This document shows positions 1 to 64,000 of a stretch of 64,000 nucleotides of DNA, piece by piece. The first letter of the stretch is position 1; the number at the start of each line of letters is the position of its first letter. The position numbers and the translations under genes were made by a program. The DNA is from Heptranchias perlo (lineage: Eukaryota), in NCBI RefSeq assembly GCF_035084215.1, contig NC_090340.1:15376001-15440000 (forward strand), read 5' to 3'. The notes below the pieces were generated by a model that ran no database searches, was not told where the DNA came from, and was given only the letters and a program-made list of their open reading frames with translations.

Positions 1-200
1 CCTTTTTGACAAGAAGCTCCTTTTGATATCAGTTCTAAAAAGATAAATTAAGATTATTTTCAAATTCCGACGTACTCGTGCTATAATGCGGAGTTACTGT
101 AAATATGAACAGTAGTTCAACCAACCAAAGTTATCCCGACGTCTCCATTTAGGTAACGTCCGCCACAAATTAGAACTCTATGTTGCTTTTCATCTTGCAG

Positions 201-3200
201 ATCGTGACGGTAAATATCGTTACCTTTGGGGTGTTGGATGTGCGGTGGGTGAATTGGCGTTTCTCGTGCTCATAATCATCATTGGGACAAGATGCAATTT
301 GACGAATAAACGTAAGTGTTACCTTAATCGTCTTATTTTCAGAAAAATATTCAGAGGGATAGTTAGAGCGTCATGGGCGGCACAGCAGGAGAATAGTGCG
401 ATTGTTATTTAAAGGTGAAGGTGATATTATCTGATGCCAAAGGAATAGAGACCACCGCTTGCTGCAAATGGCACCGAATTCAGCATCGTACAATGCAAGA
501 ATCCTCACAGAATCATATTATAAAGAATCTGATTATCTGGATTTTAATAAGGGAAATTTCCACTTTGTGGCAGATAAGTGAAATCTGATCGATTGTTTGA
601 TCAATTTGCGGGTCCCTGACTATTTTGGGTAAAGTGGTGTCAGTGTCCAGTCGGTGTCGATGTGCACGACTGCTGATGGCTTCAGGGACTCGGATTTACA
701 ATACAATCCGGAAAATGTGATATCACTAAATAACTGCGACGAGGAAGACCATTCGGTCCATCCGAATTCATCCGCCCAGATGAAAATGTTCCCCCAATGT
801 AGAATCCAGCTGTTTGTTAAAGGATCCTCGGACATTTGCCTCCTTTGCCGTATCTGGAAGTTTATTCCACATGTTGATCGTTGAGAAGGAGAAATTCCTG
901 ACATCATTCTTAAAATTATCATTTACTACTTTTTACCAGTGTCCCCTAGTACAGCCCCTACAGTTAAATATTTAGCACTATAAGGGTACAGTAGTGTAGT
1001 GCTTATGGTACTGAACTTTTAATCCTGAGGCCTGGATTTATAATCCAGAGAAGGTGATTGAAACAGCGCCATGGCATTTCCAGAACTTGAAACCAGTTTT
1101 AAAATTTGGAAATAAAAAGCTGGTTTCAGTGAAAAAGCAAGTGACCGTGAAGCTGCCGGATTGTCATAAAAAGCCAAGTAATTCGTTAATGTCCTTTGGG
1201 GACGGAAACCTGCCGTCCTTACTCGGTCTGGCCTATATGAGACTCCAGTCCCACACCAATGTGGTTAACTCTTAACTGTTCTCTGAAGTGGTCTAGTAAG
1301 CTAATCAGTTGTCTCTAACTCAAGACAACTAAAGATGGAGAATAAATGCTGCCCTTGTTGACCACACCACATCCTGAGAATGAATAAAGCAAAAATGTGG
1401 GTTAACTTTATGCGCTTAACATTCTTATATATTTCCATAAGATCACTGCTCAGACGCCGCCTTTCCAGGCTAAAAGATCAAGTTTATTCAGGGTTTCTTC
1501 ATAACTCAGTTCCTTGACACTGGGAAACCAGCCTGGTGGCTCTTCTCTGCACTGGCGCTAGCGCTAACGCTTGTTCATCAGTGACCAAAACTGGTCGCAG
1601 TATTCAATGGTCCATGTGACCAGAGCACTGATGCCAGCTATTTATTTCCAAATTTTAAATACTGGTTTCAAGATCTCAAAATGCCATGGCGGTGTTTGAA
1701 TCACATTCCCTGGATTATAAATCCAGGCCTCTGGATTAAAAGTTCAGTAACATAAGCACTACACTACCGTACCCTTATAGTGCTAGATATTTAACTGTGG
1801 GGACTGAACTTGGGGACACTGGTAAAAAGTAGTAAATGATAATTTTAAGAATGATGTCAGGGATTTCTTCTTCACAACGATCAACATGTGGAATAAACTT
1901 CCAGTTACAGCAAAGGAGACAAATGTCCTAGTAACCTTTAACAAACAGCTGGATTCTACTTCGGGGAACATTTTCATCTGGGCGGATGAATTAAATTCTA
2001 TTGTTTTGCCTATGTAGTTCAACGTCGTATTGGTTTTGTCCACTGTTGCTCTGCTTGGATGGACATATGTTTAACGTCCAGTCTACTAAGACTCCGAAGT
2101 CTCTTTTAGTTCCATCCTTAGCTATTTCAATGCAATCCATGAAATACATGTATAGTTTAATATTCCTTCCCATCAGTCGTAATCTACTCTTCTCTGCATT
2201 GAATTTCATCTGCCATTGTTCTGCCCACCTATATATCTAAATTCATGTTAAGCTTAACATTGATTCTAAAAATACTTTTGAAAGCACAAACATGGAAACT
2301 GAATAAACATTTTAATCATTGAGTGTGATCAAATATCATTCATTCCCAGGTAAACAGGAAAGTGTAACAACATCGCACCACCATGAAGAGCTGGTAGGTT
2401 CATAACATTCATCCAGGAAGAGAGTTCGAATTTAAATAAATATTGTTATGGTGGAGATATTTATCATAAGCATTTGTCCCTCTTTGATGCGTCATTCAAA
2501 TCGTGTTTTGAGAATTATTTGGCACTTGTTGCGATGTTTGTGTAACTGGTTAAACAAATATTTTTTTAAAGTAGATTTGGTAACTTTATTCAACATTACC
2601 TAGGTAATAATTACTGGTAAATCCATCTAATCGTTGCTTTTGGCACCTGACATTACACGTCCAAGATTCTGAAATTATCTCTTGAAATCATATCTGTAAC
2701 ACCATATGGTAGTGAAAATCAACAGGTTGAAATGTCAGTTACAGTTGACACATTATTTAACGGCCTTAATATTCGCACATTTTTAAATATATTAACTGTG
2801 ATTTTATTCGTAGTCCCGATCATTCCGTGCAATATTTGATCAGCAGTCTGTAAACTGGCGAAGGCAATGAACTAGCCACATAACAAGACAATTTCCTTCT
2901 GGCCCATGCAGGGAGCACAGAATGAGATAGCGCCTTATGCTGCATTAGATTTGAGCAAAGCCAAGAAAAGCCCCGGACGTAAACGTGAAGAGGAGAGGGC
3001 AGCATACGCTCAGGTAGGACCGAGAAGCAGATAAGAGAAACATAGATCACCACCGTGGCACTAACATTCATGTAATAGTGGAGTATTTTGGATTGTGCTG
3101 ACTTTAACCGTGTATTGTATCTAAAGCTATTTGTGAGTTATTCGGATGACTATTTTGAGCAGCATTCCACAAACTAAAAAAAGACCAATCAACAATACTT

Positions 3201-3393
3201 CCAAACATTGGCTTTTCAGGTAAAACAAGGGAGAGCCCGTGACAAGCTGACGTACGCGACTCTAGAATTGTCTGGCTCCGGGAAAGCGGGGAAATCTAAA
3301 AATAACCGGAAAAGCACAGAATATGCCGAGCTGCAAACAAAAAGACAAGGAGGAGTAACAGAGTTCGTCGACACAGAAGCAAGGACCAAATAG
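201..3393 (+). CDS. Gene A (5'-partial): IgSF inhibitory receptor, SIRP-like tail; TM exon plus 3 cytoplasmic exons
   Basis: GT-AG exons 201-311 (TM: DRDGKYRYLWGVGCAVGELAFLVLIIIIGTRCNLTNK), 2350-2393 (RKQESVTTSHHHEEL), 2912-3013 (GAQNEIAPYAALDLSKAKKSPGRKREEERAAYAQ) and 3220-3393 (VKQGRARDKLTYATLE...STEYAELQ...ARTK*). They join in frame and match gene D exon for exon. The ectodomain exons would lie upstream of the window. Confidence 0.85.
765..1992. repeat. Long inverted repeat: arms 765-1131 and 1626-1992
   Basis: The ~367-bp arms are reverse complements with scattered mismatches, e.g. aattcatccgcccagatgaaaatgttcccc / ggggaacattttcatctgggcggatgaatt. Confidence 0.9.
984..1395 (+). mobile_element. 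tRNA-derived SINE with CR1-type tail
   Basis: tRNA-like head; body and AATAAATGCTG...GAATGAAT tail similar to 13532-14003. Confidence 0.7.
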
Positions 3394-3692
3394 TGATGCA
3401 CTCTTAGGCACATAAATCAGTTTACTGGTGTATATTAATTTATCCCGCAGCTATATCAACTCCATTGATATCAGTGGAAAAGAAAATCTGTCGGTTCCTA
3501 TAAAAGGTCGGATATCCGATGCAGCAGTTTACCGCCTAAGCATTGTCAGTGTGAATTATCCCCATGTGAATGTATATCCGTGTTGTCCAATCACCATGCA
3601 TCCGAGATGTAACACATTCCAGTTTCATGGTATATAATACACCTGTATATATAGTTTCATTATTTGGGGATTATTAGTCAGCAATTACTTGT

Positions 3693-3698
3693 AATAAA
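3693..3698 (+). terminator. Candidate polyadenylation signal of gene A
   Basis: AATAAA about 300 nt after the stop; gene D has one at a similar distance. Confidence 0.45.
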
Positions 3699-4699
3699 AA
3701 GCATTTTCAAGTTAAATCTGCATTATTTAATATACGACGCATCTATACTATTTCAATTATAATGATAGTCGAACTTTCATGCTGTGGTTACTTACATCAT
3801 GTATATGTATTCAATAAAGATGGATCTTTTACGTTCTCCTTGTTAAAAATCAACCATAATATATAAGTGATACTTACTTCTGGGAAAAAAACGGCACACA
3901 ACTGAGTTTTGACTTTACGCGCTGTGTCACTGTATTCCGGCTTCTGGACCAGCCGATGCTCCTGGAGCGGAGAGCAGGAAGTTTCAATCCATGGACTGGT
4001 CCATAAACTCTCTGAACTCAACTTCTGTATGACTGGTGACACAGTTGCCCGAACTCTGGGATGGCTATCGATTCCTTTCCGAAACGGTATTCCCAGACAA
4101 TCCACAGTCACCTCGAAGGGAACAGCCTTGATTATCCTCATGACGTCCAATTTTCAGAAGGAGAGTGAGGTTTGGGAGAGTTCTGAAACGAGCAATATAA
4201 ATTTTTCCGGGATTTATAATTTAACTTATGAGAAAACATATACTAAGCTAAATGTATTTTCGTTGTAGAGAAGCTTGAATAAACCACGATCTAAGCATTT
4301 AAAATATTGCAAGGCCTCGGCAATGGAAATATAAACAGGATAGTTGATTTAGATATTTAACATGCAATAGAGGTTCAACTTTAACAAGCCTCAATGAAGA
4401 AGGGAATAGAACTACATACACTCATTCCCTATAGAGTGGTTCCCTAGTCAGGAAAGAGATAACTCGTGGCTAAACTAAATTACAGGGTTAGAACATTGTG
4501 CAACTGTTACTGGAAGTACGGTAGCCCGGCTGTTCCAGTGATTAAGTCTTTGACTCCGAATTTAAAGACAATACAAGAGGAAGTGAATTAGTTGCCTCTT
4601 GCTTCGTGTAATGGTTGGGTGACTGTGTGCGTTATCAAGCAGGAGGATAGGACCAAAAGCAAGGGGTTTGGAATCCTCGAATGTTATAGCATAGAAACC

Positions 4700-5945
4700 G
4701 GACATTCGGCTCATAGATACTGCAACCTTGTTTTTCTCCACATGTACCACTTAGTTAATTCCACTCTCTTGTTCGATCTCCACAATGTTCAATATTCCTC
4801 TTTTTCATTCAGCTGCTTCCTATTGAAAAGGGGTTCTGCTTCAACAACGGAATACAGCAGTGAATTTCAAATTTTCATACTCTAACCATGGTCTATGTAA
4901 AAAGTATTTTATATTTCAATTTTAATTATTTGCGATTGTTAACTTTGCGCCCTCTTATCACCGTCCACGCGCCAGTGGTAATAATTTATCAGTATTACTT
5001 TATTACAGTCCTATACAACCTTGAAAACCTTTGTATGCTCACCCCTTAATCTTCTCAGCTCCATTCATGAAAGCCCTAGCTTCTCAAATTTCTCCTTAAC
5101 TTTAACCCCACATCCTTGGTAACATAGTCGTTAATCTATGCTGCAAGCCGTCAATTGTTTTTTTATCCTTCTTGTAATGGTGTGTTCGTTCCTGTACAGA
5201 ACACTCAATTACAGTCTAGCTAAAGTCAAATACAACATTAACTCTTTGTTTTTCTATTTTATGCCTCTACGGCATTTTGTAGCCTAATCTCCGTGCGGTG
5301 CCACCATTAATAACTTGCATGGTTGCACATCAAGATCACTACACCTCTGCACCATTTCAAATCCAACCATTTAAGGAGTGTTCTGTTTTTCCGTTTTATC
5401 TCCAAACATGAATTACTTCAAATTTCTCTGCCTTCTACATCTGCTACCTAACTGACCATCCAGCGATGTCTATCAATGCCCCCCTGTAGCATTTCAAAGT
5501 TCCATCCTAATTCTCCATTCTTCCCTTCTCATCAGATGACATCTTCAAATTTGGATGTTAATCCCTCAATTCCCACCAACCGATAATTTATGTGTATAAT
5601 AAATAAAAGCTGAGCCAACTCAGGTGGCTATAAAACATCATTCATCAAATACTTCCATTCCAAGAAGCTGCATTTTATCCCTATACTTTGTTTGCTAGCT
5701 TCCAACCATCGCTCTATCCTTGTGGCTAGATTCGCCTTACTCCATGTGGTGAGGGTCTCTTTTGTGATACTTTATCAAATGCATTTCGAAAGTCCATGTG
5801 AATCACATCCACAACCTTTCCTTTGTCTTTTCCCTCTGTTATTTCTTCAACGAATTCCCTAAGGGAAGCCAAGCACGATCTGCTATTTAGAAATCGGTGC
5901 TGGCTGGCCTTGATGAGCTCTTGTTTCTACAAGTGCCTGGCAGTT
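4700..5945 (-). mobile_element. Old CR1 LINE ORF2 3' fragment
   Basis: Degenerate RT-like sequence (DF.KAFDKV at about 5765-5800) resembling other CR1 copies in the window. Confidence 0.6.
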
Positions 5946-5969
5946 TTATCTAGATTGACACAGGGCGCA

Positions 5970-6392
5970 TTAAATGTAAGTAAATTTTCAACGACTAGGA
6001 TTATGTTTCAAATTAATTTCACATTCGATTTTCTCATCTAATAACTGCATAATGTTTGAAGAATAGTGTTTGAAGATTTTTTTGCTAACTAGTTAAACAA
6101 TTGTGACACATTCGTGAACAGTCAACGAGTGGGCGCTCAGCCAGCCCTGTGTTCTGAAAAAATGGAAACGATTAGCTGAAGATTTCGCCTTGTGTTTTTT
6201 GCTTTTCCAACAAATGTTGCGAAATATTGACACCGGCGCGTGGGTTTCTAAAGCTAAGTAAAGACACGGCTCATTTGCTCATCTCCGCTGTCGCAGTTCA
6301 AGTTTTAAATTTAGCTGTTAATTGCAACACTCTGAAAACTTATCGTGTGTTGCAACAATAGCAGTTATTACGCCTCGTGGTTCAGTGTAATT
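5970..6392. repeat. Non-coding block downstream of gene A, paralogous (inverted) to about 54237-54685 downstream of gene D
   Basis: Collinear matches, e.g. acattcgattttct, tgttgc(g/t)aaatattgacac, ctgaaaac, ttcagtgtaatt. Confidence 0.75.
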
Positions 6393-7559
6393 GCATCATT
6401 GGGCAATGCTCACATTTATTCATCTGTATACACGTTTCGGTACATTAAAACTGGCTAAACCACTGACACTTGGCTTAATTTAATGTACTGCAATACTGCA
6501 ATATTGATCACACGGGCTTCCAACTTGTAAGTTGTGGACAGCTGTCTAAAATGTCAAAAGTATTCCGTTAATGTGAAGCATATTTTATTCAATCGCCTTT
6601 TAATTGTAACAATTTTAAGAGGAGTGCTACTACTTAAAATTTTCCCCTGTCATATTGTTTTACACATTAGGAATGTGTGTTGTAGGCGACCAAGGAGTGT
6701 ATTGTGTATAGAACATCTTATGGGATATCTTGTCGTTCGACTTCATCCTCATCGTGAGCAGGACATGGGATAGAAGATAATTGTAATGTCACAGTAGGGG
6801 AAGTCTCATATAAAATCCGTGCTCCCAGACTGCCTTCAAGCAGCACTGTAACAGCACATAAATAGTGACCGAAGATAGCAGTCAGTGTATAGGTGTTTCC
6901 TTTGATAACACTAAAGGCTTAACCGACAGATTAGAAGAATGCGCTTCCCCTTTAAGAACACGCTGCCTTTGATTATGTTCAAAACGGTTGAAAAGTTAAG
7001 GAACATAAATAGAAACATGTATACAGACCAACACGCATGCACGTGTGATTACGTGCACGCACTCACACACACACACACCAAATTTATAGTTTCTGTGCAT
7101 ACTCAGTGAAAAAAAACACAACACTAGAGTATTAAAATGGGTATATAATAAAAATCAAATATCAATAAGAAAGGACAATCGTTATGGCAGACTCAAAGGG
7201 GGTAAAATTCAATTATTTCGTTATTTCTATCTTAACGCAGCACCAACTCGTTGTAATTTCTCACCCATCCTAATCAGAAATGTATTTATTTCACCGATTC
7301 TGTAGTCACGACGCTTGGTGCATTTTACAAGTTTGAGTCAGAACAAGCTGGGCTTTCGGTTATATGCTGTCCATGATTTCTAGACCTAAGAATCAGGACT
7401 CTGATTCCACACAAACGGCCGGCTACCCCGCTGCAGTTGATAACTTCGTCCCAGCTGATCGACGTGAACTGATTGTAGCGACTCCATGGAATATATTGTT
7501 GTCTATCGATAACACGTCATTTTTTTAGCACAGAGCTTGCTGAGGACAAGAGTTGGGTG

Positions 7560-10500
7560 GATCTGCTGAACGGATTGAATTGCAAACAGAGTGAGGACTT
7601 TAAAAATGGAAATTTGGTGAGTGTAGAAATTAACAAGAGGGGGTAGGAGGGCCTAAGTAATTTGTACCAAGGGGGAAAAGTAAATAAGCAAATTTATCAA
7701 TAAATAATCAGTAACTAATTCGCAGCAAGTGTCTCCGACTGCTCGAACTCAAGCTTAGGGTTTCTGAGCATGAGGAGAGAATGGAGTCACTGTAAGTCAT
7801 ACGGGAGGGTGAGAATTTCCTGGATCGCATGGTCCAGGAGGTGGTCACTCCGCAACCACAGAGAGGAGGATAGTAAGTCGGTGGTCATTGGGTGGGGTAG
7901 GAAGAGTTAGGCAGTGCAGGAATTCTCCGGGACTGTTGCACTCTCAATCCAGCTTTCAGTACTGAATACCGGTGAGGGTGACAACACCTCGGGGGAGTGC
8001 GGTCTAGAGCACATCCACGTTACCGTGGGGCATATGACTGCACGGGATGGGGGGGGGGGGTGGCACAGCAAAGCGTAGAAATGCAGTCCTCACAGGGGAT
8101 TCGATAGTCAGGGGGATAGACAGGCGTTTCAGCAACCACCGACGTGAGTCTTGCATGGTGTGTTGCCTCTCTGGTGCCAGGGCAAAGGACATCACTGAAC
8201 AAGTGCAGAACATTTTGCGTGGAAAAGGGGCACAGCTAGAAGCCGTGGTCCATGTTGAATCTATGGCATAAGTAGGAAAAGTGTTTCAGGAGCAAGGGTG
8301 AAAATAAAAGAGCAGGACTCAAAGGTAGTAATCTCTGGATTACTCCCAGTATCACGTGCTAGTGACTATAGGAACAGTAGGATAAGACAGGATAACGCCT
8401 GGCTGGAGAAATGGTGAAAGAGTGAGGACTTCAGATTCCTTGGGCACTGGGACCAGTTCTGGGCACAAGGGACCTGTACAAGAGGTTAGACCTCAACAGC
8501 GTTGGGACCAATATCCTTGTGGAGAGGTTAACTAGTGCTGTGGGGGAGGGTGTAAACTAATTTGGCAGTAGGATGTGCACCAGAATGAAGTATTAGAGAG
8601 GAGAAACAATGTGTACCGAGGACTGGGAGAGACAAACAGCATTAGAATAAAGAGTAGTTTAGAAATAGGAGGGGTCAGACGGGGGTAAATGCGTGGTAAT
8701 CTAAGGTGGGCCTGGAATGAATTTGTGTAAATGCACGGAGCGTAGCAAATAAAGTTGGTGAGCTTCAGGCACAAGTAGCTGCATGGGATTATGATATAGC
8801 AGCAATAACGGAAACTTAGCACAAACAAGGGGAGGAATGCGCACTTAATATTCCTGGCAACACGCTACTTAGCAAAGATAGGGAAAGAAAAAAATGAGGG
8901 GATGACAGTATTGATCAAAGATACTGCTCCAGCACTAGAAAGGGATGATGTACATGAAGGTTCAGAGACAGAATCTATTTGGTTCGAATTAAGGAACAAT
9001 AGAAGAATTATTATGCTGCTGGATGTATACTACAGGCCACCAAAAAAATGGGAAGGAGATAGAGGAACACATTTGCAGGCAACTTGCAGAAAGATGCAAG
9101 ATCTTTAGAGTAGTGATAATGGGGAACTTCAATTATCCTAATATAGACTGGTAAAATAGCACTGCAAAGGGCAAAGAGGGGGAGGAATTCTTGAAATGTG
9201 TACAAGAGAACTTCCTTCATCAGAATGTTTCCAGACCAACGAGGAAGAAAGCAGTGCCGGATGTGGTCTGGGGAATGAAGTGGGGCTAGTGGAGCATGTT
9301 CCAATGGGGCAGCACTTGGGAAACGGTGATCAAAGCATCATTGGGTTTAGAATAATTGTGGAAAAGGAAAAAGAAAGATCAAAGATGAAAATACTCAACT
9401 GGAGGAGAGCTAATTTCAGTGAGTTTAAAAAGGATCTGGCCCAGGTGGATTAGAATCAAAGATTGGCAGTTAAAACATTAAATGTGCAATGGGATACCTT
9501 CAAATCGGATATAGTTCGGGTACAGACTAGAAACATTTCCACGAGGGGGAAGGAAGGGCATCCAAAGCTAGAGCTCCCTGGATAATGAAAGATATATAGA
9601 TTAAAATGAAACAGGAAAAGGAGGCTTATGATAAATGCGAGGTTCATAATTCAGTAAAGAACCAAGCTGAATACAAAAAGTACAGAGGAGAACTGAAAAG
9701 GAAATAAGAGGGGTAAAGGGCGTGTATGAGAATAGATTAGCAGCTGACATATAAGGGAACACAAAAGTCTTTTATAAATATATAAACAGTAAAATAATAG
9801 CCAAATGAAGAGTTTGGCCAATTAGTGACCAAAAAGGCGATGTTCTTGTGGAGGCAGAGGGCATGGCTGAGGTAGTAAATGAGCACTTTGCGTCTGTCTT
9901 CACTAAGGAAGAGGATGCTGCCAGTGTAAGTAAAGGAGGAGGTAGGAGAGAAGTTGGATAAAATAAAAATGGACAAAAAGTAAGCAGGTAAAAGGTTGGC
10001 AGCGTCCATCAGATAAGTCACCTGCTCCAGAGGGGATGCATCCTATGTTGCTGAGGGAAGTAAGGGTGGAAATTGTAACGGCTCTGGCCACAATCTTCCA
10101 ATCATCCTTCGATATGGGTGTCGTGCCAAAGGACTGAAAGATTGGAAATGTTACGCCCCTGTTCGAAACAGGGGAGAAGAATAAACCCCGCAACTAGAGG
10201 CCAATCACCCTAACGTCAAAGGCGGGGAAACTTTTCGACACAAAAATCTGGGGCAGAATTAATTGGCACTTGGAAGAATTTGGTTAATAAATGAAAGCCA
10301 GCATGGATTTGTTAAAGGCAAATAGTGTTTGACTAACTTGATTGAGTTATTTGATGAAGTAATGGAGAAGGTTGATGTGGGTAGTGCAGCTGATGTTCTG
10401 TATATGAACTTTCAAAAGGTATTTGATAAAGTGCCACTTATTAGATTTGTTAGCACGATTGAAGCCCGTGGGATTAGAGGGGCAGTAGCTGCGAGGATAC

Positions 10501-11693
10501 GCAATTGGCTAAGGGACTGAGAGCAGAGAGCAGTGCTGAGCGGTTGTTGTTCAAACTGGAGGGAAGTTTGCAGTGATGTCCCCCAGGTGTCGCTGTTGGG
10601 TCTATTGCTCTTTTTGAAAAACAGTAATGACCTGGACTTGTGTATGCAGGGCATAATTTCAAAGTTTGCAGATGAAACTAAACTTGGAAATGTAGTAAAC
10701 GGTGAGGACGATAGTAAAAGACTCCAGGAGAACATAGGCAGACTGATGTAATGGGCAGACGCATGACAGATGAAATTCAACGCAGTGAAGTAGTTCATTT
10801 GGTAGGAAGAATGAGGAGAGGCAATATAAACCAAATGGTACAATTTTAAAGGGGGTTCAGCAACAGAGAGACCTGGGGGTGCACGTACACAAATCTTTGC
10901 AGGTGGCAGGACAAGTTGAGAAGGCTGTTAAAAAGGCATACGGGATCTTTGGCTTTCTAAATAGAGGCATAGAATATAAAAGCGAGAAACTAAACAATGG
11001 TTAGGCCCCAGCTGGAGCATTGCGACCAATTCTGGGCACCACAATTTAGTAAGGACGTCAAGGGCTTCGAAAGGATGCAGAGGAGACTTACTGGAATGGT
11101 ACCAGCGATTAAAGACTTCAATTACTTGGACAGACGAGAGAAAGTGGGGTTATTCTCCTTGGAGCATGGAAGGTTACAAGGAGATTTGAAAGAGGTGTTA
11201 AAAATCATGAAGGGTTTTGATGGAGTAAATAAGGTGAAACTGCTTCCAGTGGCAAACGGGTCGATAACCAGAGGATACATATTAAAGATAATTCGCAAAA
11301 GTACCAGAGGCGACATGAAGGGAAACATATTTACGCAGCGAGTTGTTATGATCTGGAATGTACTGCCTGATAGGATGGTGGACGGAGATTCAATAATAAC
11401 TTTCCAAAGGAAATTCGATCAATACTTGAAGGGAGAAATTTTCTGGGCAATGAGGAAAGAGCAGGGGAGTGAGACTAATTGGATAGCTCTTTCAAAGATC
11501 TGGCTCAGGCACGATGGGTTGAATGGCCTCCTTATGTGCTGTATCATTCTAGGATTCTATGATGAGCACAATGTGCACTTTTAAAGTGCAGTGCGACTTG
11601 CTTGATTGCTCTTGCATAGAGCCGGCACGGACTCGATGAGCCGAATGGCCTCCTTCCGCTCTGTAACCTTTCTATGATTCTATGATTCTATGA
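7560..11693 (+). mobile_element. Near full-length degenerate CR1 LINE (ORF1 SGNH/GDSL esterase, ORF2 EN-RT)
   Basis: LTGDSIVRGIDRRF (ORF1), VYYRPP (EN), NFQKVFDKVP and KFADETKL (RT), and a (TTCTATGA)n tail at about 11669-11693. Many stops. Confidence 0.9.
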
Positions 11694-13531
11694 AAACAAT
11701 AGAGAACGATGGTACTGTGACTGACTCCTTCCCGGCAGTATGAAGATTGTAGATGCAGCCGAGATCCTTTTGCTTTCAGTGGGAAACACAAGTGCTGATA
11801 TACAAATTGAGTCAGTGCAAAATATGGAAAAATGAGCACCGCGAGGGATCCCTTGGGAAATGTATTTTTTAACGTACTTTCACCTCACATTGCTGTCACA
11901 CTCAGTGCGGTGTCGAACCGAAGCCCTTTGAGACTAACTCCTCCAGGTCGGGCAAAAACTTGGATTCAAGCTGAAACTTTAGCCTGGCTGCCGAGCCGAA
12001 ACGATTTCACGGGGATGCGAAAGTTAGTAACAGTGGTTTACAGCCCACAGCTTATAATCTATGTTGGAGCCGAATATCCAGTTAGAAAATTCGAGGAAAA
12101 ACTAATACGTATTTTCCAAGATTCACAGATTCCTGCTAATCGCTACCTTTTTATTATAAATTTGCCAACAAGGAACCTCTCTTTGTTGGAGGAGGGAGTT
12201 CTTTTTAATTAATAAAGTACTTTTTAGGAATACATCTCCTTTCTGGTACATGGGTTACGCTGCCCATGCCCTGGTGTAATAATAAGTCATTTGGGCCGCA
12301 CTACTCTTTATAATTCAGGTTAGTAAGAAAGAATGTGCGTCATGGGACCAAAGCTTCCTGAATACAAACACCGGGACGCTTCTTGTACTATCTGGTTAAC
12401 TAAAAGTCAAAAGCTTGTTAATCAGCCTATCTCATTAATGATATGCTTATCGCAGCAGGAAATTCAGTCCCGCCTGTCAGCTAATGCAGTAAACTGAAGC
12501 TGCATGTATATTTAGCTTGCAACCGCAGACAATTAGATACGTGCAGATTTACATGTCCATTCATCAACAGTCAAATAAGCCTGCAGCGGCTCCACTTTTG
12601 CAAACAGAAGTCAGATTAAACTTACTTTCACAAATATCTAGGAAACGTACTCTTGGTACACATGCACCCTGATAATTATCTGAGCAAGTGCTTTATCTAT
12701 GATCGTTGGACTATTTTACCGTTTGAAGTTTTTACCGTAAAGTATGAAGAGCTGCACCCGTTGATATTGTGACCAGCGGCATCAGGTTGTCTTTTTAGCC
12801 TTGGAGTTACATAGGTCTTACAAACAACTTGCTGATGGCTCAGAGGAAAATGATCCCCGAGGTGCAGTACTGAGTCATGCAGAACAGGAAGGTCACTTTT
12901 TCCAATCCCTGTTGAAATAGATTCGAGGCAGTGGGGTTCTGCAGCCAACCTCAGCTGTCGTGACCTCCGCTTGATGTTCGAGCATAGAGTAGATAAAGCC
13001 GAGATGAGATAGTTCCTACCAACTGATTATCAACTAATGGACTGGAGAAAGAAAAATGTCATCTGTGGAGCTAAAACTCCGACGCGCTAATGTCATCCCT
13101 AAGATTAAATAAATCACTGGAGCATTCATCGGCCTACATTGCAAGCAATGGTGTCGATACAAAGCGATTGTTACATTTTGGGTTATTTTGCCTTTTTACG
13201 CTCTCTCTCTTTCTCTTCCTCTCTCTAGCTTCAGCCTACGATCTGCAGTTGGTTATCCAACCATGCTGGGCTTCCATCTTTGCGTCTGTAGATGGAATCA
13301 GCCTGACATTTCTATTGTTTATGAGCCATATTTATGGTTCTAGCAAATTAAAAAGTGTCTATCTGTAACACTAAGGATAGGGTGTGAATGCACCCTCACT
13401 TTGGTAGAATTTGACACGCAGTTGGATGTAAATTCAGGGCAGTATCAATCCTAGTGTACAGAATGCGCATATTTAAAGAGGACGGGCTTCTCGTTATCAA
13501 GCTTCTTGAGCATTCGAATTGTTTAATTGTT

Positions 13532-14003
13532 GGTAGCATAGTGGTTATGTTACTGGACTGATAAACCAGAGATATGAGTTCAAATGGGCCATGGCAGCTG
13601 GGGAATTTAAATTCAGTTAATTAAATAAAATCTGGAATAAAAAGCTAGTATCAGTAATGGTGACCACGAAGCTACCGGATTGTCGTAAAAACCCAATTGG
13701 TTCACTAATGTGCTTTAGGGAAGGAAATGTGCCGCATTTACCCGGTCTCGCCTATATGTGACTCCAGACCCATAGCAATGTGGTTGATTCATAACTGCCC
13801 TCTGAAATGGCCCATCAAGCCACTCAGTTGTACAACCCCGTTACAAAAAGATATAATACCTAACAGCACTGTGAGAGTATCTTCACCCGGACCTCAGCGG
13901 TTCAAGAAGGCTGTTCACCACCACCTTCTCAAGGGCAATTAGGGTTGGGCAATAAATGCTGGTCTTGCCAGCGACGCCCACATCCCATGAATGAATTAAA
14001 AAG
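13532..14003 (+). mobile_element. tRNA-derived SINE with CR1-derived 3' end
   Basis: A/B-box-like head. The tail GGGCAATTAGGG..GGGCAATAAATGCTGG..CCCATGAATGAAT is shared with the young CR1 family. Confidence 0.75.
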
Positions 14004-16114
14004 AAGGATGAGCGCTCTGCCCAACACAGTATCCCCGCGGCACAAATCGCTTCTCTGGACCTGACTTGGCAAGGGCCAAGCAAGATAAGCGCGGGTCGGC
14101 CTGGCCGACCTGAACTAGAGATACTGACTTCACATCGGTAGCTGCAATGTAAATGCACTCTAACATTCAGTTCAATTAAAGACAATAAATCTTATCTTCA
14201 CTTGTTATTTATGGCTTTAGATAAGGGTGAAGTTACGGTGCAGATAAACCTAAACGTTTTGAGCATTTAGCTTCATTTGAAAGACCATTTGGTCCATCCT
14301 AGCTCAGCCATCTAAAAACCGACATTTCCCCTATTACAGAATTTAATTCCCCCTGAAATGATTTCAGAGTGATGCCTCCACTTCAGTACCCCATGTCCAC
14401 CTCCCTTTGAGATCAGACTTTGTATAAAGAAGAGCTTTTCCTTATCTGTTCTCGTGATGTGGGTTACATCTGCAAGGCTGCATTTATTGTCCATTCTAGT
14501 TGCCGGATACAAATTGGCGGTGGGCCTTTTCGTACCGATTTTCTTTCTGTGCTGATGGTTAGATAGGGAATTCCAGGATTTTGACCCAACAATGATGAAG
14601 TAACGGCGACGTGTGTCCAATTCAAGATGACGTTCCCATATCGTTGCTGCTCTCATCCTGGTCATGGTAGAAGTCGAGGGCCTGGGAGATGTTGTCCAAT
14701 AAGAACTTCTTCATATGAGTCCTAAATCAGCTTGCGGCCCGGTAGCCGGATAATAGATTCGGTTTACACAGCGTTTTGCACACGGCCGTCGATATCATGA
14801 ATTTTAGCCAGTCAACCTGAAATTTTATGACCACTATATTTCCGTCTTTTTGAAATAAACATCCGAAGCTGTAGATTTGTAAGTTATGTGAGTCCTGCAT
14901 GGGTAAAATTATTTTCATAAATGTATAACGTGATGCAGTCTACAGCAGAACGCGTCTTGCAACGGGAATGTGCTATCTCAAGACACAATGATAATGATAG
15001 CCTCGGCCTTAACCCTTCTAGAATTGTATAGACATGAATCGTATTAAACAGCAACTGATTATTCTGTGTCATATTGCTACAACAGGAAGCTAACTTTTTT
15101 TGGAATGATTTTAGGAAAGGAAATTCTTGGCAAGGCTTTTCGTGGGTGACAAAGGTCACTATAATTAACAGTTTGCAAAATCTCCAAGTTCACTTTCGTG
15201 TCAAACATTTATTCTCCCATCAGCAGCTCTGGATTGTCCGTAAAGGTCAAGGTCGTCAAGAGTTGAACATGCCCATATCTAGGGAGACGCTGACCTCTCC
15301 GACACCCCTGGAGAGGACAGTAGAAATCTCATCTAATAATCGTTCTCATTCTCACCTACAGCCTCTCTGTCCCTCGCACCATTGTTTTCCTATACTATCA
15401 CATTACCAACCGCTCTGTTGCAAATGTTTCCCTCTTTTCCTCCTAAGCTGCAAATATGCCATCTAGCACGCTCTTCCGCATTTATGCATCCTCAACCAGT
15501 TGAATTCAAGACTGGTTCCTTCTGAAGACGTCCAAACTATCCTCAGTCTTTCCTTCCTCCAATAATCGTCAAGATTTTAAAACCTCTGCTTGCCATTAAT
15601 AATTATTAACTCCTGATTCATCTTGTTTTCTCTCTTACATTTTTCAACCTCAACACTGATCATGCCCGCTCACCTTGTTTTCTGAATTTTTAAAAAAGTT
15701 AACATGCTGGGTGTATGTGACACTGTATTTAGAACATTGGGAAATTCGACGGTCCTTTCTGTCACAATCTCAGACGCCCATAAAGATGCATTGGCCAGCT
15801 CCATTGATTTGATCATTGCTGTTACCAAATACAACTTATTATGAAAGTTAAAGATATCTTTCAACATACATGCTGGATAAATGGGTCTGAGGTTGCCCTG
15901 AAATAACGTTGGGTGGTGTGATGAGGCTGTAATCGACATGAAGCAAACATCTCTATTTCACTCTTTAAACTCGGCCATTGGCACCGCTGTTTCAGGCATG
16001 TAGCCTCTCACGTCATTGACTCATAGATCTCACCAGGTTTTATACCGCCTTATTTCTCCAAACTATTAGAGTTTCGTGTTTGTTGTCTTCAAACCGCCAG
16101 TACCCGTCAGTGAA

Positions 16115-19100
16115 ATGTCTATGAGGTCTCTGCTTCAGAGCACACAGCTCATGGGAATTATTTACATAGGTATTTTCCTTAGTTCACTCTTTGTCTCTCT
16201 CTCTCTGAAACTCTCTCCGCGATTTTATAACTATAACTAATGTTCATTTTGTTAACAGTTGCTGCCGATACACTGTTTAAAGTGACCCAGGCCCCTGAAA
16301 ACACCAATTCGATCGTTGGTACAAATATTGCCTTCAATTGTACATTTCCCAGTGTTCCAGACGATTCAAATGTGAATATATATTGGTGGAAACTTGGCGA
16401 AAAGGAATTGATTCAACCAGGCTCAGACAGCAGGAAACGATTTAATAATGAGAAAGGAAGAGCCTCCTTCCAGCTCCTGAATGTCAGTGTCCTGGACTCT
16501 GGAGTCTATTACTGCTTAGTGACACTTTTGGGGGACAGGGCTGAAAATGGAAGTGGATCAAAGCTTGTCGTCAGTGGTAAGCATATTGTAAAGAGCGGAT
16601 CGACTGTATAGTCTCACAGTTATTCATAATAAATCAATTACGGCATTCTCTCTCTCGCTCTCGTGTTGTTTTAACATTTCCATTAGAAATCAAAAATTTA
16701 AATTATGGAGAATCGAGTTATGAAATACAACACGTTTAGCACTGTGTACTGGTTTTCAATCTATATTAATCGATTTATTAATAATTATTTATGTTATTTC
16801 ATCCATGTACATTTGCGCAGGAAGCGTGTTCATGCCATACCGGTGTGAATACAGATTGCGAAAAATCTTGAAAGATTTTCAGTATAAATAACATTTCGAT
16901 TGGAATTATTTGAATATAACCTGAACAATTTAAAAACTGCAGTTTGATGATCATCTAAAGGAGAAATTTCATCCTAAACTTGCTATTATCAGGCATAAAG
17001 TCTAATTTCAATTATAAAATTAATACAGAAGTTACTCCACGTGATAAAGAACTTGCACTTATTTAGCGCCTTTCAAGGCGTTCAAAAAGCGCTTTACAAC
17101 CAGTGAAGTATTTTTGAAATGTAGTCACTATTGTCATGTAGGAAAATGTGGCAGCCAATTTGCTCACAGCAAAGTTACACAAACAGCAATGAGACAATGA
17201 CCAGGCAATTAATGATGGTACTTGAGGGATAAATATTGGCCAGGGCAACAGGACAACTTCTCTGCACGTCTTCGAATCGTGCTGTGGGATCCTTTATGTC
17301 CACCACAGAGAGCAGAGGGGGTTACATTTTAACATCTCATCGGATGGCACTCCCCGCAGTTCTTATTTTCCAGTTATAAATGACTCTCTCACGCCGAAGT
17401 AACCCGTGAAATGAAGGTTTCGCCTTTAATTAATAGCCCCGATTGTGATTTTAAAAATTTATTGCAAACCGTACGAGTAACACGAATCAGAGAACTGAAG
17501 GCTGCAAATTGAATTCCTTTCGTGGTTGGGGATAATTGGGAGGAAGGATGTTTGTCGAAGGCGTTTTGTCGCCGCTGTTTATTTATCGGGTTACACTCAG
17601 TAACGGAGCGGGGGGCGGGGGGAGGGGTGGGTGGGGAGGGGAGTGGTTGGGGGAGGTGGTGGGGGGCGCCCGGGCGGGTGTGGGCTTGCGATTCCTCTTC
17701 TCACTGTACTGAGCAACACTGTGTGAGCGCATTCTGAACGTTTTGTCGGGTCGGCAATACCGGGCATAGAAAGTCCGCACAAACGCATTTGTTATTCGCT
17801 GCAGAGACCAGAGCAATGCTTCCCCATGCTTTCCAATTCTTGCAAATAGCGGGAAAATACTGGAAAGTCAGGTTTCGAGATTTGATACAGGGAACAATGT
17901 AAATCATGAACACAATCTATATTAATTAAAATTAATTTGTTCGCTTCAACATAAAGAAACAGATATTTAGCTCTCTGATACTGTTATAGCCGATCTGAAC
18001 TCATATTTCTCCATTTGGAAGGCTCCGTCACAAAAGGGAATAAAGTTCTAAATTGCAGAATATAGCAAGTATTAACTTTCTTCTTTGCTCTTTCACCAGC
18101 TCCCCCAACTCCCCTGAGGATTGTCTCCAAAGCATCTGAAACCAATGTATCTGGTTCTTTCACTCTCGTTTGTGAAATGGCTGCATTTTACCCGGAGGGA
18201 CTGACTACCACTTGGTATAAAAATGATAGAAGCCTTGAGATTGGAATACGTACAACTAAACAGCTCACTAGAGCCGGGATGTATGAAGCTTCCAGCTATT
18301 TTGAAGAGACACAGCCTGTCCAGGGAGGGACTGTTTATGTCTGTCTGGTTTCTCACGTGACCCTCCAGATTCCAGCCATGGCGATTTACTTGGTTCCAAA
18401 TTCTAGTGCAGGTAAGATGTCACTTTTCTTACAAAAACAAACATCTGTCAGTAATCTGTGATTGCTTTATTGCCCAATAGGGGGAAATTTGCCGTATACA
18501 TCATTGAAAGGGAAACATGTTGGAAATTTCGTTACAAATATCCCCAGCGTTATTTTTTTTTGTAAAATTACATCAATATTAAGAATATTGCAATTGATTG
18601 TTCATTTCAAGACCATTTAGATTTTCAGTTCCTGACCTACCAAATTCTGCGGAATGGTTACAACCTTTACAATGGGCGGAACTTTCAATTTTGGTGGGGC
18701 GTAAAACTGGCGGTATGGGATCGTCTGAGTGTTACAAACACTGCTCGAATTTCCTTTCCATTTGTTTCCACGCGCCTGCCGAAGTTGAAAGTTTCGCCCA
18801 ATGCACGTGCACCCCGTCAGTTCAGTAAATCTTTCAACCGGAAAATATTTCTATACAAGATTATTTTTTCCCCATTAGGTCACGTTTATTGATCAATATT
18901 CACACTTCATTCAAACCGCGTTCAGTTTCCCACCCCAGATCAAGCACCACTGATTTAGCGCCACATGATCGAAACGCCAAGCAGCTTAATTTGGTTCAGA
19001 ACAAGTCGGTCACATGAGTGCTGAAGTTCTTTACTCTGAAGTTTCAACTGAGTAAGAAATTCACTGATCCCACTTTGGCAAATGTATATGTGATCATTTC

Positions 19101-22100
19101 CAGTGTTCGCTATTTCTAGTGAAATGGGAAACGGGTACAAACCAAAGTTTTGTTGGGGACCAAATACTGGCTGTGTATTTCTTCTTGAAATAGTGACGGT
19201 CATATAGTTTTGAATAAATGGGGCGTAGATGAAATAAAGGGACGGAGGGGGAAATTTCACAAACATATTCTGCAGAGAAAAAAATCATGGCTGGACACAT
19301 CTAAGAGGAAATCTTCACAAAAGAAGTTACGATATAAACACACATAGTGACGAGGGCAATTGTTATTTGAATTAATTAACTACTTAAAACTAAAATTTAA
19401 GTTTTAGTCTTAACAATATAAACTGCTCTTGTCCCACAGGGTGACAAACAAACACAGAGACTAGAAACCGGTCAGCCTTCCAGAGACATAGAACAAAAAG
19501 GGGGTGAAGCGGTAGCGCAAAATGGGCCATAGTGAATCTGCCGGCAGCTTTACACTGCGCCCATTTTGTTTCCCATTAGCCCGTTTTCCGATGGGTGATA
19601 AATATGATCCCCCCTCCCCCCACTTTCCATAGTTTTAAACAGCGATGAATCAGCCAGTTTGATTACCCATGCTAAACTGCGGGGATACTGAAGATGTGAA
19701 CAATTGTTCAAATATTAGATTCTGTATAGGGCTCTGACTACCAATGGCATCCGTCACAATGCACAGCTCCACATGTGAATTTTATATTAATCTTGCAGGC
19801 AGTGACAGTACTTCGCCCTCGCCTTATTTACGGATCATTGGATTGGCGGGGTTTGCATTGGCGTTTCTGGTGCTGGTGATCACCATTGGAATGTCGTTCA
19901 GATTAAGTAACTGTAAAGGTAAGATATCGCCCGATGGTTTAATTTAAACAGAAAATACAACGAACAGAGAGGGCTAGTCAGCAGGGAGAGAGGATTTATC
20001 TTCGCTATAACTTAAAGGTCAGAAGTTTTGTCGGCGCGGGAATAGAGCTCTGGTGCTTGTTGAATATTGAAATCGGTTTGTGGTCCTGAAATTGATCTTA
20101 GAATGGTATTAATTTAAAGATGGATTGTATTCCCGCTGCGCCGCCTCCCACCTCATCCAGATCCGGAAATCTGTTCTCTCTTATCTACAGGGTTAACTAT
20201 ACTAGGGGATGAGCACATCTTAAATTCCTCTCTCCACTACTTTAGGCAGAGGTGTCAGCCCGTTTATGTTTTAGCAGTGAGAGCAATTTCGCATTAGTAT
20301 TGGTTAACGAGTATCCCACTGCGTAAATCCAGGATGCGGAACTTTTACGATTTTTTTTGGACTTTGCCCTCACTCCAAGTTGACCTTCGCTGTACTTGCT
20401 GAATCACATCGTGCATCATTCACAATGAACTTTTGAATTTTGTGCTTTACTAGGCAAAGAGAGGAAAGATGAAGCAAACATTTGTGAAGAATCCGTAAGT
20501 TTATAACATTCACCCGTTGGATTTTTTTAAGTGTAATGTGATCATTTTGTGTTGAACTGAGAACTTTTCAATTGTATTTCAGGCCAGGATAACTCTTTTG
20601 TAGCTTTACTCTTTATGTAAGTTTGCATCCTTCTCCAGCTGACTTACATCAGACTGGTTCATCGATCCCTGTCAGCATGAAGTACTCCCAAGTCAAGTTT
20701 GGCGCAGAATTCGTAACGAAATCTGTTGTCCAGGCACTAAATGTACTCAGTCTGCCCAGGTCCAGGAGTAGCGTACTGCGTGTCAGGGTCAATAACATAG
20801 TCTGGGGACACCCCAAGTGTTGGCTCGCCCCGTAACAGGGTCTAGTGCCGGGTTAGAAAGAGAGGAGATTTGAGCGAAGCCCATGGCCGCAGACCTCTGA
20901 GAGCTGCAGCCAGCAGATTCCAGAGCACGAAGAGTGGCTTGGTAACTTGGAAAAAGTATCCAACTTACCTTTTAGGGTTCTGGTTTGGTTTGATTCAAGA
21001 CCTTTTCAGGCTGCCAAGTCTGAGGAGAGGAGGGGATTCCGGCGCAAGCCGAACGCCATCTTGATGCGGCACCCTTGGTACCGAGAATTCTTCGTATAGG
21101 AAAAAGGTGGACGATCAGGAGCTCCCTCTCCGCTAAAGGACGCTGCGTTTCCTGCAGCCCGCTGATCCTAGGGCAACGTAACGGGGGTTAGACCCTGCGT
21201 AATTGGTCTCTATTCCCATTTTCCTGTAATTTGCCCCCAAGAACTAGTCATTTCCCAAAGGCAAAGATCCGGAAGATCGACCTTAAACGAAAATCATACC
21301 TTTAGGACGCACTATAGATGTTTTACCTTTAAAACTCGATATCCTTTCTCCTGAGATTGGCTGCTTAGATTCAATTCGGCACGGTCCTGCACCAGCAACA
21401 ATTTTCTGCCCTACTCCCCCCACCCCCACCCCCACCCAAGGTGAGCTCCTCACTGCAAGTGGAAACCCAGCTTGGGGGTCTCCAAGGAAATTTTAAAGGT
21501 TGCCCACGGAAATATTGCTGGGGCCAACGGCCTGCTAGTGACTGTCCACAAAGGCCGCTGCACCAAATTAACAGGTTTACGTGTTATGCATCATGTAAAT
21601 CTTGCTTGAGGCATATAGAATGATTACATTTATACTCCACGCTTGGGGCACCCCGAGTGGTGTGAGGCGATGTCTTGGAGCAGGGTGTGGCATTTCAGAA
21701 TTTGTGCGTTAAATTGAAACGTTTGTGTTGCTATGCAAACAAAACCAGTTCATATCGACGGAAATTGGCGCTATTTCCGACATTACAACTGCAACTACAC
21801 TTCAAAAGTACTTTATTGTCTGTAAAGCGCTGTGGGCCGTCCTGATGCCCTCAAAAGGGCTAAATAAATGTAAGTTCTTCCTTCTACGTTCAGCGTTTGG
21901 AAATAAATTTAAGTTCCCAGGGCCTCACTAATATTTATATCACTCGAATGATAGCTGGGATGGAAGGTTTTAGTTTTGAGGAGCGAATGGAGAAACTTTT
22001 TCCGCTAAAACTAAAGAATGTCAGAAGAAGATCTGATAGAAGTGTTCAAATTATGAAGGATCTTAAGAAAGTAAATAAGGCATATCTATTTCCTGTGACC

Positions 22101-22833
22101 CATGAGTCGGCAACTAGAGGACATAAATTTAAGATCATCACCAAAAGGACGTTGGTAGGAGAATTGTTATTTTGCCAGAGAGTTGGGACATGAAATCCCT
22201 ACCAGAACCCGCTGGTGGAATCAGAATCCATAAAAACATTTAAAAGAGGAGCGGATAAATATTTTTTTTTAAAACAAAAGGTTATGGGGAAAGGACATGG
22301 GAATAAGACTAATTGGATACCTCTTTCGGACGGGCGGCACAGGCAAGAGTATGTAAAATTCTATGAATCTAACACGATATCACACACATGACTTGTGAAA
22401 CAGTGGATGTAATGAACAATAAATACTGTATATTGTAGACACTGTCTTCTGGATAATTGAAATATATTAACAACCATTATGGATTTGGGATGATCTATAG
22501 CTTTACTTCCAAAGTACTTATTATAGGGGAATGGATGTGTTGTAAATAAAACGGGTGTTGCCAGAGGTAACTTGCTAACTCAATAATATAAATGTGATAA
22601 TCTAAAGACTACTCAAGTAACATGAGGACCGTACTCTATTTCACAAAGCATTATGTAGATTTATGAAGTTAACGAGATAACGTTACAACACATTGCTTTT
22701 ATAGAACATGCAAACAGCAGTTGATAACCCGATGATTTACGCTGCCGTCATTCTGCCTGGTTCTAAGAAAAATGGAAAACCTAGAAGGAAGGAAAAGAGC
22801 ACAGAGTACTCCGAGATGAAGACGATACACTAG
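16115..22833 (+). CDS. Gene B: leader-VJ-C1-TM(Arg)-ITIM/ITSM-like IgSF receptor, about 324 aa
   Basis: GT-AG exons 16115-16169 (leader MSMRSLLQSTQLMGIIYI), 16259-16576 (V), 18100-18411 (C1), 19799-19918 (TM: GSDSTSPSPYLRIIGLAGFALAFLVLVITIGMSFRLSNCK), 20454-20494 (GKERKDEANICEES) and 22705-22833 (NMQTAVDNPMIYAAV...KSTEYSEMKTIH*). Total 975 nt, in frame. Confidence 0.85.
16259..16576 (+). CDS. Gene B VJ-type Ig V-domain exon
   Basis: FNCTFP...YWWK...LLNVSVLDSGVYYC...ENGSGSKLVVS: canonical C-W-DSGxYxC plus a J-like GxG G strand in one phase 1-1 exon. Confidence 0.92.
17045..17360 (-). mobile_element. Deu-domain SINE fragment (SacSINE1-like)
   Basis: Similar to 46020-46470 (CCTGGCCAATATTTATCCCTC core). 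Confidence 0.65.
18100..18411 (+). CDS. Gene B Ig C1-set exon
   Basis: TLVCEMAAFYPEGLTTTWYKN...YVCLVSH: C1-set signatures FYP, W and YxCxVxH; phase 1-1. Confidence 0.92.
21925..22370 (+). mobile_element. CR1 3' fragment
   Basis: TRGHKFK ORF2 C-terminus and TTCTATGA tail. Confidence 0.75.
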
Positions 22834-23769
22834 AGGAGAGAAGCACCGATCGTCTATACAGAACCAAGATTCGAACTATACCAATTATAGATGTAGTCGC
22901 CATTTTACTTCTCTACGTTGGCCGTATCTATCTACGTGAAATACAATGCCCTCTGCTTTCGTCAACGTCAGTCCTTATTATCACCCAGAATAATCCCAGC
23001 CCAATATTACATCTACAGCTTTACTAGAATAGTACTTGTTATAAGCGAATATTATTTTGTAAATTGAATAAGTGCTGATTTCGTTCATTAGATGTTGTGG
23101 ACGGTTAATATAATTATACTTTCATGACTGCCAATCCATAACTGTTCTCACCCTGTATACAAGTAATCACAAGAAAGCAACAGCTTCCTTATTTTAAAGA
23201 TTCTTATTCAAAGTTAATGTTTATTTCTTCCCAGTGACATTTTATTTCATGTCTGCTATAAATTGATTACCTTGTTTTTATAAAATGTTCTGCAATCTGC
23301 CACAAATACAGTCAAGAAGAAAGATAAAATATATTTAGGGGCTCCTCAAAGTGGAAGATTTCTTTACGGAACATATGGGGCGTCCACTTCGAGCATTCCT
23401 CACTTCCAGGTTGAGTGTCATGTAGCCAGATGTAGCACACAGCTGGTTTTACCCTGTTCCTGCCCCTTAGCCCAAACGTCAGATGAGCACTACCAACAGG
23501 TAGAGATATTTCCATTTCCCTCCTACACCTCCCTTCGCCCACCTCCTGCGGGGCTACTGAATGGAAAATTCATCTCTAATTGCAGGCATCTTTTTTTCTG
23601 TTTTAGGCTCCTGGCCAATAGAAATTGATCTACGGCCATCCCACGCGCGTTTCATGTAGGAAGCTCCGGGAGGAAGAGAATAGAAAGGGAGACTTCGATC
23701 CTTGACCCAGGCATGCATTCACCCAGAGCTGAAAGTATAATATATCAACTCACCACAACAGCTAGTTCT

Positions 23770-24560
23770 TCATTCTTGCTATCATTGTATGTTGTCCTGC
23801 GACTGACCTCACGAAAGACAAAGGTTATGCTGATCGCCTCCTACCAGAATTTCGGTGCTTTACCCGTTAATTCCATCCGCATCCAGATTACACCTGACAG
23901 TGCATTACATAGCAAGCTCAACCCTGAACTGAGCTTGGAGTCCGACATCCAGTCGGTGACCAAACCACCTACTTGGAGTTCCATAACATCACCTGTCCCA
24001 ATCACTAGCTCACCCACGACCTCTAAAATCCTTACCCGTGTCTTTGCCACTTCGAAACTGGACTTTTCCGAGGCCTTTCCGGGCAGTCTTCTAAGTTTCA
24101 CCCCAGCCCCATATACTGGATCCAGAACTCCGTGCCACATTCTTTCCTTGAAAATTGCCATTCACTAATATCCCTGTCAGTCATGACCCGCATTGCCTCC
24201 CTTTGCCTCTGTGGATGGACTTCAAAATCCTCATCCTTATCGACAAATATCCCCATAGTCTCACTGCACGACATGTCTCCTCCAACCTTGCTCTCAACTA
24301 TTGCTTTCCAATTCCGCTCTACCACATATCCCATCCTCCCATCCGTAGCAGAGTCGCCAGTCATCTGGACTACAGCACATGGAGTTATCTTCCTAAACAT
24401 TACACCATCCTACATCTCATCCACTTTCAAAGCAATCTCCGGGACGGTGCCGCCGACCACCTACTCTAACGTTCTTCTTGCTTCAGCTTGGATCTGACGT
24501 ACAACTGTGAACCCCTTTGGAGCATCTTTCTACAATAAATGCGCTGCATAAATGTAAACT
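23770..24560 (+). mobile_element. L2 LINE 3' fragment
   Basis: Degenerate L2-type RT C-terminus (LNPELSL..IQSVTK; VFATSKLDFSEA) and L2-like tail. Confidence 0.65.
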
Positions 24561-27009
24561 GTTGTCTGTAAATAGGCATGAGACATAATTAATCAAGGTA
24601 GAGATGAAGTAGATATTTATATACTAAGAAAGCAGCTCTCCATATTATATAGAATCACATAGAAGGTACACACACCTATTCGGCCCAACAAGTCCATGCC
24701 GGTGTTTGTGCTCAACATGAGCCTTCTCCCTCCCTCTCTACTTCATCTAACCCTCTCAGCATAGCCTTCTGTTCCTTTCTCCCACACGTGTATATCTTGT
24801 TTCCCCTTAAATGCATCTATGCCAGTCACCTCAACTATTCCTTATGGTAGCGAGTTCCACATTCTAACCACACTCTGGGTAAAGAGGTTTCTCCTGAATT
24901 CCCTTTGGATTTATTAGTGACTATCTTATACTTACTTCTGGTCTCCTGCACAAGCGAAAACATCTTCTCTATGTCTACCCTATCAAACCATTTCATAATT
25001 TTAAAGACCTCTATCAGATCACCACTCACACTTCTCTTGTCCATAAAAGAGAGCCCAGACTGTTCAATTTTTCCTGATAGGTATAACTTCTTCATTGTGG
25101 TATCATCCTAGTAAATCTTTTTGCACCTTCTCCAGTGCCTCTATATCCTTTTTATAATATGGAGACTGGAACTGTTCACAGTGATCCAATTGTGGTCTAA
25201 TCAAGGTTATATACAATTTAACATAACTTCTCTGCTTTTCAATTCTATCCATCTAGAAATGAACCCCAATGCTTGGTTTGCTTATTTCATGGCTTTATTC
25301 ATCTGTGTCGCTATTTTTAGTGATTTGTGTATCTGTACCCCCAAATCCCTATGCTCTTCTACCCAATTTAGACTAATTTTCCAAGTAGTATGTGGTCTCC
25401 TTATTCTTCCTACCAAAATGTAATACCTCACATTTATCTATATTGAAATTCATTGTCAATTACACGTCAATTCTGCAAGTTTATTAATGTCTCCCTGCAT
25501 TTTGTCGCAGTCCTCCTCAGTATTAACTATACCCCCCAAAATTTGGTGTCATCTGCAAATTTTGAAGTTATACTGCCTATTTTTGAGTCCAATTCATTTA
25601 TGTAAATGTTGAACAACAGTAATCCCAGCACTGATCCTTATCGAACACCAGTTCCCACCTTTTGCCAGTCTAAGTAACTTCCTTTAAACCCTACTCTCTT
25701 TTCTGCTTTGTAGCCAGTTTGCTATCCATTCGGCTACTTGTTCCCTAACTCTACATGCTCTGACCTTAATCAGGAAACCCCTATACGATACCTATCCAAA
25801 GGCCTTTTGAAAGCCAAATATATTACATCTACTACATTACCCTGGATAACCCTTTGCATTACTTCTTCAAATAATTCAATAAGTTTGGTCAAGCATGACC
25901 TTCACTTTTGAAATCCGTGCTGACTATTCATTATTATATTTTCAGTTTCTGGATGTATTTCTATTACATCTTTGAGTAATAGTAAGGATCCCATTATCTT
26001 TCCTACCACCAACGTTAAGCTAATTGGTCTATAGTTCCCTGAATTAGTTCTATCTTTCTTTTTAAATACAGGGATCACATTAGCTGTTTGCCAGTTCTCT
26101 GGCACTACCTTCTTTCCGAGTGAATTTTTATTAGTGTAATAGCTATCTCTGCTATCTCTTCCCTAACTTCTTTTAGTATGCATGGGTGCAATCCATCCCA
26201 AACAGGGGTTTTGTCCTCTCTAAGTTTGATTAGTTAATCAATTAGTTCCAACTTTCCATCTTAAATCTCTTTACATTTTTTTCCCTTCTTCGAATGCCAT
26301 GCCCACCACATTAGTCTCACTTGTAAATTGCAAAGCAATTATTTAATATTTCTGCTACTTTGCTCTCATTACCTGTGAGTTTATCGTGTGTATACCTGAG
26401 TGGCCTTAACCCTATCCTGATTTTTCTTTATTATTCATGTGTCTGTAGAAACCTTTACTGTTTCTTTTTATATTCCTTGAGAATTTAAATTTGTAGATGC
26501 TCCTAGCCTTCCTCATTGTTTTTATGACTTCTTTCCTAACCTTTTCATCTTCAATATTTCATCCTCTCCTTTGTTGTCTACTTACTTAATGTATGCCTTT
26601 TTCTTTAGTTTCAATTTTGCCCTTATCTTTGTATTCATCCATGTTGTATCATTACTGGCTAGTTCGTTCATGGTTTTACGTGGGATACATTTCTCCTGAA
26701 CTCAATTGATCACCATTTTAAATGTTTCCCACGGGTGTTCTATTGCCTTGTTTATCAGCAAATGTTTCCAGTTTATTTTCCACAGTGCCATTTTCATCCC
26801 AGCAAAATCAACTTTTTTCAAATCTATTACTTTGGTCTTTGTCTTACTTATGTCCTTTTCAATCGTTAGCTTGTAACTAATGATGTTGCGATCGCTGTTG
26901 CCTAGATGTTCACCGATGCTTACTTCTCTTATCTGTTCTGGTTCATTTCCCATTACGAAGTGTTGAGTTGCCTACTCCTGTTCCTATGCTTCACTGAATG
27001 CATAAAAGA

Positions 27010-28670
27010 GAATGGGAGTTAAATTCGGCCATGTAGCGCCCGTTGTTTCGGCGCCACACAGCCGCTCCGACATCCAAGATAGCGTCTTGGATGCGCACGC
27101 ACGTTTCCTGCGTGACGTGCACAAGACGGCACCTTGGTATTGGAGTTAGCGCAGGCGCAGATAACGCACGCTGGAATCATGTAAAGTAGGGACAAAATGG
27201 CTTCAATCAATGGACAACGTTGATTTAAAGTGATACGCATCATTTTGGGTCTTAACGCTCAACTCAACGCACAGTCTTAATTCCGACCATCCAAACGTGT
27301 CTGGAGGAGCCCCCACCTGCGCTATTTAAAGGGACCATGCAGGATTTACAGGTTAGTGGCTGGATTATTGCTTCTGGCTGCTGAGACATTTGCAACTGTT
27401 TCTGGTGATCTCCCATACTTGAATATTAGGACTTGGGGATTATAGCCCAGCATTTAGAGCCAGGTCGTGCAGGAGTGAAGTTAGGAAATGCTTCTACATG
27501 CAAAGGTTGGGAGAAGTTTGGGAAGCTCTTCTGCAAATGGCAGTTGATGCTAACTCAATTGCGAATTCTAAATCTGAGATTGATAGATTTCTGTGAACCA
27601 AGGGCATTAAGGGATATGGGACTAAGGCGGATATATGGAGTTAGGTCGCAGGTCCACCATGAGCTCATTGAATGGCGGAACAGGCTCGAGGGGCTGAACG
27701 CCATTGCCACTTGCTGCTACTGATATGTGCTAACTTCTCCTGCAAGAAAGCGGGACGTGTGTCTGGGCAATGTGCATGTCATGTATGAATAGCTGCTAGT
27801 GTGTGTGGCCAGTGAGCTGTGAGTTGGCAGCTTGCAACGGTTGTAATGTGTGAGGGTGAGAGGAAGCATCTGATTGGAAGAGTTCAGTACTGATGGAAAG
27901 AGCTTGTTGGTAGGTGGCTATTGGGGGCTTTAGTGCGTGGAGGAGTGGATGCGGCTAGTGGTGTAGTTGGTAGGAGATGTCACTTGACAGTTGACCTCGC
28001 TCACATTGACCACTCATGTCAATGCATTGAAATTATTCCTGTACTGCATCCATGTTCATGATGCTGTGTGCCTGGCATTGACTTCATCCCCTACTGCCTC
28101 CCACTGTATTTTGGTTGTATATCTGGAGGGCCTCTTGCTCCCCCAGCCCCCCCCCCCGGCCCCCCCGTGGATAAAGGATGTCCCTCCATCTGTCCACCTC
28201 TTGCACCAAGGCCTCTGGTGCATCAGAAGAGAACCTTGGGGCATGGACTCTCAGGTCGGCAGATTGGTGAGGTCTGGCATGCAGATTGGAGGATGTGGGA
28301 TTTAGTGGTGCACAACCTTTATTCAAACATAACTCATCAGTATGTAAGTATAGGGATGGGATCTGCGTCTGTGCTTTATGTGTGCGATGTCTGATCTCCA
28401 TTCAGACTCCGTGCAGACAGCAGGCTGTTACATTCAGCAAATAACAGGTGCTACCTTCATGAGATTTCTAACAGACAGCCTGCCTTTAAGAGATTGGAGC
28501 TCACCTGCAGGTGGAAAGTGCGAATTGCATGGAATCCTTGTCCAACGCTGATTTCCAACGCAGATTGCAGTGAGTCCTCAGGCCTGACGAAAATCTCGTC
28601 CTGCCTTCACAGGGGCCATTGGGCGCAGGGTAATAGCGGATCATGCTACTCTCGCCCAAAAACAGACACT
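27010..28670. mobile_element. Harbinger/PIF-like non-autonomous element with a decayed Myb/SANT-like (MSANTD/NAIF1-type) ORF on the minus strand; contains a CR1 3' fragment
   Basis: Minus-strand translation APRFSSDAPEALVQEVDRWRDILYP...WEAVGDEVNARHTAS*TWMQYRNNFNAL matches the trihelix Myb/SANT pattern of Harbinger accessory proteins. Confidence 0.6.
28036..28625 (+). repeat. 590-bp direct repeat, copy 1
   Basis: Identical by eye to 30866-31460 except for the poly-C length (11 vs 16). Confidence 0.95.
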
Positions 28671-30354
28671 ATCCAATTATCCCCCCAAGCTCTCTTGTTG
28701 GGCTTTTTACATACTGTGTAAGAAAGGAGTCCTGCACACATTGTAAAAACTCAATTCCCTGTACCGTTTTACCTACCCCTTCTTGCCAGTTTATCTGTGG
28801 ATAGTTTAAATCTCTCATGATTATTATTCTATGTCCTTTATTCATTTCACATATTTGCTTACATATTTCTTCTGCCACCTCCTTTCTACTATTAAGTGGT
28901 CTGTAGTATACCCCTATTAGCATGACTGATCCCTTCTTACGTTTTGTTTCAATTCATATGGATTCTGTTTCGATCCTTCTGTTAGTTATGTGCCATTTTC
29001 TACTGCCCTTATGTTATCTCTAATTAGTACAGCTGCTCCACCCCCTTCTTCCTTCCCTATCCTTTCTGATTATGTTGTAATCTGCAATAGATAGTTGCCA
29101 GTCCTGCTCTTGATGTAGCCATGTTTCAATTATTCCTACTGCATCTGGTTCCTCGCCACTGATGTAACCTTTTGTACATGAAATTCCCATGAGATAATAT
29201 TATTGACTAAAATGAAAGCCTAAGCAACTGTTGCGTAGGTAAAGAAAGTAAATGCAGCCATTCCTTATACTAGACCAGCGCACATGGAATAGTTAAATCA
29301 GGAACATTTAAAACGTTCTTGTGTTACATGAATGCTTTTTCACGCAAAGAGTAACGAATCTCGAGAACTCCCTCTCTCTCAACAGGCTGTGGATGGTGGG
29401 TCAATTGAAATGTTCAAGATTTAGATCGATAAATATTTGTTGGAAAAAGGCTTTCAAGGAATTTGGAGCAACAGCAGGTAAATGCTGTTCAGCTACATTT
29501 CAGGCATGATCTCATTGAATGGTGGAACAGGCTCGAAGGGTTGAATGGCCTACTCCTGTTCTTATGCTTGACTGGATATGTAAAAGACAACTGTATGCCA
29601 TTTCCAAATAACTCAGGAATGCACCTTGTGATGTGATACAATGCCATACATCAATAATTTGCATTTATATGGCGCCTTTAACTTAGAAAAAGGTCACAAG
29701 GTTCTTCACAGAGATGTAATCAGACAAAAATCTACAGATCAGGAAGATCTCGGTTTGAATCTCTAGTCTGTGCTGGAGTACCTAATTTCACTCAGTCAAT
29801 AGTAGAACACGACAAATGACCTTCGTCTCCTCTGGGCCAAGAAGAAGGAGAATCAGCTTGGGCTTCCATTCTTGGTCATTCTCCTCTGACTTCCAACCGT
29901 CGGTCTCACGTGAGGATAAAATTTGTAAAATTAATTCCTTCCTCCAGATAAAAGGTGTCACTATGGGAACCAGTATGGGTCCCAGCTATGCCTACCTTTT
30001 TGTGGGATATGTGGAACATTCCCTGTTCCAGTCCTACTCAGGTCCCCTCCCTCATCACTTTTTCCGGTGCATTGATGACTGTATCAGTACAGTTTCCTGC
30101 TTTTGCCCCAAACTGGAAAATTTCATTAACTTTGCTTCGAATTTCCACCCTTCCCTCACCTTCACATGATTCATCTCAGTCTCTTCCCTTCCCTTCTTCG
30201 ACTTCTCTATCTGCATTTCTGGGGATAAGCTATCAACCATTATGAGCCCACCGACTCCCACAGCCACTTTGATTAAACTTCCTCCCACCCCGCTTCCTGT
30301 AAGGACTCTATTCCATTCTCCCAATTTCTCCGTCTCCGTTGCATCTGTTCTAAC

Positions 30355-33300
30355 ATTTTTTTTATTCGTTCACGGGATGTGGGCGTCGCTGGCGAGGCCA
30401 GCATTTATTGCCCATCCCTAATTGCCCTCGAGAAGGTGGTGGTGAGCCACCTTCTTGAACCGTTGCAGTCCGTGTGGTGACGGTTCTCCCACAGTGCTGT
30501 TAGGAAGGGAGTTCCAGGATTTTGACCCAGCGACAATGAAGGAACGGCGATACATTTCCAAGTCGGGATGGTGTGTGACTTGGAGGGGAACGTGCAGGTG
30601 GTGTTGTTCCCATGTGCCTGCTGCTCTTGTCCTTCTAGGTGGTAGAGGTCGCGGGTTTGGGAGGTGCTGTCGAAGAAGCCGTGGCGAGTTGCTGCAGTGC
30701 ATCCTGTGGATGGTACACACTGCAGCCACAGTGCGCCGGTGGTGAAGGGAGTGAATGTTTCGTGTGGTGGATGGGGTGCCAATCAAGCGGGCTGCTTTAT
30801 CTTGGATGGTGTCGAGCTTCTTGAGTGTTGTTGGAGCTGCACTCATCCAAGGAAGTGCAGGAGTCTTCCTGTACTGCATCCATGTTCATGATGCTGTGTG
30901 CCTGGCATTGACTTCATCCCCTACTGCCTCCCACTGTATTTTGGTTGTATATCTGGAGGGCCTCTTGCTCCCCCAGCCCCCCCCCCCCCCCCGGCCCCCC
31001 CGTGGATAAAGGATGTCCCTCCATCTGTCCACCTCTTGCACCAAGGCCTCTGGTGCATCAGAAGAGAACCTTGGGGCATGGACTCTCAGGTCGGCAGATT
31101 GGTGAGGTCTGGCATGCAGATTGGAGGATGTGGGATTTAGTGGTGCACAACCTTTATTCAAACATAACTCATCAGTATGTAAGTATAGGGATGGGATCTG
31201 CGTCTGTGCTTTATGTGTGCGATGTCTGATCTCCATTCAGACTCCGTGCAGACAGCAGGCTGTTACATTCAGCAAATAACAGGTGCTACCTTCATGAGAT
31301 TTCTAACAGACAGCCTGCCTTTAAGAGATTGGAGCTCACCTGCAGGTGGAAAGTGCGAATTGCATGGAATCCTTGTCCAACGCTGATTTCCAACGCAGAT
31401 TGCAGTGAGTCCTCAGGCCTGACGAAAATCTCGTCCTGCCTTCACAGGGGCCATTGGGCGAGAACACCCCTGACTTGTGCCTTGTAGATGGGGGAAAGGC
31501 TTTGGGGAGTCAGGAGGTGAGTCACTCGCCACAGAATACCCAGCCTCTGACCTGCTCTCGTAGCCACAGTATTTAAATGGCTGGTCCAGTTCAGTTTCTG
31601 GTCAATGGTGACCCCCAGAATGTTGATGGTGGGGGATTCGGTAATGGTAATGCCGTTGAATGTCAGGGGGAGGTGGTTAGACTCTCTCTTGTTGGAGATG
31701 GTCATTGCCTGGCACTTATCTGGCGCGAATGTTACTTCCCACTTATGAGCCCAAGCCTGGATGTTGCCCAGGTCTTGCTGCATGCGGGCTCGGACTGCTT
31801 CATTATTTGAGGGGTTGCGAATGGAACTGAACACTGTGCAGTCATCAGCGAACATCCCCATTTCTGACCTTATGATGGAGGGAAGGTCATTGATGAAGCA
31901 GCTGAAGATGGTTGGGCCTAGGACACTGCCCTGAGGAACTCCTGCAGCAATGCCCTGGGGCTGAGATGATTGGCCTCCAACAACCACTACCATCTTCCTT
32001 TGAGCTAGGTATGACTCCAGCCACTGGAGAGTTTTCCCCCTGATTCCAATTGACTTCAATTTTACTCGGGCTCCTTGGTGCCACATTCGGTCAAATGCTG
32101 CCTTGATATCAAGGGCAGTCACTCTCACCTCACCTCTGGAATTCAGCTCTTTTGTCCATGTTTGGACCAATGCTGTAATGAGGTCTGGAGCCGAGTGGTC
32201 CTGGCGGAACCCAAACTGAGCATCGGTGAGCAGGTTATTGGTGAGTAAGTGCCGCTTGATAGCACTGTCGATGACACCTTCCATCACTTTGCTGATGATT
32301 GAGAGTCGACTGATGGGGCGGTAATTGGCCGGATTGGATTTGTCCTGCTTTTTGTGGACAGGACATACCTGGGCAATTTTCCACATTGTCGGGTAGATGC
32401 CAGTGTTGTAGCTGTACTGGAACAGCTTGGCTAGAGGCGCAGCTAGTTCTGGAGCACAAGTCTTCAGCACTACAGCTGGGATGTTGTCGGGGCCCATAGC
32501 CTTTGCTGTATCCAGTGCACTCAGCCGTTTCTTGATATCACGTGGAGTGAATCGAATTGGCCGAAGACTGGCTTCTGTGATGGTGGGGATATCGGGAGGA
32601 GGCCGAGATGGATCATCCACTCGGCACTTCTGGCTGAAGATGGTTGCAAACGCTTCAGCCTTGTCTTTTGCACTCACGTGCTGGACTCCGCCATCATTGA
32701 GGATGGGGATGTTTGCAGAGCCTCCTCCTCCCGTTAGTTGTTTAATTGTCCACCTCCATTCACGACTGGATGTGGCAGGACTGCAGAGCTTTGATCTGAT
32801 CCGTTGGTTGTGGAATCGCTTAGCTCTGTCTATAGCATGTTGCTTCCGCTGTTTAGCATGCATGTAGTCCTGAGTTGTAGCTTCACCAGGTTGGCACCTC
32901 ATTTTTAGGTACGCCTGGTGCTGCTCCTGGCATGTTCTTCTACACTCCTCATTGAACCAGGGTTGATCCCCTGGCTTGTTGGTAATGGTAGAGTGAGGAA
33001 TATGCCGGGCCATGAGGTTACAGATTGTGGTGGAATACAATTCTGCTGCTGCTGATGGCTCACAGCGCCTCATGGATGCCCAGTTTTGAGCTGCTAGATC
33101 TGTTCTGAATCTATCCCATTTAGCACGGTGGTAGTGCCACACAACACGTTGGATGGTGTCCTCAGTGCGAAAACGGGACTTCATCTCCACAAGGACTGTG
33201 CGGTGGTCACTCCTACCAATACTGTCATGGACAGATGCATTTGCGACAGGTAGATTGGTGAGGACGAGGTTAAGTAAGTTTTTCCCTCATGTTGGTTCGC

Positions 33301-33910
33301 TCACCACTTGCCACAGGCCCAGTCTAGCAGCTATGTCCTTCAGGACTCGGCCAGCTCGGTCAGTAGTGGTGCTACCGAGCCACTCTTGGTGATGGACATT
33401 GAAGTCCCCCACCCAGAGTACATTCTGTGCCCTTGCTACCCTCAGTGCTTCCTCCAAGTGGTGTTCAACATGGAGGAGGACTGATTCATCAGCTGAAGGA
33501 GGACGGTAGGTGGTAATCAGCAGGAGGCTTCCTTGCCCATGTTTGACCTGATGCCATGAGATTTCATGGGGTTCAGAGTCAATGTTGAGGACTCCCAGGA
33601 CTACTCCCTCCTGACTGTATATCACTGTACCGCCACCTCTGGTGGGTCTGTCCTGCCAGTGGGACAGGACATACCCAGGGATGGTGATGGAAGAGTCTGG
33701 GACGTTGGCTGAAAGGTATGATTCTGTGAGTATGGCTATGTCAGGCTGTTGCTTGACTTGTCTGTGGGACAGCTCTCCCAATTTTGGCACAAGTCCCCAG
33801 ATGTTAGTAAGGAGGACCTTGCAGGGTCGACTGGGCTTGGTGTTTTGCCGTTGTCGTGTCCGGTGCCTAGTGGTCCGATGCCGGGTGGTCCATCCGGTTT
33901 TATTCTTATT
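30355..33910 (-). mobile_element. Young CR1-clade LINE (APE endonuclease + RT)
   Basis: ORFs 33287-33790 (EN: LTESYL, TYRPP, GDFNVH), 31442-33190 (582-aa RT: YRPIS, LDIKAAFD, GVPQGSVLGP, FADD) and 30418-30879 (C-terminus), with an A-rich tail. Confidence 0.95.
30866..31460 (+). repeat. 595-bp direct repeat, copy 2, inserted in CR1 ORF2
   Basis: See copy 1. It splits the CR1 reading frame between YKAQVR and WMSAAPTTL. Confidence 0.95.
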
Positions 33911-36214
33911 ATGACATTACTACCTTCCGCACCAGTGCTTCTGATATGTCTTCCTTTTTCCTCAACCGAGGATTCCCCTCCACTGTAGTTGACAGGGCCT
34001 TCAAACCGTGTCCATCCCATTTCCTGCATTTCTGTCCTCACCCCATCTCTTCCTTCCCTACCTGCCTCCACATTAAACGAATCACCCACTGTCATTTCCG
34101 CCACCTCCAGTGCGATCCCACCACCACTTGGTATCTTCCCCTCCCCTCCCCTTTCAGCATTCCAAAGGGACTGCTCCCTCCACGACACCCTAGTCTACTC
34201 TTCCATCACCCCCAACACCCGCTCTCCTCCCCAAGACACCTTCCCGTGTGAGCACAGGAGATGCAACACCTGCCCCTTCACCTCCTCCATTCCCACCGTC
34301 CAGGGCCCCCAACGCTCCTTCCAGGTGATACAGCGGTTTACTTGTACTTCTTTCAAATTAGTATACTGTATTCGCTGCTCACAATTCGGTCTCCTCTAAA
34401 TCGGGGAGAACAAACACAGACTGGGCGATTGCTTTGCTGAGCACCTCCGCCCTGTCCTCAAGTGTGACTCTGACCGGCAGGTTGCTTGCCATTTCAATTC
34501 CTCTTCTCGATCCTGCTCTGACATCTCTGTCCTCAGCCTCTTACATTGTTCCAATGAAACTCAACTTAAGCTTGAGGAACAGCACCTCATCTTTTGTTTA
34601 GGCACTTTACAACCTTCCGAACTCAACATTGATTTCAGTAACTCCAGACCATAACCAATGTTCCCGTTTTTTCGGTCAGCTAGTGCTGGTAATGGTTCTG
34701 CTGCTGCCATTTACAGCTATTCCTGAGCAATCTTTCGTTTCTTAACCTGTCCCATTACCATCTTCCTTGTCTTGCACCATCATCCCTTTTGTCATTTAAA
34801 TACTTGTGACCTCTACCCTATCACAGACCTTCTCTTTCGTTCTTTCCTCCCCTTCCCTGTCTCTGTACTTGCTCGAAAACTTTAACACTTTTAAACATCT
34901 TCCAGTTCTGACAAGAGGTCTTCGACCTGGACCGTTAACTTTGTTTCTTTCTCCACAGATGCTTCCTGACTTGCTGAGCTTCTCCAGTATTTTCTGTTTT
35001 TATTATAAAATTGGTAGAGTTGGATGGTTTCCCGAATACACACGCACACATATAGGCATGCGCGAATCTCCGTCTTAAATGGGAGACCCCTTATTTTTAA
35101 ACTGTGTCCCCTAGTTCTAGTCTCTCCCACAAGGGGAAACATCCTCCCCTTCAAGTCCCCCCAGGGGACTATATTACACTACACTTTAAGATGAACATTT
35201 ATCGCAAGCTTATTCAATGGCTGTATTCACCACTGCGCCAAACAGCGTGTTTGACGACTGGACTGTATCTGTTTGCGATTTGATGACATCACTCTCTGGT
35301 TGCTTCCTGTTTAAATTAGCACCGAATCTCTCACTGATTGGTTAGGGTCTCATAATATTCCCTACCTTCATGTGGCATTTAAAATTAACTGAAATATTTC
35401 ATATTCTGACTTAATTAATATTGAAAACTTCTCAACTTGAAATCGAGTAGTTGAGAAATTGTACAAATGCAGACAACTGAATCGATTTTGCAACGTTACT
35501 GGGTACCCGTCGACAGGTTCCCTTCTGTAATGCAAAAGAAAGAATTTGCTTCTATATGGCGCCTTATCATTTCCTCCGGACATCCCAAAGCGCGTCACAA
35601 CCAATTAGTTACTTTTTTCAGTGCAGTCATTGTTCTTACCTTGGCAAACGGACAGATAATTTGTGCACAAGGGCCCACAAACAGCAAAATTAGGTGAATG
35701 ATCACTTTGATCGGTTAATTCATTTTAAGTCCTGATTGTTGCAGGTAGAATGTTGGCCAGGTCACCAGGAGAACTTTGTTCTTGTTCCAAATAGCACAGT
35801 GCGATATTTCACATGCAACCGAATCACCAGACCAGGGAGACAGAGTTTAAGTTTAATGCTTCTTCCGAAAGTGTAGAATGGGACAATGCTGCACTCCTTC
35901 CGTACTAACATGCTGGCTGTGGATAGAGGCAGAAATGAAACCAGCATGGATTGATAATATAATTCAACTACTGAAGACTTCTTATTCATGATGGAATGGG
36001 CGATACTGAGCATGGAATGCTAGATCTTGAAAATTGCGGCACTTATGACATATAAATAGATATATGATATATAACACATGTAATGAATCATTTACTTTAT
36101 AAAACATTTAAAATAAGCTAGTTTACATATACACCAGTAAGCTGTCGCCACGTGATGAAACTGGGTGTAAATGGAAATAATTAAAATTGAATTATCTTAT
36201 AATAAACAGTAAGT

Positions 36215-37760
36215 TTTTTTATTTCATTCTTCGGATGTCGGCGGTGCTGGCAAGGCCGGCATTTATTGCCCATCCCCAGTTGCCCTTGAGAAGGTGCTGG
36301 TGGGCATTCCACTTGTACCGCTGCAGTCTGCAGAGAAGGTACTCCCAAGGTGCTGTTAGGTAGGGAGATCCCTGCGACGGTGAAGGAACCGCATAAATGC
36401 CCAAACAGGGATTTTGTGTGACTTGGAAGGAAACTTGGAGGTGGTGGTGTTCCCATGCCCTTGTTCTTCTAGATGTAGGATGTTGCGCTTTTGGAGGTGC
36501 TGCCAAAGAAGCCTTGGTGACTTGCTGCAGTGCATCCTGTAGATAATAGACATTGCAGCCACAGTACACCAGTGGTGGGGCGAGTGCATGTTTTAGCTGG
36601 GGGGAAAGGTGCTAATCAAGTGGAATGCTTTGTCCTGGAGAGTGTCCAGATTCTTCACTGTAGTTCCAGTGGCACCCATCCAGGCAAGTGGACCGTATTC
36701 CATCGCATTCCTGACTTGTCCCTTGTAGGTGGTGGAGAATTTTTGGGGAGTCAGGATGTGAGCCACTAAACACAGAATACCCATCCTCTGAACTGTTCTA
36801 ATAGCCAAGGCATTTATGTGGCTGCTCCAATTGAGTTTTTGGTCAATGGTGTCTCTCAGTATGTTGATGGTGAGGGATTCGGTGATGGTACTGCAATGGG
36901 ATGTCATGAGATGGTGTTTTGGCTCTCTCTTGTTGGAGATGGTGATTTCCCGGCACATATGTGGGGCGATTGTTACTTGACACTTATCAGCCCAAGTCTG
37001 GATGTTGAGGTCTTGCTGCATGCGAGCTTGGATTGCTTCATTTGCTGAGGAATTGCGAATGGAGCAGAACACTGTGCAATCATCAGTGAGCAGCACCATT
37101 TCTGGCCTTATGATAGAGGGAAGGTCATTGATGAAGCAGCTGAAAATAGTTGGGCCTGGGTCACTGCCCTGAGTAACTCCTGCAGCGATATCCTGGGCTC
37201 CAATAACCATAACCACCTTCCCTTGTGCCAGATATGATTCCAGCCACTGGAGAGCTTTCTCACTGATTCCCATTGACTTCAGTTTTGCTCGGGTTCCTTG
37301 CTGCCTTGATGTCAAGGGCAATCTCTCTCACCTTACCTCTGGAATTCAGTGCTTGTCTCCATGTTTGGACTAAGGACATAATTACTCTGGAGCCGAGTGG
37401 TCCTGCACAACACAAACTGAATATCAGAGTAGGTTATTGGTAAGTAAATACCACTTAAAGCAGTGCTGCCGACTCCTTCCATCGCTTTGCTGATGATTAA
37501 GAGTAGGTTGATAGGGCAGTAATTGGCCTGTTTGGATTTGCCCTGCTTTTTGTGGACAGGACACACCTGGGCAATTTTTATCTTTTCCAAATCAGCCATC
37601 TCTGAGTGCAATTCTTAATTGTGCCAAATTAGTTTCCTGTTGCGGGTCTTTTTATTGCTCGTTCATGGGATGTGGGCGTCGCTGACAAGGTCAGCATTTA
37701 TTGCCCATCCCTAATTGCCCTTGAGAAGGTAGTGATGAGCTACCTTCTTGAACCGCTGCT
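36215..37760 (-). mobile_element. Older copy of the same CR1 family (RT 3' half) plus a separate tail fragment
   Basis: ORF 36593-37321 is similar to the 582-aa RT and carries the same 3' tail. Confidence 0.85.
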
Positions 37761-38914
37761 CGAAGTTCAATGGAATCTGGGTTGAGACTTCAATCATTTT
37801 TCGTAGTGAGGGGAGAAGAGAGTTTACTAGACTAAGTCTGCGTTGGGGAATGCAAACTGCTGCTAAAGTGTGACTGGAGAGTTTGCTGACACATTGACGT
37901 CAATGGAAAATAAAATTGGGCGGAGAGTGCCCGCTGTGCCTATGTCCCCAGACGAATTGGTTTCGTGTGGTACCTATGCTATTTCTGAGAAGATATTAAA
38001 ATAAAAACTGTGAATGCTGGACATCTGAAATAAAACAAACAATGCTGGAAATGATCGGCGGTTTTCAGCATCTAAAATTTTTTTTAAATCATTTGCGGTG
38101 GGAGCTTTCGTCAGATGGTTTACGAAGTCAGTACTTCGGGTCTGAACACAGCAGAAAATGGCCAAATGGCTGTGCGTTCAGCAGGGTTTCCCGCTTAAAA
38201 TAGTAAAAAGTTAAAGCCTGGTCATTATTGATAAGATCTTTCTTACCCTCATTGTTATGGAAGAGTTTACATGTTTTCAAAAACTGGCATTTAATCAGCC
38301 ATTAAATTGATCATCATTTTCTTCCTTGGGGAACGGAACTAAATTGTTAAAGAGCGTTTATTAATTCACGATAATTAACACAAAAAAACGGTTCACCAAA
38401 AATATAGTACCCAACAATATACGTTAAAATAGAGCATAGCTACATTCGGCAAATTTGCAGATGATACCAAGCTTTGTGGAGCGTGCAAGAGAAGTAGCAT
38501 AAAGTGAATTCGACAAAATATGAATGCTAGCAGAAAAACAGATGTTCACAATCCTCCAAGTAGATGAAATATAATGCAAACAATTGCACATAATAAGGCA
38601 CTTATTTAATGGATGGTATTGAAATGGCTAAGGAAGAGCCTAAATAAGACCTCCGAATATGGCAACACTAACGCTGAACATGCCCAAACAATACAGAGCA
38701 CCAATTAACGAACCAACAGAATGTCGAGCTATATAGCCACAACAATGATTATAAGTCAGAGGAGGGCATGACGAAACTTCATTGAGCTCAGAACAGCCCA
38801 CACATTGGGCATTGGGTCTAATTCTGGTCACAGAAATAAGGGAGGCATTCAATCACTGGAGACAGTGCAGAGAAGAACCTCCAACATAATTCACAGTGTA
38901 AAAGGTCTGCGTTT

Positions 38915-41900
38915 ACATAGAATGTACAGCCCACCAGGCCCATGCGATTGTTTATGCTCAACACGAGCCTCCTCCCACACTTCTTCAACTAATCCCATCA
39001 ACATATCCTTCTATTCCTTTTTCCCTCATGTGTTTATCCAGCATCCCCTTAAATGCATCCATGCTAGTCGCCTCAACTATTCCTTGTGGTGGTCAGTTGC
39101 ACATTCTAACCATTCTCTGGGTAATGAAATTTCTCCTGAATTCCCTTTGTAGTTTTCAGTGACTATCTTATTCTAATGGCCCCTAAATTCGGTCTGCCCT
39201 GCAAGTGGAAACATTGTTTTAATGTCTACCCTATCAAACCATTCCATAATCTTAAAGACATCTTTCAGGTCAACCCTCAGTCTTCTCTTTTCTAGAAAAA
39301 AGTGCACCAGTCTGTTCAATCTTTCCTGATAGGTATAACCTCTCAGTTCTGATATCATCCTAGCAAATCTTTTTTGCACCTTCTACAGTGCTGCTACATC
39401 CTTTTTATAACATGGAGACCAGAACTGTTCACAATCCTCCAAGTGTGGTCTAATCAAGGTTCTATACAAGTTTAACATAACTTCCCTGCTTTTCAATTCT
39501 ATTCCTCTAGAAATTAAATCTGGCACTTTGTTCACTTTTTTTGGCGTTGCTAACCTGCTTCGCTACTTTTAGTGATTTGTGTACCTGTACCCCCAGTTGC
39601 CGCTGCTCCTGTGTCCCACTTAGACTTATTTTCCAAGGAGCATGTAGCCTCCCTATTCTTCCTACCAAAATGTACAATCTCACACTTACCTATATTGAAA
39701 TTCATTTGGCAATTACACACCGATTCTGCAAGTTTATTAATATCTTCATGCATTTTGTCACAGTCCTCCTCAATATTAACTCCCATTTTGATGCCATCTG
39801 CAAATTTTGAAATCGTACTGCCGAATTTTGAGTCCAAGTCATTTATGTAAATGGTGAACAACAGTGATCCCAGCACTGATCCTTATGGAACACCACTTCC
39901 CACTTTTTGCCAGTCTGAATAACTACCTTTAAACCCTACACTCTGTTTTCTGTTTTGTAGCCAGCTCGCTATCCATTCGGCAACTTGTCCCCGACTCTAC
40001 ATATTCTGATCTTAGTCATGAATCTACAATGCGGTACCTTATCAAAGGTCTTTTAAAAATCCAAATATATTACGTTTACTAAATTACCCTGGATAACTGT
40101 TTCTGTTACTTCTTCAAAGAATTCAATAATATTGATTAAGCATGACCTTCCCTTTTGAAATCCCGTGCTGAGTATTCTTTGTTATATTTTCAGTTTTTGG
40201 ATTTTTTTTCTATAGCATCTTTGAGTAAGGATTCCATTATCTTTCCTACCACTGATGTTACGCTAACTGGCCTATAGTTCCCTGGACTTATTCTATCTCC
40301 CTTTTTAAATATCGGAATCATGTTAGCTGTCCACCAGTCTTCTGGCATTATTCCCTTTTCTAATAATTTTTTATATATATGTAATAGTGCCTCCGCTATC
40401 TCTTCCTTAACTTCGTTTAACATGCACAGATGCATATCCGGGGTTTAACCACGGGATAAACCAGGGGTTTAACCTATCTAAACTTGACTAGTTTATCAAT
40501 TATCTCCCCCTTTCTATCTTAAATGTCTTTACATCTGTTTTGATCTCTTCGTCTAATATCATGCCCATCATGCTAGTCTCCCTGGTAAATACTGAGGCAA
40601 AGTAATTATTTAATATTTGTGCTATTATGTTGTCATTATGTGAGTTTATCGTGTGTATCCCTTAGTGGTCCTCCCCTATCATGATTTTCTTTCTTTATTT
40701 ATGTGTCTGTAGAATACTTTACTATTTCTTTTTATGTTCCTTGATAATTTGATTTCCTAGTTTCTCTTTGCCTTCCTAATTGTGTTTTTAACTTCTTACA
40801 TAACCCTTTCTTATTCCCTTTTGTCATCCTCTCCTTTGTTGTCTATGTACTTAGTGTATGCCTTTCCCTTTAGTTTCAATTTGGCACTTATTTCTTGATT
40901 CATCCATGAGGTGTTATTATTGGCTAGTTTGTTCCAGCTTTTTAGTTGGATATATTTCTCCTGGACTCTATTGATCCCCGTTTTTAATGTTTCCCACTGC
41001 TGTTCTATTTCTTTATTTGTCAGTAACATTTTCGAGTTTATTTTCCCTAGTTCCATTCTCATCCCATTTAAAATTAGCTTTTTTCCAATTCATTGCTTTG
41101 GTCTTTGTCTTACTTATGTCCTTCTCAATCTTTATCTTAAAACTTATTATGTTGTGATCACTATTGCCTAGATGTTCCCCTATGTTTACTTCTCTTATCT
41201 GTTCTGGTTCACTTCCCATTATTGGATCCAACAGTGCTTTGTCTCTTGTTGTAAGAAAGAAGTCCGGCACACACTGTAAAAACTCTATTCCCTGCACCCC
41301 TTTACCTACCTCTTCTTGCCAGTTTATTTGGGGGTAGTCAAAATCTGTCATGAATATTATTCTATGTCCTTTACTCATTTCACATATTTACTAACATGTT
41401 TCTTCCTCCACCTCCTTTCCACTATTAGGTGGTCTGTAGTATATCCATATTAGCACGATCGATCCCTTCTCATTGTTTATTTCAATCCATATGGATTCTG
41501 TTTTTATCCTTCTCTCATTTATGTCCCATTTCTTTAACTGCCATTATGTTACATCTAATCAGTGCAGCTACTCCATCCACCTTTCTCCCTTCCCTTTCCT
41601 TTCTGAAGATGTTATAACCTGTAATATTTAGTTGCCAGTCCTGTTCTTTGTGTGGCCATGTTTTAGTTATTCTTACTACACCTTGGTTCCTCACAACGGA
41701 TTATAGCCTCCAATTCCCCCTTTATCTTGGACGCTGTGTACATTGCTGTATTTTACTTTATTTTTAACAGTCCTTTTATACTTCAATTTTATAACTGTAT
41801 TTATTCCTTGACCGTTTATGTTATCTTTATTCCGTACCCTGGTCTGACCTTTACACTCATCTCCTATTTCTTTTATCGTTAGACTTTCGTTATTGCTACC

Positions 41901-42620
41901 AGATCCCACCCCCATCTTGCTAATTTAAAGCCTTAACCACCGCCCTATTTATCATTTCTACTGGCCCTCTGATCCCACTCCAGTTCAGCGGTACAGCTCC
42001 TTCCTGTCCCAGTACTGCTGCCAGTGTCCCATGAAATGGAACCCCCATTCCCACACCGCTCATTCAGCCACACTTTTACCTTTCTGATCTGCCTATCCAT
42101 ATGCCAATTAGTACATGGCTCAGGTAGCAATCCTGAGATTACTACCCGTGAGGTCCTGCTTTTTAATTTATTTCCTAGCTTCTGCTATTCCCTTGGCAGT
42201 ACCTCATCCTTGCTCTTCCTTGTGTCATTGGTGACGACATGGACCACGATGACTGATCCTCCCTCTCCCTTTCCATGTTCCTTCCAATTGCTCGAAGATG
42301 TGCTTTACCTTTGCACCAGTTAGGCAACACACCCTCCTGGACTCTCGTTCGTGACTGCAGAGCAAGTCATCTATTCTCCCCTTTATAGAATCCCCTTTGA
42401 ATACAACCTTTCTGTTCTGCTCCACCCCGCCCCCACTACCGTCTTCTTGCACTGCCTCATGCTCTACAGTGCCATGGTTAGCATTCTGTGCAGCCTCCCT
42501 GCAGCCTTAATCCTGATCCTCACAGGTATCAAGTACCTCGCAGATAGGACTCGTTTCTCTGACACCTCTGAAGTGTGACTACTCTGGAGAAAATTCTTTA
42601 GATAGTCGTCCCCCTCCCTT
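38915..42620 (-). mobile_element. Degenerate near full-length CR1 (ORF1 esterase + ORF2)
   Basis: FKGDSIKGRID (ORF1), GEHLGNSDH, NYRPVSVT and KFADG; sister copy of 24650-29170. Confidence 0.85.
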
Positions 42621-42834
42621 ACGTGTCAGAGTGTGTCTAACTCGCAGTCCAGCCAGAGGTATAAAGATTGTAGAAACTTTGGATTTTCAGCGTGGGAAAG
42701 GCGCCTGAGGGATGATCTTACAGAGATGTATAAGATAGTTAATGATTTGACAACGGTAGATCAGGAAAATTGCTTTAAATTAAATTGCAGGTTTGATCAA
42801 ATGGCCACAGGTAAACTTGAAACTGATATCATAC

Positions 42835-43420
42835 TATCATAGTAGATGCAGCACATGAGGAGGCCATTCGGCCCATCGTGCCTGTAAACGTTCTTTGAAA
42901 GAGCTATACAATTAGTCCCATTCCCCTGCTCTTTCCCCATAGCCCTGTAAATGTTTTCCCTTAAAGTATTTATTTAATTCCATTTTGAAAGTTACTTTTG
43001 AATCTGCTTCCACCACCCTTTCATGTCGTGCATTCCGGATCATTACAACTCGCTGCGTAAAATAATGTTTCCTCATGTCGCCTCTAGCTTTTATGCCGAT
43101 CACCTTGACCCTGTGTCCTCTGGTTACCCACCCTTCTTCCACTGAAAACAATTTCTGCTTATTTACTCTTTCCAAAACCGTTCATGGTTTTGAACACCTC
43201 TAACAAATCTCCCCTTACCCTTCTCTGTTCTAAAGAGAACAATCCCAGCTTCTCCAACCTCTCCACACAACTGAAGTCCCTCATCCCTGGCACCATTCTA
43301 CTAAATCTCTTCTGCACCCTCTCTCAGGCCTTGACATCCTTCCTAAAGTGTGGTGCCCAGAATTGAACACAATACTGCAGCTGAGGAATAATCAGCGTTT
43401 TATAGAAGTTTAGCATAACA
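42835..43420 (-). mobile_element. CR1 3' fragment
   Basis: TRGHRVKVIG..FTQRVV ORF2 C-terminus. Confidence 0.8.
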
Positions 43421-44156
43421 GATGATGACACCATCACAAAAATAGTGGCCAATTCTTACAATGAACATCCGATAGCGTAGTGGAAATGAAATCTCCTTGG
43501 AATCACGTAAGGACCAACTGGATGCCGCAATGAGGTGAATATCGGGTCTTTCAGGGATGGAAAGGCCTTTTTCGTCCGTCGTTACCTTGCGAACATCTGT
43601 TATGAAGACAGAATCGCCAGGTACCTATCATGGTCAAGCGCATTGCGAGTGTATCACAGAAAATGGGCCTCCAACACATCTTGTATTTATAATTCAATCA
43701 ACGGAACTTACTCTTTAAGTCACTGCTATCGACAGTGTGTAAATCTAAGACATATGAAAGGTTCACACACTCAAAACAACTTGACACGTATTCCAAAGTA
43801 TGTCAGCTGGTAATATTCATCCATCAAGAAACGTATCATCCCGCAGAAAGTATTAACATGAAGATTCAGCTGCAACCCTCTCCCCCTGCTTATTACTTAT
43901 ACGTCTGTTTGACAGCATTTACGTAGAATGCATTAAGCTCATCTTATATACAACATCCAACTAGCAGTTATCTTTATATAATCTAATGTTACAGGAAGAT
44001 TGTGCAGCGAAATACAACGGAAACTGTATGCAAACGAGTGTTCCATGAACCCCTGATCCGTCTGGATTGCGGCTCCATCATCTCGTTCCCTGCGTCCGTC
44101 CGTTTCTGTTTTTCTTTCCCAGCTGGATCTGGACATACCTTACTCTTTCCCAAAGG

Positions 44157-47100
44157 CTAATGATAGGCTCTCGAGGAATTATGAGCAGCAGAGACAGAGA
44201 TTGTCAACCGTCCTTTACCTGAAAATTAAAAATAAAATTCAGAACTGTATTTTTTAATAATGTAACTACTTTGATAATTTAGTCTATTTTTCATCCACAT
44301 GCGATGCCCATCTGTGCATGTCAGCATCAATATCATTAGGCTCATAGGCACACTCACCACTGTACCAATATCATTAGACTCAGATACACATTCACCACTG
44401 TATCAATATCATTAAACTCAGAGGCACATTCACCAATGTATCAATATCATTAAATTCACAGACATATTCACCACTGTATCAATATTATTAGACTCATAGG
44501 CACACTCACCACTGTACCAATATCATTAGACTCAGAGACACATTCACCACTGTATCAATATCATTAAACTCAGAGGAACACTCACCACTGTATCAATATC
44601 ATTAAATTCACAGACATATTCACCACTGTATCAATATCATTAGACTCACAGGCACACCACTGCACCAATATTATTAGATTCATAGACACACTCAAAAGCA
44701 TCAATATTATTAGACTCACAGACACTCATCACTGTATCAATATCATTAGAATCACAGCCACACTCCCACTGCATCAATAGCAAACTATTATTACATTAGA
44801 GGAACGTTCTTCAATTATATCCTCTCATTGTAATTCGACAATAATTATAAAAGTAATCTTACACTAAATCAGTGTTGGACTAAGACAAACTTTCCCCAGT
44901 GCTAAACAAATATGCCAACATCTCAGGATGTCAAAAATATTAAGATGCAAAACTTACATTTCTGTTTTAACGTTCATTCGTCGGTACTCTATTACTCGTG
45001 ATTATTGTGTATGTGTAATTGTGTACTTTATCTTCTTTATATTAGGAGGCAACCGATGACCTAAATCATAACCGATGTCGCATTGGTGGGTTTTCACTGC
45101 GCCCAGTGTGGAGTGACATTGAAACAAAGATACCGCTCTTAGATATAAGAATATCTGAGTGAAACTCTTCAGTCTGCACTCACTTCAAATCTAATGCTCC
45201 CTTGCACACATATAATAATTACATTTTCTCACTGAATTAAGATACAACTTAAGGAACCCATACACATTAGAAGACGCCCGCTCGGATTGCCAGTCTCTGT
45301 TGTGTTATATGGGGGGTAATTTTAACCCCCAAGAACGGGTGGGTTGGGTGTGGGTGGGAAGTTAAAAATAGTTGGTATTTTTTGGGCCGCGATCGCAAAT
45401 TTTCTGACTTTGCATTCCCAGTGGGAAGCCTATACTTTTATGCGCCCACGTTAAACCCGGAAGTGGAGCCGGGTTGCGGTCACGACCCAAAAATCAACTA
45501 TTTTCAACTCCCACGCGCCCCCAACCCACCCGTTCTTGGGGGTTAAAATTACCCCCCATGGTCTCAGTTCTAGTCGCAGTTGAAACGCTAAATCTGGCCT
45601 GGGCGTTCAGGGAGAGGAAGAGGGCAATTAGCATGAATTCCTGCTTCTGATCGTTATCTCGAAGCCGCTGCGGCAACATTCCAGTCTGATGAGGACTGAA
45701 TTGGGCTGGACCATGAGATGCCCGTCCACATTAATTCTCTAGACCCACACGTGAACATTGGCACGTTGGGGGAAGGTATGGAGGGCTGTGAAGGCTGTGG
45801 ACATCCCTTGAGAAGGGAACAAAAGAGGAGAAACTCGCAAAGTAATCACACTAAAGCAGCTCACTCTGAAAGGCATGTATAGCGGATTAAAGAACAGTCG
45901 GAGGACACTGACCCCGCAGTTGTTACAGATGTTAATGCAATATTAACAAAATCACTCGGAAAATGGCGCCTGCGATAGGAATCCTTCAACCCTACATATA
46001 AACCTTGGAAGATACAAGGCAGAAGTTGCATTTGTATCGCACCTTTTACGACAACAGGACGTTCCAACGAGCTTCAAAACCATTGAAGTACCTTTCAAGT
46101 GTAGCCATTAATGTAATGTTGGGAAAAGCAGCAGCAAATTTGTGCATAGCAAGGTCCCACAAAGAGCAATGAGATAAATGACCAAATATTCGGTTTTAGT
46201 GAAGTGGATGGAGGGATAAAAATTGGCCAAGACACCGGGGAAACTCCCCTGCTCCTCTTCGAAATAGCGTCATGGGATCTTTTATGTCCACCCGAGAGGG
46301 CAGACGGGCCGCGGTTTAAGGTCTTGTCGGAAAGTCGGTGCCTCTGACAGAGCAGCACTCCCTCAGTACTGCGCTGAAATATTAGCCTAGATTTGTGCTC
46401 AAGTCTCTGGAGTGAGAACTTGAACGCACAACTTTCTGACACAGAGCGAGGAGCTACCACAAGGATCAAAACTGCATCCGATGTTCAGCGTTCACTATTT
46501 GAATCATCCTATAACAAACTGAGCTAAATATGAAAATTATTGTGCTAAAGGTATCGGTTTTCCATGTTGTCTGCAATTTGGTACCAAAGCGTTTTAATCA
46601 GCAATTTTAAATTACATAAGAAACAGCTGACTAAAGCACATTTCCATCTCCATACCGCCAATTTTATCTGTGTATATGCTTTCAAGGTGATTTCCCGAAT
46701 TAATAAAGCATTCTCTTACCTTCAATGGAAGATATTTTTACGTGGTCCACAATAATACCCGTCAGTGCAAGAATTACCAAAAAAGCCAGGAGAAGCCGAA
46801 CAATCATGATGAGCGAGATGCTTAAACTGTGACCTACGGTGTTGGATTAGAATCAAGATTTTAAAAAACTATTGGATATAAGTATTATTGAATGGAAGCA
46901 ACAATGATTAGTTTATACGGAGGAATTGGGTCCATTAAATGCCTAGTTTAAACCGCACTCCATGGGGGTCGATTTGAACTTGCCTAAATTGGCGTTAACC
47001 ACCTCAAAATAGGCTCGGTAGATTTACCACCTTGTTAACGCCAAGCATGGCGCCTTCCACTTTAAGGGCTGGCCTATTGTTGGGGACAAGCACCTGTTTG

Positions 47101-50100
47101 TTTCAGGCAGTCGGCTCCCGTTCATATCCAAATCGGGGTTCTATGATGTACACATGACCCCGATTGTCATTTTAGGATAGAACTGGTGCGCCCTGCACTA
47201 TCTGGCCATTTTACTAGCGATTGTAGATTAAGAGGCCCTGACCAGACAAGTTTTAAATTATTTTTGTGTGGCCAGGAAGAGCAGGACTGCCCCTCTGGGC
47301 CCCACACAACATAATCTGGGCCACTATAACCCTCGCTCCACCTTCCGCGATCGTAACACCCCGATTTAGCATGCTGCCTACTGACAGGTCTGGGCCGCCC
47401 TGCGCGCTGCATCAACGTCAAGAATCCTGATTTTCCCTAAAGTAGCCTGGGGTTGACTCCCCTCATGGGGGTCTGGTTCTCAACGGCACAGGGGAAAAGT
47501 GCCAAATTTTCTCCTTCTGAACTGCCATTTCGATGACTCCTTAATTTTACTCTAAGATCTGCAGGGAGAGAAACTGTTCCGAGCCCATGACCATAATGAT
47601 AGCTAGAATTGATTTAGAAGCAATGCGTCATGCCTCACCAATCTACAAGCACCTGAGGCGAGAAGTGGCAAAGTGGATGAAGGCCACCCAGGTGGTAGTT
47701 TACTTATAATTTTGAAAGATACGTGAGAAAGGTCTGCATGTGAGGCATCTGAAGGAAATTCAGGCTCATGAAATTCCGGTAGAATTGGAAAGTGATAAAT
47801 GGACAAATCGTTTCGTTCCCTGTCTGGGGAGCAGTAGAGTTCTACTGGTCCATTCTAGGTTCTGTGCTTTGAAGTCGATTAATGAAAAATATTGACGTGT
47901 CACTTCTAGTAATACTCCTAGATGTGTTGATGGTGTCAATGTATGGATAGGTGAGAAGTTGGTTAATAATATTCAAATAAATCTGGGCCCTCGAAAGATG
48001 TTGGCGGCAGTTTTACGCACAATCTGTTCCAATCTTACCTTTAACGGTGTAGCTGACACCGGCGGGCACCACAAGAGAGACATGAGATACCAAACAGGTA
48101 TAAACAACCCCGCTGCGGGCAGGCTGTACTTCTTCCAAAAAACTGGAAACCTCGTATAGTCCTTTGGCGGTCCTGTTTTTCACAGTTTCTATTCCAGTCA
48201 GAATTTCGACACCATCTCTTCGCCAGGAGATTCCTAAATGCTCCGGGTAAAAGGCAGCCGTTTTACACTCGAGTTTCAGAGAAGCCGGTAAAATCCCTTC
48301 AATAGGAGCGATTTCCAGGGGGGTTGGGGAAACTTTAACAGAAAAGAGTTGTTCCTATTAATCCCTGTGTATTTATTACTGTATAATTTGTAACTGTAAC
48401 ATCGCAATCTTACCTGAAACTATAAATGCATGGGTGCAGATTTATTATTTTCTATCACAGTTCGTACATGATTATTACAGTCGAATAGCCAAATTTCACC
48501 AGGCGCGTTCACGGGCACGAAACCATGGGAAAGTGAATTTTCTACCGCCGTTGGTTATTAGTTTTTAGGTAGAGTCCATATCTCTGAGCAAGTGTTTGCA
48601 ATTTCGTAAATAGTCGTCCTGTACATTAAGACACCACGGCGCATGTGGAAGGTCGGTTTGGAATCTCAAGGCTGCATTGTTATGAAAAACCGTTTGCTCT
48701 GTCTGGGTGAGATTCTCCGACACTGGCCCAGTGAGATAACACACTGTACTCAGGATTTGGGGAACTCATGAAAATTATTTCTGCAGGGCAGAGGCTGACA
48801 CCCTACCACACTACATTCTTTTTCCGAAATAAAATCCAGAATCTTACATTTTTAAAAACCTGGAGAGAAATTAAAGCATTTCGATTTTGAGGGGGCAATT
48901 GATCAATTTTTAATCATTATTTTAAGCATTTGATATTGAGCCACTAACATTTTAACAATGAAAACATGAGCTGACATCCATCCCAGCAATTAAATCATCA
49001 ATACCATAGCATATTATAAAAATATTATGATTGACCCGTGCAATACCCTTTATTCCACATCATTGATCAGTCGTGCTCCTTGAAAACACCACAGAAGTTA
49101 TATCCTGGATAACTAAACGGAAGAAAATCTATCTCTTATGTCTCTATTCCATGGGCCCTCCTAATTCCTTGCAATATCTTATGGCAAAGTTCTACCTTTC
49201 CTACATTACAAAATGCAGATCCTATTCGCCCAGTGAACATATGTAGATAATTACTTCGAGAGCAAGTCAAGACAATTTGGGCGACAAATTCGTCCTGGGT
49301 CCACAGTTCACAGCGGGCGACAGCGAATTTGCAGCCCGTTTTTCACTCAGCTTGATTGACCTCAATGGAGAAGAAAACCGGGCGGAATGTAAAACGGACT
49401 GCCGATTACTTATCGCCTGTAATGCGCTACCGCGCAAGTCAGATTTATACCCCAATACCACTTTGCTGTGAACAATGTCAATGGAATTCTTCTAGGTAAA
49501 CACTGTGAATATTTCACCTCTAGCATTAATCCCAAAAAACATATTTTAGGATCCTCACCAATACTTAGACCCCCCCGCTTAGGCTAAGGCATCAAGCACA
49601 GGCCCCCAGAATGGTGAGATCTTTGGGCACTATCTCAAGATCTGAAGAAGTGTGCTGTGTTCTGAGTCAGAGCTTAAACAACTACCTTCTGATGATTAGT
49701 CCAACATAGCCGTTCGATGCGAGGTATAACAGAGAAGATACTTCAGCAGAGTCAACCTTACCTCCAAACTGTTGGATGCTTTAGACCATTTTTGAGCAGT
49801 TAACGTCAGTTAATTCAACCCCAAGATCGTGTTCCAGAGCTTTGGGGTTCTGTAAATTACGCTGTTCCCTTCTCTATGGAAACAATTTGAATTTTGCCTC
49901 CTTTAGTTAGTAGAGAATTATGTTTACTAACTCTCCAAGTGTTTAATCAGAAAAAATCCCCGTGACCCAAGCTTATGTCATCTTTCCAGTTGGTGAGCCT
50001 GAGCCCATTGGAAGAACACCCTCACTGGGTTTTCTCTCTTTTGGCTGAAGCATGGCTTATAAACTGCCCTCACATTACTGTGAGGGTTTCATCCGGCAAG

Positions 50101-52710
50101 GATGCCTCAAACGCCACTTTTTCCTGTGGGTGTTTATTGATTAGTATCTCTAGCATTAGTATGAATATGGAATCGAAGATGAATTCGTGGTTCATTCTTC
50201 ATTTCGGAGATGTCTTGTTCCGTGAGGATGATTCGAGTATGATCCGAGACCACTTTTTGGTCAATACTTGGACCATGTCATGACCTATCTCCTCTGACAC
50301 CCAAAAGATTTTATTTTTTAATACACCCTGTGACACTGGGAATACTAGGAATATAGTCCCATGTACTGGGTTGGTATATCCTCAAAATATCCGCCAGGCC
50401 CATCTCACTGCTAAATATAGAAAATATCCCTTCGACAACAACATAATTTTTACAATTCCTTCGGGAACGGTCCAACAGCAGATCTGAAGCAAGATTAAAA
50501 TTAACACCTTTTATAATTGACAGTTTAGGTAACTCTACTTTACACACTATTCGGGTATTGTGTCTGCCCATTATTAGGGACAAATACATTAACTAGAATT
50601 AATCTATCATTACAATATATCTACCCTCCAGAGCTTCGGTGTTCCATTATAAATGTACTCGACTTATGAATTAATATTACCACTCTAAATTTCCTCAAAT
50701 AAAAAAGGTCAATGTATTTCCTTCACGAAGGACTTCTTGGATTTTGAAGACCCTTTCTCATCAAAGTGGATCCGCTGTAGGAAGGCTACTCCCATCTTTA
50801 ATCGGCTTAAATATTGCCAAGGTTTAACGCAGTTCCGTGAATTTTGGATTCCCTTCACAATCCTGGTGATCAGCTTAATACGGGTACTACTGATCATCTC
50901 TGTGTTTTAAATTTGAAATCCTTGACCTGCATCCCCTTGACCCACCTCCAGTTACCTTAAACCTGAAAGCAACCTGTAGTCCCTAGGAGACATAAAATGC
51001 ATGTCGATTGTTCATTTACCGATTTCGCGCTACCAGCAGGAATTCTCGTCTGGCTGCTTTGCAAATTGAGAGATTGCGGGCAGTAGCATGAACTCGGAAA
51101 ATTAACTGTAAAGCAATAAGGGAAATTCTATCAAACTGTATCAGACGCTGCTGCACCTCATTGATGTCGGGGAAGTTCCTTAACTGAATACTTTCCGTGC
51201 TTCAGTTGCCGTACTTCCTTGTTGCCTCAAGGATCTTAGGTTTTTCTTGGAATCTGAGCGTTTTGAAAATGATTGTTCTTGGGGATTTGTGCATTATAGC
51301 AGGAGCCAGGACCCCCTCCATTTCCATCTTTGAAGATTCTGATCGCACCCGAAGCTCTGATAAGATACCTTGAGGATAACCTATGGTAATCTTCTCTTCC
51401 ACCACTCTGGAAGATTAACCAGTTGAAGATTATTATTCTTGGAGTGAATTTTCAAATCCCCTTTCTGAATTGTCAACTGCTGGCGGTATTTTCCTTCAGC
51501 ACATCAATCTCTTTCAATACCAACTCTAATGGATCTTCTGCCCCTAACAGCCTTTCCTCCAGCTCTGTAATCTATTTTCAGTCAATTTCTTTCTGAGAAA
51601 GGATATATCTTGCTAGGCCCCACTCTTGCTTTTATTTATGAAATTTGTGTGCGTGTGGGTGTTTATCGCCCTGATCCTCGTTTTAACACAAAAGCTTAGA
51701 CCCCATTCCCCGCCAAAGAGCAGCGTTACGAATGGATCATTAGCAATGTGGAGGCAGTTGGAGTATTATTACCTGAAAATAATTATAATTTATAAATTAC
51801 TCCGCTTTGAATCAATTTTATTATAATAATATCACTTTTCACGAGTCTGGTGCGATGACTGCATGTACTCGTATACGGGGCATACAACAGGGGCTAACTG
51901 TCCTCTTACCTATTAATATTCATTATTTTATTATATCCCATTATGTTTCAACGAGATTACATTCTGCATTTAAAATGCGTATTTAAAGTATGATATAAAA
52001 TTCGGTGCTTAATACACATGTAAAAACACAAATGTGAAAGTGCTGCAGATTCTTTAAAATGGTTGTCCATCCCTTAATTTTGCTGAGTTTTAAATATAGC
52101 TGAAACTCTCCGACTCCCCCGTACAATGACACTTACCGTACACAGTAAGCTGGGAGCCAGCTCCATCTCCAATAGATTTTTCCTGATGTTTTACTTTACA
52201 GTAATATATTCCGGAATCGTCGATACTCACATTCACGATATCAAAGGAACCACTTCCCTTTTTGACATTAAATTGCTTACTGTTATCTGGTTCCAGGAAC
52301 TTATTCTCGCCCCGTCTCCACCAAACAACATCGGGAGCATCTTGAAATAGGGGAAAAGTGCAGAACAAGGAAACATTTGCACCTCTGGCAACATTCACGT
52401 GTTTCGGGAATTGTTCCACTTTGCTCGAAGTTACTTCGACGTCTATCAAAAAATAAACAAGAAAACTGATATAATAGTGTGTACTTTCAGGGGGAAAAAA
52501 CAACAATTACGACTTAGAAATTTAAAAACAAGAAAATTAGCCAAATTAATAAAATAATGAGAAAGACGGAAAAAAGAAATGTGCACAAAATATGACGACT
52601 TTTTAAACACCAGATTTTTTCGATAAGCATAAAGCTGTAAGATGAACAAACACACCTGTGTAAATAATTCCGAGTAAAGATATGCACAAAAGTGCGGCGC
52701 TCACCGCCAT
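44157..52710 (-). CDS. Gene C: leader-VJ-TM(Arg)-short tail; NKp30/NCR3-like putative activating receptor, about 178 aa
   Basis: GT-AG exons on the minus strand: 52710-52656 (MAVSAALLCISLLGIIYT), 52442-52137 (V), 46833-46720 (GHSLSISLIMIVRLLLAFLVILALTGIIVDHVKISSIE) and 44218-44157 (GKGRLTISVSAAHNSSRAYH*). Total 537 nt, in frame. The last exon begins GK like the first cytoplasmic exon of B and D. No intact C1 exon was found. Confidence 0.72.
44326..44780. repeat. Minisatellite, 38-bp unit, about 12 copies
   Basis: Approximate unit CAATATCATTAGACTCAGAGGCACACTCACCACTGTAT. Confidence 0.95.
45311..45557. mobile_element. MITE with ~90-bp terminal inverted repeats (Harbinger-like GGG...CCC ends)
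   Basis: ggggggtaattttaacccccaagaacgggtgggttggg ... cccaacccacccgttcttgggggttaaaattacccccc. Confidence 0.85.
46020..46470 (-). mobile_element. Deu-domain SINE (SacSINE1-like)
   Basis: tRNA-like head, GAAGAGGAGCAGGGGAGTTTCCCCGGTGTC core and L2-like tail. Confidence 0.75.
48414..48780 (-). pseudogene. Decayed C1 pseudo-exon inside gene C intron 2
   Basis: Collinear fragments in shifting frames match gene D C1: CYLTGPVSENLTQT vs CETAEFYPENFTLT, IYEIANTCSEI vs LYEVSSTLEET, KFTF vs KYTC. It ends in a CAG|gtaagat donor identical to the gene B C1 donor. It contains stops and frameshifts. Confidence 0.55.
49950..51610 (-). mobile_element. Decayed L1/Tx1-like LINE (ORF1 3' part + endonuclease)
   Basis: PRTIIFKTLRFQEKPKILEATR (L1 ORF1-like); KGIQN..LKMGVAFLQ and GVNFNL..LDRS (APE-like). 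Confidence 0.6.
52137..52442 (-). CDS. Gene C VJ-type Ig V-domain exon
   Basis: LFCTFP...VWWR...IVNVSIDDSGIYYC...GDGAGSQLTVY; canonical splice sites, phase 1-1. Confidence 0.92.
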
Positions 52711-53486
52711 TCTGAGTGACGAACCTTAAACTGGCCAGAAGCTGCAAGGAATCACCAAGCTCCTGGTCCTTTGGAAGCCACGGGTTGCACGTGATCTAAA
52801 GTGACGTGTAATATCACGTGTCTAAATGTGCAATTTCAACAGATGCATTTCCTTTGATAAGTCAGACCACTCAGATACAACTGTCACCAAGTACTGTGGT
52901 CGGAACCCGTTAGATCCTAACTGATAGCAAATAGAATGCAGCACATTTTGCCCGAAATCAATTCTGGTTCTGTCGGTTAATAGCATGTGACATTTTTCTT
53001 AAACCAATGCTATAGCCAATTAGCTGTGAAGGATGATTAGTTTGGTGAGCAATTCTGGAGGAATGGGACGAGATTCTTTCTGGTTATCAAAAATTAGCGA
53101 CGTCCTAAATATAGGGTAAAGATTCACAATTTTCGTTATTTCTCGCGAGATCCCAAGTGCATTCTAAGATATTCCCATTTGAGAGCTGGGGGACTGGTCA
53201 GTATTGTGGGCGGAGACTCGTTCAGAATCTTAAAAGGCCCAGGCTACTTGTGCGTATTGTAGTTACACGTGTAACTTACTTGCGCCCAAAATGCCGCGGT
53301 CTGTGAAGTCATGTAACTTGTTTGCGCCCAGATTGCACTTCTCTCTCGGCGCAAATGCGGAGAGAACTCCAGGGTTTGACTCTTCCTGTCCTGTTCTTGT
53401 GGTGATAAAGCACTGTTGATTGTCCTGTTGGACTTGGTTCCGCCTATTCCTACAACACACCCTGGTCAGTGTAAAATAGAAACTCA

Positions 53487-53680
53487 TGTCCTTTGTTTGG
53501 TCTGTAACGCTAATGCTTAGAAATATTGTTAATTGTTCGTTTTGCCAGTCTGTGGACTGCTGCTCAAAGCAGACATCAGAAGAACATACAAGTAGCCTTA
53601 CAAACAACTCACGGCCAAAGTCAGCACAAGCATATACCCTATGCTCTCGCAGGAATGTTGGTGTTACACTGGTGAGCTAG
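53487..53680 (-). pseudogene. Orphan fragment of a family member: last intron plus start of terminal exon
   Basis: Aligns by eye with gene D 57020-57210. After the acceptor it reads TKQRT* vs IKQRAT. Confidence 0.7.
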
Positions 53681-54685
53681 CAGACAAGCAGACTTCAATC
53701 ATTTAAAGTTAATATTCTGTATGTCATTGTAAATTTAAAAGTTTTTTAATAAAATGTCAAAGAATTAATTGAATTAAATTAAAGAGACAGAAGGGAAAAG
53801 TAAAAAAAATAATGTTTTAATTTTAAAAATTGTTTTTAATGACCATAAACTATTAAAATAAGGAGTAATATGAGACTCCACGTTTTTATAAGTTAATGTT
53901 TTTTTGTTTGGCATTCATTAAGACATACCGCGCTGTTAAAACTTAGTTTAGACCTGGTATTTTTAAGTGTAACTGTTCGGTGGCAATAATTAGTTACTTT
54001 CCAGCTGGGCTGATAAGCAAGTTGGCGCTTTTTCAATGATTTCGAGGCTTGCATGTGATGACGCATTAATTCGAAGCTGTCATATCGCCTGCGAAGCACT
54101 GGGAGCAAAATCAGGATTTCCGCGTTTGAATGCGCATATGCAAACGTGGGAACTTGCTCCTTCAATTCGCCACTAAAAACGGAGGGAGCTGTTGAGCTCC
54201 TCCGTTATTTCGGGAGCGATTTCTGGCCCGTTGTTATAATTACACTGAAACATGCGATGAGGAACAACTGCTGCTATTCAACGCCAGATACGTTTTCAGC
54301 ATGTTTCAATTAACATAGTTAAATTCAGAACTAGAAGTGTTGGTGCATCGAGCTGAGCGAATGAACAATGTCGTTTACTTAACTCGAAAAAGCGATTCGC
54401 CTGTGTCAATATTTAGCAACACATCAGTGTAGCTTAACACCAGACGGTAAAACCCCCAGCTAATCATTTAAACTTTATTAGAACACAAGACTGATGGAAC
54501 GCCCACACGATGTCATTTTCATTCCTGTACCTAGATGTCACTTTTTCCGTTAAATAATTATCAAAATAATCTACAGCACTTCGACTCCACCTTGAAGCAA
54601 TGAATTGTTATTAGGTAAGAAAATCGAATGTAAAGTAAACTGAAACATAGTGACAGGTAAACAGTTACACGTTTACTTGCATTTA

Positions 54686-55960
54686 GCAAAGTGATGGAAG
54701 GTGTCGTCGACAGTGTTATCAAGCGGCACTTACTCACCAATAACCTGCCCACCGATGCTCAGTTAGGGTTCCACCAGGACCACTCGGCTCCAGACCTCAT
54801 AACACCCTTAGTCCAAACATAGACAAAAGAGCTGAATTCCAGAGGTGAGGTGAGAGTGACTGCCCATGACATCAAGGCAGCATTTGACCAAGTGTGGCAC
54901 CAAAGAGCTCAAGTAAAATTGAAGTCAATGGGAATCAGGGGGGATTCTCTCAATTGGCTGGAGTTATACCTAGCACAAAGGAAGATGGTAGTGGTTGTTG
55001 GAGGCCAATCATCTCAGCCCCAGGACATTGCTGCAGGAGTTTTAGGCCCAACCATCTTCAGCTGCTTCATCAACGACCTTCCCTCCATCATAAAGTGTTC
55101 AGTTCCATTTACAACCCCTCAGATAATGAAGCAGTCCATACCCACATGCAGCAAAACCTGACCAACATCCAAGCTTGGGCTGATAAGTGGCAAGTAATAT
55201 TCCCACCAGACAAGTGCCAGGCAATGACCATCTCCAACAAGAGAATGTCTAACCACCTCCCCTTCCCATTCAATGGCATTACCATCGCTGAATCCCCCAC
55301 CATCAACATCCTGGGGGTCACCATTGACGAGAAACTTAACTGGACCAGCCACATAAATATTGTGGCTACAAGAGCAGATCAGAGGCTGGGTATTCTGTGG
55401 CGAGTGACTCACCTCCTGACTCCCCAAAGCCTTTCCACCATCTACAAGGCACAAGTCAGGAGTGTGATGGAATACTCTCCACTTGCAACTCCAACAACAC
55501 TCAAGAAGCTCGTCACCATCTGGAACAAAGGAGCCTGCTTGATTGGGACCCCATCCACCATCTTAAACATTCACTTCCTCCACCACCGGCGCACTGTGGC
55601 TGCAGTGTGTACCATCTACAAGATGCACTGCAGCAACTCGCCAAGGTTCCTTTGATAGCTCCTCCCAAACCCGCGACCTCTACCACCTAGAAGGACAGGT
55701 GCATGGGAACTCTACCACCTGCACATTCCCCTCCAAGTCACACATCATCCTGACTTGGAAATATATCGCCCTTCCTTCATCGTCACTGGGTCAAAATGCT
55801 GGAACTCCCGACCTAACAGCACTGTGGGAGAACCTTCACCACACAGACTGCAGCGGTTAAAGAAGGCGGCTCACCACCACCTTCTCAAGGATAACTAGGG
55901 ATGGACAATAAATGCTGGCCTTGCCAGCGACGCTCACGTTCCATGAATGAATTTTTTTAA
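54686..55960 (+). mobile_element. CR1 RT 3' half (same family as 30355-33910)
   Basis: ORFs 54850-55161 and 54894-55655 are similar to the 582-aa RT and carry the family tail. Confidence 0.9.
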
Positions 55961-56535
55961 AGTGTCATTCGGGATAAAACTGCCCCGTTCTTGTAGAAAC
56001 CTGAGCTCATTAAGGCAAGTCAGCACGGATTTCGAAAAGGCAGATCATGCTTGACTTTCCTTGTAGAATTCTTTGACGAAACAGCAGAGCAGATTTTCAA
56101 AAAAATTGATAAAGTAACACCATAGGATAATGACTCTTGGAAGTAAGGGCAACAGTGGTGGAAGCAGGTTCAATGGGAACTTTCAAAACGGAATTGGATA
56201 TATACTTGAAAAGGAAAACATTGCAAGGTTTTGGTGAAGTGCTGGGGAGTGGTATTAATTGGGTAGCTCTTTCAAAGTGCCGGCACAGGCACAATGGGTC
56301 GCATGGACTACTCCTGTGCCGTAAGAGCATATGATTCTACGTGGCCACATGGGTAAACAGATCTTTGGAGGTCATAAAACAACGGGCAACTACTGGCGCT
56401 TCCTGCGTTCCATATCAGGAGCGTCACCTGGACTGGAAGTCAGAACGCAATAACGTTACACATTGCGTTTGGAAAATTTACTCGCAAAAAAGGAGCACGA
56501 ATCGTTGATTTGTAAGAGATCGTATATAATCTGTT

Positions 56536-56541
56536 TTTATT
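56536..56541 (-). terminator. Candidate polyadenylation signal of gene D
   Basis: AATAAA on the minus strand about 320 nt after the stop. Confidence 0.45.
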
Positions 56542-56863
56542 GAATTTATGTATGATGATAATTAGGTACAGCAAGACTATTAGCGTATCATTGTAATTGA
56601 AAATGTAGGCATTTGACTTCAGTTAAATAACACAGATTTAACATGAAAGTACGTCAGGAAAGTTTTTTTTTGTTAAAAGCATCTAAATGAAAATTCATCA
56701 AATAATTAAACAGAAGATAGTAACTACATACTGCATTCTCTGATACATGCGTTACCTCTCAGAGGGATGGTATCGCACTGTATCTAAACGCGCGGAGTTG
56801 ATACGGCAGCGGAAAGCGATCAGTATATACCAAAAAGTGACTCCTGAAACTAGAATTCTTTCA

Positions 56864-59800
56864 CTATTTGGTTCTTGCTTCGGAGTAGGCAGCCTCTGTT
56901 ACTCTTTGTTTTTTTGTCTGCAGCTGGGCATACTCTGTGCTTCTTTCGTTATTTTTGCATTTCCCCGTTTTCTCTGAGCCAGTCAATGCTAGAGTCGCGT
57001 ACGTCAGCTTGTCACGAGTTGCCCTTTGTTTGATCTGTAAAGCCAATTTAGAAATTTTGTAAATTGGTCGTTTTGCCAGTTTGTGGACTGCTGCTCAAAG
57101 CAGTCATCAGAAGAACATACAAACAGCCTTAGATACAACACATGGCCAAAGTCAGCACAGACATATGCCCGGCACTATCGCATGAATGCTGATGTTACAC
57201 TGGTGAGCTATGTTTCTCTGATCTGTTTCTCAGCCCTACCTGAGCGTACACAATCTTCTCTTCTCGTTTACCTCCTGGAGTTTTCCTGTCTCTGGTCAAA
57301 TCTAATGCAGTATAATGCAGTATCTCAGCCTCTGCTCCCTGCATGGGCCAGAAAGCGAATGATTGGTTATGTGGGCTGTTCATTGCCTTCACCAGTTTAC
57401 GTACTGCTAATCAAACATTGAACAGAATTACCTGGGCTGGAGGTCCAGTGCACAAATCATAATTAATATATTGGCTTAAGTGCGAATATTAAGGCCGGTG
57501 AGTGCTGTGGTCAATGTGACTAATATTTAAACCTGTCAAAATTCACTCTTCAACACTGTGTTACAGAAATATTTAAATAAGCATAAAGGTTTTTTTTCAA
57601 ATACAAGAATAGATGAATCTATAAACAATTATTACCGAGGTACATTTTCAATGAAACTGGCAGTTTTCTTTTCCTCTATTTATCCATTTTTACCAGCAAA
57701 GCATCGGATGTCAAATACGTTTCTAACCACGATTTGAATGATTCACTAAGACCGAATAAATATTTTAGTAAATTGACTTAAACTGTTCTGACATGATTAT
57801 GATAAAATCTCTCCATTATAGCAATCTTTCTTCACATTTGAGCCCTCTGGAGAGGACGAATGAATGAACGTACCAGCTCTTCACCACGGGTCGGTCCCAC
57901 TGCACGTCCCTGTTTACCTGGAAACGAATGAAATTAATGATATTGAAAGATTGAAATATTTACTCAGTTTCCATGTTAGTGACGTCAAAGACATTTCTAG
58001 AGTCCGTACAAAACCGAACATGATTTTCAATTTCAGATTGGACTGACAGTGTTAGAATCCCTGTCCTTGCAGCGATCCGCAATGGTGTAAAACCATTCCT
58101 CTTCGGAGCCTCACACCGATTCACTCAATCTAGTTGCGCCTCCACAACGGGATGGGTTGATAGGTGATTGTGTGTCAGGGTACATTTAATTTATCACGCT
58201 GCAAAGTGGACATTTCTGTTGCAAATACCCAGCTAATTATTTCCATTGCTAATGCGACTCTGTGAGGATTTCTGCGTCTTAAAGTGTATTTGGAACAATC
58301 TGCGCTTCCTGAAAACAGATAACACCGCCTTCAACTGGAAGTCTTAATCGAGTTCTCCTTCCCGTGTGTTACCCAGAGACTCTCACTAACCCTGAGGTTT
58401 CGGACTAAAATCAAACCCTTACAGTAGATCTTACCTTCATTATTCTGCAATCGGCACCGCCTCCCAATGAAGACCATGAGCACGAGAAACGCCAATCCAC
58501 CCACCGCACAGGCAGGAGCCCAGAAATAAAGGGACACATCAATGACACTAGCTGCAAGATTAATAGGAACACTAAGTTATGCCGGGCGTTTGCTAAAAAG
58601 AGGCCTGAAGATAGTTTATTGGTTAAACTATAGTTGATGCTTTCAGTAACTCTGCAGTACAGAACGGCAATAATGAATTTTAAATAAAAATATTATATTT
58701 TTAGATATATTTGAAGTAACTTATTCATTGAATGAGCGAGATATTCTGGATTAATCTGCGAAGCGGGCAACCGGTTTAGGGATCTCAAAACACTGTTTCA
58801 GGAGAGTAAGAATGTGAGAGTGATAAATTTCCCTGGACCGAATGGCGTGTTCTTGTCCTTGACCTTTCTTATTTATTAACATATAGTTTGAAGAAATCGG
58901 ACGGAATTTGGTCACACCCGTTCCCCGCACTAAATTCTGGATTGCAGCAATCGGCTAAAAACCCCATTCAATTATCCGCAATGTGATTTTTAAAGTAAAA
59001 ATGTCACTGAGTAGTAAAGGAAATCAACGGACGATGTTTTATTGATTATTGTCTGTCGAGGCTAAGAGTTCTTAATAAAATGATGCATTGAACCGGCTGT
59101 ACTGTAGCCAGGTTTCGGGCCCAGTTTAATTGAGATTTGTGCGACAGGTCCCAATCGAACCCACAGTGGCATGGAGAGGGGAGGGTTAAAAGTTGGACAG
59201 AGAGTTCATTTCAGAATTTTGCACTAGAAGTAGCAGAAAGGGGGATCAGGATCGAAACTGCATTGGGAGAAGCCCGTGATCAGACAAATTGACTGCAGCT
59301 CCTTTTAACAGTCTTCATGCAGGGATAGCCGGCAATGGTAAAGAATAAAACCATTTTGACGTGGAAACAAAAAAAGTGAAAAATTATTAATAGTAAGCAG
59401 GAGAGGAAAAATAATCGGATACAAAAGATTAACTCTTGTTTATATTTGTTATACGGCAAATAGAGGAATTTGAAGACAGATAGGGTGTAATTGAGAATAT
59501 TTGTGTGGCGGACGATATAACCCGGGTTCACAACACATCGTGTTCAAATATGTTATATATTAAAACAAGAATTTTATGTTTTCGTTGATATTTTCCACGA
59601 ACTATCTTCCTGATTATCAATATGTACAAACTCTACGATGTAGCTCATTGCGAATTTGACAGTAGCTGGACTGTTGGCCTCGTACCTGGGTTAGATTTAG
59701 TATAGGTGATAACAGCTGGAGTCTCGAGGGAGACATGAGATACCGAGCAGGTATATTTGGCGCCGCTCGAGACAGGCTGCGTCTCTTCCAAAGTGCTGGA

Positions 59801-62004
59801 AACTTCATACAGCCCCTCAATGTTCTGCCGTTTAACGGTGTGTATTCCTATTGCAGTTTCGACGCCATTTTTATACCAAGTGAGGGTGAAGTTCTCCGGA
59901 TAAAACTCAGCCGTTTCACACATAAGAATCTGAGGCGCAGATGAATTCACTTCAGCTGTCAGAGAGACAATAGTCAGTGGAGTTGGGGCAGCTGCGGAAC
60001 AGAAAATGAGCAAAATCGAGTTATCGGACACCATTGGGAGAAATATGATTCTGATTTACCTTCGGTCCATTTTATTTTAACAGCAACATTCCAAAGCACA
60101 GCCTCCTGTCGCTTTAATGTTAGGCACATCATCTACACACACCTCATCCATTTCTCTCATCGCCGCCGGCATCTGTTCAATTTTACCTTCGCTCTCGAGT
60201 CCAAGACATTGAGATATTCAACAGACACGTCACAACGATTGTCTGCGTTTCATAACCCAAATAATTAAATAAATAAATTCTGGGGGAGAGATGTCATGCC
60301 CAGTCCCTCCATGTTTGGTACTCACAGATAGACAGAGACAAGTAAGCTGCACGTTGTCGATGATAAAACGAGGGTATTAGTCGGTATCGGACAGATCTCA
60401 CAGCCGAGGCATGACAATTGGTGAAAGAAGCTATATTCGGTGGAAACTTAGACGGTTTCAGCAACACAGTTCCTGCGTATTGTATTTATTGGGGGTTAGT
60501 GAGGTGACAACGTTGTGAATTCCGAGCTCCAGTTTGTTGAGTGAATCCGTTAATCAACAGTTAGTCGCACGCTGGCTTTCAAATCCGTGACGCGAACGAG
60601 CCAATCATCATGTGAGAATTAATTTCGGGAATGATAAATCCCAGAGACAGCGGTGGGGGCAGACAGAGCTTCCAATTATATTCTCTGGCGTTTAGCAGAA
60701 TGAGAGGTGATCTCATTGGAACATATAAGATTCTAAGAGGGCTTGACAGGGTAGATGCTGAGACGATGTTTCCCCTGGCTGGAGAGTCTCGAACTTGGGG
60801 GCATAGTCTCAGGTTAAGGGATCGGACATTTAGGACTGAGATGAGGAGGAATTTCTTCACTCAGAGTAGTGAATATTTGGAATTCTCTACCCCAGAATGC
60901 TGTGGATGCTCAGTCGTTGAGTATATTCAAGACTAAGATCGATAGATTTTTGGACTCTGAGGGAATCAAGGGGTATAGGGACCCGGCGGGAAAGGGAGTT
61001 GAGGTCGAAGATAAGCCATGATCTTATTGAATGGCGGAGCAGGCTCGAGTGCTGTATGGCCTACTCCTGCTCCTATTTCGTATGTTATGTTCTTTTGTTC
61101 AAAATGGGCTAAGAGGCCTGTATATGGTGGTTAAGGCTCATTAATATAAACAATATTCATTTAAATTTATTCCGAACTTCCGCTATCAGACATCTGGTGT
61201 ATAGATTGTATTTGGAGTTATAGTCTATCTGGTTAATATTGATACTTCTTGCAGCATTCTGCGTATGAAGGGTTACATTGTATGTTTAATTAGCATTTCT
61301 ATACAGAGAACACGAACATACAACTTAACTTTCTCGCGAAATGTAATATAAATCATTATACTGTCAAAATTTGTACAATAAAACAATTTTAAAACATCCC
61401 CGTTTGTTGCGTTGGATATATTTGCGATAGTCCAGTTCTCCAGTGTTTCACACTCACCATGCACAATTAGATGTGATCCGGTTCCATTCCCTCGAACTAT
61501 ACCCTGACGCATCACTGCGCAGTGATAGATTCCAGAATCTTGGAAAGTCGCGCTCAGCAACTGAAAGAAACCGCTCGCTTTACTTTTCAGACCGAATCGT
61601 TTTCTGTCATCGGCGCTTGTGCGCAGGTATTCATTCTCACCCTGTTTCCACCAATGCACTCTTACCCAGGAATGGTCTTGAGAGATGGGGAATATGCAGT
61701 AGAAGGTGATGTTTCCCCCTCTGGATACAGACGCTTGTTCGGGCGCTTGAGTCACTCTGAATGAAGTGTGGTCCACAGCTACAGAAAACATAGTCAAGTA
61801 CGGATTAATTTTATTCGATGGGACATGGAGGTGAAAGAGAGAAAGAAGAATCGATATAGAGGAATTACCGTTCACTAAATTAATGTGGAAACTATTTTTA
61901 GGAAGCATTTTATAAATTAAAGTAGCTGCTATAGTGAATAAAGAGGTACCTGTGCAAATAATCCACCGAAGAGTCAGGCAAAGAAATAACAAATTCGTCC
62001 ACAT
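56864..62004 (-). CDS. Gene D: leader-VJ-C1-TM-four ITIM/ITSM-type motifs; SIRPalpha-like inhibitory IgSF receptor, about 370 aa
   Basis: GT-AG exons on the minus strand: 62004-61950 (MWTNLLFLCLTLRWIICT), 61778-61458 (V), 59991-59686 (C1), 58551-58435 (TM: LYFWAPACAVGGLAFLVLMVFIGRR), 57917-57874, 57338-57240 (LHYTAL...IVYAQ) and 57034-56864 (I...LTYATL...TEYAQL...AYSEARTK*). Total 1113 nt, in frame. Confidence 0.9.
59686..59991 (-). CDS. Gene D Ig C1-set exon
   Basis: ILMCETAEFYPENFTLTWYKNG...KYTCSVSH. Confidence 0.92.
60672..61092 (+). mobile_element. CR1 3' fragment in the gene D V-C1 intron
   Basis: RMRGDLI..TWGHSLRL..RRNFFTQ; 3' UTR GGCCTACTCCTGCTCC. Confidence 0.85.
61458..61778 (-). 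CDS. Gene D VJ-type Ig V-domain exon
   Basis: FYCIFP...HWWK...QDSGIYHC...GNGTGSHLIVH. Confidence 0.92.
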
Positions 62005-63639
62005 TCTGAGCAATAGATTAAACAGTAAGTGTGAGTTTGCAACTGTTAAGAATGGTTTGCGGTTTGTTTCCTATGAAATACGTCGCAATGACGTTTGACA
62101 TCCTGTAACTGCGACTTCAGAAATTAGGCTTCGTTTGTTAAGTGGGATTTTCTAACTTCTGTACTTATTCAACTGCTGAAATCACATCTGTCACAGACAG
62201 CAAAGAGTAAGAGAAAATATTTGATTTTCAAATGCATAATTTACTAAAACTGGAGGAGTCAGTGTTGTTTCCTGATGATTTAAGATGCCGGAATGGAGGT
62301 GCGAGAGCGATATTCCTGGGGTGAATTTCGCAAGACGTTGATGCGTACATTGACCTTCCTCTGCCAACTACTTTAACGTGACCTAATGCCAAATCAATAC
62401 AAAGTAGGTACTATCACAGGTCGCTCATAATCAGCCTTTGAATAATAAGCAGCAATATTTTCTGAGAAACGTTGGTAAGAAAAAAAAATGGACTGATTAA
62501 TGCGACAGTTATCCGTGTGCAGACTGTTTACTATAAGTTCACAATTCCGTGCACATCCCAGGTGATATTAGACCGATGCTGTGCTTTGTAATGTGTTGTA
62601 CCCCGGGAGACTTGACACAAATCCGAACTGAGTAATGTGAAAGGTGAAAGATCAGTGATCACGTGATCGTGTGCCTTGTCGTGCGATTGGGTGTTGATGC
62701 TGGTGCAGGAAACCGTCCATTGTGACGTGCTGAGTTGTTGTAACGTCGTTCTATGGGCAGCTGGATGAAGTTGCAAACCGCGAGCCTCTTTGTTATCAAT
62801 TGTTCATCTCTATATTTCTATAACTTTCCGTCGTTCAAAAAGCACACGTCGTACGATCCCATTATATAGCTGCAGATGTGTCCTTGAAGTCTAGATATAT
62901 GTGCAATTTTATTGTCCTGTTATCAGCTCGCGGGTTCTGTCCAAAGCGAATACAATGCATTAATGGTAGCCACGTTAAAGTTGTGCAAATTGTGTTTATA
63001 GTGGTTATGTTACTTAGCTGAACACAAATTAGCCGCCTAAAGAGTTGCAAGTAAAACACTCAAGACCGAAGAATGTGTTAACAACAGTGAATGGTAATAT
63101 TCTTCCCACTCGAGGCTCTGGTGTGTTGCAGGCTTCATCACCGTTTGAAGCGTATCCCCTCAGAGAAGATATAGCGCAGAATTAAAAAAACATCTACGCA
63201 ATTAAAAATCTCGCATATTGCCCGTGTCCATGGGGACCAAACTTGAACAATATAGGTAAAACTTCGCAATCGGCAGCACGCCACAGATTAACACGTCATG
63301 CTTCTCTGATTGGTTCAGATAACCAATCTCCATTAAGTTTACCGGATTGATTTTTTCAGATATGGAGAGTAGCGAATGCAATAATACCCGCCCCCTCCCC
63401 ACAAAACCCAGCAACAACAAAAGCAACAATTTGCACTTACAATGTGCCTCTAACGTGGAAAAAAGACACAAGACGGTTCACAGAGCAGTGAGAAAAATAG
63501 GAGATGGAGCCAATAAAGGTGATATTAGGACCGAATGATTTCTGAAAGAGGGAGATTCTAAAGAGGCTTGTAAAGGAGAAGGGGCAGCTGGAGAGACCTC
63601 TTCAGGCAGAAGTCCCGAGTGGCTGATACTCCTCCTGAG

Positions 63640-64000
63640 GTCGCCACCGTCACAGATGCCAGTCATCAGCCAAATCGATTCACTCCATCTGATATCAAGA
63701 AACGGCTGAGTGCACTGGACAGATCAACTTCCCCGCTGTAGTGCTGAAGACCTGCTACAGAATTAGCCACACGTCCAGCCAAGTGTTCAAATACAGCTAC
63801 AACGCTGGCACCTACCCGACAAAGTGGAAAATTGCTCAGATATGTCCTGGCCACTAAAAGCACGACAAATCCAATCGGGCCAATTACCACCTCATCAGCC
63901 TGCTCTCAATCATCAGCAAAGTGATGCAAGGTGTCATCGATACTGCTATCAAGTGGCACTTAATGACCAATAACCTGCTCACTGATGCTCAGGATCAAGA
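63640..64000 (+). mobile_element. CR1 RT fragment (runs off the window)
   Basis: Similar to the 582-aa RT (RFTP.DIKKRLSALD; KWKIAQ.CP). Confidence 0.8.

What the first reader, a model, noticed from the sequence alone, without database searches (positions are those of the whole stretch)
201..62004. Paired-receptor cluster of germline-joined VJ(-C1) IgSF receptors with both inhibitory and activating members
Seen: four paralogues. B, C and D share a 55-nt leader exon and a V exon with CxFP, WW and J-like GxG motifs; all four share a related TM exon (LAFLV), but their signalling ends differ. D and A have four Tyr motifs, B has a TM Arg plus two Tyr motifs, and C has a TM Arg and no ITIM. Known: ITIM tails versus charged-TM short tails define paired receptor families (SIRP, LILR, CD300, NITR). 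VJ plus C1 without rearrangement is the architecture proposed for antigen-receptor ancestors and is seen in SIRPs; NKp30 is VJ-only with a TM Arg. Inference: this is a cartilaginous-fish innate receptor system linking SIRP-like and NKp30-like designs within one family. It may be undescribed, or a divergent part of the known shark NCR3 family.
Basis: partly seen in the sequence, partly recalled or inferred. Interest (0 to 1): 0.9.

Follow-up and report, generated by a model that had tools for sequence, protein, structure and literature searches.

The report
Shark SIRP-like paired V-C1 receptor genes
This stretch of sevengill-shark DNA carries four genes of a large, shark-and-ray-wide family of antibody-like but non-rearranging cell-surface receptors. 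One gene is built as an "off switch", one as an "on switch" and one as a mixture, much like the SIRP receptors of mammals.

Summary
The window (Heptranchias perlo) carries four paralogues: A (3' half only), B, C and D. B, C and D each have a 55-nt leader exon. Each has one V exon with an in-exon J-like GxGxxLxV motif, a C1-set exon and a TM exon containing LAFLV.

- D is a public gene model with three ITIMs and one ITSM-like motif.
- A has four Tyr, two in canonical motifs.
- C has Arg inside the TM helix and a 29-aa tail without an ITIM. Its C1-to-TM and TM-to-last-exon splices appear in spliced cDNA contigs.
- B has Arg at the outer TM boundary and two degenerate Tyr motifs.

No member is NKp30-like: C keeps a spliced C1 exon, and a V-only profile search found no NCR3-named protein. 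The family covers all cartilaginous fishes (164 clusters at E<=1e-30). Pipelines label it SIRP-like or tapasin-like, and its nearest named relatives are SIRPs.

B, C and D belong to three old lineages (V 42-45% identical), so they are not a strict pair. A strict partner of D (D-like ectodomain on C's Arg-TM) lies elsewhere on the chromosome.

This scan had already found the family elsewhere in this genome. Signalling is inferred, not shown.

The parts
201..313 (+). Gene A, TM exon (RDGKYRYLWGVGCAVGELAFLVLIIIIGTRCNLTNK). V and C1 exons lie upstream of the window. Contains a Glu in the hydrophobic stretch.
   Evidence: AG acceptor at 199-200 and GT donor at 314; tblastn to family proteins
2350..2393 (+). 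Gene A, cytoplasmic exon 1 (44 nt, KQESVTTSHHHEEL)
   Evidence: Same length and splice context as D's 44-nt exon
2912..3013 (+). Gene A, cytoplasmic exon 2 (APYAAL, AAYAQ|V)
3220..3393 (+). Gene A, last coding exon with stop (LTYATL, TEYAEL)
   Evidence: 67% identity to D's last exon; sequence read
16116..16170 (+). Gene B, 55-nt leader exon (MSMRSLLQSTQLMGIIYI)
16259..16576 (+). Gene B, V(J) exon, phase 1-1 (CTFP, WWK, NGSGSKLVV)
   Evidence: 77% identical to the Heterodontus orthologue P0015
18100..18411 (+). Gene B, C1-set exon
19799..19918 (+). Gene B, stalk/TM exon with Arg at the outer TM boundary
   Evidence: the R/K at this position is kept in orthologues P0015, P0013, P0017, P0018, P0019 and P0039
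20454..20494 (+). Gene B, cytoplasmic exon 1 (KERKDEANICEES), placed by homology only
22705..22833 (+). Gene B, last coding exon (MIYAAV, TEYSEM, stop), placed by homology only
   Evidence: Aligns to the tails of P0018 and P0017, which carry LTYATV/VTYAEV and TEYAEI/TVYADI
52656..52710 (-). Gene C, 55-nt leader exon (MAVSAALLCISLLGIIYT)
52137..52442 (-). Gene C, V(J) exon (CTFP, WWRR, DGAGSQLTV)
   Evidence: Pfam V-set E=3e-12
48474..48809 (-). Decayed extra C1 exon in gene C's V-C1 intron, with stop codons
   Evidence: Three collinear same-frame weak tblastn matches to the start, E-F and G parts of family C1 domains
48039..48332 (-). Gene C, intact C1-set exon, spliced in cDNA
   Evidence: tblastn. 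Contig X1 record 7 covers 48037-48332 plus the TM exon with 0 mismatches and ends exactly at the acceptor. Sequence.
46720..46833 (-). Gene C, TM exon with Arg inside the helix (SLIMIVRLLLAFLVILALTGIIVDHVK)
   Evidence: R-x16-[DE]H signature shared with P0032, P0050, P0060, P0067, P0082 and P0094
44157..44218 (-). Gene C, last coding exon (KGRLTISVSAAHNSSRAYH, stop)
   Evidence: Spliced contig X2 record 8 joins it to the TM exon, 0 mismatches
45861..46003 (-). Candidate alternative last exon of gene C. It is homologous to the annotated tail of paralogue P0082 and encodes IRYTCL. Not seen spliced.
61950..62004 (-). Gene D, 55-nt leader exon (MWTNLLFLCLTLRWIICT)
   Evidence: identical to P0012
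61458..61778 (-). Gene D, V(J) exon (CIFP, WWK, NGTGSHLIV)
59686..59991 (-). Gene D, C1-set exon
   Evidence: Pfam C1-set E=2e-13
58435..58551 (-). Gene D, stalk/TM exon with no charged residue in the TM
57874..57917 (-). Gene D, cytoplasmic exon 1 (44 nt)
57240..57338 (-). Gene D, cytoplasmic exon 2 (LHYTAL, IVYAQ|I)
56864..57034 (-). Gene D, last coding exon (LTYATL, TEYAQL, AAYSEA, stop)
   Evidence: 100% identical to P0012 residues 279-335

Best explanation
The window is a segment of a very large, chondrichthyan-wide multigene family. Its members are non-rearranging V(J)-C1 type I membrane receptors whose nearest named relatives are the SIRPs. Four genes are present.

- D, and probably A, are inhibitory. 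The V-C1 ectodomain binds a ligand, Src-family kinases phosphorylate the ITIM/ITSM tyrosines, and SHP-1/2-type phosphatases are recruited.
- C is activating. Its short tail cannot signal, and the Arg in the outer third of its TM helix would pair with the TM Asp of an ITAM adaptor of the CD3zeta/FcRgamma/DAP12 kind.
- B belongs to an old lineage that combines a basic residue at the outer TM boundary with an ITIM+ITSM tail, a bifunctional design like KIR2DL4 or CHIR-AB1. In this species both motifs are off-consensus.

Shown here: gene structures, domain types, motifs, orthology groups, and the splicing of C's C1, TM and last exons.

Inferred: ligand binding, phosphatase and adaptor recruitment, and the cell types involved.
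For: - Species and gene D: P0012, P0088 and P0196 (H. perlo RefSeq isoforms) match D's exons at up to 100%.
- Domains: Pfam V-set and C1-set. All Ig and TM exons are phase 1-1 with canonical splice sites.
- Gene C: spliced contigs with GT..AG joints at exactly the predicted C1/TM and TM/last-exon borders, 0 mismatches.
- Family size and range: 4939 hits at E<=1e-3 and 164 clusters at E<=1e-30 among 1.84 billion representatives. Members occur in sharks, rays and Callorhinchus.
- SIRP affinity: the family profile against the PDB gives SIRPalpha 2wng at 1e-25 with V and C1 aligned in one stretch, and SIRPgamma at 1.5e-22. These outrank all listed antibody heavy chains except one chimera; only that chimera and UrIg2 score higher. 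Atlas feature neighbours of paralogue P0004 are SIRPalpha clusters at 0.97. The nearest non-chondrichthyan hits looked up are SIRP-like proteins of lizard, frog and lungfish, beside differently named turtle, skink and viper proteins.
- Old lineages: B, C and D sit in three separate starred V clades with orthologues in other orders.
- Constraint on C's Arg: an R-x16-[DE]H TM signature is kept in six distinct proteins from five species and several V clades, while the residues between vary.
- Family-wide mix: of 92 V-C1 representatives, 29 are ITIM-tailed, about 15 are basic-TM with a short tail, and about 9 are dual.
- Strict pairing: P0082 (H. perlo, same chromosome) has D's V end, a C1 87% identical to D's, and a TM 87% identical to C's Arg-TM.
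Against: - No binding, phosphorylation or adaptor data exist.
- B and A have no RNA support here. No H. perlo protein for B was returned by the search with its catshark relative.
- B's motifs (M at Y-2, M at Y+3) and two of A's (A at Y-2) miss the ITIM consensus. A has a Glu in its TM.
- B's Arg may lie outside the membrane.
- A 2014 survey found no FcRgamma homologue in shark genomes (PMC4016189), so the adaptor is unknown.
- Structure searches do not single out SIRP. Foldseek gives Ig light chains and TCR beta. VIA-align ties B7-H6, PD-L2, butyrophilin and Neph at Z 14-15.
- V and C1 exons searched alone against the PDB hit antibodies, not SIRP.
- A candidate alternative last exon of C would add an ITIM-like IRYTCL.
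Confidence: 0.8

Rival explanations
1. The genes are divergent members of the known, MHC-linked shark NCR3 (NKp30) family.
For: They share a germline-joined VJ-type V exon with a GNGT-like G strand. Gene C has a TM Arg like NKp30. Two relatives are auto-named 'NCR3 ligand 1-like', which refers to B7-H6, not NCR3.
Against: - Every member here has a C1 exon, and C's is spliced into cDNA. NKp30 has a single V domain.
- A V-only family profile searched among 2567 candidates of 76-241 aa gave five hits, all family members and none named NCR3.
- The search with D's V domain found only SIRP-like and tapasin-like named family members.
- Another note of this scan places a shark-type MHC class III block on a different piece of this genome (unchecked).
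- The NCR3 paper (Immunogenetics 2021, 73:333) could not be read and its sequences could not be fetched, so no direct comparison was made.
Confidence: 0.05
2. The family is the direct orthologue of tetrapod SIRPs. D/A would be SIRPalpha equivalents that bind a shark CD47, and C a SIRPbeta equivalent that uses DAP12.
For: SIRPalpha is the best non-antibody, non-UrIg PDB match to the family profile, aligned across V and C1. Atlas neighbours are SIRPalpha clusters. The tail pattern LTYATL...TEYAQL resembles what I recall of the SIRPalpha tail (not tested). The decayed second C1 exon in gene C hints at a former V-C1-C1 layout.
Against: - There is one C1 domain, not two.
- The activating member has Arg in the outer third of the TM, not a central Lys.
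- Single exons do not find SIRP in the PDB.
- Structure searches are non-specific.
- A 2026 survey dates the SIRP family to Tetrapoda (PMC13262535).
- ITIM+ITSM tails recur in unrelated families.
Confidence: 0.15
3. Only C and D are working genes. A and B are decaying copies of a birth-and-death family, so the apparent range of signalling types in the window partly reflects erosion.
For: - B's ITIM and ITSM both carry Met at a consensus position, and its tail stops earlier than D's.
- A has a TM Glu and two non-canonical Tyr contexts.
- No H. perlo protein for B was returned.
- Earlier follow-ups found damaged copies 0.56 Mb away, and a reader note reports a pseudogene 15 kb upstream.
- A decayed C1 exon lies in gene C.
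Against: All of B's six exons and all of A's four visible exons are open, with canonical splice sites. B's lineage, with its boundary R/K and ITIM+ITSM tail, is conserved from sharks to sawfish and mobula.
Confidence: 0.25
4. The proteins are B7/butyrophilin-like ligands (V-C ectodomain) rather than receptors.
For: VIA-align ties B7-H6, PD-L2, butyrophilin and B7-H3 at the top with Z 14-15. Some relatives are auto-named 'CD276 homolog' or 'NCR3 ligand 1-like'.
Against: The V exon carries the J-like GxGxxLxV G strand. By my recollection this is typical of SIRP and antigen-receptor V domains and not of B7 V domains (not tested here). The tails carry ITIM/ITSM or the TM carries Arg, which are receptor hallmarks. 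B7-H6 is not among the 60 best PDB matches to the family profile, whereas SIRPalpha ranks third.
Confidence: 0.05

Closest known systems
SIRP family (SIRPalpha, SIRPbeta, SIRPgamma)
   Same: N-terminal V domain with an in-exon J-like strand, followed by a C1-set domain. The inhibitory member has a four-tyrosine ITIM/ITSM tail and the activating member has a basic TM residue and a short tail. SIRPalpha is the best non-antibody, non-UrIg PDB match to the family profile, and SIRPalpha clusters are the nearest Atlas feature neighbours.
   Different: One C1 domain instead of two. Arg in the outer third of the TM instead of what I recall as a central Lys. Hundreds of genes spread over megabases rather than a handful. 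Orthology, synteny and CD47 binding are untested.
NKp30 / shark NCR3 family
   Same: Non-rearranging VJ-type V exon; TM Arg in gene C.
   Different: NKp30 has no C1 domain, whereas all members here have one, spliced in C. No NCR3-named protein was found by the V-only profile search. MHC linkage is not indicated.
UrIg / UrIg2 (non-rearranging VJ-C1 genes of elasmobranchs; PMC12227049)
   Same: Single-exon VJ, split leader, C1-set domains, restricted to elasmobranchs. UrIg2 is the second-best PDB match to the family profile at 1.6e-28.
   Different: The nurse shark UrIg2 has nine C domains, no paired signalling types are described, and both genes are expressed mainly in liver and gill. The PDB score is boosted by its four Ig domains.
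Bifunctional receptors such as KIR2DL4 and chicken CHIR-AB1 (from my own knowledge; CHIR-AB1's basic TM residue is mentioned in PMC4016189)
   Same: Gene B's lineage combines a basic TM-boundary residue with an ITIM-type tail.
   Different: Those receptors have C2-type domains and belong to the LRC. Adaptor use by B is untested, and in H. perlo the motifs are off-consensus.
Other paired IgSF multigene families of fishes: NITR (teleosts) and MDIR (skate, CD300-like; PMC3031540)
   Same: Large clustered families with ITIM and charged-TM members. NITRs also have J-like V domains (my own knowledge).
   Different: By my recollection NITRs are V or V-I and known only from bony fish, and MDIRs are CD300/TREM-like V domains. 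Neither has a C1-set domain.

Membership tests
SIRP family | N-terminal V-set domain with a germline J-like G strand | tested here: met
   Pfam V-set hits. GxGxxLxV lies inside the same exon in B, C and D.
SIRP family | Two membrane-proximal C1-set domains (V-C1-C1) | tested here: not met
   B, C and D each have one intact C1 exon. C also has a decayed second one.
SIRP family | Inhibitory member with four cytoplasmic tyrosines in ITIM/ITSM contexts that recruit SHP-1/2 | tested here: inconclusive
   The motifs are present in D (LHYTAL, IVYAQI, LTYATL, TEYAQL) and partly in A. Recruitment cannot be tested with these tools.
SIRP family | Activating member with a basic TM residue and a short tail | tested here: met
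   Gene C has Arg inside the TM and a 29-aa tail without an ITIM, supported by spliced contigs. SIRPbeta, as I recall it, has Lys.
SIRP family | Orthology or synteny with the tetrapod SIRP cluster, and CD47 binding | not testable with these tools
SIRP family | Sequence affinity above other IgSF families | tested here: inconclusive
   The family profile ranks SIRPalpha third in the PDB at 1e-25, and Atlas features agree. Single exons and fold searches do not single out SIRP.
NCR3 / NKp30 family | Ectodomain of a single VJ-type V domain, no C domain | tested here: not met
   C1 exons are present in B, C and D and spliced in C.
NCR3 / NKp30 family | V-domain sequence relationship to NCR3 | tested here: inconclusive
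   No NCR3-named hit in the V-only profile search or in the search with D's V domain. Those searches depend on shared words, and NCR3 sequences could not be fetched for a tree.
NCR3 / NKp30 family | Linkage to the MHC | not tested
   Only an unchecked note of this scan places an MHC class III block on another piece of the genome.
Paired (activating/inhibitory) receptor family | Closely similar ectodomains joined to opposite signalling modules | tested here: met
   Not within the window: V domains are 42-45% identical. Within the species, P0082 has D's V end, a C1 87% identical to D's, and C's Arg-TM at 87%.
Paired (activating/inhibitory) receptor family | Clustered multigene organisation | tested here: met
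   Four genes lie in 62 kb. P0002, P0004, P0022, P0029 and P0082 are on the same 66.5-Mb record. Scan notes place more copies from -11.8 Mb to +0.19 Mb.
UrIg family | VJ followed by several C1-type domains | tested here: not met
   There is a single C1 exon per gene. The nurse shark UrIg2 has nine C domains.

The most novel reading that the evidence does not exclude
This V(J)-C1 family is the main paired innate receptor system of cartilaginous fishes. It would fill the role that KIR, LILR, FcR-like and NITR families play in bony vertebrates, which a 2014 survey could not find in sharks. It would also descend from the same ancestor as tetrapod SIRPs, moving the origin of SIRP-type signalling to the base of jawed vertebrates. 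Its conserved R-x16-[DE]H transmembrane module would define a receptor-adaptor pairing not yet described in sharks.
Probability: 0.25. Interest if true: 0.75.

Novelty: new variant of a known kind. Interest (0 to 1): 0.5.

Why it matters
Paired inhibitory/activating Ig-like receptors set the activation thresholds of NK and myeloid cells. A 2014 survey found no LRC, FcR-like or FcRgamma homologues in sharks (PMC4016189). A 2026 survey dates the SIRP family to tetrapods (PMC13262535).

A family with at least 164 clusters across all cartilaginous fishes, holding conserved inhibitory, activating and dual lineages, would be a strong candidate for the shark counterpart of those systems. It also adds another non-rearranging V(J)-C1 lineage to the debate on the origins of antigen receptors.

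The conserved Arg-TM module gives a concrete handle for finding the shark signalling adaptor.

In the papers I could search I found no description of the family, but gene models are public and this scan had already met it several times in this genome.

Tried and rejected
- **The Atlas** would not read new sequence. A stored paralogue, P0004, was used instead.
- **The shark NCR3 paper** (Immunogenetics 2021) is not held, and NCR3 sequences could not be fetched. No tree with named NCR3, SIRP or B7 sequences was built.
- **Single-exon PDB searches** gave only antibodies and generic Ig domains.
- **The UrIg2 match to D's C1 exon alone** proved to be a sum over several C domains, not a close relationship.
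- **Fold searches.** Foldseek on the model of P0004 gave Ig light chains and TCR beta. VIA-align gave tied B7, butyrophilin and Neph rows. Neither discriminates between families.
The fossil C1 exists, but an intact C1 exon lies 141 nt downstream and is spliced.
- **A low-depth joint 44216/46041** is an exonised repeat with stops in all frames.
- **Reads** were laid only on gene C's 3' part. One call of at most 6000 letters was allowed, so A, B and D have no read evidence here.
- **Spliced models.** I searched them exon by exon and did not join the window's exons for any search, fold or script. Whole-protein analyses used stored public homologues (P0004, alignment A1).

Full report
**What is there.** The 64-kb window has no N. 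It comes from the sevengill shark Heptranchias perlo. The RefSeq proteins P0012, P0088 and P0196, all on a 66.5-Mb record, match gene D's exons at up to 100% identity.

Four paralogues are present. A and B lie on the + strand and C and D on the - strand. B and C are tail to tail across about 21 kb that is rich in retroelement ORFs.

I fixed the exon borders by reading the splice sites; the coordinates are in the parts list.
- B, C and D each start with a leader exon of exactly 55 nt.
- Each then has one V exon containing CxFP, WW[KR] and a J-like G.G[ST].L.V strand, then one C1-set exon, then a stalk/TM exon containing LAFLV.
- All Ig and TM exons are phase 1-1.
- Pfam calls the V exons V-set (E down to 3e-12). 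It calls D's C1 exon (2e-13) and part of B's (1.5e-6) C1-set.
- LAFLV occurs four times in the six-frame translation, always in a TM exon, against 0.16 expected.

**Signalling ends.**
- *Gene D.* The tail carries LHYTAL, IVYAQI, LTYATL and TEYAQL plus a fifth Tyr.
- *Gene A.* Only the TM and three cytoplasmic exons are in the window. It has APYAAL, AAYAQV, LTYATL and TEYAEL, so two of the four motifs are canonical. Its TM holds a Glu.
- *Gene C.* It has Arg inside a 26-residue hydrophobic stretch and a 29-aa tail without an ITIM.
- *Gene B.* Arg sits at the outer edge of the TM. The tail, placed by homology, carries MIYAAV and TEYSEM, both off-consensus.

**RNA evidence.** Only one read-laying run of at most 6000 letters was allowed, and I spent it on gene C's 3' part. 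Two runs from the assembly's own sample hold spliced contigs with GT..AG joints at exactly the predicted borders.
- C1 joins the TM exon (46833/48039) in two contigs. One (record 7) matches the window perfectly; the other (record 11) has 12 mismatches.
- The TM exon joins the last exon (44218/46720) in record 8, with 0 mismatches.
- Record 7 stops on the window exactly at the C1 acceptor (48332) and carries 89 further letters. This is as expected if it continues into the V exon.

So gene C is a V-C1 receptor with the Arg-TM and short tail in its mRNA. A decayed extra C1 exon does lie at about 48809-48474. A, B and D have no read evidence here, though D is a RefSeq model with six isoforms.

**The family.**
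- A search with D's V domain found relatives at 56-81% identity in Scyliorhinus, Heterodontus, Mustelus, Mobula and Hypanus. Sources name them SIRP-alpha-like, SIRP-beta-like, tapasin-related-like or CD276 homolog.
- An exhaustive profile search of 1.84 billion representatives gave 4939 hits at E<=1e-3 and 164 at E<=1e-30.
- Members include the chimaera Callorhinchus.
- The nearest hits outside cartilaginous fishes that I looked up include proteins named SIRP-like from a lizard, a frog and a lungfish. Alongside them are differently named turtle, skink and viper proteins.
- In a V-domain tree, B, C and D fall in three separate well-supported clades, each with orthologues from other orders; B's and D's clades include rays.
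- Within the window the V domains are only 42-45% and the C1 domains 46-52% identical.

**Is it a paired family?** Among 92 V-C1 representatives, a simple classifier finds 29 ITIM-tailed, about 15 basic-TM with a short tail, about 9 dual and 19 neutral/short; 20 are truncated or lack a TM.

Gene C's TM type has a strict R-x16-[DE]H signature. It is kept in six distinct proteins from five species, in several V clades, while the residues between vary. That argues for selection on the Arg.

B's lineage keeps R or K at the TM boundary in most orthologues (Gln in Mustelus). It has canonical ITIM+ITSM tails in Chiloscyllium and S. torazame.

A strict partner of D exists elsewhere on the chromosome. 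P0082 (XP_067853651) has D's V end, a C1 87% identical to D's, and a TM 87% identical to C's Arg-TM.

**Closest known family.**
- The family profile against the PDB ranks a chimeric antibody chain first, UrIg2 second (1.6e-28) and human SIRPalpha third (1e-25, V and C1 aligned in one stretch). SIRPgamma follows at 1.5e-22. SIRPalpha scores above every other listed antibody heavy chain.
- Atlas feature neighbours of paralogue P0004 are SIRPalpha clusters at 0.97.
- Against this, single exons find only antibodies, and fold searches give Ig light chains/TCR beta or tied B7/butyrophilin rows.
- The V-only profile search found no NCR3-named protein.
- The one-C1 layout fails the architectural test for SIRP, NKp30 and UrIg alike.

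I therefore call it SIRP-like, not a SIRP.

**Literature.** I found no paper describing this family. PMC12227049 treats UrIg/UrIg2 and NCR3 as the non-rearranging VJ genes of sharks. PMC4016189 found no FcRgamma, FcR-like or LRC genes in sharks. PMC13262535 dates the SIRP family to tetrapods. The shark NCR3 paper could not be read.

**Earlier work in this scan.** Other windows of the same chromosome, from -11.8 Mb to +0.19 Mb, hold the same kind of gene. Two follow-ups called them shark SIRP-like receptors. The new points here are:
- the RNA-supported activating member;
- the conserved Arg-TM module;
- the dual B lineage;
- D's strict partner.

**Limits.** All signalling mechanisms are inferred from motifs.

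Noticed in passing
window 48474-48809 (-): A decayed C1 exon with stop codons lies 141 nt upstream of gene C's working C1 exon. It points either to a tandem exon duplication or to a former V-C1-C1 layout.
   Followed up: partly
window 254-268 (+), gene A TM exon: A Glu lies within the hydrophobic TM stretch (AVGELAFLVL) where D has Gly. A Mobula relative (P0072) also has a TM Glu.
   Followed up: no
window 46734-46831 and 48037-48287: A second spliced contig (X2 record 11) uses the same C1/TM junction but has 12 mismatches in 349 nt. It is an allele or a near-identical paralogue of gene C expressed in the same animal.
   Followed up: no
window 45861-46003 (-): A candidate alternative last exon of gene C, 82% identical to the annotated tail of paralogue P0082. 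It would add an ITIM-like IRYTCL. Unspliced contigs lie at 45693-45847, but no joint to the TM exon was reported.
   Followed up: partly
window 46041-46500: A high-copy repeat reaches contig depths in the thousands. One low-depth contig splices a piece of it (46041-46140) to gene C's last exon, with stops in all frames.
   Followed up: yes
window 61778-61458 (-), gene D V exon: RefSeq isoform X3 (P0012) removes 35 codons from inside the V exon. The junction lies after ...DHSW and before LLSATFQ, and the loss would break the V fold.
   Followed up: no
window 22807-22818 (+), gene B tail: The degenerate ITSM reads YSEM, which fits the YxxM motif bound by PI3K p85 SH2 domains. Orthologues have YAEI or YADI.
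   Followed up: no
window 24000-44000: The spacer between B and C is full of retroelement ORFs. These include a 582-aa reverse transcriptase ORF (31442-33190, -), an ORF with an endonuclease-like sequence (33287-33790, -) and two near-identical ORFs at 28084-28401 and 30886-31236.
   Followed up: no
P0001 (Scyliorhinus torazame): This public model fuses a D-like V domain to a B-like V-C1-TM. It is probably two neighbouring genes merged, which suggests that D-like and B-like genes are also adjacent in catshark.
   Followed up: no

Follow-up and report, generated by a model that had tools for sequence, protein, structure and literature searches.

The pairing of activating and inhibitory receptors that share an ectodomain is an already known principle. 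The SIRP family (SIRP-alpha, SIRP-beta1 and SIRP-gamma) follows it with a V-C1-C1 ectodomain; SIRP-beta1 has a Lys in the middle of its transmembrane (TM) helix and works with DAP12, and the SIRP genes are linked to NSFL1C.

For other systems, excerpts of the cited papers give the following picture. In CD89, an Arg close to the top of the TM helix makes the contact with the FcRgamma dimer, and His can substitute for it; NKp30 and NKp46 use zeta-zeta or zeta-gamma dimers, and an Arg near the TM top pairs with the paired Asp of zeta or FcRgamma dimers (PMC13107469). The marks of an LRC-type TM are acidic residues at its C-end, the Asn of an NxxR motif and DYT (PMC6557307), and in Xenopus such a TM is found on unrelated receptors (FCRL, SLAM) that associate with FcRgamma (PMC2413239, PMC4536121). 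The non-rearranging VJ(-C1) genes in print include NKp30/NCR3, PRARP and UrIg (PMC10751288, PMC12227049, PMC11599192), and NKp30 couples to CD3zeta through TM charge (PMC12272517). The ectodomains of Siglec-11 and of Siglec-16 remain alike through repeated gene conversion over a region of about 3 kb and several exons, in genes about 9 kb apart, and the activating allele is often non-functional (SIGLEC16P) (PMC5701461). In cartilaginous fish, the skate MDIRs form a multigene family of activating and inhibitory Ig receptors (PMC3031540). No publication on a paired VJ-C1 family of sharks was found; Kinlein 2021, Flajnik 2012, Ohta 2019 and Fu 2019 could cover it, and it is not treated in the excerpts of PMC11372145, PMC6795676, PMC12272517 and PMC10450919.

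The window analysed here is the stretch C18:15376001-15440000 (C18 is NC_090340.1; 64,000 nucleotides) of the 3.25 Gb genome of the shark Heptranchias perlo. Its plus strand carries the last part of gene A, followed by gene B, and its minus strand carries genes C and D. Within the window, genes B, C and D have one V, one C1 and one TM exon each, and gene A has its TM and tail exons only.

Like the NxxR receptors (CD89, NKp46, LILRA, GPVI, OSCAR and Xenopus XFL TM1, as excerpted), gene C carries its helix Arg near the outer end, has an acidic residue at the inner one and finishes in a short tail; unlike these and the LRC-type receptors, it has Met at position -3, no DYT and a VJ-C1 ectodomain. 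By analogy it likely works like an NxxR receptor, and it is not filed as an NxxR or LRC-type receptor because it is without the Asn and the DYT. Pfam finds a V-set and a C1-set domain in its product rather than C2, and none of the 18 Tweety-family matches, which would have indicated linkage to TTYH1, lies on C18. With SIRP, gene C shares a joined VJ plus C1 and the paired inhibitory and activating logic. Relatives in Heterodontus carry the RefSeq name 'PTPNS1-like', and P0004 has a match to the SIRP-alpha chain 2wng (E 1e-12) that is no better than its matches to UrIg2, IgA or titin. Unlike SIRP, gene C has a single C1 exon joined straight to the TM exon and Arg in place of Lys, and none of the four SEP-domain (NSFL1C-type) matches is on C18. 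A single-exon VJ domain and a VJ-C1 layout are shared with NKp30, PRARP and UrIg, of which NKp30 has one Ig domain and UrIg2 nine C1 domains, as against VJ plus one C1 in gene C; the VJ exon does not directly precede the TM exon as in NCR3/NKp30, since a C1 exon intervenes and is spliced in. The MDIR domains are, unlike those of gene C, of the CD300/TREM/pIgR-like kind in the excerpted account (PMC3031540).

The gene family and its surroundings

Used as a genome query, the C1 exon of gene C gave at least 102 matches, all on C18 (150 of 235 candidates scored), in two clusters at 2.7-6.0 Mb and 14.5-15.65 Mb with a further match at 19.0 Mb. The V exon gave 87 matches, 86 of which were on C18. 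Gene C belongs to a large family of predicted VJ-C1 surface receptors in sharks. The first cluster was sampled at nine stretches. In a scan of the flanks that compared 148 of 1561 unmasked ORFs with Pfam, matches to BBS2, to an Ndr-family gene and to a helix-hairpin-helix protein were obtained, and no MHC genes were recognised.

The RefSeq protein that matches the exons of gene C is P0007. Together with P0004, P0008, P0009 and P0011, it is a family member under an unrelated automatic name, the names given being Ig lambda-like, MHC class II beta-like, tapasin-related, NCR3LG1-like and PTPNS1-like. Several of these five models have doubtful N-termini; the odd names and the doubtful N-termini have thus kept the family hidden.

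The TM exon of gene A (201-312, plus strand) encodes a Glu where the close paralogues L043 and L044 have Gly, and its tail exon (3247-3333) keeps the motifs LTYATL and TEYAEL. The TM of gene B (19799-19918, plus strand) is of the neutral class with an Arg at the outer boundary, and an ITIM-type tail exon was not found downstream as far as window position 30000. Frames for a LINE-type endonuclease (209 aa) and reverse transcriptase (614 aa) were spotted by eye in the ORF list at 31445-33916 on the minus strand, flanked by two copies of another repeat at about 28.0-28.7 kb and 30.9-31.5 kb.

Exon structure and membrane module of gene C

The original prediction held that gene C has an Arg-bearing TM and a tail of about 30 residues without an ITIM, encoded by exons that are missing from the ORF track. 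These statements were confirmed: the TM exon is the one given in that prediction, the tail comprises 29 residues counted from the Asp after the helix, and neither exon is among the stop-to-stop ORFs of at least 85 aa. The positions of the exons are given in Table 1.

Table 1. Features of gene C, of its neighbour gene D and of the twin genes L029 and L035 (window positions unless C18 is named)
Feature	Position	Strand	Details
Predicted leader exon, gene C	52656..52710	-	ATG at 52710, hydrophobic, phase-1 donor; same exon upstream of paralogue L017
Germline-joined VJ-type exon, gene C	52137..52442	-	two Cys, Trp, J-like GxGSxLxV end; open frame, normal donor intact
New splice donor within V exon, gene C	52275..52283	-	exon end 52281, GT at 52280-52279
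C1-set exon, gene C	48039..48332	-	Pfam C1-set on P0007; RNA contig X2
TM exon, gene C	46720..46833	-	Arg at 46798-46796, 16 uncharged residues, then Asp-His at the cytosolic end
Last coding exon, gene C	44157..44218	-	19 full codons and stop; no ITIM
38-bp minisatellite, 12.2 copies	44326..44779	.	in the TM-tail intron of gene C
Neighbour gene D	56864..62004	-	V 61778-61458, C1 59991-59686, neutral TM 58551-58435, three tail exons, four Tyr motifs
L029	C18:15630441-15640440	+	neutral TM, five Tyr motifs of ITIM/ITSM type
L035	C18:14829205-14839204	-	D-type V and C1, C-type Arg-TM and tail; exons and splice sites intact

The TM exon is 114 nt long, runs from phase 1 to phase 1 and has AG/GT ends, and its helix contains Arg and no Lys. 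In the best Kyte-Doolittle windows of 19, 21 and 23 residues, the Arg falls at position 8, 5 and 8, respectively. The TM prediction proposed as a check on the helix therefore includes the Arg, which sits in the outer third of the helix. The only Tyr of the tail is its second-last residue, so that no YxxL/V motif is possible in gene C. Copies related to the minisatellite are present at the matching site in L028 and L035.

Transcripts of gene C

The RNA contigs come from three runs (X1, X2 and X3), all of one sample. The RNA nature of the runs is presumed, and the joints do skip the introns exactly. An X2 contig joins C1 to TM (47 letters on the short side) and an X1 contig joins TM to tail (48 letters on the short side), both at GT-AG sites and without a differing letter, which tells them apart from paralogues at 90-93%. 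The last exon, for which a cDNA check had been called for, is thereby confirmed in this one sample. The contigs run on 3' past the stop codon to at least 43400. An identical TM and tail are found in the RefSeq model P0007, which is unlikely to be independent of the RNA.

In both X1 and X2, V is joined to C1 at 48332/52281 and not from the normal donor at 52137; no other V-C1 joint of gene C was seen, and the internal one is used in two of the three runs. X3 has no cover on the gene C exons and the predicted leader is uncovered, and these blanks were not counted as evidence. Splicing from the new donor cuts 144 nt (48 codons) in frame and leaves 53 of the 101 V residues and one of the two Cys, the second (Cys81) being lost. 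The donor arises from one base change (ACA followed by GTAAGC in gene C versus ACA GAAAGC in L028 and L029), and it is absent from the paralogues L028, L029 and L050. The stretch 52137-52280 is covered by no RNA contig at 99% identity.

With half of V and the second Cys gone, the product would, by established Ig structure, not be able to fold as a V domain. The form of gene C represented in the contigs of one sample is without an intact ligand-binding domain, and the gene is probably disabled, the transcripts observed having half of V spliced out.

In one X1 contig, the start of the V exon is joined to 29 bases located 40 kb further upstream, with an in-frame stop and no leader, so that part of the gene C RNA is read-through. 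These non-coding bases lie at L014 (C18:15468208-15468236); the joint skips over gene D and falls within one base of a weak GT donor.

Gene C could alternatively be a working activating receptor paired with L029, in which the internal splice is one isoform and full-length mRNA is also made. All of its exons are open, a plausible leader is in place, and the normal V donor is intact and nearer the consensus than the new one, with the skipped frame still open; assembled contigs drop variants, and in X1 some cover of the V-exon bin at 90-99% is unaccounted for by the listed contig pieces. Against this, the sole V-C1 joint in X1 and X2 is the internal one, the V-bin depth in X2 is wholly accounted for by one 89-letter piece, and P0007 models the V exon with the identical cut. 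Furthermore, gene C has 11 private V changes (nine of them non-synonymous), as against three each in L028 and L029. Nine of the 11 lie at or past the new donor (the donor change itself and eight in the skipped 143 nt) and two in the retained 160 nt. The placing of eight of ten changes in the skipped part has a one-sided binomial p of about 0.04, a value calculated by hand and post hoc, and the surplus could instead represent a partial conversion tract. A working receptor is, on this evidence, rather unlikely.

The arginine class of transmembrane exons

Three genome searches, with one further exon found by script, gave a class of 29 TM exons, which is a lower bound. The Arg position is occupied by Arg in 22 of these, by His in four, by Gln in two and by Trp in one. 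At position +17 there is Asp or Glu in 22 and Asn in seven (Asp in gene C), and at position -3 there is Asn in four of the 29 (Met in gene C). Some class exons are broken, for example L007, which has an internal stop. The Arg is conserved in both C18 clusters. The tails of the class are short, and several stop no more than about seven residues from the Asp or Asn. In L028 and L035, the last exon resembles that of gene C. No ITIM-type motif was found downstream of the TM in L028, L035, L060, L065 or L066; L059 has one ITIM-type motif match downstream, which was not placed in an exon.

A profile built from 14 class exons found six proteins, five of the same species and one of Mustelus asterias (P0011), a V-C1 protein with a matching Arg...Asp-His helix. 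Neither phmmer with the gene C TM exon nor the TM-class profile found a non-shark protein, and the TM peptide of gene C had 0 matches in the PDB. Against 1.84 billion representatives, the peptide had one match, from the same species, a 37-residue hydrophobic query having little power; its Atlas matches were all below 0.8. A comparison of Arg-class with neutral-class TM exons for signs of a shared ancestry gave z values of -0.6 to 4.9 across 25 pairs against codon shuffles, which are a weak control.

An Arg in the outer third of the helix, kept in 22 of the 29 exons and present in Mustelus, and a short tail without a Tyr motif argue for a design of the activating type. The membrane module of gene C, with its Arg high in the helix and its ITIM-less tail, is likely activating.

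It is also conceivable that the Arg is located at the surface of the membrane without recruiting an adaptor, and that the class represents non-signalling or decoy receptors, of which SIRP-gamma is an example. Just 16 uncharged residues follow the Arg, the residues preceding it are polar or Pro in several paralogues, seven of the 29 exons are without Arg, the Asn of NxxR is mostly absent and no FcRgamma-like exon was found in the genome searches. However, the Arg is fixed 17 residues ahead of the acidic end and kept in both clusters and in Mustelus, the hydropathy windows include it, every tail read in the class is short, and the class occurs repeatedly on near-copies of inhibitory ectodomains. 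We consider a class of decoys improbable.

Four TM exons of the first cluster, L084-L087 (C18:4.0-6.0 Mb), have the full NxxR motif, and L088-L091, also of that cluster, have His in place of the Arg. L030, L031 and L042 (C18:14.74, 15.04 and 14.64 Mb, respectively) are C-type units of older date (C1 72-77%) whose helix contains an additional Asp; one of the three has Trp at the Arg site, the C1 of L042 is broken, and no V exon was found upstream of any of them in the DNA examined. L053 and L054 (C18:15.08 and 15.31 Mb) have an Arg-class TM, upstream of which about 13 kb contain no match to V or C1, and are possibly orphan TM exons; one of them has a stop within the TM exon.

A candidate adaptor

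The genome search with PF11628 gave two matches among 42 candidates, one an intact exon and the other a fragment. The intact zeta-family TM exon is L012 (C11:52321803-52321910), which as a genome query found itself only and which scored 46.3 bits against CD3zeta and 37.1 bits against FcRgamma. The second match, L013 on contig C1, was rejected as a fragment with no open exon context. In about 10 kb to either side of the intact exon, no ITAM exon of the zeta-like gene was found. Genome searches for ITAM (PF02189) and DAP10 (PF07213) gave no match and are uninformative on absence, and the searches that gave no FcRgamma-like TM exon do not prove the absence of one. The complex predicted for the gene C TM with two copies of the zeta-like TM had a score of 0.14 (mark 0.34), in a run whose controls were not folded, and was not counted as evidence.

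Should the partner of the Arg class be a zeta-family dimer, it is most likely CD3zeta, the candidate in hand. FcRgamma is doubtful as the adaptor of gene C because the sole intact zeta-family TM exon is nearer CD3zeta.

Twins with opposite tails

Gene C had been put forward as the activating counterpart of gene D. The activating-type design stood up as a prediction from sequence, and the pairing did not: C and D are 44% identical in V and 52% in C1, which refutes a pairing by near-identical ectodomains. Gene D is a gene of predicted inhibitory type, and it is spliced in the RNA contigs. The charged TM residue and the short ITIM-less tail of an activating partner are present in gene C, and the ITIM-bearing gene with a near-identical ectodomain is L029 and not D.

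L029 is 88% identical to gene C in V and 94% in C1, and lies about 200 kb away in inverted orientation. The near-identity of its V and C1 exons, which does not extend to introns or leader, holds for L028 as well. The motifs of its tail are SSYATL, TEYAAL, TVYAQV, LTYAAL and TEYAEV, and its leader, TM and tail match the inhibitory Heterodontus proteins P0005 and P0006. The similarity of gene C and L029 covers the V and C1 exons alone, reaching 29 and 53 bases past the edges of the former and 13 and 12 bases past those of the latter; dS is 0.048 for V and 0.042 for C1. For the V-C1 intron, the local score of gene C against L029 was 40 (24-28 in 10 shuffles), as against 5968 with L028, a tandem duplicate of gene C whose introns are 92.6% identical to its own. 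In the tree, the ectodomain of L028 groups with that of L029 rather than that of gene C (96/88). Near-identical V and C1 exons, barely alignable introns and this grouping of L028 together point to gene conversion limited to exons. Since the Heterodontus orthologue is inhibitory, we infer that conversion ran from L029 to the Arg-class genes.

L035 is 99% identical to gene D in V and 92% in C1, at a distance of 600 kb. Its 5' part aligns to window positions 58944-63997 (91.5%) and its 3' part to 44518-46895 (90.3%). Read from these alignments, L035 is a chimera whose two parts meet within the C1-TM intron, as would result from the loss of about 12 kb out of a D-C tandem unit, and it is the best candidate for the activating twin of gene D.

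The tree was built from 30 V+C1 rows out of 43 fetched units. L030, L031, L042, L045, L049, L050, L052, L053, L054, L056, L057, L058 and L064 were left out because V or C1 was missing or broken or the TM was unassigned; L051 was retained despite its broken C1. A single clade of the eight Arg-class ectodomain rows was rejected (p-AU 4e-35; seven changes), and four starred clades hold both TM classes (C/L028/L029, L035/D/L051, L065/L067 and L060/L062/L063). The label 'neutral' in the tree was assigned by TM class; Tyr-motif tails were read directly in D, L029, L062, L063 and A, and were not found for B, L061 and L067 in the stretch examined.

Gene D can hardly be the partner of gene C, even though the two are adjacent members of one family in the same orientation, D has a neutral TM, four Tyr motifs and spliced transcripts, and genes like D and like C are found repeatedly as one tandem unit, because, besides the low identity and the separate starred clades, each has a near-identical twin of the opposite type elsewhere in the cluster (L029 for C, the Arg-TM gene L035 for D).

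Discussion

We lean towards the reading that gene C is an Arg-module VJ-C1 receptor, that its near-identical predicted inhibitory twin is about 200 kb away and is not gene D, and that it has probably been disabled by the splicing of its V exon. An intact V domain of the Arg class would bind the same ligand as its inhibitory twin, which for gene C would be L029 at C18:15.63 Mb. Within the membrane, the Arg would pair with both Asp residues of an adaptor dimer of the zeta family, CD3zeta being the most likely one, and the ITAMs of that dimer would signal activation. Conversion limited to the V and C1 exons would have kept the ectodomains of gene C and L029 alike, and conversion and recombination at intron breakpoints, both seen as sequence patterns, may go on supplying activating twins. 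Gene C itself would have dropped out through its new splice donor, at which the joint is observed.

A parallel can be drawn with Siglec-11/16, in which, according to the excerpt, the pair is upheld by conversion and the activating partner often lost (PMC5701461). The putative shark tracts differ in being single exons with 12-53 nt, about 200 kb apart and inverted, and in belonging to an unrelated family.

A wider reading would make the cluster a non-rearranging VJ-C1 system of about 100 genes, in which an old Arg-TM cassette was refitted to inhibitory ectodomains by exon-sized conversion across 200 kb and by chimeras with intron breakpoints. Signalling through CD3zeta, the adaptor of the TCR itself, it would be the main NK-type system of sharks and a living model of the antigen receptor before RAG. 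This we regard as clearly unlikely.

Gene C taken alone is probably a modest finding, a decaying copy. NK-type receptors of sharks are poorly known, and the cluster offers two test pairs with near-identical ectodomains and opposite tails (L028/L029 and L035/D) as well as a candidate adaptor, so that the use of the adaptor and the sharing of ligands become directly testable. Both the making of activating partners, by conversion and chimera, and their loss, by the new donor in gene C, would also be visible in a cartilaginous fish, as they are in primate Siglecs.
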